DNA of 38,415 nucleotides from Candidatus Firestoneibacteriota bacterium (GTDB lineage: Bacteria; Oederibacteriota; D2-FULL-39-29; JBDRBU01). Positions 1 through 38,415 of the stretch are shown piece by piece. Where the stretch lies: assembly GCA_043822305.1 (NCBI GenBank), contig JBDRBU010000067.1, positions 1-38,415 of the forward strand. The letters are read 5' to 3'. A program made the translations under genes and the position numbers. The notes below the pieces were generated by a model. That model had not been told where the DNA came from and ran no database searches. It saw nothing but the letters and a program-made list of their open reading frames with translations. The stretch's first letter is position 1; each line of letters opens with the position of its first letter.

Positions 1-137
1 AAAATAAAATTAATTTAGTATATTATAGTTAGAAGACATTGAAAAGACAAAATTTAATTTTGTCCTAAGTATTAAATGTTCAAAAAAGAGGTTTTTAAGG
101 CTGAAAAATAGGTCGATTTAACTAAATCAACAGCCTG
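1..137. mobile_element. Probable IS terminus (reverse complement begins CAGGCTGTTGA, IS1182/IS5-like); rest of element outside window
   Basis: Non-coding AT-rich stretch ending TCAACAGCCTG abuts in-frame Mod codons (aat aca gga aat gac = NTGND) at 138; internal 19-bp palindrome GACAAAATT-T-AATTTTGTC at 46-64. Family assignment is from recalled IR similarity only. Confidence 0.6.
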
Positions 138-1796
138 AATACAGGAAATGACAGTTTCATCTATCCAGACAAGTTTTCCGAGTCAAAAGCAGAGTACTTA
201 AAGAGAATCGGCGATAAAGATGAAGAAGGGTATCTTCTTAAAGAAGGTCTTTTCAGAAAAAACAGTAAAGAAAGTGGCCATTATCATTCAAACTGGCTTT
301 CAATGATGTATCCGCGTCTTTTTCTGGCAAGGAATCTGTTGCGTGAAGACGGCGTTATTTTTGTCTCTATTGACGACAACGAAGTCCACAACCTAAGAAT
401 GATAATGAACGAAGTGTTTGGAGAAGAGAATTTTGTTGCATTATTACCTACAATTATGAACTTAAAAGGAAATAATGATCAATATGCATTTTCTGGTACT
501 CATGAATATACATTAGTATTCACAAAGACAAAAGAAAAAACAGTTTTTAATGAATTTAATATTGAAGAGGAAGAAAACGAAGAATGGGGAATGGATGAAA
601 GGGGATATTTTAAGAAGGGGAGTGGTCTGTTGGCAACATCTTTTGGAAAAACGCGAGAAGAAAGACCATATATGTATTTTCCAATACTCATAAAAGATAA
701 TAGTTTGTTTTTATTGCCAGAAAAAGAATACGAAAATATTTATGATAATAAAAAGGAATATTTTAATGATAAATATGTTGATGAATTAAAACAGAAATAT
801 GAAAAACAAGGATTTTGTTTTTTATTGCCCATAGATTCAAATGGTAATTTATTAAGATGGACATGGGGATATAGTGGCAAATTTAAAACTCACATAAAAG
901 ATATCATTATTACCAAAACAAAAAATGGCTATTCGCTTAACAAAAAACAAAGACCTTCTATCGGTGATTTACCTTCAAAAAAACCCAAATCAGTATTTTA
1001 TAAACCAGAATATAGTAGTGGGAATGGAACGGAACAAATAAAAATACTTTTTAATAATAAAATCTTTATAAGTCCTAAACCAATAGATTTAATAAAAGAT
1101 TTATTAATATTAGGCATGAACAAATCTGATATTGTTCTTGATTTCTTTTCAGGTTCTGGCACTACTGCTCATGCGGTTTTGAATTTAAACAAAGAAGATG
1201 GTGTCAGCCGTGAATTTATTTGTGTTCAACTTCCAGAAAAAACGAAAGAAGATTCTGAAGCATATAAAGCCGGGTATAAAACGATAGCAGAAATATGCAA
1301 AGAAAGAATTCGCAGGGTCATAAAAAACATAAAAGACGAGAAGAAAAAAAATCCCGATCTTTTCGCTGACCAGAAAAAGGATTTGGATTTAGGATTTAAG
1401 GTCTTCAAACTCAAACAATCAAATTTCAAAATATGGCGAACTGATATTGCAGAGAACGAAAAAGAACTTGGCAAACAATTAGACGCATTTGAAATTCCTG
1501 TCAAAAAAGAAGCAAAAATCGAGAACATGCTCTGGGAAATCCTTCTAAAATCCGGCTATGACTTAAATACGAGGATTCAAGAAAAGAAAATCGCCGGTTG
1601 CCTTATTTACTCGGTTGCCGATGGTGATATGATTGTATGCCTATCAAAAATCAATGAGGATTTAGTCAAAAAAATCGCAAAACAAAAGCCAAAGAAATGC
1701 ATCTGCCTTGACATCTTATTTGCCAAAAACGACCAATTAAAAACAAACACAGTCCTGCAAATGAAAGACGCAGGAGTGGAGTTTAAGACGATATAA
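138..1796 (+). pseudogene. mod: Type III R-M modification subunit (Mod), 5'-truncated/interrupted
   Basis: Frame of ORF 303..1796 extends upstream as NTGNDSFIYPDKF...GHYHSNWLSMMYPRL, the segment that normally follows DPPY; DPPY and the N-terminus are absent (in-frame TAA at 123-125). SAM motif DFFSGSGTT and a typical Mod C-terminus are present; res lies downstream. Confidence 0.88.
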
Positions 1797-1806
1797 GGAG
1801 CATATT

Positions 1807-3063
1807 ATGGAAAATGAAAACAAAATAAGATGTCCTGAATGTGATGCAGAAATTAATGTAAATGAAGCGTTATTCAATCAACTCCAAGATCAGTTTAAAA
1901 AACAATATGAAATAAGAATTAACGAAAAAGAAAAAGAAATTACAGAAAAAAATAAAAGTATTGATAATGAGAGAAGATTATTGCAAAGAGAAAGAGAATC
2001 TATAAAAGAAAGCATAGAAAATGAATTGCAGGTAAAGATAAAAGAGGAAAAAAGTAAATTAGAAAAATCAATAAAAAGTAAAATTGAAGAAGAAAAATCA
2101 GAAGAGTTTAAAGCATTGCAAAACGAACTTCAAGAAAAATCAAATCAAATTAAAGAATTGAATAGAACCAAAGCGGAAGTTGAAAAATTAAAAAGAGAAA
2201 AAGAAGAATTAAGAGAACAATTCAATTTGGAAAAGGAAAAAGAAATATCTAAAAAACTTTCCGAAGAGAGACAAAAAATAAAACAACAAACTGAGGAAGA
2301 ATATATGTTTAAACTTAAAGAAGCAAAAAAGATAAATGAAGATTTAAAAACTCAACTTGGCGAAGCACAACGAAAAGCTGAACAAGGTTCTGTCCAACTA
2401 CAGGGAGAAATACAAGAGTTAGAGATAGAAAATATTTTAAAGACCTTTTATCCTATTGATGAAATTACAGGAGTTGAAAAAGGTCAAAAAGGAGCTGATA
2501 TACTTCAAACTATAAGAAATAATCAAGGACAAGCATGCGGAAAAATATATTATGAAAGTAAAAGGACTAAAAGTTTTCAAAATACTTGGATCCAAAAATT
2601 AAAAGAAGATAACCTTGATGTGAAAGCGGATATCCTGGTTTTGGTTACAGAATCTCTACCGGAAGATATAACAAAATATTCCTTAAAAGATGGTGTCTGG
2701 ATATGCTCTTTTCTTGAGTTTAAGGGCTTATCATTAGTTTTAAGATATGGTCTAATACAGTTGTACAATGTTAAATTTACGCAGCAGAATAAAGGAACAA
2801 AAATGGAATTATTGTATGGTTATTTAACAAGTTTGGAATTTAAAGACCAATTTGAGGCAATTATGGAAGGTTTTAGAACTTTACAAGAATCAAATAATGA
2901 TGAAAAATATAAAATGCAAAAGATATGGAAAGAAAGAGAAAAACAGTTGGAAAAAATACTAACAAATGCAGTTAATTTTTATGGTAGTTTAAAAGGAATT
3001 GTTGGTTCTTCAATTCCACAGATTAAAATGTTAGAGAGCGATGATATAAAACTAATTGAATAG
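1807..3063 (+). CDS. DUF2130-like coiled-coil protein with putative C-terminal PD-(D/E)xK-like domain
   Basis: N-terminal CPEC, long E/K coiled coil, conserved QGSVQLQGEIQEL, GADILQ...IYYESKRTK; RBS AAGGAG upstream. Confidence 0.8.
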   Translation: MENENKIRCPECDAEINVNEALFNQLQDQFKKQYEIRINEKEKEITEKNKSIDNERRLLQRERESIKESIENELQVKIKEEKSKLEKSIKSKIEEEKSEEFKALQNELQEKSNQIKELNRTKAEVEKLKREKEELREQFNLEKEKEISKKLSEERQKIKQQTEEEYMFKLKEAKKINEDLKTQLGEAQRKAEQGSVQLQGEIQELEIENILKTFYPIDEITGVEKGQKGADILQTIRNNQGQACGKIYYESKRTKSFQNTWIQKLKEDNLDVKADILVLVTESLPEDITKYSLKDGVWICSFLEFKGLSLVLRYGLIQLYNVKFTQQNKGTKMELLYGYLTSLEFKDQFEAIMEGFRTLQESNNDEKYKMQKIWKEREKQLEKILTNAVNFYGSLKGIVGSSIPQIKMLESDDIKLIE

Positions 3064-3115
3064 AAAAATCAGGATTGTGGAAATTTAATTACAGCAATAA
3101 TAAAGGAGTATTTTC

Positions 3116-4576
3116 TTGAATAAAGCAGAACTAATAAATAAACTGCAGGACATTGAGTGGGAAGATTTTGAGGTAAAAGAAGCAAAATCCGAACTGCCTA
3201 AAAATGTCTGGGAAACTATCAGTGCTTTTTCAAATACTTCTGGCGGATGGTTAGTGCTTGGTGTAAAAGAAGCAAAAAAAGGTTACGAGATTACAGGTAT
3301 AGAAAATCCCAAGAAGATCGAGACAGATTTCTTAAGCACCATTAGAACAGAAAAATTTAATAGACCTTTGAAAGCGAAAATCAGAAAATATAATATTGAC
3401 GGCAATATAGTATTTGCAATCCATATACCCGCTGTATCGGAAAAATATAAACCAATTTTCTTTAATTCCGAAGTCAATACATTTTTTAGGACAGGCAGCG
3501 GCGATCAACGCGCAACTCACGAGGAAATTGCCGCAATCCGCAGAGATTCATCATTTGGGGAGAAAGATTCCGAGAAAACGGAGTTTACAGTAAAATATCT
3601 GGATAAAGAAAGTATAGAAAGATATCGTATATATTTGAAAGAAATTGATCCTAATCACAGGTATAACTCGTTTAAAACAGAAGAGTTTTTGGAAAAACTT
3701 AATGTAACAGCCAGAAAAAAAGTTACGGTGGCAGGATTGCTGGTTTTTGGCAAAGAAGAAGCGTTAAACAGATTTATGTCTGATTTTAGGATTGATTATC
3801 TGGAGATACAGGGCACTTCTTATGAAGACGCGCCAGAAAGATACAAGTACAGATTGCCTACGGAAAAAAACCTGTATAATTATTATTTTAGTATTTTCGA
3901 TAGGTTGATTCGTAAGATTGAGATACCCTTTAAACTAAAAAGCGGAGGTTTTAGAGACGAAAACCAGCCGCAGGTTGGAGCTATCAGAGAAGCACTTGTT
4001 AATTTACTTATGCACACCGATTATTTTAGTAATGCAAAGCCAAGAATAAGAGTACTGAGCGACAGAATAGAATTTTTTAATCCAGGTGCCCTTCCGAAAG
4101 ACATAAAAATCATCATCCGCGAAGAATGTTCGTTACCGCGCAATCCGACAATAGCGAAGATCTTCAGGGTTATTCGTTTATCCGAAAATATCGGCTCCGG
4201 TTTCCATAAAATGATAGACGGCTGGTACTCCCATTATAAAGTAAAGCCAATAGTAAGCGGGGATGTGGATTTTTATAAAATAATATTTCCTCTTGGGAAA
4301 AAAGTATCACTAAAAGAAAATCAATCTGGCGGAGTAAATGAGGGAGTAAAGGTCCCAGAAAAGGTCACTGTAAAGGTCCCAGAAAAGGTCACTGTAAACC
4401 AGAGTATAATTTTGGATAATATCAGGAAAAATCCAAATATAACAACAAAAGAATTAGCGAATATAATTGGGATTTCTGAAAGAAAAACAAAAGAAAATAT
4501 TTCCAAATTGAAAGATAAAAATTTAATCAAAAGAGTTGGCCCTGATAAAGGCGGGCATTGGGAAGTAATAGAATGA
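3116..4576 (+). CDS. AlbA_2/Schlafen-domain protein with RecG-C-like middle domain and C-terminal wHTH
   Basis: EWEDFEVK and ISAFSNTSGGWLVLGV (AlbA_2); REALVNLLMHTDY...NPG...PRNPTIA; HTH ending RVGPDKGGHWEV; TTG start with AAAGGAG RBS. Confidence 0.85.
   Translation: MNKAELINKLQDIEWEDFEVKEAKSELPKNVWETISAFSNTSGGWLVLGVKEAKKGYEITGIENPKKIETDFLSTIRTEKFNRPLKAKIRKYNIDGNIVFAIHIPAVSEKYKPIFFNSEVNTFFRTGSGDQRATHEEIAAIRRDSSFGEKDSEKTEFTVKYLDKESIERYRIYLKEIDPNHRYNSFKTEEFLEKLNVTARKKVTVAGLLVFGKEEALNRFMSDFRIDYLEIQGTSYEDAPERYKYRLPTEKNLYNYYFSIFDRLIRKIEIPFKLKSGGFRDENQPQVGAIREALVNLLMHTDYFSNAKPRIRVLSDRIEFFNPGALPKDIKIIIREECSLPRNPTIAKIFRVIRLSENIGSGFHKMIDGWYSHYKVKPIVSGDVDFYKIIFPLGKKVSLKENQSGGVNEGVKVPEKVTVKVPEKVTVNQSIILDNIRKNPNITTKELANIIGISERKTKENISKLKDKNLIKRVGPDKGGHWEVIE
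4346..4398 (+). repeat. In-frame 24-bp tandem duplication (GTAAAGGTCCCAGAAAAGGTCACT x2 plus partial) encoding VKVPEKVT
   Basis: Exact copies at 4346-4369 and 4370-4393; underlying 12-bp periodicity. Confidence 0.95.
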
Positions 4577-7224
4577 AACTACATTTTGATCCAAACCAGG
4601 ATTTTCAAATACAGGCGATATCATCTGTGGTTGATTTGTTTGAAGAACAACCTCTGAATAAAGGAGAATATGAATTTTCGCTGAGGGATGAATCCGGCAG
4701 CACCTTTATTAGTGATAACGGTTTAGGAAATAATCTTGTCATTTCTGAAGAAAAAATTCTTAAAAACTTACAACAAGTTCAAACAAGAAACGGACTTTAT
4801 GAGTCAACAAAACTTGAAGGGTTAAACTTTTCATTAGAAATGGAGACTGGTACAGGCAAGACATATGTGTATCTTAGAACTATATATGAATTAAATAAGA
4901 AGTATGGATTTAAAAAGTTCATCATCGTTGTCCCAAGTGTTGCCATAAGAGAGGGTGTATTAAAAAATCTTGAAATAACTGGGGAACATTTTCAAAATCT
5001 TTATGAGAAAGTGATGGTAAACTATCAGGTCTATGATTCTGGTAGAGTATCTACATTGCGTAATTTTGCTTTAAGCAATTCAATACAGATTCTTGTCATA
5101 AATATTGATTCTTTTGCAAAAGATATTAATATTATAAATAAAACCAATGATAAACTTACGGGTAAAAAGCCAATTGAATTTATTCAATCCACAAGACCTA
5201 TGGTAATAGTGGATGAGCCCCAAAATATGGAGACCAATATTAGAAAGAAAGCAGTTCTAAACTTGAATCCACTTTGTACTTTAAGATACTCTGCCACACA
5301 CACAAACCTTTATAATCTTATTTATAGTTTAAATCCCGTTAAGGCATATGATCTCGGACTTGTGAAACAAATAGAAGTTGATTCTATTTTTGCTGAAGGT
5401 GGGTTTAATCAAGCATTTGTATTACTGGAAGATTTAAAATCTGCCAAGACAAAAACCACAGCAAAGATAAGAATAGATATGGAAACTGACCATGGAGTTT
5501 TAAGAAAAAGTTTTAATATGAAAGTAGGGGATGATCTATATGCGATTTCAAATGGAAGGGAAGCATACAAAGACGGGTATAAGATAAATTCAATAGACGT
5601 TTCAAATGAGTGCATTGAATTATCAAACGGTGATGTAATTTATAAAGGAGAGACAAGAGGTGGATTACGGGATGAAATTATGAGAGTACAAATGGAAAAG
5701 ACGATAGAAGAGCATTTTAAGAAGGAGAAGAAATATAAAAGAAAGGGGATAAAAGTATTATCGCTTTTTTTTATTGATAGGGTTGCAAATTACCGTTCTT
5801 ACGATAAAAACGGGAATTCTTTACCGGGAAAATTTGCTGTATGGTTTGAAAAAATATTTAAGCAAATGTCAAAAAAATCCGCATATAAAGGATTGATACC
5901 TTTTGATGTTAAAAAGGTTCATAATGGATACTTTGCACAAGATAAGAAAGGAGTGTTTAAAGATTCTTTTGAAAGTAGAGAAACACAGTCGGATAATGTT
6001 GTTTATAAATGGATAATGAAAGACAAAGAAATATTGTTAGATATTTCTAATCCCCTAAGGTTTATATTCAGCCACTCTGCTTTGAGGGAAGGATGGGATA
6101 ACCCGAATGTGTTTCAGATTTGCACATTGAATGAAACAAAATCAGAAATGAAAAAAAGACAGGAGATTGGCCGGGGACTCCGTTTATCTGTAAATCAGGA
6201 GGGCGATAGAATAAAAGATAAAAGCATAAATGTACTGACTGTAGTGGCAAATGAAAGTTATGAGGACTTCGCTAAGAAATTACAAAAAGAAATACATGAT
6301 GATTGCGGTGTTGAATTTACGGGAAGAATAAAAAAAGTCAGGGATAAGGTAGGGGTAAGGTTGAAAAAGGGTTTTGAATTAGATAAAAATTTTCTGGATT
6401 TATGGAATAGAATAAAACAAAAGACAACTTATAGGGTAAATTACAGTACTAAAGATTTAATCAAGGAATCTTCAAAATCAATAAGGGATATGCAGGAAAT
6501 AGCAAGAGTGATGATCAAATCTATTAAAGTTAACATTCAAATGGTAGAAGATGGTGTAAAAACAAGTCAAACTGGTATCGGAGTAAGTAAAATAGATGAC
6601 TTGTATCTTGAAATTCCTGATGTATTGGGTTATATACAAAGCAAGACAGAACTTACAAGATCAACAATTCTGAACATTTTAAAAGAATCAGGACGTATGA
6701 GAGATATATTAAAAAACCCGCAAACATTTTTGGATGCAGCAGTAAATGAAATAAAAAATGTTTTGAATGATTTTATGGTGGATGGCATTAAATATGAAAA
6801 AATTGGTGGGAGTGAATATGCTATGATGCTTTTTGGGGAAAATGAGATAGAATTTTATATAGACAATCTATATAAAGTTAAGAAACAGGAGAAAACTATT
6901 ACAACTCATATCGTTATTGATTCTATGTCTCAACCTGAAAGGAAGTTTGCAGAAGATTGTGAATCCAATGAAAATATAGAATTTTTTATAAAACTGCCAC
7001 ATTGGTTTGTAATAAAAACTCCTATAGGAAATTATAACCCGGATTGGGCACTAATATTTAAAAATGATAAAAAATTATATTTTGTAGCAGAGACAAAATC
7101 AACACTCGATAATTCTCTTCTGAGAATATATGAAGAACAAAAAATACGATGTAGCCAAAAACATTTTGAAGAATTTCCGGATGTGAAATATAAGCAAGTA
7201 ACCAAAGTGTCTGAATTGTTGTAA
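4573..7224 (+). CDS. res: Type III R-M restriction subunit (Res)
   Basis: Walker A EMETGTGKT, Walker B DEPQ, LREGWDNPNVFQIC, QEIGRGLRL, nuclease YNPDW...VAETK; start placed at the ATG overlapping the upstream TGA (ATGA). Confidence 0.93.
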   Translation: MKLHFDPNQDFQIQAISSVVDLFEEQPLNKGEYEFSLRDESGSTFISDNGLGNNLVISEEKILKNLQQVQTRNGLYESTKLEGLNFSLEMETGTGKTYVYLRTIYELNKKYGFKKFIIVVPSVAIREGVLKNLEITGEHFQNLYEKVMVNYQVYDSGRVSTLRNFALSNSIQILVINIDSFAKDINIINKTNDKLTGKKPIEFIQSTRPMVIVDEPQNMETNIRKKAVLNLNPLCTLRYSATHTNLYNLIYSLNPVKAYDLGLVKQIEVDSIFAEGGFNQAFVLLEDLKSAKTKTTAKIRIDMETDHGVLRKSFNMKVGDDLYAISNGREAYKDGYKINSIDVSNECIELSNGDVIYKGETRGGLRDEIMRVQMEKTIEEHFKKEKKYKRKGIKVLSLFFIDRVANYRSYDKNGNSLPGKFAVWFEKIFKQMSKKSAYKGLIPFDVKKVHNGYFAQDKKGVFKDSFESRETQSDNVVYKWIMKDKEILLDISNPLRFIFSHSALREGWDNPNVFQICTLNETKSEMKKRQEIGRGLRLSVNQEGDRIKDKSINVLTVVANESYEDFAKKLQKEIHDDCGVEFTGRIKKVRDKVGVRLKKGFELDKNFLDLWNRIKQKTTYRVNYSTKDLIKESSKSIRDMQEIARVMIKSIKVNIQMVEDGVKTSQTGIGVSKIDDLYLEIPDVLGYIQSKTELTRSTILNILKESGRMRDILKNPQTFLDAAVNEIKNVLNDFMVDGIKYEKIGGSEYAMMLFGENEIEFYIDNLYKVKKQEKTITTHIVIDSMSQPERKFAEDCESNENIEFFIKLPHWFVIKTPIGNYNPDWALIFKNDKKLYFVAETKSTLDNSLLRIYEEQKIRCSQKHFEEFPDVKYKQVTKVSELL

Positions 7225-7319
7225 AATGGTTACACCATAAAAGGATAATTAAATTAAATAATTGATGACGGAGACTTAAAATGGATGATAGAAGCGATAT
7301 TATTCCAAATAGAATGAGT

Positions 7320-7345
7320 CGTCCCATATAAAATGGGACGCTACA
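7320..7345 (-). repeat. GTAG-type REP-like hairpin
   Basis: CGTCCCAT-ataaa-ATGGGACG followed by CTACA (minus strand: TGTAG then 8-bp stem). Confidence 0.65.
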
Positions 7346-7739
7346 AAAAGGCTCTGTTAAGATTTACAGACAGGATGAAGATAAAAGAAATGAATTCATA
7401 GGAGAAGATTTAATAGACCATACACCGAAAGATGAAGTAGTTAAAATTTACATGGGCAATGCATTTGATGTAGTTGGCGAGAGGAAAAGAACAGATTATA
7501 AACTAAGTAAAAGTCAGGATGAACTTGAAGAAGAGTTTCAAATAACGCTTAGGAATCACAAGAAGGAGAAAGTTGTTGTCCGAGTAGTAGAGCATTTGTA
7601 TCGCTGGTTAAACTGGGAAATCATTGAAAACAGTGATATATTTAAAAAGATTGATTCTAAAACAATTGAATTCAGGATAGAAGTTGAACCGGATAAAGAT
7701 AAAGTAGTATCATATAGAGTAAAATATAATTGGAAATGA
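7341..7739 (+). pseudogene. C-terminal remnant of a DUF4139-like protein
   Basis: Frame reads LQKGSVKIYRQDED...FIGEDLIDHTPKDE...GNAFDVVGERK...ITLRNHK, typical of DUF4139 C-termini; in-frame TAA at 7329-7331; no N-terminal part or signal peptide. Confidence 0.75.
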
Positions 7740-7776
7740 GTGAGTTAACTCACGCACCAGAAGGTGCGGGGTTTAC
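7740..7776. repeat. 14-bp palindrome overlapping a GC hairpin (terminator-like or HUH-element-like)
   Basis: GTGAGTTAACTCAC (7740-7753) is a perfect palindrome; CGCACC-agaa-GGTGCG stem followed by GGGTTTAC. Confidence 0.55.
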
Positions 7777-7784
7777 TTTGAAAG

Positions 7785-7808
7785 TGTCAAATGTCAAGGA
7801 CTGACCCC
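7785..7808 (+). repeat. CTGACCCC-family element, copy 1
   Basis: TGTCAAATGTCAAGGACTGACCCC; near-identical to 28962-28985. Confidence 0.85.
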
Positions 7809-7845
7809 TGTTTAACGAGTATGGAATATTCTCCTCATTTTTCTA

Positions 7846-7874
7846 TTTACTTTTAAAATGTTATGTATTATAAT
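7846..7874 (+). promoter_or_regulatory. Putative sigma70 promoter for the proS operon
   Basis: TTTACT-N17-TATAAT, 22 bp upstream of the proS ATG. Confidence 0.55.
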
Positions 7875-7896
7875 TTATATAATAGGGGGTGTTTTT

Positions 7897-9615
7897 ATGG
7901 AATGGACACATTGTTTAATTCCAACATTAAAAGAAATTCCTTCTGATGCAGAAATAATTAGTCATAAACTGATGTTAAAGGCTGGACTAATTAAAAAACT
8001 TGCTTCGGGAATTTATACATTACTTCCTTTGGGATTTAAAGTGATGCTTAAAATTATTAATATTGTTCGAGAAGAAATGAATATGGCTGGAGCAGAAGAA
8101 CTTCTTATGCCCATACTTTCCCCTTCTGAATTATGGAAGGAGACAGGGAGATGGGAATTGTACGGAGAAGAATTATTCAGAATAAAAGATAGACAGGATA
8201 GATATTTTGCTTTAGGACCTACGCATGAAGAAGTTATAACTGATATAGCCAGAAATGTGATTAAGTCGTATAGAGACATTCCAAAAAACTTCTACCAAAT
8301 CCAGAATAAATTTAGAGATGAGATTCGTCCTCGTTTTGGTGTTATGAGAGCAAGAGAGTTTATGATGAAGGATGCATATAGTTTTGACAGGGATGAAAAA
8401 GGTTCCGAAATCACTTATAAAAAAATGTTTGATGCCTACCTTCGTATATTTAACCGATGTGGTTTAAGATTTAAAGCAGTTGAAGCAGAATCTGGTGCAA
8501 TTGGAGGTTCTTTTTCGCATGAATTTATGGTCTTAGCCGAGAATGGAGAAGAGGTGATTATAAACTGTCCAAAATGTGATTATGCTGCAAATAAAGATAA
8601 AGCGGAAGGGATTAGCAAGTTTAAAGGAAACGAGAGTGATGAATTAAAAAAAATAGAAAAAGTTTTGACACCTGATAAAAAAACAATAAAAAGTGTTACT
8701 GAATTCCTAAAAAAAGAAGCGTGCGAATTGATAAAAACACTGATATATGTATGTGATGGGAAACCTATGGCAGTTTTAATTAAAGGAGATGACGAACTTA
8801 ATGAAAACAAGTTGAAAAGATTTTTAAACGCAAAAGAACTAACAATGGCCGAGGCTAAACTTGTTGAAAAGGTAAGCAATTCGCCAGTTGGTTTTGCTGG
8901 ACCTGTTGGATTGAATAATGTTGATATAATTGCCGATAATACAATTAAAAAAATGAAAAATTTTGTAGTAGGAAGTAATGAAAAAGATTACCACTTAATA
9001 AATGTTAACTTAGATAAAGATTTTAAAGTTAAAGAATTTGCTGATTTAAGATTTGTATCCGGTGAAGATATCTGTATAAAATGTGGAAGTAACTTAACAG
9101 AACTAAGGGGGATAGAAGTAGGTCATACTTTTAAGTTAGGAACTAAATATAGCGAAGCCATGGGAGCAGAATTTCTTGACGAAGATGGTAAAAGAAAATC
9201 TATAGTTATGGGTTGTTATGGAATAGGCATAACAAGAATTATGGGTGCGGCCATAGAACAAGGAAATGATGAAGATGGAATTATCTGGCCCGTGCCCATC
9301 GCCCCTTATTTGGTTATTATCACTGCCATAAATTACAAAGATGAGAAGATTAAAGAATTAGCAGATTCAATTTACGATATTTTAATAAAAAATAATATTG
9401 AGGTTTTGTTAGATGACAGAGATGTAAGTGCGGGTGTAAAGTTTAAAGATGCTGATTTAATAGGGATACCAATAAGAATTATTGTTGGAACAAAAGCAAT
9501 TAAGGAAAATGTATTGGAAGTAAGATTAAGAAAAACAAAAGAAGAATTTAAACTAAAGGAAGAAGAAGTTTTAGAAAAAATTAAAAAGTTGTCTATTGAG
9601 GATTTAAAAAAATGA
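7897..9615 (+). CDS. proS: Proline--tRNA ligase (bacterial type with editing domain)
   Basis: SHKLMLKAG, LGPTHEE, FRDEIRPRFGVMRAREF, GCYGIG, anticodon domain; start at MEWT after the AGGGGGT RBS. Confidence 0.97.
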   Translation: MEWTHCLIPTLKEIPSDAEIISHKLMLKAGLIKKLASGIYTLLPLGFKVMLKIINIVREEMNMAGAEELLMPILSPSELWKETGRWELYGEELFRIKDRQDRYFALGPTHEEVITDIARNVIKSYRDIPKNFYQIQNKFRDEIRPRFGVMRAREFMMKDAYSFDRDEKGSEITYKKMFDAYLRIFNRCGLRFKAVEAESGAIGGSFSHEFMVLAENGEEVIINCPKCDYAANKDKAEGISKFKGNESDELKKIEKVLTPDKKTIKSVTEFLKKEACELIKTLIYVCDGKPMAVLIKGDDELNENKLKRFLNAKELTMAEAKLVEKVSNSPVGFAGPVGLNNVDIIADNTIKKMKNFVVGSNEKDYHLINVNLDKDFKVKEFADLRFVSGEDICIKCGSNLTELRGIEVGHTFKLGTKYSEAMGAEFLDEDGKRKSIVMGCYGIGITRIMGAAIEQGNDEDGIIWPVPIAPYLVIITAINYKDEKIKELADSIYDILIKNNIEVLLDDRDVSAGVKFKDADLIGIPIRIIVGTKAIKENVLEVRLRKTKEEFKLKEEEVLEKIKKLSIEDLKK

Positions 9616-10625
9616 AATGTTTGGTCTTGCTTTCTGGCGGATTAGATAGTTCCATAGCCCTTAAACTAATGTTAGAGCAACAATTAGATGTTGAAGCCGT
9701 GAATTTTACTTCGGTTTTTTGCAGGTGTAATGGTAAAAATGGATGTAGTTATGCTGGTAATCTTTCTAAAAAATTAGGCGTTAAACTTCATTTTATTAAT
9801 AAAGGAGAAGAATATTTGGAAATAGTAAAAGCTCCAAAACATGGATATGGTTCAAATATTAATCCATGTCTAGACTGTAGAATATTTGCTTTTAGAAAGG
9901 CAAAAGAATTAATGAAGAAAATAGGGGCATTTTTTATTGTTACCGGCGAAGTTTTAAATCAAAGACCTATGTCTCAACATTTGCAGGCTATGAAGTTAAT
10001 AGAAAAAGAATCAGATTTAGTTGGGTTAGTTTTAAGACCTCTTAGTGCGGTGCATTTACTACCTACTATCCCGGAAGAAAAGAAGTGGGTAGATAGAAAT
10101 AAATTATTAAATTTGCAAGGAAGAAGCAGAAAAGACCAGATAAGATTAGCCAGAGAAAAGGAAATTACTGAATATTCCTGTCCATCTGGTGGCTGTTTAC
10201 TTACTGACCCGAATTTTGCAAAAAGAATAAAAGATTTAATCCAACATAAACCAGATTGGACAATAAAAGATGCAAATCTTTTAAAATACGGCAGGCATTA
10301 TAGATTAAGTAAAGATATAAAATTAATAGTTGGGAGAAATAAGCAGGAAAACGATATAATCGCTAGTTTTAAAGAAAAAGGGGATTTAATTATAGGATTA
10401 GAGGATTTTAAGGGGCCATTATCGTTGCTTAAATATATCTTTGAAGGTAAAAAAATGACTCTGACCCCTTTTTTAAGAATAGCTGCAAGCATAACAGCAA
10501 GGTATGGTGATATTTCAAATAAAGAAGAGTTTATCAGGGTATGGTATGAAGATGGTGAAAACACAAAACATTTAATTGAGGTTATGCCGGCTAAAGAAGA
10601 GGAATTAAATAAAACAAGGATTTAA
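9612..10625 (+). CDS. ThiI/MnmA-like PP-loop tRNA sulfurtransferase with DUF814/NFACT-R-like C-terminus
   Basis: SGGLDS PP-loop, NPCLDCR, TGEVLNQRPMSQ, PSGGCLLTD, GRHYRL...IVGRN. Confidence 0.8.
   Translation: MKCLVLLSGGLDSSIALKLMLEQQLDVEAVNFTSVFCRCNGKNGCSYAGNLSKKLGVKLHFINKGEEYLEIVKAPKHGYGSNINPCLDCRIFAFRKAKELMKKIGAFFIVTGEVLNQRPMSQHLQAMKLIEKESDLVGLVLRPLSAVHLLPTIPEEKKWVDRNKLLNLQGRSRKDQIRLAREKEITEYSCPSGGCLLTDPNFAKRIKDLIQHKPDWTIKDANLLKYGRHYRLSKDIKLIVGRNKQENDIIASFKEKGDLIIGLEDFKGPLSLLKYIFEGKKMTLTPFLRIAASITARYGDISNKEEFIRVWYEDGENTKHLIEVMPAKEEELNKTRI
10451..10474 (+). repeat. CTGACCCC-family element, copy 2 (in frame, encodes KMTLTPF)
   Basis: AAAAATGACTCTGACCCCTTTTTT inside CDS 9612..10625. Confidence 0.65.
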
Positions 10626-10628
10626 CAA

Positions 10629-11267
10629 ATGAATATTTTAATTACTTCAGGTCCGACAAGAGCATATATAGATGAGATTAGATACATATCTAATTATTCT
10701 ACGGGTAAGTTAGGAACATTAATTGCTGAAGAGTTTTTGAAAAACGGGAATAAAGTTACTTTTATTTACGGTAAAGGAAGCCTGCATCCAGATAACAAGA
10801 ATTTAAGATTAGTAGAAGTGCAAACTGTTGATGATTTAGCAAATATTTTAAAAGAAGAATTTAAAAAAAAATACGATGTTATTATTCATTTGATGGCTAT
10901 ACTTGATTATGTTCCTGATAATCAACTTAAAATTAAGGTGAAGTCTGATAAGAAAGTATGGAACTTGAAATTAGTTAGGACACCAAAGATAATCAAATTG
11001 ATAAAAAGAATAAGCCCAAAATCAATATTAGTTGGATTTAAATTAGAATATAATGTAAAAAAGAAAAAGTTACTAAAATCAGCGATTAAACTGATTAAAG
11101 AGAGTAAGGCGGACTATATAGTCGCGAATGATTATAAAAATATTAAAAGAGGAAAACATATAGCGAGTATTTTAAGTAGAAATGGCTTAATTAAAGATGA
11201 TATAATAGGCAAAAAAAATATAGCCAAAGAAATTGTTTCTTTGACTATTGAAAGGAGGAAAAAATAA
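10629..11267 (+). CDS. coaB: Phosphopantothenate--cysteine ligase (stand-alone CoaB)
   Basis: ILITSGPTRAYIDEIRYISNYSTGKLG, MAILDY, LVGFKLE, IVAND. Confidence 0.88.
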   Translation: MNILITSGPTRAYIDEIRYISNYSTGKLGTLIAEEFLKNGNKVTFIYGKGSLHPDNKNLRLVEVQTVDDLANILKEEFKKKYDVIIHLMAILDYVPDNQLKIKVKSDKKVWNLKLVRTPKIIKLIKRISPKSILVGFKLEYNVKKKKLLKSAIKLIKESKADYIVANDYKNIKRGKHIASILSRNGLIKDDIIGKKNIAKEIVSLTIERRKK

Positions 11268-11285
11268 TGGTAGCTGTCCCCTTTT
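11262..11285 (+). repeat. CTGTCCCC-family element, copy 3 (spans coaB stop and coaC start)
   Basis: AAATAATGGTAGCTGTCCCCTTTT. Confidence 0.75.
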
Positions 11286-11830
11286 CTAAGAAAAATATTT
11301 TAATTGGAGTATGTGGTGGTATTGCTGTATATAAAATTTGTGATTTAATAAATAAATTAAAATACAAAGGTGCAAATGTTGAAGTTATAATGACAGGTAA
11401 CGCGACTAAGTTTGTGACACCGCTTACATTTCAAACTTTATCAGGGAATCGTGTTTATGTTGATATGTTTGAATTAATTTCAAAAGAAACATTGGAGATA
11501 GACCACATCTCACTTGCAGAAAAATGTGATTTACTTGTTATTGCCCCGGCCACGGCAAATATTATAGGGAAGATTGCTTCTGGAATTGCAGATGATTTAT
11601 TAACCACAGTAGTCTTATCAACTAAAGCACCTATTCTTATCGCTCCGGCGATGAACACAAATATGTGGGCCAATAAAATTGTTATGAATAATGTAAAGAA
11701 ATTAAAATCATTGGGTTTTAAGTTTATAGGTCCATCTTATGGTATGCTTGCGTGTGGTAAAAAAGGTCTGGGAAGATTAGAAGAGATTGATAAGATAATG
11801 GCCGAGATAAAGAAAATATTAAAGGGTTAA
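11267..11830 (+). CDS. coaC: Phosphopantothenoylcysteine decarboxylase (stand-alone CoaC flavoprotein)
   Basis: GGIAVYK, HISLA, APATANIIGK, PAMNTNMW, LACG...GRL. Confidence 0.92.
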   Translation: MVAVPFSKKNILIGVCGGIAVYKICDLINKLKYKGANVEVIMTGNATKFVTPLTFQTLSGNRVYVDMFELISKETLEIDHISLAEKCDLLVIAPATANIIGKIASGIADDLLTTVVLSTKAPILIAPAMNTNMWANKIVMNNVKKLKSLGFKFIGPSYGMLACGKKGLGRLEEIDKIMAEIKKILKG

Positions 11831-11835
11831 ATAAT

Positions 11836-14469
11836 ATGAGCAATATTTTAATAGTAGATGATGAATATTTAACGCGGAATATTGTTAAAGATATATTGGA
11901 AAAAGAAGGATATTCCACTTTTTCTGCGAGTAATTATAAGGAAGCGTTAAATATAATAGAAAACGAGAATATTGATTTAGTATATCTTGATGTAAAAATG
12001 CCGGAAGTAGATGGTCTTGAAACTTTAAAAATGATAAAAGGTAAAGATGAATTACTGCCAATTGTTATGCTTACGGCAGATACTAATATTGATACAGCCA
12101 TAAATGCAATTAAATTAGGTGCTGAGGATTATATAACAAAAGATTCTATAAAGAATAGATTGTTGATTGTGGCCAGAAATATCTTAAAAACCCATAGTTT
12201 AAGTAAGGAGATAAATAATCTAAAAGATTATTTAAAAGATAGTATATCAAGAGAGAAGATCATATATGAAAGTAAGATAATGCAAGATACGATTAATTTG
12301 GCTGAAAAAGCAGCGAGTTCCAATATCGCCGTTCTTATTATCGGTGAAAGTGGAACGGGTAAGGAGTTACTGGCAAGATTTATTCATTCAAAAAGCAAAA
12401 GGTCAAATAAATCATTAATTGCTATAGACTGTGCTATGTTACCTGAGAATCTGGTGGAATCCGAGCTCTTTGGTTATGAAAAAGGTGCTTTTACTGGAGC
12501 AGTTAATAGAAAATTAGGTAGAATAGAGTTAGCCCATGAAGGAACTTTATTTCTTGATGAAGTAGGGAATTTAACTTCTGATGTTCAAAAAAAAATACTC
12601 AGATTTTTAGAAGAAAAAACTATTGAACATCTAGGTGGTAAAGAAACAATAAGAATTAGTGTTAGATTGATTGCAGCCAGTAATATAAATCTTGAAGAAG
12701 CAGTTAAAAATAAAATATTTAGAGAAGACTTATTTTACAGATTAAATGTTTTTACGATAAATCTTCCTTCATTAAGGGAAAGAATGGATGATATTCCGTT
12801 ATTAGCAGATTATTTTGTTAAAGAATTTTCAAAAGAACATTATAAAATAAATTTGAAAGTATCTCCTAAAGTAGTTAGAATACTTAATAATCACAACTGG
12901 CCAGGGAATGTCAGGGAATTAAAGAATGTGATGCAAAGAGCGGTACTTTTAGCGGAAAATCAAATTTTGCCTGAACATTTACCAAAATCACTTGTTTTAA
13001 AAACCAATCTGGATATTACGCAAGAAAAAGAGTCAGGTTTGTTAGAGATAGGGAAGAAAGCATCAGCCGAAGCAGAAAAAGAATATATAGTTAGAGTTTT
13101 AAAAGAAACAAACGGTAGTAAAGTTAAAGCCGCGAAAAGATTAAAAATAGATTATAAAACATTATTTAATAAAATTAAAGAATATGGAATATCAACATTT
13201 ATGTTTTTGATTATGTTGTTAAATTTTGTTAAGGGAATCGAGAAAGGAGATTTTAGTCTGGTCGAAGGATTTCCTTTAGAAGTTGAAGGACAATTTGTAT
13301 ATTCTTCTCCATTATTTTTTGATATTAATAAAGATGGAGAGAATGAGATAATATTCGCGTCATCTAACAAACTGTATGTTCTAGATAAAAAAGGGCATAA
13401 TTTAAAAGGATGGCCGGTTAATATTTATGAAAGATGTGAAAGTACTCCGGCCGTAAGTGATATAGATAAAGATGGATTACCCGAAGTAGTTCTAATAACT
13501 AAAGCCGGTCCGGATATTTCACAAGTATATATATTTGATGGAGGAGGGCATTTCAAATTCAATTCACCCTGGCGGACTAAAGGAATGGTGGACTTAGGAA
13601 GTTCTCCGGTTTTAGCTGATTTAGATGGAGATGGGTTTTTAGAAATAATTTTTTCAGTAGCGTCAATACCGGTTAATGGTGCGAATGTCGGGATTGTTTA
13701 TGTTTACAAAATGGATGGAAGTATTTTAAGTGGATGGCCGCAGATAGTTTTACCTGAAGGCAAAAATTCACAATGGCTTTCAACTCCTGTTATAGAAGAT
13801 ATAAATAAAGATAATATATTGGAAATTATTGTTGCATCTATCGTTGGGAAAATTTTTGTATGGCAGCCGAAAGGGTTTTTACTTGAAAACTGGCCTAGAT
13901 CTGGAGTTACAGATGATGTTTTTTATACAAAACCAGGTGTTTTTGATATTGATAAAGATGGAAAGTCAGAAATTTTAATAGGAAGTTGTAATAATGCACA
14001 GGCAGGAAATCTTTATGCGTGGAAATATAATGGAGAAAGTTTAGCAGGATTTCCTGTTAATTTAAAGAGCAATATTCAATCAGTATGCGCTACTGGAGAT
14101 TTAGCAGGAAATGGTAATATTGGGATAGTAATCGGGACAAATCTGGGTAATAAAGTTTGGGCATTAAACAATACTGGTGAAATTCTCCATGGCTGGCCAG
14201 TTGAAACAAAGGGCTGGATGTGTAACAATCCATCCTTAGCCGATGTAGATGGGGATGGAAAATTGGAAATTTTTATTGGATGCAGAGAGCCATTACTTTA
14301 CGGATTTTATTTTAATGGCAAGATAATGCCTGGATTTCCATTAGAATTAACAAAAGAACCGTATATAATAAACAGAACACCCGCAATTACTATTGATAAA
14401 GAAGGGAATAATTATATATGTTATAATGCCGATAAGAAGATATTCTTATGGAAGAGGGGTAAAAAATGA
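11836..14469 (+). CDS. Sigma54-dependent response regulator (REC-AAA+-Fis HTH) fused in frame to a hydrophobic segment and FG-GAP/VCBS-like repeat domain
   Basis: REC (ILIVDDE, LDVKMP), [31 protein letters not shown] ending KIKEYGI; then [11 protein letters not shown] and about 7 G(W/F)P...DxDxDGxxEI repeats. Confidence 0.85.
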
Positions 14470-15449
14470 GCAAACTATTAGTATTTACACAAGATAAAGT
14501 TTTTGAAGAAATCGAGAATGTTAAAGCAGAGGATTTACAAAAATATTTATCTGATAAAAATAATATATTATGGTTAGACATAGAAAATTCATCTGAAAAA
14601 GACATAGATATGCTTATAGATATTTTTAATTTTCATTCCCTTTCCATAGAAGATGTAATATTCCCGCATAATTATCCTAAAATAGAAACATTTGAGGATT
14701 ATTTGTTTTTAATAATACATGCTGTTAATTATAATGAGGAAGAACAGACTAAGATAATCTCACAGGAGATTAATATATATTTTGGGGAAAATTATATAGT
14801 TAGTGTGCATGAAGAATCTATAAAATATATTCATTCTGTAATTCAAAGAGCTAAGTCAAATCCAATGATTATGTCCAAAGGTACTGATTTCTTGCTTCAT
14901 TTAATACTTGATGGAATTACGGATAGTTTTTTCCCTGTTTTAGATATTATTAATGACAAAATTGACAAAATAGAAGATAAGATATTAATTGGTAATTCGG
15001 GTCAGAAAGTAATTATGTCTGAAATGTTGGACTTGAAGAGAAATCTACTTAATTTAAGGAAGATAGTGGGTCCATTGAGGAATGTTTATAGTACTTTAAC
15101 AAGGAGCGACCTACCATTTATAAGGACAAAAACGATAATTTATTTTAGGGATGTTTATGACCATATGTTAAGAATTTTTGACTTAATAGAAGCCTACAGG
15201 GAATTACTTTCTGCAACTATGGAAGCAGATTTTACGATTATATCAACAAGGTTAAATGAAATAATGAAAACATTAACGATAATCGCTACATTTATGATGC
15301 CTCTTACTTTAATCACCAGTTTTTACGGTATGAATGTAAAAGCACCAGAATTTGAATGGGGAATATTCGGATATATATTTGTCTGGATTATAATTATATT
15401 AGCCACAGTAGGGATGTTTCTGTATTTTAAAAAAAAGAAATGGTTTTGA
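14466..15449 (+). CDS. corA: Magnesium/cobalt transporter CorA
   Basis: GMN signature (FYGMNV), two C-terminal TM helices, KKKKWF end. Confidence 0.95.
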   Translation: MSKLLVFTQDKVFEEIENVKAEDLQKYLSDKNNILWLDIENSSEKDIDMLIDIFNFHSLSIEDVIFPHNYPKIETFEDYLFLIIHAVNYNEEEQTKIISQEINIYFGENYIVSVHEESIKYIHSVIQRAKSNPMIMSKGTDFLLHLILDGITDSFFPVLDIINDKIDKIEDKILIGNSGQKVIMSEMLDLKRNLLNLRKIVGPLRNVYSTLTRSDLPFIRTKTIIYFRDVYDHMLRIFDLIEAYRELLSATMEADFTIISTRLNEIMKTLTIIATFMMPLTLITSFYGMNVKAPEFEWGIFGYIFVWIIIILATVGMFLYFKKKKWF

Positions 15450-15452
15450 AAT

Positions 15453-17042
15453 ATGATACAAAAGATTAATTGCTGGGAATACATAAACTGTAATCAACAA
15501 GATTGTTCAGTATTTGGGAAGATAGATTTATTATGTTGGTTAGTTGAAGGTAGTAAAATTTGCGTAAAAGATTTGGATTCAGTAGAAGTAATAAAACATT
15601 GTTTGCAATGTGAAGTATTAAAAAATAATATTCAACTTGATATAACTAATGGATTCAGGACTTTATTTAATCAACTTTTCAAGGAATTAGAGAATTCTGA
15701 ATCCCAGTTATTTCTTTTTAAAAAAATCAGTAGCTTAATTCAAAGTACAATTGACTTAGATAAAATACTTCATATTATACTAACCTGTGTAACCGCAGGA
15801 TATGGTTTAGGGTTTAACAGAGCATTACTTCTTCTGATTGAAGAAGATGAAAAGAGGTTAAAAGGAAAAACGATGGTTGCTCCTGCTTCTAAAGAAGAAG
15901 CATATCAAGTCTGGAAGAATTTAGCGAATTTAGATGTTGCTTCTGATAATTTAGCAGAGATTATAGATATTTATGAAAAAAGATTTCAAATAGTAGATAC
16001 AAAAACAAATGAAATTAATCAAATTAAGATTTCTTTGGATGAAGATAATATATTTTCCTCTTGCATAAACCAGAGGAAAGCATTGATATGTGGGAGCAAA
16101 TATAAAGGAAAAATTCCAGTAGATTTTTTGAAATTCTGGCAGACTGATTATTTTGCTGTTGCACCTCTTATGGCCAGAAACAAGGTATTAGGAATTATTG
16201 TCGCAGATAATTTCTTTAATAATAGACCTATTACGAATGAGTACCTCGAACTATTGTCGAGTTTTGCATACCATGCCGGATTAGCTATAGAGAATGCAAG
16301 ATTACACGATAAAATAGAAAAAAGAGCAGAAGAATTAGAGATAGCCAATAAAAGATTTAAAGAGATTCAGGGAATATTAATGAAAGCTGAAAAACTTTCG
16401 GCCATGGGAGAAATGGCAGCTACAGTTGCTCATGAGATGCGAACTCCTCTTATCTCTATTGGTGGATTTGCTAGAGAAGTAAGAGAAAATTTAAAAGGAA
16501 ATGATAAAAATTCTGAAAGATTGGATATAATAATTGAAGAAGTGAATAGATTGGAGAAGATAATAAAAGATGTGTTGGATTTTGTAAAGCCCTTTGAATT
16601 AACATTAACTGAGGTGAATGTTAAAAAAACGATAAGAGATGTTTTAACTTTTTTTAAAATGGGAATTGATAGAAAAGATATTAAATTAAACGCAGATTTA
16701 AATGATGCTTTACCATTAGTTAAAGCAGATACAGAGAGATTAAGACAGGTATTTATAAATTTATTAGAGAATGCTTTTGATGCTATGCCAGATGGTGGTA
16801 ATGTAGATATAAAGACATATGTTGCGGAAAATTTTATTAATATAGAAGTTTCTGATACTGGAATAGGCATTAAGGATGAGTATCTAGATAAGGTTACTAA
16901 GCCTTTTTTTACAACAAAACAAAATGGAATAGGACTTGGTTTATCAATAGCAGAGAAAATAATAAAAGAACATAAAGGCAAATTGGAAATAATTAGAAAC
17001 GAAAAATCTGGGGTAACTTTTAAAGTAACTGTACCAATTTAA
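15453..17042 (+). CDS. Cytoplasmic sensor histidine kinase: Cys-rich two-CW-like domain, GAF, HisKA, HATPase
   Basis: NCWEYINC...CWLVEG...C..CLQC; VAHEMRTPL; NLLENAFDAM, DTGIGI, PFFTTK, GIGLGL. Confidence 0.9.
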   Translation: MIQKINCWEYINCNQQDCSVFGKIDLLCWLVEGSKICVKDLDSVEVIKHCLQCEVLKNNIQLDITNGFRTLFNQLFKELENSESQLFLFKKISSLIQSTIDLDKILHIILTCVTAGYGLGFNRALLLLIEEDEKRLKGKTMVAPASKEEAYQVWKNLANLDVASDNLAEIIDIYEKRFQIVDTKTNEINQIKISLDEDNIFSSCINQRKALICGSKYKGKIPVDFLKFWQTDYFAVAPLMARNKVLGIIVADNFFNNRPITNEYLELLSSFAYHAGLAIENARLHDKIEKRAEELEIANKRFKEIQGILMKAEKLSAMGEMAATVAHEMRTPLISIGGFAREVRENLKGNDKNSERLDIIIEEVNRLEKIIKDVLDFVKPFELTLTEVNVKKTIRDVLTFFKMGIDRKDIKLNADLNDALPLVKADTERLRQVFINLLENAFDAMPDGGNVDIKTYVAENFINIEVSDTGIGIKDEYLDKVTKPFFTTKQNGIGLGLSIAEKIIKEHKGKLEIIRNEKSGVTFKVTVPI

Positions 17043-17070
17043 AAGGAAAGTCAAGGAGGTGAAATTATTT

Positions 17071-17427
17071 ATGAAAACAGTGCTTATAGTTGATGATGAA
17101 AAAAATATAAGAGTTCTATATAGGGAGGTGTTTGAAAAAGAGGGTTATAAAGTTATAGTAGCCTCAAATGGAAAAGAAGGTTTAAGTGTATGTAAAGAAA
17201 ACAAAATAGATATTGTTATTTTAGATATCAGGCTTCCAGATATGGACGGTATGGAAATTTTAAGTAAACTGGCTAAGGAAGAAAGTGCACCGCCGATTAT
17301 ATTAAATAGTGCATATGCTGGTTATGAAAAAGATGTTAACTCCTGGCTGGCTGAAGCATATCTGATAAAATCCAGTGATTTATCTGAATTAAAAGATAGA
17401 GTAAAAGAAATTTTAAAGGATAAATAA
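17071..17427 (+). CDS. Single-domain response regulator (receiver)
   Basis: VLIVDDE, LDIRLPDMDG, YLIKS; AGGAGG RBS upstream. Confidence 0.92.
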   Translation: MKTVLIVDDEKNIRVLYREVFEKEGYKVIVASNGKEGLSVCKENKIDIVILDIRLPDMDGMEILSKLAKEESAPPIILNSAYAGYEKDVNSWLAEAYLIKSSDLSELKDRVKEILKDK

Positions 17428-17459
17428 TAGGAGGTGGTGAAAAAAAAGTAATGCTAAAT

Positions 17460-17482
17460 GTAGTCGCAGGCTTTAGCCTGCG
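17460..17482 (+). repeat. GTAG-type REP-like hairpin
   Basis: GTAGT-CGCAGGCT-tt-AGCCTGCG, intergenic. Confidence 0.75.
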
Positions 17483-17506
17483 GACATCACAAAATGGGAG
17501 GTAGAT

Positions 17507-18106
17507 ATGAGAAAGATTATTTTAGTTTTGAGTTTACTTTTAATTTCAGGTTTAAGTTTTTCTGCAAAGGAAGTGAAAAAAACAGATGAAGTAAAAGAAG
17601 TGAAAAAAGTGACAGTTGATAATTTTGAGGGAGAAAAATGTAATTGGAATGGTCTTGCCTTTATTTCCGCTAAAGAAGGCGGACAAGAACAATCAACAGA
17701 AGATACGATAAAAGTTGATATTAATAAAAATGAAAAATATGTTAAAAATGGTAAGCAAAGTTTAAAAGTAGAATATTCAGTGAAAAACCCATCAGATTTA
17801 AAATTTGCTCAAATCAGTATTGTCTCGGATAAACCAATAGGAGAAAATAATGCAATCTCTTTCTGGCTCTTTAAGGCCAAGGGCAAGGCATCGCTTGAGT
17901 TTGCTTTATTTGACAATGTTTCCTGGAAAAAGAGACTATCACAAGCAGTACCATTGAACTTTGAAGGATGGAAGTTAATTACATTGTCTTTGGATGAATT
18001 TACAACTTCACCAAATTGGGATAAAGGTAAGGCGAGAGTACTCCAGATTGCAGTTAGAGGAGAAACTAATTTTTATTTAGATGATTTAAAATTTACAAAA
18101 AAATGA
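17507..18106 (+). CDS. Exported protein, CBM11/galactose-binding-like fold
   Basis: Signal peptide MRKIILVLSLLLISGLSFSA; VDNFE, GKQSLKVEY, ISFW, GWKLITL, FYLDDLKF pattern. Confidence 0.65.
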   Translation: MRKIILVLSLLLISGLSFSAKEVKKTDEVKEVKKVTVDNFEGEKCNWNGLAFISAKEGGQEQSTEDTIKVDINKNEKYVKNGKQSLKVEYSVKNPSDLKFAQISIVSDKPIGENNAISFWLFKAKGKASLEFALFDNVSWKKRLSQAVPLNFEGWKLITLSLDEFTTSPNWDKGKARVLQIAVRGETNFYLDDLKFTKK

Positions 18107-18813
18107 AATGTCTGGCGGTTATTCCAACATATAATGAAAATGCAAACATAGAATCTTTAATTAGAAAAATATTAGAGTATGTTGAAAATATTGATATTTT
18201 GATCATAGATGATAATTCACCGGATGGTACTGGCAAAATAGTGGAAGAGATTTCTAAAAGTAATCCAAGAGTAAAGTTGTTTAAAAGAGAAGGCAAAAAA
18301 GGATTAGGTTCTGCTTATTTAATGGGATTTAAATATGCACTTCAAGCTAATTATGATGTTGTTTTTGAAATGGATGCAGATTTTTCCCATGACCCAATGA
18401 TGCTTCCAGTTTTTATTGAGAAGATAAAAGAATCGGATTTAGTTGTTGGCTCAAGGTACTTAAATGGTATAAGTGTTGTTAACTGGCCATTAAGAAGATT
18501 GATTTTAAGTTTACTCGCAAATTTTTATATAAGGTTAATATTAAACATCCCGGTTAAAGACTGCACAAGTGGTTTTAAATGTTTCAGAAAAGAAGTTTTA
18601 AATTCTATTGATTTAGATAAAATTAAGTCCGAAGGTTATTCGTTTCAGATAGAGATGAACTATTATGCATTTAGAAAAGGTTTTAAAATAGAAGAAATTC
18701 CTATAATTTTTGTAGACAGACATAGTGGTTTTTCAAAAATGTCAAGAAAGATAGCATTAGAAGCGTTATTTCTTCCCTGGAAATTAAAATTTTTAAGTTG
18801 GGTAACTAAATGA
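18103..18813 (+). CDS. GT2 polyprenol monophosphomannose synthase-like glycosyltransferase
   Basis: IPTYNE, DDNSPDGT, GLGSAY, EMDADFSH, GSRY, GYSFQIE. Confidence 0.9.
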   Translation: MKCLAVIPTYNENANIESLIRKILEYVENIDILIIDDNSPDGTGKIVEEISKSNPRVKLFKREGKKGLGSAYLMGFKYALQANYDVVFEMDADFSHDPMMLPVFIEKIKESDLVVGSRYLNGISVVNWPLRRLILSLLANFYIRLILNIPVKDCTSGFKCFRKEVLNSIDLDKIKSEGYSFQIEMNYYAFRKGFKIEEIPIIFVDRHSGFSKMSRKIALEALFLPWKLKFLSWVTK

Positions 18814-20039
18814 TGAAAAACTTACAGGAACAATTACAAATAATTAAAAAAGGAGTAGTAGAAATTCTGACTGAAGATGAACTTATTGAAAAATTAAAAA
18901 GTTCTATAGAAAAAAAAGAGCCGTTAAGAATTAAATTAGGGATTGACCCTACCGCACCAGATGTTCATCTGGGATTTACTGTTCAATTACGAAAATTAAA
19001 ACAGTTTCAGGATTTAGACCATCAGGTTATTATTATTATAGGAAGTTTCACAGCCAGGTTAGGAGACCCTTCAGGCCAGAATATAACAAGGCCTCAACTT
19101 TCATATGAAGATATAATGAGAAATGTAAGATATTATGAAGAACAAATATTTAAGATTCTTGATAAATCAAAAACTCAAATTTTTTACAATGGTGATTGGT
19201 TTTCAAAATTTAAATTTACAGATGTAATAAAACTTACTTCAAAAATAACTATAGCGAGTTTATTAGAGCATGATTATTTTGGTGATAGGTATGATAAAGG
19301 GATTCCAATTAGTTTGCATGAGTTTATTTATCCACTACTGCAAGGATTTGATTCTGTTGAGATTAAAGCAGATATTGAAATTGGAGGAACTGACCAGAGG
19401 TTTAATGTAATTGTTGGTAGAAGTTTACAAAAGGATGCAGGGCAAGAGCCGCAGATTGGATTATTTTTGCCTATTTTAATTGGAATAGATGGAAAAAATA
19501 AGATGAGCAAGAGTTTAAGTAATTATATAGGCATCAACGAACCGCCAAAAGAAATGTATGGAAAGATAATGTCTATACCTGATGGTTTAATGTTAAGTTA
19601 TTTTGAACTTTTAACAGATGTTTCGACAGAAGAAATAAAAAAAGATTTAGAAGGTGGTTTAATTAATCCTAAGGAAATAAAAAAAAGATTAGCGAAAGAA
19701 ATAGTAGGTATGTATTATGATAAGAATATTGCAGAAAAAGAAGAATTAGAATTTGAAAGAATATTTAAAAATAAAGAATTACCTGAAGAGATTCCTGAGA
19801 TAGTAATAAATAAAAACGAGTTAAAAGATGGTAAGATATGGATAATAAAACTTCTTCAATTAACCAATTTAGTTAAAAGTAAAAATGAAGCCATGAGGCT
19901 CATATCACAGGGTGGAGTTTCTCTAGACAATGAAAAAATAAAGGATTCAAATACTGATATTGTTTTAAAAAATGGAAGTATAATTAAAGTAGGCAAAAGA
20001 AAATTTGTTAAGATAGGGATAAAACAAAGAGAACTGTGA
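18810..20039 (+). CDS. tyrS: Tyrosine--tRNA ligase
   Basis: GIDPTAPDVHLG, YPLLQGFDS, GGTDQRFN, KMSKS, C-terminal S4 domain. Confidence 0.96.
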   Translation: MMKNLQEQLQIIKKGVVEILTEDELIEKLKSSIEKKEPLRIKLGIDPTAPDVHLGFTVQLRKLKQFQDLDHQVIIIIGSFTARLGDPSGQNITRPQLSYEDIMRNVRYYEEQIFKILDKSKTQIFYNGDWFSKFKFTDVIKLTSKITIASLLEHDYFGDRYDKGIPISLHEFIYPLLQGFDSVEIKADIEIGGTDQRFNVIVGRSLQKDAGQEPQIGLFLPILIGIDGKNKMSKSLSNYIGINEPPKEMYGKIMSIPDGLMLSYFELLTDVSTEEIKKDLEGGLINPKEIKKRLAKEIVGMYYDKNIAEKEELEFERIFKNKELPEEIPEIVINKNELKDGKIWIIKLLQLTNLVKSKNEAMRLISQGGVSLDNEKIKDSNTDIVLKNGSIIKVGKRKFVKIGIKQREL

Positions 20040-22039
20040 TTAAGAAACTATTTTTTATTATTTATTTTTTATGGATGATTTTTGTATTAATAAATTATCG
20101 CACCTTTGGTGCGAACTTTCCGATTAAGGCTAATGAATTTCTAAATTATATTTTAATTAGCTTTCAATCAATATCTTTTAATAATTTAGTTCAGGTATCA
20201 TTATCAAACCTTTTAAGTATTGTTTATTTATTCTTTATAATAATAATAGCCTACTATATTGGAAGGAAGATATTAAAGGTTAATAATGGTGAGAGTAGTA
20301 TTTATGCCCTAGGATTAGGATTTTGTATTATATCGGTTAGTATCTTTTTGTTGGGTGTTTTAGGTTTGCTTTATCAATCTATAATATATATATTATTTTT
20401 TATTTTACTTATTTTAAGTTCTTTTTATTTTAGCAAAAATAATATAAATCTTTCTATTACTTTTAACCTTACCCATCTTGAATATCTTTTAATTTTTGTT
20501 GTCTTAATTTTTTTCATTTTAAATTTTATATGCTGTCTTACTCCGGAAACCTTTTATGATTCCTTGCTTTACCATTTAGCCGTCCCTTCTTTTTACTTAC
20601 TTAATCATAAAATCACTAACATTCCGAATAATGTTTTTTCGAATTTTCCTCAAAATATTGAAATGCTTTATCTGGTTGGACTTTCTTTAAATAATGAGAT
20701 TCTTGCGAAACTTATCAACCTGACGATGGGTGTGTTAACTATATTTTTAGTGTATTTTTTTGTTAAAAAGAATATAAATCAAAGAGTGGCTTTACTTTCT
20801 GTATGTATGTTTTATTCAATACCAATGATTAGCACAAACCAAATAAATACACAAATAGATATTGGACTTACTTTTTATGTTATACTTTCTTTATTCTGCA
20901 TATTAAACTGGATAAAAAGTAATTTTAAAAATCGCTACTATTTGATCTTAGGTGGATTATTTTCAGGGTTTTCTCTGGGAATTAAATATTCTTCGATTTT
21001 TTTCTTTATTCCTTTAATATTAATAGTAACAGGAACTATGATTTTAAGAAAACTTGATAAAAAAATAATTATTAAAAATTTGTTAATATTTATAGTATTA
21101 TCATCAATATTTATTCTGCCATGGTTAGTGAAAAATTTAATCTTTAATAATAATCCATTTTATCCTTATTTTTCAAATTTACCTGGTTTATCACAAATGT
21201 TATCTGAACAAAAAGGGTTAGTGTTTAATAACTTGTTTGACTTTATTAAGTTTCCATGGACATTAACTATAAATGGAATGTTTGGGAGTTCTAACTTAGG
21301 TGCTTTTCTTTTATTGTCTTTGCCTTTATTTCTATTACCTTTATTTAAATTGATTAAACAAAAACGGGAAATAAACTATTTACTAATTGTTTTTGTTTCT
21401 TACTTAATTATATGCCTTTCTATAACTAAAATTGCAAGATTCTTTATCCCTGGTATTTTAATATTGTGCATTATTTTTTCTTATTATATTTATAAAGTAA
21501 AAAATTTAAGTAAGAATAATTTTATAAGTAATAGTTTATATATAGTTCTGTTTGTTATCGTCGGCACTAATTTTATCTGGATTAGTGCTCTTCATTTTAG
21601 AAATATGGACCCATTAAGTGTAATTTTAGGGATAAAGTCAAAATCCGAGTACTTATCTATTCCTAGACCCACTTATCCAAATCCATCTTATCCGGTGATA
21701 GAGTATATTAATAATAATTTACCTGATGATTCAAAGGTCCTGTTTATAGGTGAAACACGGGGTTATTATTGTCATAAACTCTTTATAACTAACAGTGTTT
21801 TTGATAAAATGTTATTATGTCATCTAATAGAAAACAGTGTTTCTGTTGATGATGTGAAACAGAAATTAATAAAACAAAATATAAAGTATGTTCTTATTAA
21901 TTCTATGGAAATCATGCGGTTAAGAACAAAATATTCGGATTACAATTTTGAAGGAAAATTATATTCAGATTTCTTTAAAAGTTTAAATAAAAAAATTTAT
22001 TCTAACTCTGATGTTTATTTATATGAAATAGTTGGATAA
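20036..22039 (+). CDS. Polytopic GT-C (ArnT/PMT-like) glycosyltransferase
   Basis: Many TM segments; PETFYDSLLYHL, G...GIKYS, PWLVKN...NPFYP, RFFIP motifs. Confidence 0.7.
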   Translation: MIKKLFFIIYFLWMIFVLINYRTFGANFPIKANEFLNYILISFQSISFNNLVQVSLSNLLSIVYLFFIIIIAYYIGRKILKVNNGESSIYALGLGFCIISVSIFLLGVLGLLYQSIIYILFFILLILSSFYFSKNNINLSITFNLTHLEYLLIFVVLIFFILNFICCLTPETFYDSLLYHLAVPSFYLLNHKITNIPNNVFSNFPQNIEMLYLVGLSLNNEILAKLINLTMGVLTIFLVYFFVKKNINQRVALLSVCMFYSIPMISTNQINTQIDIGLTFYVILSLFCILNWIKSNFKNRYYLILGGLFSGFSLGIKYSSIFFFIPLILIVTGTMILRKLDKKIIIKNLLIFIVLSSIFILPWLVKNLIFNNNPFYPYFSNLPGLSQMLSEQKGLVFNNLFDFIKFPWTLTINGMFGSSNLGAFLLLSLPLFLLPLFKLIKQKREINYLLIVFVSYLIICLSITKIARFFIPGILILCIIFSYYIYKVKNLSKNNFISNSLYIVLFVIVGTNFIWISALHFRNMDPLSVILGIKSKSEYLSIPRPTYPNPSYPVIEYINNNLPDDSKVLFIGETRGYYCHKLFITNSVFDKMLLCHLIENSVSVDDVKQKLIKQNIKYVLINSMEIMRLRTKYSDYNFEGKLYSDFFKSLNKKIYSNSDVYLYEIVG

Positions 22040-22045
22040 GAAAAA

Positions 22046-22627
22046 ATGTTAAAAAAAAAGAAAATCATAGTTCTAGGAATTTTATTTTTGTTGTTAATTG
22101 GCATGTTTTTTATTAGTGACTGGTTTTGGAATGCACTAAGTCCAATACTTTATAAAGATTTACTATATAAATACGCTGGCGAGTTTAAGATAGACCCACT
22201 TTTAATAGCAGCCATAATCAAATGTGAAAGCACATTTAATCCAATGGCTACATCTAAGAAAGGGGCAAAAGGACTTATGCAAATGATGCCAGAGACAGCC
22301 GAAGAGTTAGCACTTGAATTAAATATAGATTATATAAATGAAGATGAACTTTATAAACCGGAAGTAAATATCCAGTTTGGTTTTTATTATATAACAAAAC
22401 TTCAGAAGCAATACAATGGAAATTTGATTTTTACTTTGGCGGCCTATAATGCTGGTACAAAAAAAGCAGATGAATGGATAAGTCGTTATAAAGGTGAAGG
22501 AGAAGATGATACTATAAGAATTATTACATTCCCGGAGACAAGAGAGTTTATAAGAAGAGTATTGCGAACTTATGGTGAACTTAAATTCATCAGGAAGTTA
22601 AAAAGGACATTACAATTAAAGGATTAG
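22046..22627 (+). CDS. Lytic transglycosylase (SLT domain) with N-terminal anchor
   Basis: IKCESTFNP, GAKGLMQMMPET, LAAYNAG, FPETR. Confidence 0.92.
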   Translation: MLKKKKIIVLGILFLLLIGMFFISDWFWNALSPILYKDLLYKYAGEFKIDPLLIAAIIKCESTFNPMATSKKGAKGLMQMMPETAEELALELNIDYINEDELYKPEVNIQFGFYYITKLQKQYNGNLIFTLAAYNAGTKKADEWISRYKGEGEDDTIRIITFPETREFIRRVLRTYGELKFIRKLKRTLQLKD

Positions 22628-22708
22628 TATTTGGATTTGAAATCGTTAGTAAGATAAGTTAAGGATAGTAAATCCTCTGAAGACCGTCATGGTGAATGGA
22701 GTTATTTT

Positions 22709-22738
22709 TGTCATTGCGAGCGATAGCAAAGCAATCTC
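22709..22738 (+). repeat. CGTC/TGTC-type REP-like repeat
   Basis: TGTCATTGCGAG...AAGCAATCTC; its 3' part matches 35939-35949 in reverse complement. Confidence 0.6.
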
Positions 22739-22759
22739 ATAAATTTAGGGAGGTGAAAT

Positions 22760-22783
22760 AAATATGGTGTCTGTCCCCATTTT
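22760..22783 (+). repeat. CTGTCCCC-family element, copy 4 (contains the mutS ATG)
   Basis: AAATATGGTGTCTGTCCCCATTTT. Confidence 0.8.
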
Positions 22784-25385
22784 AGATACTATAACTCCGA
22801 TGATGAAACAGTACAGAGAGATAAAGAAAAAATACCCTGAGGCAATACTTTTTTTTAGATTGGGGGACTTTTATGAAATGTTTTTTGAAGACGCTAAAGT
22901 AGCTTCTTCTTTACTCCAGATTGTTTTAACGAAGAGGAATTCAAGGGGGGTGGGTACTGGTAGAAGTATTCCTATGTGTGGCATACCATACCATGCAGCC
23001 TTAAACTATATAACAAAATTAATTAAAAATGGATATAAAGTAGCGATATGTGAACAAGTAGAGGACCCTAAATTAGCCAAAGGGATAGTCAAGAGAGAAG
23101 TTGTAAGATTGATTACTCCTGGAACTGTTATTGAAGATGCTTTACTTGAAAAAAAAGCCAATAATTTTTTATTTTCATTGAAATTAAATAATAAATTAGC
23201 TGGACTTTCATTTGTTGATGTTTCTACTGGCGAGTTTTTAATAACAGAAATTGACCTAGCGAGTTATCCCGATAAAATTTTTGAAGAGATTGATAAATTT
23301 AAACCACATGAGGCCGTATTGCCAAAATCATATGAGATCACACAAATAAAACTACTCAAATTTTTAAAAGAGAATAATATTTTAATTGATTATTATGAAG
23401 ACTATTGTTTTGACTTAGATATTACAAAAGAAACATTACTTAAACATTTCAAAATAAATTCTTTGGCTGGATTTGGGGTTGATGATTTTACTCTGGGTAT
23501 ATCTTGTGCCGGGGTTGTAATAAATTATTTGCAGGAAACTCAAAAAGGAATTCTTCTTCATATAAATAAATTAACTCCTTACAATTCTACTGAGTATATG
23601 CTGGTTGATTCTTCTACGAGGAAAAATCTTGAATTATTCGAGAGAATGTCCGATAAGAATCAAGAGGGTACTTTATACTGGGTTATTGATAAAACAGTTA
23701 GCCCCATGGGTGGTCGGTTATTAAAAAGATGGATTTTGGAGCCACTTTTAAGTATTACGAAAATTAAAGAAAGACAAGAAGGGGTAGAGGAGTTGTTAAA
23801 AGATTATATTTTAAGAACAGAGATTAGAAAAGTTATATCTAATTTATCGGATATCGAAAGGATATCAGGAAAAATAGGAACTAAATCAGCAAATGCCAGA
23901 GATTTAATAGCCTTAAAAATCTCTTTAAAAGAAATTCCAGAGATAAAAAAACTTTTAGAAAATGTAAAGTTTAAAATTTTAACAGAAATTAAAAATAATT
24001 TGGATGAATTAAAAGAAGTTATTTTTCTTGTTGAAAGTAATATTGAAGAAGAACCGCCTTTAAGCATAAAAGAAGGTAATATTATAAAAGACGGCGTTAA
24101 TGAAGAACTTGATAAATTAAGAAATATTAGCCGAAGCGGTAAAGAATGGATAGTTAAATTTCAAGAGCAGGAGAGGAAACGTACGGGTATAAGTTCTTTA
24201 AAAGTGGGCTTTACTTCTGTTTTTGGCTATTATATAGAAATTAGCAGGGCGAATTTATCTTTTGTGCCAGATAATTACACAAGAAAACAAACTCTAACTA
24301 ATGCCGAAAGATTTATAACTCAGGAATTAAAGGAGTACGAATCGTTAGTTCTATCAAGTGATGAGAAAATAAACCTGCTTGAATATGAATTGTTTTGTGA
24401 AACAAGAGAAAAAATAATTACTTACATACCAAATATACAAAAGAATTCTTTTTACATTAGTTATCTTGACTCCATATCTTCATTATCAGAAGTTGCTTTT
24501 GCTAACAAATATATTAAGCCAGAAATAAATGATACTGAAGTTATTGATATTAAAGATGGAAGACATCCTGTTATAGAGTTGATAGTTGAAAATGGTTTTG
24601 TTCCAAACGATACTTATCTGGGTAAAGAGAATCAATTGATAATTGTAACAGGGCCAAATATGGCGGGTAAATCAACTTATTTAAGACAGGTGGCCTTATT
24701 ATCGTTACTGGCCCAGATTGGTTCTTTTATACCAGCAAAAGAAGCAAAAATAGGGATAGTTGACAGAATATTTACAAGAGTAGGAGCGTCTGATAATTTA
24801 GCTTTAGGACATTCTACTTTTATGGTAGAGATGCTTGAGACAGCTAATATTTTAAATAACGCTACCCAGAGGAGTCTTATAATCTTAGATGAAATAGGTA
24901 GAGGCACGGCTACTTTTGATGGGATTAGTCTTGCCTGGGCGGTTGCAGAATATATCCATAATAAACTTGGAGCGAAAACCCTTTTTGCAACGCATTTTTA
25001 TGAATTAACTGAATTATCTTTAACTTTACCAAGAGTTAAAAATTATAATATATTAGTCAAAGAATGGAACGATGAAATAATATTTTTACGAAAAATTGCA
25101 GAAGGAGCTGCGGATAGGAGTTATGGTATCCAAGTGGCCAGATTAGCCGGATTACCCAAAGAAATTTTAAACAGGGCAAAAGAAATATTGTCTAACTTAG
25201 AAGATGCAAATTACAAAATAGGAGGGGCTGGGGAGAAAAGCAATCAATTATCTGTATTTGAAGATTTTAATAATGAGATAATAGAAGATTTTAAAAAAAT
25301 GGATATAAACAAATTAACACCTGTTGAAGCATTGAATAAATTAAGTGAATTAAAAAAGAAGATGAAAAGTAGGGACAGCTCCTAG
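22764..25385 (+). CDS. mutS: DNA mismatch repair protein MutS
   Basis: TPMMKQY, GDFYEMF, TGPNMAGKST, DEIGRGT, SYGIQVA. Confidence 0.97.
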   Translation: MVSVPILDTITPMMKQYREIKKKYPEAILFFRLGDFYEMFFEDAKVASSLLQIVLTKRNSRGVGTGRSIPMCGIPYHAALNYITKLIKNGYKVAICEQVEDPKLAKGIVKREVVRLITPGTVIEDALLEKKANNFLFSLKLNNKLAGLSFVDVSTGEFLITEIDLASYPDKIFEEIDKFKPHEAVLPKSYEITQIKLLKFLKENNILIDYYEDYCFDLDITKETLLKHFKINSLAGFGVDDFTLGISCAGVVINYLQETQKGILLHINKLTPYNSTEYMLVDSSTRKNLELFERMSDKNQEGTLYWVIDKTVSPMGGRLLKRWILEPLLSITKIKERQEGVEELLKDYILRTEIRKVISNLSDIERISGKIGTKSANARDLIALKISLKEIPEIKKLLENVKFKILTEIKNNLDELKEVIFLVESNIEEEPPLSIKEGNIIKDGVNEELDKLRNISRSGKEWIVKFQEQERKRTGISSLKVGFTSVFGYYIEISRANLSFVPDNYTRKQTLTNAERFITQELKEYESLVLSSDEKINLLEYELFCETREKIITYIPNIQKNSFYISYLDSISSLSEVAFANKYIKPEINDTEVIDIKDGRHPVIELIVENGFVPNDTYLGKENQLIIVTGPNMAGKSTYLRQVALLSLLAQIGSFIPAKEAKIGIVDRIFTRVGASDNLALGHSTFMVEMLETANILNNATQRSLIILDEIGRGTATFDGISLAWAVAEYIHNKLGAKTLFATHFYELTELSLTLPRVKNYNILVKEWNDEIIFLRKIAEGAADRSYGIQVARLAGLPKEILNRAKEILSNLEDANYKIGGAGEKSNQLSVFEDFNNEIIEDFKKMDINKLTPVEALNKLSELKKKMKSRDSS
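25365..25385 (-). repeat. CTGTCCC-family element, copy 5 (inverted; contains the mutS stop)
   Basis: Minus strand CTAGGAGCTGTCCCTACTTTT. Confidence 0.65.
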
Positions 25386-25513
25386 TCATTTTCTTTTAGA
25401 TACTAAATCACCAAAATCTTGAACTAAAACTCAAAAACTTTATTATTTTTATACTTTCCTATACTGTAAACAAAACAGCATTTTTTTTATTTTATTTTAT
25501 TTTATTTTTTCAC

Positions 25514-25543
25514 TTGATAAAGAGTGGTTTGATAGAGTATAAT
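25514..25543 (+). promoter_or_regulatory. Putative sigma70 promoter for the type II R-M pair
   Basis: TTGATA-N18-TATAAT preceded by a T-rich (TTTTA)n tract. Confidence 0.5.
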
Positions 25544-25622
25544 ATTTTATGGATTGGAGATGAGAGGAATGAAATTCCTATCATCATTTTAATAATTAAA
25601 TTAAAGGCATTGAGATAATTTT

Positions 25623-26384
25623 ATGAGTATGAATTTAAATGAAGCCGAAATTTTACAAATTGAAGAGATTCAAACGAAATATTATATGAATCCAATTTTA
25701 AGGCGAATTGAAAAATATGTTGAAATGAAAAAAAGCAAAAAGTTGGCATGGATTAATTCATTTGATGAAATTTACAAATTAATGCTTGAATCCAAAGATG
25801 ATGTTGAAAAACTTTTAATAAAGAGGGAAAAGTTAGGTGAAATAAAGAGTAAAGATCAAGCAAGAAAAAGTATTGCGGGTTCAGTATTCTCAAATACTAT
25901 AATTTTCATTTTCTTAAAAAATAAAGAAGAGGGAAATATTTCAAAAGATATTTTTATTACTTCTAAATATAAAAGATTAAAAGAATTTGAAAAGATTTTG
26001 ACTATTTATGTTGATTCAGAAACACAAAAACCGGATTGTGATTTAGTTATTTACAAATTAAAACAGGATAAAAGTTTTGATAAATGTATGATATTGTCTT
26101 TAAAAACTTCATTAAGAGAACGAGCCGGACAAACTTATAAATGGAAATTATTAATGGAAATTGCTTCATCTGATAATGAAATTAAGAGAAAGTATAACAT
26201 AAAATACAATCCGGTTGGTTTTCCATTGGTTGCTTTTGCTACAGTAAATTTTTATAACGAAATAAATAATCCACAGCATAGAGGTATGTTTAAGTTTTTC
26301 GATAAATCTTTTATTGCTAAGAATATTGATGTGGATTTTATTAATCGAATGTCTTCTTTAGTTGATTTTCTAAAAAATTGGTAA
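25623..26384 (+). CDS. Type II restriction endonuclease, BsaWI-like (CCGG-core family)
   Basis: KPDCDLVIY...ILSLKTSLRERAGQ permuted PD-(D/E)xK motif; translationally coupled to an MTase. Confidence 0.72.
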   Translation: MSMNLNEAEILQIEEIQTKYYMNPILRRIEKYVEMKKSKKLAWINSFDEIYKLMLESKDDVEKLLIKREKLGEIKSKDQARKSIAGSVFSNTIIFIFLKNKEEGNISKDIFITSKYKRLKEFEKILTIYVDSETQKPDCDLVIYKLKQDKSFDKCMILSLKTSLRERAGQTYKWKLLMEIASSDNEIKRKYNIKYNPVGFPLVAFATVNFYNEINNPQHRGMFKFFDKSFIAKNIDVDFINRMSSLVDFLKNW

Positions 26385-27739
26385 TGGAATACAGAGTAAT
26401 AAGAAATACTAAATATGATTTTGTAGGACAGAGTTATGCAACAACTTATCCGAATTTACATCGTTATCCTGCTACAATGATTCCTCAAATAGGCATTGAA
26501 TTGTTCAAAGAACTTGATATTAAAAGTGGTAAATTATTAGATCCTTATTGTGGTTCAGGTTCTTCTTTTATTGTTGGGATAGATAGAGGTATAAAAGAAA
26601 TGGATGGCTTCGACTTAAATCCTCTTGCAATATTAATTTCTAGTGTAAAATTTACAAAAACTAATGTTAAAGAATTAAAGAAAGTTGCTTGCGAAATTAA
26701 AAATAAATTATTTGAATATTCATGGAATAATGAAATAGATTTAGAAATTGAAATACCAAATGTTTACAATATTGAATTTTGGTTTCCTAAAAATGTAATT
26801 AAAGAATTAGCAATAATTAAAACTCTCATTAATAAAATTAAGAATAGTAGTATTAGAAGATTTTTGTTAGTTCCATTTTCTGAAACGGTTAGGGAATGCT
26901 CATATACAAGAAATGGTGAGTTTAAATTGTTTAGGATGAAAGAAGAAGATATGAAAAAGTTCAAGCCGGATGTTTTTGCAATTTTTTCTAATAAACTTGA
27001 TAAGGCAATTATTGTGTATGAAAAATTTTATTATCCTTTGTTAGATGGAATAAAGTTATATTTAGGATTTTCTCAATTTCCAAAAAAAGAAAATTATTAT
27101 GATGTGGTTTTGACAAGTCCACCTTATGGGGATAGCAGAACCACCGTTGCTTACGGTCAGTTTTCTGTTCTTGCGAATGAATGGCTTGGTATTTCAAATG
27201 CAAGACAAATTGATAATATGTTAATGGGCGGGAAAATTTCTAAGGAAAAATACCGAAAAGGAATAATGACAAATTATATAAACAAAGTTGAAAAAGTATC
27301 ACCTAAAAGAGCTTTGGAGGTTTCAGCATTTTATTTTGATTTAGAGGATTCAATTAAGAATGTAGCAAGTAGTATAAGTCAAGGAGGCAAAATAATTTAC
27401 ATTGCAGGTAATAGAATGGTTAAAGATGTTGTTTTGCCAACTGATCAATTTATTGCAGAAAAATTTGAAGAAAATGGTTTCAGACATTTATTAACTTATG
27501 AAAGAGTTTTAGGAAATAAGGCAATGCCGTCTTTAAATTCGCCTTCGAATCAATCAGGAGTGAAAAGAAACACAATGACAAAAGAATATATTGTAGTATG
27601 TGAAAAAGCATTTGGTCCGAAAAACTGGGTAGTATGCGATAAGCAGAGTTCTTACAAGAAATCAATAAAAAAAGCAAAACAAAGAAAGATTATAAAACGA
27701 AATTTTAAACAAAAATCAATTGCAGAGAGAAGTAAATAA
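26384..27739 (+). CDS. N4-cytosine DNA methyltransferase (alpha order)
   Basis: HRYPATMIP, DPYCGSGS (motif I) before TSPPYGD (motif IV); ATG overlaps the REase TAA. Confidence 0.88.
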   Translation: MEYRVIRNTKYDFVGQSYATTYPNLHRYPATMIPQIGIELFKELDIKSGKLLDPYCGSGSSFIVGIDRGIKEMDGFDLNPLAILISSVKFTKTNVKELKKVACEIKNKLFEYSWNNEIDLEIEIPNVYNIEFWFPKNVIKELAIIKTLINKIKNSSIRRFLLVPFSETVRECSYTRNGEFKLFRMKEEDMKKFKPDVFAIFSNKLDKAIIVYEKFYYPLLDGIKLYLGFSQFPKKENYYDVVLTSPPYGDSRTTVAYGQFSVLANEWLGISNARQIDNMLMGGKISKEKYRKGIMTNYINKVEKVSPKRALEVSAFYFDLEDSIKNVASSISQGGKIIYIAGNRMVKDVVLPTDQFIAEKFEENGFRHLLTYERVLGNKAMPSLNSPSNQSGVKRNTMTKEYIVVCEKAFGPKNWVVCDKQSSYKKSIKKAKQRKIIKRNFKQKSIAERSK

Positions 27740-27748
27740 TGGTAGAAT
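27720..27748 (+). promoter_or_regulatory. Putative sigma70 promoter for aminotransferase-serA
   Basis: TTGCAG-N17-TAGAAT with extended -10 TG. Confidence 0.45.
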
Positions 27749-27803
27749 ATAATAGAAAAATTAAAGAGAATATTACATCTGAATCTATCGTGAGGAGAAA
27801 AGT

Positions 27804-28952
27804 ATGAAAAAAAGATATATAATGTCACCCGGTCCAGTTGAAATCCCACCACAAGTTTTATCTGTGGCAGGTATGCCTATAATTCACCACAGAACACCTG
27901 AGTATAGAAAAATATTTGCAGAAGTTACTGAGGGTTTGAAATATGTATTTCAGACAAAAAACGATATTTTGATATTTCCATCAGCAGGAACAGGAGGGAT
28001 GGAAGCTGCTATTGTTAATTTAATTTCACCTAATGATAAAATTATTGTAGCAGCATCTGGTCAGTTTGGTGAAAGATGGAGTGCTATTGCAGAATCATAT
28101 GGTATTAATGTAATTAAACTGTATTCTGAATGGGGAGAAGAGGTTGATTCTAAAAAAATTGAAGAAGAACTTGAGAAGAATAAGGATGTAAAAGCAGTAT
28201 TTACTACTTTAAGTGAGACCTCTACAGGTGTTGAAAATGATATAGAAGCAATTGGGAAAGTAGTAAGTAAAACAAATGCAGTATTAGTAGTTGATGCAAT
28301 CTCTGGAATGGGAGCAATTAAATTTAAAACAGACGAATGGAATGTTGATGTTGCTGTAGTTGGTGCACAAAAAGGTTTAATGATTCCACCTGGGCTGGCT
28401 ATGATTTCTTTAAACGAAAAGGCAAAAAAACTTGTAGCAGAAAGTAAAACACAGAAGTATTATTTTAGTTTTGATAAAGCATTAAAGTCCTTAACAAAGG
28501 ATAAATTGCCTGATACACCGTATACTTCGTCAGTTTCTTTGATAATACAATTAAAAGAATCAATTAAATTAATAAAAGAAGAAGGATTAGAAAATATTTG
28601 GACAAGGCATGAGAAAATTGCAAATGCAGTTAGATCTGGTGTCCGTGCATTAGGGTTAAAACTATTTGCTAAAGGTAGACCAAGTAATGCCGTTACTTCT
28701 ATCTGGGCACCGGAAGGAATAGATGGTGATGCGATAAATAAGAAAATTAGAGATGATTATGGTATTACTATGGCCGGTGGACAAGGAAAGATGAAAGGTA
28801 AAATATTTAGAATAGGACATTTAGGTTATGTTGACAGATTTGATGCAGTTATTGCAATCTCAGCAGTTGAAATGGCATTAACTGAACTTGGGTTTAAAGT
28901 AAATTTAGGGGCTGGTGTAAAGGCAGTAGAAGAAGAGTTGATTAGTAAGTGA
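27804..28952 (+). CDS. Class V PLP aminotransferase (alanine-glyoxylate/serine-pyruvate family; likely phosphoserine aminotransferase)
   Basis: PGPVEIP, HHRT, ETSTGV, VDAIS, AQKGLMIPPG, FRIGHLG; adjacent to serA. Confidence 0.88.
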   Translation: MKKRYIMSPGPVEIPPQVLSVAGMPIIHHRTPEYRKIFAEVTEGLKYVFQTKNDILIFPSAGTGGMEAAIVNLISPNDKIIVAASGQFGERWSAIAESYGINVIKLYSEWGEEVDSKKIEEELEKNKDVKAVFTTLSETSTGVENDIEAIGKVVSKTNAVLVVDAISGMGAIKFKTDEWNVDVAVVGAQKGLMIPPGLAMISLNEKAKKLVAESKTQKYYFSFDKALKSLTKDKLPDTPYTSSVSLIIQLKESIKLIKEEGLENIWTRHEKIANAVRSGVRALGLKLFAKGRPSNAVTSIWAPEGIDGDAINKKIRDDYGITMAGGQGKMKGKIFRIGHLGYVDRFDAVIAISAVEMALTELGFKVNLGAGVKAVEEELISK

Positions 28953-28961
28953 AAAGTGAGT

Positions 28962-28985
28962 TGTCAAATGTCAAGAGCTGACCCC
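28962..28985 (+). repeat. CTGACCCC-family element, copy 6
   Basis: TGTCAAATGTCAAGAGCTGACCCC; 22/24 identical to 7785-7808. Confidence 0.85.
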
Positions 28986-28998
28986 ATTAGAGGTGGAT

Positions 28999-30588
28999 AT
29001 GTACAAAGTATTGGTAACGGATCCGATTGCAGAACAGGGTGTTGAAATTTTAAAGAAACAAAGTGATATTGATGTGGATGTTAAACTAAAAATTAAGCCA
29101 GAAGAACTTAAATCTATTATAGGAAATTATGATGCTTTAGTTGTTCGTTCTGAAACTAAAGTTACAGCAGATATTATTGAAGCAGGTAAGAACTTAAAAG
29201 TAATAGGCAGGGCCGGAGTAGGGGTTGATAATATTGATGTTCTTTCTTCTTCCAAGAAAGGTATTATTGTTATGAATACTCCAGATGGGAATACTATAGC
29301 CACGGCCGAACATACAATGTCTATGATTATGGCTTTATCTCGGAATATTCCTCAGGCGGATTTGTCAGTTAAGAGTAAAAAATGGGATAGAAAAAAATAC
29401 ATTGGAGTTGAATTATATGGAAAGATTTTAGGCATAATAGGACTTGGTAGGGTTGGAAAAGAAGTAGCCATTCGAGCAAAAAGTTTTGGGATGGAAATAA
29501 TTGGATATGACACATACTCGTCTAATGAAATGGCAAGAAAACTTGAAATTAGATTAGTGTCATTAGATGAATTAATATCTAAATCGGACTACATAACTGT
29601 TCATACGCCTCTCACAAAAGAAACAAAACATTTAATAGGTGAGAAAGAAATAGTAAAGATGAAAGAAGGGATAAGATTGATTAATTGTGCCAGAGGTGGT
29701 ATAATAGATGAGACAGCGCTTTTAAATGGTTTAAAATCCGGGAAAGTAGCCGGTGTGGCCTTAGATGTTTATGAAGTTGAACCACCGCCACAAGATTCCC
29801 CATTATTTAATTTAGAAAATGTAGTTTTAACTCCACATCTGGGTGCATCAACTGAAGAAGCGCAAATCAGTGTATCTGTAGCCGTAGCTAATCAAATAAT
29901 AGAAGCATTAAGAGGAGGAACAATAAGAAATGCAGTAAATTCGCCATCAATACCTGCTGATATATTAAATCAGATGAAACCGTATATTGACCTGTCAGAA
30001 ATATTAGGCAGAATACTTGTTCAAGTTATAGAAGGATATATTAAAAATATAAAAGTAGAATACAAAGGGCAGATTGTTGACTACAATACTTCATTTTTAA
30101 CATTAAGTATTGTAAAAGGGATTTTAACTCCAATGGTTAAAGAGCCAGTGAATTTTGTTAATGCACTATTAATCTTAAAAGAAAAAAATATTCTGGTTTC
30201 TGAATCAAAAAGCAATGAAGTCACGCATTATACTAATTTTATTGAGTTAGAAATTACTACTGATAAGGACAAAAAATTTTCTATTGCTGGGACCGTGTTT
30301 GGTAAAGATAGCATTAGGATAGTGGAATTAGGTAATTATGATATTGATTTAGAACCAGCGGAGAATATGCTTATTATATATAATTTAGATAAACCAGGTA
30401 TTGTGGGTAATATTGGAACGACACTTGGCCAAGAAAGGATAAATATAGCGAGTTTACAGATGGCCAGAAAAGAAAGTGGTGGTGAGGCTATGACGATATT
30501 AACCGTTGATAGTGTGGTCAATGATGAGATATTAAAAAAGATATCACAAATTGAAAATATCAAAGAAGTAAAATTTGTGAAAGGGTAA
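28999..30588 (+). CDS. serA: D-3-phosphoglycerate dehydrogenase (type I, ASB and ACT domains)
   Basis: GRAGVGVDN, GLGRVG, NCARGG, TPHLGASTEEAQ, DKPGIVG ACT domain. Confidence 0.96.
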   Translation: MYKVLVTDPIAEQGVEILKKQSDIDVDVKLKIKPEELKSIIGNYDALVVRSETKVTADIIEAGKNLKVIGRAGVGVDNIDVLSSSKKGIIVMNTPDGNTIATAEHTMSMIMALSRNIPQADLSVKSKKWDRKKYIGVELYGKILGIIGLGRVGKEVAIRAKSFGMEIIGYDTYSSNEMARKLEIRLVSLDELISKSDYITVHTPLTKETKHLIGEKEIVKMKEGIRLINCARGGIIDETALLNGLKSGKVAGVALDVYEVEPPPQDSPLFNLENVVLTPHLGASTEEAQISVSVAVANQIIEALRGGTIRNAVNSPSIPADILNQMKPYIDLSEILGRILVQVIEGYIKNIKVEYKGQIVDYNTSFLTLSIVKGILTPMVKEPVNFVNALLILKEKNILVSESKSNEVTHYTNFIELEITTDKDKKFSIAGTVFGKDSIRIVELGNYDIDLEPAENMLIIYNLDKPGIVGNIGTTLGQERINIASLQMARKESGGEAMTILTVDSVVNDEILKKISQIENIKEVKFVKG

Positions 30589-30600
30589 CCAGGAGAAATG

Positions 30601-30640
30601 GGCAGACCAAAGAAAAAATAATAGGTATCTGTCCCTATTT
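30601..30640 (+). repeat. CTGTCCCT-family element, copy 7 (with GRPKKK* tail)
   Basis: AATAGGTATCTGTCCCTATTT (30620-30640) identical to 33517-33537. Confidence 0.9.
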
Positions 30641-30650
30641 TTGAAATAAT

Positions 30651-32933
30651 ATGGAAAAACAAATATTTACATTTGGATTGCAGATGCCAACACCGCTCCT
30701 TGTTTTTATTTTAGTGGCCATACCTGTAGCTGTTATTCTTCTATATAGATGGGTAGTTATTAAAGTATCGACCAAGGATAAAATCATTTTTGCTATTATT
30801 AGAATTTTAATGTTGTATTTATTGTTTGCTTGTATTATGCAACCGGTGATAAGAGGCAAGAAATTAAATGAAGCATATTTTGCAGTTCTAATTGATGCTT
30901 CAAAGAGTATGACTCTTGATGATGCAGAAGGCGGTAAACAAAGAATAGAAGTAGCAAAAAAATTAATTAGTTCAGGAGATTTGATAAAAGAGTTACAAAA
31001 AACATTTAAAGGTAATACTATAAAGTACTACAGTTTTGCCATGGACTCAAAACCTTTGTCTAAAGATATCCTGGAGTTAAAAGCTGATGGTGAAAAAACA
31101 GATTTAGTGAAAGCGGTAAATTCAACAGTAGATGCTTTGCAAACCGTTCCACTTTCAGGTATGCTTTGTATTACTGATGGTGTTGATAATGTTAATTCTC
31201 CGAATGTAGTGTCTCAGTTAGGATACTCTATGAGGGAAAAGGCAATTCCTCTTTATTTTGTAGGTGTAGGTAGTGAAGTAAAACTTAAAGATGTGCAGGT
31301 AACAGAAGTAACAGGTCCTGATGCTATTGAAGAGAAACAGCCGCTTACTTTAAATATTACATTTTCAAGTCAAGGTTATCCGGCAAAAACTGTTCCGGTC
31401 TCAATTTACGAGGATGAGAAGTTAATTAAGAAGTTTGATCAACATTTACCAGCAGACGGAACAATAGGGGCTAAGTTTAGTCATAATCCAACAGGAATTG
31501 GATTTAGAAGATATAAAGCAGACATACCTATAGATAAAGATGAATTTGTTAAGGACAATAACTCTTCTTTTTTTACAGTCAATATTATAAAGAAAAAAGA
31601 AAAGCTGAGAATATTATTTGTTCAGGGTTTCATAAGCGAAGAATTCAGGTTTATTAGTCGAACCTTAAAAGTGGATCCTGATTTAGAGTTAGTTTCTATT
31701 TCTCGTTCTGGACCTGGCACATATTTAATTTCGGGCGTGAAAGATGATAAGGAATATGCTGCACTTTCTGCTGGCTTTCCAAAAGATAAAGAAGCATTAT
31801 ATAGATACGATGCTATAGTTTTTACTAATTTAACCCCAGACTTCTTTAACAAGGAGCAGTTAGATACATTATCTGATTTTGTGAAATCACATGGTGGAGG
31901 GTTTTTAGCCTTAGGTTCAAGTGATAATTTTAAACCAGCATGGAATAATACTCCTGTTGCTGATATGTTACCTGTTATTCTGGAGAAAGACGCTTCATTA
32001 TTCAGGTCTTTTCCTACTTTACCAGAAGGGCCATCAAATCCATATGAATTTAAGATGGAACTAACACCGGAAGGAATGATGCATGAAATATTTATAAACG
32101 AAGGTGATTTTAAGAAGGATAAGGAAAAATGGGAATCTATGCCAACTTTATATGGGTATGCTCCAGTGGTTAAAGCAAAAGCAGGAAGTACAGTTTTAAG
32201 TGTTCATAATAAAGATAAAAATCAGAATGGTCGAAGAATAATACTTGCCGTTCAAAATTATGGTGCCGGCAAGACGGCGGCCTTAACTGTTGATTCGTTA
32301 TGGAGATGGAGGTTAAAGAGTCCATCAACAGATAAAAGTTATGAAAAATTCTGGAGGCAGTTGATACACTGGTTAACTACTGAAAGGTTAGAAAAAATAA
32401 GTTTAAAAATAGACAGGAATTTTTATGCAGTTAAAGAAAATGTAAAGATCGAAGTAGCAGTGTTTGAAAGAGAATTTCAATCTAAAGCTACTAATGTTAC
32501 CGCAAATATAATAGACCCTCAAGGGAAATTGAATAAAGTAAAATTAGATTTTTCTATAGGTGGTAATTGGGAGTATGAAGGCAAGTTTGTTCCACAGATG
32601 AGAGGTGGTTACAGGATAAAAGTGATAGCGAAAAATAGTTTTGGCCAGGAACTATTAAGTAACGAAATTTATTTTGATGTTAGAGAAACAGGCTTAGAGT
32701 TTTCCAATGTTACACTAAATGAAACTGGTTTAATGTCTTTAGCCTCAATAAGTAATGGGAAATATTATAAACCAAATGAAGTTACCAGTAAAATTAGTAA
32801 AGATTTAACAAAAGCAAATGTATTTTATATACAGGTAGATAAGGATTTATGGGATAGCCCCTGGGTCCTGGGTGCATTTATTTTCTTGTTTGCCCTAGAA
32901 TGGATTTTAAGAAAAATGAAAGGGTTAATTTAG
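30651..32933 (+). CDS. Membrane protein with VWA, Ig-like and glutamine-amidotransferase-like domains
   Basis: Two N-terminal TMs, MIDAS DASKS, ITDGVDN, GGGFLALG, LWRWR, C-terminal LWDSP...EWILRK TM. Confidence 0.75.
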   Translation: MEKQIFTFGLQMPTPLLVFILVAIPVAVILLYRWVVIKVSTKDKIIFAIIRILMLYLLFACIMQPVIRGKKLNEAYFAVLIDASKSMTLDDAEGGKQRIEVAKKLISSGDLIKELQKTFKGNTIKYYSFAMDSKPLSKDILELKADGEKTDLVKAVNSTVDALQTVPLSGMLCITDGVDNVNSPNVVSQLGYSMREKAIPLYFVGVGSEVKLKDVQVTEVTGPDAIEEKQPLTLNITFSSQGYPAKTVPVSIYEDEKLIKKFDQHLPADGTIGAKFSHNPTGIGFRRYKADIPIDKDEFVKDNNSSFFTVNIIKKKEKLRILFVQGFISEEFRFISRTLKVDPDLELVSISRSGPGTYLISGVKDDKEYAALSAGFPKDKEALYRYDAIVFTNLTPDFFNKEQLDTLSDFVKSHGGGFLALGSSDNFKPAWNNTPVADMLPVILEKDASLFRSFPTLPEGPSNPYEFKMELTPEGMMHEIFINEGDFKKDKEKWESMPTLYGYAPVVKAKAGSTVLSVHNKDKNQNGRRIILAVQNYGAGKTAALTVDSLWRWRLKSPSTDKSYEKFWRQLIHWLTTERLEKISLKIDRNFYAVKENVKIEVAVFEREFQSKATNVTANIIDPQGKLNKVKLDFSIGGNWEYEGKFVPQMRGGYRIKVIAKNSFGQELLSNEIYFDVRETGLEFSNVTLNETGLMSLASISNGKYYKPNEVTSKISKDLTKANVFYIQVDKDLWDSPWVLGAFIFLFALEWILRKMKGLI

Positions 32934-32945
32934 GAGGTTGAAAAT

Positions 32946-33488
32946 ATGATAGAGATAAGGCTTCATGGTAGGGGTGGTCAGGGTGTTGTCACTGCTGCTG
33001 AACTACTGGCCATATCAGCATTTTCGGATGGAAAGTATATTCAAGCGTTTCCTACATTTGGTTCTGAAAGGATGGGTGCACCTGTAGCCTCGTTTGTAAG
33101 AATTTCTGATAAAAATATTAGGGTCAGATCACAAATCTATGAGCCGGATTATGTTATTGTCCAGGATTCAGCTTTAATAGGAAGTGTAGATGTGTTTGCT
33201 GGATTAAAAAAAGATGGGTTAGTTCTTATAAATACCGAAAAACAGCCATCCGAATTGAAATTGAAAGATGTAAAAAATGTTAAGACAATCCCTGCTACAA
33301 AAATAGCTATAGAAATTTTAGGGAGGCCAATACCAAACACAGTTTTAATAGGTGCTTTCGCTGGATTAACTGGATTAGTTTCATTAGATGGAATAAAGAA
33401 AGCAATGAGAGAAAGGTTTAAATCAGTAGAAATAGCAGAAAAGAATATTTTAGCGGCTGAAAAAGCATATAAGATGATGAGAAAGTAA
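32946..33488 (+). CDS. porC: Pyruvate/2-oxoacid:ferredoxin oxidoreductase gamma subunit
   Basis: EIRLHGRGGQGVVT, FGSERMGAPV, PNTVLIGA. Confidence 0.93.
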   Translation: MIEIRLHGRGGQGVVTAAELLAISAFSDGKYIQAFPTFGSERMGAPVASFVRISDKNIRVRSQIYEPDYVIVQDSALIGSVDVFAGLKKDGLVLINTEKQPSELKLKDVKNVKTIPATKIAIEILGRPIPNTVLIGAFAGLTGLVSLDGIKKAMRERFKSVEIAEKNILAAEKAYKMMRK

Positions 33489-33500
33489 AATTGAAATTGA

Positions 33501-33537
33501 GGAACACCATTTAAAAAATAGGTATCTGTCCCTATTT
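33501..33537 (+). repeat. CTGTCCCT-family element, copy 8 (with GTPFKK* tail)
   Basis: AAATAGG-tatctgtc-CCTATTT stem-loop; 21 bp identical to copy 7. Confidence 0.9.
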
Positions 33538-33576
33538 AAAAATAGAAAACTGTTGACTGTTTGAAAGGAGATGTGT

Positions 33577-33846
33577 ATGTCGGCCATAAGAGCAAAAAAT
33601 ATTTTGATAGGAAAACCAGGTTCGTCTTTAGCCAATAAGACAGGAACATGGCGGGTCTACTACCCAGTAGTTGATAAGGATAAATGCAATGCTTGTAATA
33701 TCTGTTATTTGTCCTGCCCGGATGGTTGTATATCCGGGGATAAGATCAAAAAATATGAAGCAAATTTGGATTATTGCAAGGGTTGTGGAATATGTGCTAA
33801 TGTTTGTCTAAAGCAAGCGATAGCCATGGTAAAGGAGGAGAAGTGA
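33577..33846 (+). CDS. porD: Pyruvate/2-oxoacid:ferredoxin oxidoreductase delta subunit (2x[4Fe-4S])
   Basis: KTGTWR, CNACNICYLSCP, CKGCGICANVC; AAGGAG RBS. Confidence 0.92.
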   Translation: MSAIRAKNILIGKPGSSLANKTGTWRVYYPVVDKDKCNACNICYLSCPDGCISGDKIKKYEANLDYCKGCGICANVCLKQAIAMVKEEK

Positions 33847-35021
33847 AAAAAGTAATAGAAGGTTTAAAAGCAATTGCTGAGACGGTAACATTATGCAGAC
33901 CGAAAGTAATCTCAGCCTATCCCATTACTCCTCAAACTCATATAGTTGAAGAATTGGCCCAGATAGTAGCCGATGGAAGATTGAAAACAGAGTTTATAAA
34001 TGTAGAAAGTGAATTTTCGGCGGCATCTGTTGTGTTAGGTGCGTCGGCTACTGGAGTTAGAGTATATACGGCCACATCTTCGCAAGGGTTACTTCTTATG
34101 TTAGAGGTTTTATTTAACATAGCCGGGATGAGGTTACCCGTGGTTCTATCTTGTGCCAATAGATCGGTATCAGCACCAATAAATATTTGGAACGATTGGC
34201 AGGATGCTTTAACAGTCAGGGATGCTGGTTTAATACAAATTTACGCAGAAGATAATCAAGAAGCGTGTGATATGCATATTCAGGCATATAAAATTGCCGA
34301 AGACCATAATGTTATGTTGCCGATTATTGTAAACTTTGATGGATTTATTTTAACCCATTCATATGACCCAATTGAATTTCCTACTCAAGAAGAAGTGGAT
34401 AAGTTTTTACCTCCTTATCAGCCCTTAGAACATTTGGATGTGAAAAATCCAATGTCATTCGGATTGATGGCCGGACCGGACAGGTATATGGAAACTCGCT
34501 ATGCGCTTTCCGAATCAATAAAGGCATCAAAACCCATAATTAAAAAAGTTGCAGAAGATTTTAAAAAAGCATTTGGAAGATATTATGGTGGATTAGTCGA
34601 AGAGTATAAAACAGATGATGCCGAGATAGTTATAATTTCAATGGGCTCAATAATAAGTACGATAAAAGATGTTGTTGATGAATTAAGGGATGAAGGTCAA
34701 AAAGTAGGAGTTCTAAAAATAAGAACATACAGACCGTTTCCCAGAGAAGAAGTTTTGGAAATATTAAAAGACAGAAAAAAAATTGTAATAATTGAAAAAT
34801 GTATTTCAATAGGGGCCCCCGGAATTTTAACTGGTGATGTTAAATGCTCTTTATATGGAATAAAAAATCCGCCAGATATTAGTAATTTTATAATGGGATT
34901 AGGTGGAAGAGATATAAAGAAAGAAGATATACGACAAGTTATAAAAATTTCAGAAAAAGAAGTAAAAGAAAACGAATTTTATGGATTAGATGAAAAAATA
35001 TTAAAGGAGATGGATATATGA
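33843..35021 (+). CDS. porA: Pyruvate/2-oxoacid:ferredoxin oxidoreductase alpha subunit
   Basis: AYPITPQT, VESE, TATSSQGL, GLGGRD; GTG start overlapping the porD stop. Confidence 0.94.
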   Translation: MKKVIEGLKAIAETVTLCRPKVISAYPITPQTHIVEELAQIVADGRLKTEFINVESEFSAASVVLGASATGVRVYTATSSQGLLLMLEVLFNIAGMRLPVVLSCANRSVSAPINIWNDWQDALTVRDAGLIQIYAEDNQEACDMHIQAYKIAEDHNVMLPIIVNFDGFILTHSYDPIEFPTQEEVDKFLPPYQPLEHLDVKNPMSFGLMAGPDRYMETRYALSESIKASKPIIKKVAEDFKKAFGRYYGGLVEEYKTDDAEIVIISMGSIISTIKDVVDELRDEGQKVGVLKIRTYRPFPREEVLEILKDRKKIVIIEKCISIGAPGILTGDVKCSLYGIKNPPDISNFIMGLGGRDIKKEDIRQVIKISEKEVKENEFYGLDEKILKEMDI

Positions 35022-35965
35022 TTGAAACCAAGGAATTACCAAAAGAACTCTTTTTTAGCGGACATACGGCTTGCTCTGGCTGTGGTGTATCACTGGCCGC
35101 CAGATTGGTTTTTCTGGTAACAGGTCCAAATGTAATAGCAACTAATGTGACCGGATGTCTGGAGGTATTTACGACAAGGTCGCCACAGACTGCATGGGGA
35201 ATTCCCTGGATCCATTCTTTGTTTGAAAACGCAGCATCTGTGGCTACTGGAATATCAGCAGCATTAAAAACTCTTGGGCAAGAAGATAAAGTTAAAGTAA
35301 TAGCCATGGGTGGAGATGGTGGAACAGCAGATATTGGATTTGGTATTATAAGTGGAATGTGGGAAAGAGATGATGACATTTTGTATATCTGCTATGATAA
35401 TGAAGCGTATATGAATACAGGAATCCAGAGAAGTGGTTTAACTCCATTTAGATGTGCTACTTCTACATCACCATCTGGCAAAATCTCATTAGGAAATCAA
35501 AGGCCAAAGAAAAATTTACCTGCAATTGCTGTTGCTCATGGAGTCAAATATGTAGCCACGGCCACTGTTGGATATACCAAGGATCTACAGAATAAGGTAA
35601 AAAAAGCTTTAAGTATCAAAGGGTCAAAATATATTCAGATACTTACTCCCTGTCCACTTGGCTGGGGATTTGATACTTCTTTAACCATTCAAATGGCAAA
35701 ACTTGCAGTTGAGACTGGATTAAATCCTGTCTATGAAATAGAAAATGGAAAATTAAGTTCGGTCCTTTCTGTAAAAAGAAAACCAGTAGAAGAATTTTTA
35801 AAATCACAAGCAAGATTTAAACATTTGTTTACCAAAGAAGGTGGAGCAGAAATAATCAAAGAAATCCAAAAAATAGCAGATGAAAACTTTGAAAAGTTTA
35901 TAGTCTGCCCGCATAAGGCGGGCAACTATTCCCACTCTGATTGCTTTGCAATCAAGTATTCCTAA
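35018..35965 (+). CDS. porB: Pyruvate/2-oxoacid:ferredoxin oxidoreductase beta subunit (TPP-binding)
   Basis: GHTACSGCG, TGCLEV, GGDGG...DNEAYMNTGIQRS, PCPLGW. Confidence 0.94.
   Translation: MIETKELPKELFFSGHTACSGCGVSLAARLVFLVTGPNVIATNVTGCLEVFTTRSPQTAWGIPWIHSLFENAASVATGISAALKTLGQEDKVKVIAMGGDGGTADIGFGIISGMWERDDDILYICYDNEAYMNTGIQRSGLTPFRCATSTSPSGKISLGNQRPKKNLPAIAVAHGVKYVATATVGYTKDLQNKVKKALSIKGSKYIQILTPCPLGWGFDTSLTIQMAKLAVETGLNPVYEIENGKLSSVLSVKRKPVEEFLKSQARFKHLFTKEGGAEIIKEIQKIADENFEKFIVCPHKAGNYSHSDCFAIKYS
35900..35954. repeat. Two REP-like hairpins inside the porB 3' end
   Basis: ATAGT-c-TGCCCGC-ataag-GCGGGCA-ACTAT (35900-35929) and TGATTGC-ttt-GCAATCA (35938-35954). Confidence 0.7.
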
Positions 35966-36138
35966 TATATTGATTTTACATTAAAGTAAGTCATAATATT
36001 ATTTGTTTACATTATGGAAAGTCAAAGTGGAACAAAAAGATTTATAATATTTTTGATTGGTAGATAATTAGATGCAATTAAATTAAACGAAATTATAACC
36101 GATTTTTAAAGAATTATTTCAATTGGAGGTGATCAAAA

Positions 36139-36327
36139 ATGATAGATGTAAAACAGCAAGTTATACAAATGATTCAATCTCTTCCTAAAAATGTTACAGT
36201 TGACGATATTATGGCTGAGTTATATTTCAAGATACAAGTTGATGCTGGGTTAAAAGAGTTGGATGAAGGGAAAGGAATACCACACGAGGAAATTGAAGAA
36301 AGGATGTCTAAATGGCTTACAAAATAA
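36139..36327 (+). CDS. Putative antitoxin of a type II TA pair
   Basis: 62 aa, acidic, GLKELDEGKGIPHEE tail; GGAGGTG RBS; overlaps the toxin gene. Confidence 0.75.
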   Translation: MIDVKQQVIQMIQSLPKNVTVDDIMAELYFKIQVDAGLKELDEGKGIPHEEIEERMSKWLTK

Positions 36328-36611
36328 GATGGTCTCCGCGTGCTGCTTCTAATCTTGAAGAGATTTGTGATTACATTGGTAAAGATTCTGTGTATTACGC
36401 TGGTCTTTTTGCAAAGAAAGTAAATGCTATTGTCAAATTTATTCCACAATTTCCTAAAGCTGGTCGAATTGTTCCGGAATATGGAGATGAGAATTTACGA
36501 GAAAGGATTTATGAAAATTATAGAATAGTTTATCGCCTTAAAGGAGATATTGTTGAAATAGTTACAATATCCCATGGAGTAAAGATATTAGATGTGAATA
36601 ATATTAGGTGA
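36312..36611 (+). CDS. RelE/ParE family toxin
   Basis: WSPRAASNLEEICDYI, FPKAGRIVPE, RERIYENYRIVYR, ISHG. Confidence 0.9.
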   Translation: MAYKIRWSPRAASNLEEICDYIGKDSVYYAGLFAKKVNAIVKFIPQFPKAGRIVPEYGDENLRERIYENYRIVYRLKGDIVEIVTISHGVKILDVNNIR

Positions 36612-36667
36612 GGCAACTGTTATATGCAATTGCAACTTTTCAAATTATAATTTTTTTTTGATATATT

Positions 36668-37108
36668 ATGATTAAATGCTATCAACATACACAAATTAGC
36701 TACTTGGCTATAATTCAATCAACCATTCCACTACTTTTCATTGCTTGTCTTATGGTTGTTTATGGTTTCAATTGGGGTCTCTTCGTAGTTCTGCTTTTCT
36801 TTGGAGTTTGTCTGGTATTATCCGCCACATTAACTGTAGTTATTGAGGAAGATGTTCTTGAAGTTCGATTCGGGATAGGAGTCATTCGAAAGAAATTCCT
36901 CTTGAAAGATATTGAAACATGCCAGATTGTGAAAAACCCTTGGTACTATGGTTGCGGAATTTACCTGTCCCCCTCTGGCTGGCTTTATAATGTTTCTGGC
37001 TCTTATGCTGTTGAGATTAAAATGAAGACAGGCAAGAAATATCGAATTGGTACTGATGTTCCAGATGACCTTGAGAAATCTATTCAACTATTTGTTGATA
37101 AGAAATGA
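36668..37108 (+). CDS. Small membrane protein (2 TM plus bPH-like domain)
   Basis: YQHTQ, two hydrophobic helices, PWYYG.GI...GWLYNVSG, YRIGTD.P. Confidence 0.7.
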   Translation: MIKCYQHTQISYLAIIQSTIPLLFIACLMVVYGFNWGLFVVLLFFGVCLVLSATLTVVIEEDVLEVRFGIGVIRKKFLLKDIETCQIVKNPWYYGCGIYLSPSGWLYNVSGSYAVEIKMKTGKKYRIGTDVPDDLEKSIQLFVDKK

Positions 37109-38292
37109 AATTATTTAAAGGAATAACAAAAAATGTTTTTGCTTTAAGTATTGTTAGTTTTTTAACAGACTTATCTTCAGAAATGATATATCCTCTTCTT
37201 CCTGTATTTTTAACCTCTAATTTAAAGGCAAGTGTATCATTTTTAGGTTTAATAGAAGGCATAGCGGAATCAACGGCATCTATTTTAAAACTTTTCTCTG
37301 GCTGGCTTTCCGATAAATTAAACAAAAGAAAATCAATAATTGTTTTTGGTTATACCTTATCATCTATTGTCAGACCGTTAATTTCTATAGTAATTGCACC
37401 TTTTCAGGTTTTAATTATAAGATTTTTAGACAGGGTTGGTAAAGGAATTAGAACATCTCCCAGGGATGCTTTAATAGCCGATTCAGTTGAGAAAGAAAAT
37501 TTTGGTAAAGCGTTTGGTTTTCAGCGGGCTTTGGATAATTTAGGTGCAGTATTTGGTCCTTTAGTTGCATTTGTTTTACTTAGTGTGTTTTTCTGTGATT
37601 TAAGAGTAGTTTTTGTTTTTGCAGCGATACCGGCCATAATAACTGTCATTACTTTAATATTTTTTGTCCAAGAGAAGAAAAAAGATCCAAAAGAGAATGT
37701 TCTTCCACCCAGACTTACATTAAAACCATTTAATACTAATTTTAAACTATACCTCTTAATACTTTTTATATTTACTCTGGGTAATTCTTCAGATGCATTT
37801 TTGCTCCTTAGAGCAAAGGAATGTGGAATTTCTATTGTTTTACTTCCAATTTTATGGGCGGTTTTGCATATTGTCAAATCATTAAGTTCCATGCCTGCTG
37901 GAATTTTGTCGGATAAATTAGGAAGAAAACCTTTGATTATAAGTGGTTGGATTATTTACGGGCTGGTTTATCTGGGATTTGCTTTTGTTACTAAATCTTA
38001 CCAAATATGGATTTTATTTGCTATATATGGATTATTTTACGGCTTAACAGAAGGAGTTGAAAAAGCATTAGTTGCAGACTTTGTTTCCTCTGATATTAGA
38101 GCAACTGCATATGGAATATACAATTTTACAATAGGAATCTCAGCCTTACCTTCCAGTTTAATAATGGGCTTGATTTGGCAACACTACGGACCTATTTGTG
38201 CCTTTAGTTTTGGTGCTTCTCTTGCTTTTATATCTTTAATACTTTTCATTTTATTAGTTAAAATTAAAAAAAACACTTGTTGCCTCACATAA
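37105..38292 (+). CDS. MFS transporter
   Basis: About 12 TMs; GWLSDKLNKRK and GILSDKLGRK motif A; DRVGKGIRTSPRDAL. Confidence 0.93.
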   Translation: MKLFKGITKNVFALSIVSFLTDLSSEMIYPLLPVFLTSNLKASVSFLGLIEGIAESTASILKLFSGWLSDKLNKRKSIIVFGYTLSSIVRPLISIVIAPFQVLIIRFLDRVGKGIRTSPRDALIADSVEKENFGKAFGFQRALDNLGAVFGPLVAFVLLSVFFCDLRVVFVFAAIPAIITVITLIFFVQEKKKDPKENVLPPRLTLKPFNTNFKLYLLILFIFTLGNSSDAFLLLRAKECGISIVLLPILWAVLHIVKSLSSMPAGILSDKLGRKPLIISGWIIYGLVYLGFAFVTKSYQIWILFAIYGLFYGLTEGVEKALVADFVSSDIRATAYGIYNFTIGISALPSSLIMGLIWQHYGPICAFSFGASLAFISLILFILLVKIKKNTCCLT

Positions 38293-38415
38293 GAATCGAT
38301 ACGAAATAAGGTATCGTTGCCTCATATAAAATCTATATGAAACTTTTATTGGATTTAATAAAAATAGGTGAAAAAGTGAAACCCCCATCTTTACCACTAA
38401 AACACTATCAAGTTT
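38278..38415. mobile_element. Probable terminus of a TGT-ended DDE element with two subterminal repeats
   Basis: Starts TGTTGCCTCACATAA; imperfect direct repeats at 38279-38307 and 38316-38343; window ends shortly after. Confidence 0.5.

Follow-up and report, generated by a model that had tools for sequence, protein, structure and literature searches.

What are the eight short repeats scattered over a 38,415-nt stretch of the genome of a Candidatus Firestoneibacteriota bacterium, and how did they come to lie between and even inside its genes? An earlier note, made from this stretch (hereafter the window) alone, had read them as one family of end fragments deposited across the chromosome by an HUH enzyme acting in trans. 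Our analysis of the whole genome, which is AT-rich (31.6% GC) and assembled in 125 contigs, indicates that the elements are likely to be dispersed, mostly single copies of the terminal inverted repeats (TIRs) found at the ends of a type of cassette called a TIRtron. Such a cassette has a single gene, which encodes a TIRYT (TIR-associated tyrosine transposase), a transposase of the HUH/Y1 type. The arrangement is not a new system: TIRtrons, TIRYTs and their GGGGWSAS-bearing TIRs were named by Di Nocera, De Gregorio and Rocco (2013, BMC Genomics 14:522, PMC3733652). Each repeat is composed of a conserved outer core, GGGG(A/T)CAG (CTG(T/A)CCCC on the other strand), and 8–16 family-specific bases.

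Repeats in the window

All eight elements are present, and the earlier description of two near-exact pairs, a 7:1 distribution between strands and a position at gene junctions in seven of eight cases proved accurate.

7785..7808, + strand: family D solo end-repeat, TGTCAAATGTCAAG-NN-CTGACCCC; intergenic, upstream of proS
10451..10474, + strand: family B solo end-repeat, AAAAATGACTCTGACCCCTTTTTT; within a ThiI-like/NFACT-R_2 gene
11266..11285, + strand (the 11262 element): GGTAGC-CTGTCCCC, supercluster 0; coaB stop and coaC start
22760..22783, + strand: ATATGGTGTCTGTCCCC, with a short stem ATGG/CCAT; first codons of mutS
25365..25386, − strand: AGGGACAG-form, supercluster 0; spans the last codons of mutS (KSRDSS) and its TAG stop
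28962..28985, + strand: family D solo end-repeat; between a class-V aminotransferase gene and serA
30620..30642, + strand: hairpin-type AATAGG-TATCTGTC-CCTATT, GGTATC subfamily; junction of serA and a 760-aa gene
33517..33537, + strand: hairpin-type; junction of the gamma and delta subunit genes in a 2-oxoacid:ferredoxin oxidoreductase operon

The elements at 30620 and 33517 are identical over 21 of 21 nt, and those at 7785 and 28962 over 22 of 24. Only the 25365 element is on the − strand. The elements at 7785, 28962, 30620 and 33517 are intergenic, the 28962 element lying 5 nt upstream of the ribosome-binding site. Others contribute to coding sequences: the 11262 element encodes the MVAVPF start of CoaC, and the start codon and first codons of mutS (MVSVP) come from the 22760 element. 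The exception to the placement at gene boundaries is the 10451 element, which lies inside an ORF and is translated in frame as KKMTLTPF (gene context from Pfam).

Together the eight elements represent three to four families of 18–24 nt, the common part of which is only the core TG[AT]CCC[CT]. A search of the window for the exact 8-mer CTGWCCCY gives 10 matches rather than eight, against an expectation of about 1.3 copies (Markov order 3); the two extra matches (36965, +; 33120, −) belong to the unclustered background of coding sequences.

Abundance, families and placement in the genome

Genome-wide, CTGWCCCY is found in 338 copies (2.15 Mb), while 50, 85, 64, 71 and 120 copies are expected under Markov models of orders 0, 1, 2, 3 and 4, respectively. 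The motif is thus 3- to 7-fold more frequent than in a composition-matched expectation, as the earlier note had anticipated, and half of its copies sit in the intergenic 9% of the genome. The 8-mer CTGACCCC is over-represented 9.6-fold, which places it among the most enriched 8-mers in the genome. The pattern RYCTGWCCCYWTT has 50 matches here, compared with 3 for its control, and 0–18 matches in each of 30 relatives.

Clustering recovered 241 elements in 2.149 Mb, which corresponds to about one per 9 kb and not to one per 5 kb as had been estimated from the window. These elements are strongly enriched at intergenic sites and gene edges: 157 of the 241 are intergenic, in 9.3% of the genome, and 53 have an ORF end no more than 40 nt away. 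Core matches that remained unclustered are found deep within ORFs in 404 of 497 cases. Single-linkage clustering joins about 171 copies in one continuum (the supercluster), while family D, recovered as cluster 2, and clusters 1, 3 and 5 stay separate. A single family for all copies, as first proposed, was therefore rejected in favor of several families that have in common only a core of 7–8 nt. The GGTATC subfamily numbers 22 copies.

Transposase genes bracketed by the repeats

The earlier note had pointed to a GGGG[AT][CG]A[CG] motif beside certain Y1 transposases and had proposed to look for it at the ends of Y1_Tnp (PF01797) genes. Six PF01797 genes score above the Pfam cut-off in the genome. 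Five of them are RAYT-like, encode proteins of 223–323 aa, score 50.8–66.5 bits against a cut-off of 23, and are located on contigs outside the window. They are diverged paralogues, the other four being 36–39% identical to the first, and each has its own TIR. The positions N58-H59-x-H61, Y119 and N123-P124 (the motifs N-H-x-H and Y-x-x-x-N-P) are invariant across the alignment of the five. The first motif takes the form NHVH in three genes, NHIH and NHYH in the others; a second reads LWE, LWQ or LFQ, and the third YIELNP (two genes), YVERNP (two genes) or YIHLNP. The 323-aa paralogue bears a C-terminal DnaA_C-like helix-turn-helix. Compared with solved structures, a profile of the five sequences finds E. 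coli TnpA-REP (4er8) as its best match, with E = 2.7e-8, and also reaches the IS200/IS605-type structures 2xm3, 2a6m and 2vhg at E-values of 1e-6 to 1e-3; a single TIRYT query gave no match to solved structures.

Judged by these key motifs, the TIRYTs of this genome fall into TnpA-Y1 subclass 2.1 of Quentin, Siguier, Chandler and Fichant (2018, BMC Genomics 19:475, PMC6006769), for which Table 1 of that paper gives NHVH or NH[YF]H, W[EQ] or FQ, and YIELNP or Y[IV]HLNP. The likeness, at the level of motifs in Table 1, extends to length (the median of the subclass is ∼238 aa) and to the DnaA_C-like helix-turn-helix, which is present in some members of the subclass. The label '2.1 (1)' in the same table suggests that subclass 2.1 is probably Group 1 of the RAYT classification by Bertels et al. 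(2017, PMC5581495).

Inverted repeats bracket all five RAYT-like genes, with exact matches of 12–28 nt and GGGG/AGGG-[AT]-CA outermost. The cassettes are oriented with GGGG[AT]CA upstream and TG[AT]CCCC downstream of the gene; the upstream TIR is 16–95 nt away from the ORF start, and the downstream one at most 30 nt from the ORF end. Four of the five cassettes carry the full GGGGWSAS consensus, at both ends on contig C51 and in the first cassette of contig C81 (C81a), and at the downstream end only on C100 and C68, the upstream ends of which read AGGG. The end of the second C81 cassette (C81b) reads GGGGTCAA and deviates at the last position of the consensus. The motif named in the earlier note is the one published for exactly this enzyme group (PMC3733652, PMC6006769). 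The sixth PF01797 gene (contig C64, 146 aa), a true IS200-like one, has no flanking motif.

Dispersed copies of each cassette end were counted genome-wide with a 16- or 17-mer allowing up to two mismatches, and the reversed string served as control.

C51 cassette end: 32 copies, control 0
C100 cassette end: 43 copies, control 1
C81a cassette end: 32 copies, control 0
C81b cassette end: 12 copies, control 0
C68 cassette end: 2 copies, control 1

The C68 end, a counter-point to the others, has not spread.

Dispersed copies identical to the TIRs are present in the window as well. The 10451 element matches the end repeat of a TIRYT cassette on contig C81 at 16 of 16 positions, and the 22760 element matches that of the C100 cassette equally (16/16). 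Two more elements, those at 7785 and 28962, agree across 21 specified positions with the TIRs of TIRYT genes in other genomes of the same phylum. They belong to family D, an orphan family here with cognate long-form TIRYT genes in three genomes (G021, G018 and G015), where the genes are bracketed by the 23-nt repeat of the 7785 element. The remaining four elements join related families by single linkage and match resident TIRs at no more than 5 of the 8–9 family-specific bases. An exact-match cassette was found in the 96.8%-complete assembly for none of six window elements (the two of family D, the two GGTATC hairpins, 11262 and 25365).

The association of the motif with the gene is conserved beside homologues in other phyla: GGGGWSAS occurs within 200 nt upstream in 31 of 56 homologous loci with complete flanks, and in the opposite orientation in one of the 56. 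Among relatives of the same phylum, the best bracketing inverted repeat contains a GGG[AT]C-type core at 11 of 19 loci. One genome (G019) provides a counter-point, with 18 matches to the pattern against 2 for the control and no TIRYT homologue detected at E ≤ 0.001.

Absence of the repeats at orthologous sites

We compared seven of the window sites (all except 7785) with relatives, using protein-anchored junctions; the nearest genomes belong to other families of the same order, are 62–72% identical, and offer no precise empty site at the DNA level. The core is found in none of 10 relatives at the 28962 junction, none of 11 at the 33517 junction, which is only 29 nt long in four relatives of genus g2, and neither of the two relatives in which both flanks of the 30620 junction were found. 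It is likewise missing from all 11 relatives at the 5′ end of mutS (22760) and from all 11 at its 3′ end (25365), where the C-termini differ. The N-terminus of CoaC is four residues shorter and core-free in four relatives (11262). At 10451, seven of seven orthologues have a six-residue gap precisely at the element, which on this alignment is an in-frame insertion of six codons. The elements are therefore absent at the orthologous sites of same-order relatives, in agreement with the expectation of the earlier note for mobile DNA.

Possible route of spread

If IS200/IS605 TnpA and E. coli TnpA-REP are taken as models, a TIRYT would recognise its own TIR on single-stranded DNA, cut the strand through a covalent tyrosine intermediate and rejoin it. 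DNA bounded by TIRs would be copied to new sites as whole cassettes, as gene-less TIR pairs and as units down to ∼18 nt, and the surviving copies would be those at harmless sites, namely intergenic positions, the starts and stops of genes, and in-frame positions. The deposition of solo ends by a trans-acting HUH enzyme, as the earlier note had it, is supported as an overall reading by the three checks which that note had named (motif excess, bracketing of the Y1 genes and non-conservation at orthologous sites), all of which turned out in its favor; that the enzyme binds and cleaves the repeats, that its substrate is single-stranded and that it mobilises them in trans are steps that we infer.

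Tentatively, a single end-repeat of 18–24 nt might be the mobile unit itself, excised or copied and then inserted elsewhere by a TIRYT in trans with no second end; each of the five paralogues would serve its own family, and cross-mobilisation or the loss of the parent cassettes would account for the orphan families. If true, a single end-repeat would be among the smallest mobile DNAs known and could enter conserved genes in frame and, inside operons, alter where genes start and stop.

With the same TIRtron origin, the solo copies could also be remnants: either one end of an inserted whole cassette or gene-less TIR pair would have disappeared over time, or the copies would be footprints of imprecise excision. 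IS200/IS605-type chemistry normally needs two ends, and the forms that such a history calls for coexist in the genome. Besides the five full cassettes, there are inverted pairs of clustered elements within 300 bp, 10 in the cassette geometry and one in the opposite arrangement; in about half of these 10 both ends are of one family, and one same-family gene-less pair resembles an internally deleted C100 cassette. However, about 200 of the 241 elements have no partner inside 300 bp, and several occupy spacers of 40–80 nt within operons. The insertion of a cassette of ∼750 bp and its trimming to 18–24 nt without damage is the less parsimonious course, and the exact in-frame addition of six codons inside a conserved gene at 10451 is hard to reconcile with it. 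We regard a remnant origin as rather unlikely.

Folding and orientation

The repeats could instead be functional sites, such as operators, RNA hairpins bound at their loops, or terminators and attenuators, that have spread through usefulness and not through mobility. Some subfamilies do have features that would fit such sites. In the GGTATC subfamily, 73% of copies fold with the CCC of the core paired; covarying stems surround a conserved loop in certain subfamilies (AAGTAGG/CCTACTT, AATATGG/CCATATT); flanking A-runs and T-runs look like bidirectional terminators; and one TIRYT has the DnaA_C-like helix-turn-helix. Family D is co-oriented with genes at 11:1, often just upstream of the ribosome-binding site. 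But core pairing at 50–100% is confined to four subfamilies, and the core is paired in a hairpin in only 0% of the copies in family B, 6% in the GTCGC subfamily and 17% in family D. The short stems reported in the earlier note therefore hold for some subfamilies and not for others; a universal hairpin was rejected, folding being specific to subfamilies.

Relative to genes, the supercluster shows no preference of orientation (82:70), in-frame copies occur inside ORFs, and a scan of the window at the Rfam gathering thresholds gave 0 matches. Nor is any of the seven sites compared with relatives conserved. A functional-site origin would moreover not account for the presence of the same sequences on both sides of Y1 transposase genes in several phyla, and we consider it very improbable. 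Intrinsic terminators, which combine a GC-rich stem with a following T run at the ends of operons, were set aside: the mean folding energies of the supercluster subfamilies are weak (−0.6 to −4.3 kcal/mol with DNA parameters), sites lie inside operons, at start codons and in frame within ORFs, and orientation is even.

The strand bias that the window had suggested is not a general trait of the repeats, as the supercluster, the largest group, splits 91:76 (p = 0.28). This split is itself a counter-point, since strand bias might be anticipated in an HUH element strictly targeted to the lagging strand. Family D (11:1) and the GC-palindrome cluster 1 (7:36) do show bias, each toward a different side, and the biases of subfamilies are weak. 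Because the assembly consists of 125 contigs, local GC skew and gene direction were used as proxies; these are mutually confounded, so the cause of the strand biases cannot be assigned.

Comparison with known systems

The repeats are almost certainly not REP/REPIN elements of the classical kind, which are palindromic units of 20–40 nt processed by E. coli- or Pseudomonas-type RAYTs. TnpA-REP is the closest solved relative of the RAYT-like enzymes found here, some copies are hairpins and true GTAG-tagged palindromes also occur in the genome, but the eight elements and the family consensuses lack a GTAG/CGTC guide tag, most copies are non-palindromic and are singlets rather than inverted doublets, with only 21 adjacent pairs within 300 bp among the 241 clustered elements, and the enzymes show the NH[VIY]H and Y[IV][EH][LR]NP motifs of subclass 2.1, not the DHLH and YIHYNP of subclass 2.2 (PMC6006769, Table 1). 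What the REP/BIME–TnpA-REP system and REPINs do have in common with the repeats described here is the presence of short extragenic repeats, a single-copy, domesticated-looking Y1/HUH gene flanked inversely by them and, presumably, a cut-and-rejoin chemistry on single-stranded DNA.

The IS200/IS605 elements (IS608, ISDra2) share the HUH/Y1 catalytic core and provide the model for strand-specific single-strand transposition. Their transposases are ∼150 aa long, their ends are asymmetric subterminal hairpins and not TIRs, and their copies are multiple and near-identical. Membership in this family was rejected for the five cassettes, the 223–323-aa paralogues of which are 36–39% identical to the first and the ends of which are inverted repeats.

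The closest likeness is to the TIRtrons of Di Nocera et al., in which one RAYT-like Y1/HUH gene likewise stands between inverted repeats, spaced much as they are here and with GGGG[AT][CG]A[CG] as a common motif. According to the same paper, TIRYT TIRs form moderately abundant dispersed families in some genomes, as singles, dimers and clusters, and several TIRYT genes with differing TIRs can coexist in one genome (PMC3733652). Set beside the part of that report used for comparison, the present host is AT-rich and has five paralogues, at least five related TIR families and additional orphan families; its copies supply start and stop codons and, in one case, an in-frame insertion of six codons.

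In the parts of two later surveys considered here, the TIRYT group is associated with few repeats or none. Quentin et al. enter subclass 2.1 as 'REP: no' (PMC6006769), and Bertels et al. tie abundant repeats only to RAYT Groups 2 and 3, reporting a mean of 12 occurrences for the flanking 16-mers of Group 1 (PMC5581495). The 16-mers flanking the five genes of this genome occur 15, 18, 17, 9 and 4 times, which is near that mean. In contrast to both surveys, about 240 copies, with related families summed, are found around five such genes here.

Implications

TIRYTs are the largest group of RAYT-like HUH proteins. We found no biochemistry of a TIRYT in the literature searched, where the terms TIRYT and TIRtron were met only in Di Nocera et al. 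(2013) and Quentin et al. (2018; preprint and journal versions). The genome analysed here is a compact natural test set, with five intact paralogues, their own end sequences and families of 12–43 dispersed copies (two for the C68 end), along with orphan families that have cognate genes elsewhere in the phylum, gene-less pairs and comparable insertion sites. It offers concrete pairs of enzyme and candidate substrate for the question of how the TIRYT class recognises and moves DNA.

The repeats also suggest that very short mobile DNA can reshape gene boundaries, having slipped between and into housekeeping genes without breaking them. For annotation, the lesson is that the start or stop codons of mutS, coaC and other genes fall inside repeat copies.

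Elements of the window and their families

The short elements are several families with one common core, CTG(T/A)CCC(C/T), whose CTG(T/A)CCCC form reads GGGG(A/T)CAG on the other strand. The assembly comprises 2.149 Mb in 125 contigs with 31.6% GC, and the window is its contig C67, where the + strand carries all genes and GC skew ranges from +0.15 to +0.32. All eight sites reported there in the earlier note were recovered, and we located each one relative to the ORFs and their Pfam annotation:

7785, +, intergenic, upstream of proS
10451, +, in frame within a ThiI-like/NFACT-R_2 gene
11262, +, spans the coaB stop and the coaC start
22760, +, opening codons of mutS
25365, -, final mutS codons with the stop
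28962, +, in the spacer from an aminotransferase gene to serA
30620, +, 3' of serA
33517, +, within a 2-oxoacid:ferredoxin oxidoreductase operon, separating two subunit genes

The claimed identities between elements 30620 and 33517 (21/21 nt) and between 7785 and 28962 (22/24 nt) hold, as does the orientation of seven of the eight on the + strand. The exact 8-mer CTGWCCCY, however, occurs ten times in the window, and the two extra matches are coding-sequence background.

Across the genome, CTGWCCCY is present in 338 copies, compared with 50, 85, 64, 71 and 120 expected under Markov models of orders 0-4, more than chance would give; CTGACCCC is over-represented 9.6-fold. Intergenic DNA, which makes up 9.3% of the genome when genes are modelled simply as longest ORFs (1,985 ORFs, 91% coding), is touched by 169 of the 338 copies. 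Families were defined by a genome-wide listing and by clustering the 738 matches to the relaxed core TGWCCCY. Six of the eight window elements belong to supercluster 0 and two to family D.

Families of core-containing elements
Supercluster 0: 171 copies; A-run, 5-6 family-specific bases, CTG(T/A)CCC(C/T), T-run
Supercluster 0 subfamilies, by bases preceding CTG: GGTGTC 36, GTCGC 31, GACTC 25, GGTATC 22, GGATG 14, GGCGC 10, other 33
Cluster 1: 43 copies; GC-rich palindrome
Family D (cluster 2): 12 copies (15-16 under looser patterns); TGTCAAATGTCAAG-NN-CTGACCCC
Cluster 3: 10 copies
Cluster 5: 5 copies
Unclustered core occurrences: 487; no family

Hairpin formation, measured as the share of copies whose core CCC pairs with upstream bases, is specific to subfamilies: the core is paired in 100% of GGATG, 73% of GGTATC, 70% of GGCGC and 50% of GGTGTC copies, and in 17% of family D, 6% of GTCGC and 0% of GACTC copies, with a background of 12%. 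The cluster 1 palindrome, GGAGTCGGGGTCGTCCCTGACCCCGACATAC (43 copies, for example on C7, C9 and C19), has the core in its 3' arm and forms a strong fold, averaging -8.6 kcal/mol; a cognate gene for it was not identified. Family D copies differ in the dinucleotide between TGTCAAATGTCAAG and CTGACCC (positions 7799-7800 and 28976-28977 in the window): AG, AT, GA, GG and TG occur among eight copies with zero mismatches over 21 specified positions, and CT is found in other genomes. This suggests two constrained boxes around a free dinucleotide.

Intergenic copies make up 157 of the 241 clustered elements; a further 53 are no more than 40 nt from an ORF end, and 31 sit deeper inside ORFs. Among the 497 unclustered core matches, which here include as background two further clusters (6 and 4 copies) wholly inside ORFs, 404 lie deep in ORFs. 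Some family D copies are located between the ribosome-binding site and the gene, and provide the ATG start. The 7:1 strand bias seen in the window does not hold genome-wide: in supercluster 0 the ratio is 91:76 with respect to GC skew and 82:70 with respect to gene direction. Family D is split 11:1, and cluster 1 is biased the opposite way, at 7:36 relative to GC skew.

Transposase genes and their ends

A search with PF01797 returned six genes above the cut-off. One is of IS200 type (146 aa), and its examined flanks are without bracketing repeats of the kind described below. The other five are RAYT-like (223-323 aa) and are located on C51, C100, C81 (two genes, C81a and C81b) and C68. The paralogues show 36-39% identity to the first of the five, and in all five the HUH histidines are kept, as is the tyrosine motif Y-x-x-x-N-P. 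A DnaA_C-like helix-turn-helix is present in one. Their profile matches E. coli TnpA-REP (4er8, E = 2.7e-8) and then IS200/IS605 transposases. The earlier note proposed testing Y1_Tnp genes for flanking copies of the motif: every RAYT-like gene, that of the C100 cassette included, is bracketed by inverted repeats, with the outer end GGGG/AGGG-[AT]-CA upstream and TG-[AT]-CCCC/T downstream.

Two window elements match cassette ends in sequence: the C81a 16-mer is present exactly within window element 10451, and the C100 16-mer within element 22760. We counted dispersed copies of each cassette-end 16- or 17-mer at up to two mismatches, using the reversed string as control.

Dispersed copies of cassette ends
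C51: 32 copies, control 0
C100: 43 copies, control 1
C81a: 32 copies, control 0
C81b: 12 copies, control 0
C68: 2 copies, control 1

These counts indicate that each cassette end founded a dispersed family. Neighbouring pairs at most 300 bp apart number only 21 among the 241 clustered elements. Inverted pairs have the cassette geometry (GGGG...CCCC outward) in 10 cases versus 1 opposite, and some half of these 10 have both ends from a single family. A pair on C36 resembles a C100-type cassette with an internal deletion.

The motif GGGG[AT][CG]A[CG], which the earlier note placed beside some TnpA-Y1/RAYT-related HUH nucleases, is found beside homologues in other phyla. In 56 homologous loci with complete flanks, out of 80 kept, it lies within 200 nt upstream in 31 (wrong orientation in 1), and its complement lies near the 3' end in 26 (wrong orientation in 5). 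Ends typical of these loci (GGGGTCAGAG..., GGGGACAGACCACG...) are very similar to two families of this genome: family B, which is the repeat of the C81a end and element 10451, and GGTGTC. Homologues of the enzyme are present in 24 of 30 relatives, and a GGG[AT]C-type core falls inside the best gene-bracketing inverted repeat at 11 of 19 examined loci. None of 12 same-order or same-class genomes has the family D repeat, but 6 of 18 genomes from the rest of the phylum do. It brackets long-form RAYT-like (TIRYT) genes in three relatives (G021, G018 and G015) and forms gene-less pairs in G021 and G014. Its count is highest in the genome studied here (15 copies, control 0), where a family D-bracketed cassette was not found.

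Orthologous sites in relatives

The closest genomes available for comparison belong to other families of the same order (62-72% identity), and junctions were anchored via flanking proteins. The core is absent from the 28962 junction in 10/10 relatives, from the 33517 junction in 11/11, from the 30620 junction in the 2/2 with both flanks found, and from the 5' and 3' ends of mutS (22760, 25365) in 11/11. The 33517 junction measures 29 nt in the four relatives of genus g2 versus 82 nt here. In these four the MutS N-terminus is 3 residues shorter, and the C-termini of relatives differ. The coaB/coaC junction (11262) is core-free in four relatives, where CoaC is 4 residues shorter. At 10451, 7/7 orthologues have a 6-residue gap precisely at the element-encoded residues, which implies an inserted unit of about 18 nt. 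By this protein-anchored comparison the element was missing in relatives at all seven sites compared, which indicates that the elements are insertions, not conserved sites.

The string RYCTGWCCCYWTT has 50 matches in this genome (control 3) and 0-18 in relatives, where controls are of similar size except in G019; the expansion is therefore lineage-specific. G019, of the same phylum (family f11), has 18 matches versus a control of 2, chiefly GCCTGACCCTTTT, and a homologue of the enzyme was not found there at E <= 0.001. Two readings are possible: an orphan repeat family or a missed enzyme gene.

At the aminotransferase/serA junction, three genomes of family f3 (loci L014, L015 and L016 in G010, G011 and G002) contain another repeat, GTCTATAAAAGTC-like arrays in inverted arrangement over 146-220 nt. 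This operon spacer has apparently taken up different repeats in different lineages.

Relation to known systems

The arrangement is already known. RAYT-like genes with flanking inverted repeats were named TIRtrons, and their enzymes TIRYTs, by Di Nocera et al. 2013 (PMC3733652), who recorded a shared GGGGWSAS motif and, in a restricted set of genomes, moderately abundant repeat families (singles, dimers and clusters). Quentin et al. 2018 (PMC6006769) identify TIRYTs with their subclass 2.1; its key motifs agree with the five proteins here, and no REP is listed there for the subclass. In the literature searched, the two terms appear only in Di Nocera 2013 and Quentin 2018 (preprint and journal versions). 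Group 1 flanking 16-mers occur about 12 times according to Bertels et al. 2017 (PMC5581495), compared with 15, 18, 17, 9 and 4 times here. This genome adds a further instance, unusual in its host phylum, in the five paralogues with parallel repeat families, in the orphan families, and in copies that form part of the starts and stops of genes, plus one in-frame insertion. By analogy with IS200/IS605 and TnpA-REP, the enzyme would recognise the end repeat on single-stranded DNA, cut and rejoin the strand through its tyrosine, and act in trans.

Other features of the window and genome

The genes coaB (DFP domain) and coaC (Flavoprotein domain), at window 10629-11830, are separate, with coaB first, and their stop/start overlap (TAATG) falls inside the repeat copy. 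The CoaB and CoaC activities are usually fused as one CoaBC protein, CoaC first. An 877-aa ORF at 11836-14469 combines a response-regulator receiver, a sigma-54 activator AAA+ domain, a Fis-type HTH and C-terminal FG-GAP/beta-propeller repeats; such a combination is unusual, and the ORF may instead be two genes read as one. Restriction-enzyme genes are located at 4558-7224 and 25623-26384; the first encodes an 888-aa helicase-endonuclease (Type III, res-like), and the second, a BsaWI-like type II endonuclease gene, lies just downstream of mutS.

Another element, built around AACAACCCCCTAACCCCC-TTTATTAAGGGGGAATTAAAA (for example on C103, C109, C1 and C28), is the genome's most abundant repeat, with 16-mers present 55-75 times; it is absent from the window. 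Cluster 5 is its 5-copy variant, in which CTGACCCC replaces CTAACCCC. Perfect palindromes tagged with GTAG (GTAGTCGCAGGC...GCCTGCGACTAC) are also strongly over-represented genome-wide, with AGCCTGCG present 135 times (13.6-fold) and GTAGTCGC 82 times, and this type occurs in a same-class relative as well (L030, G012:C95, at about position 40-110 of the junction).
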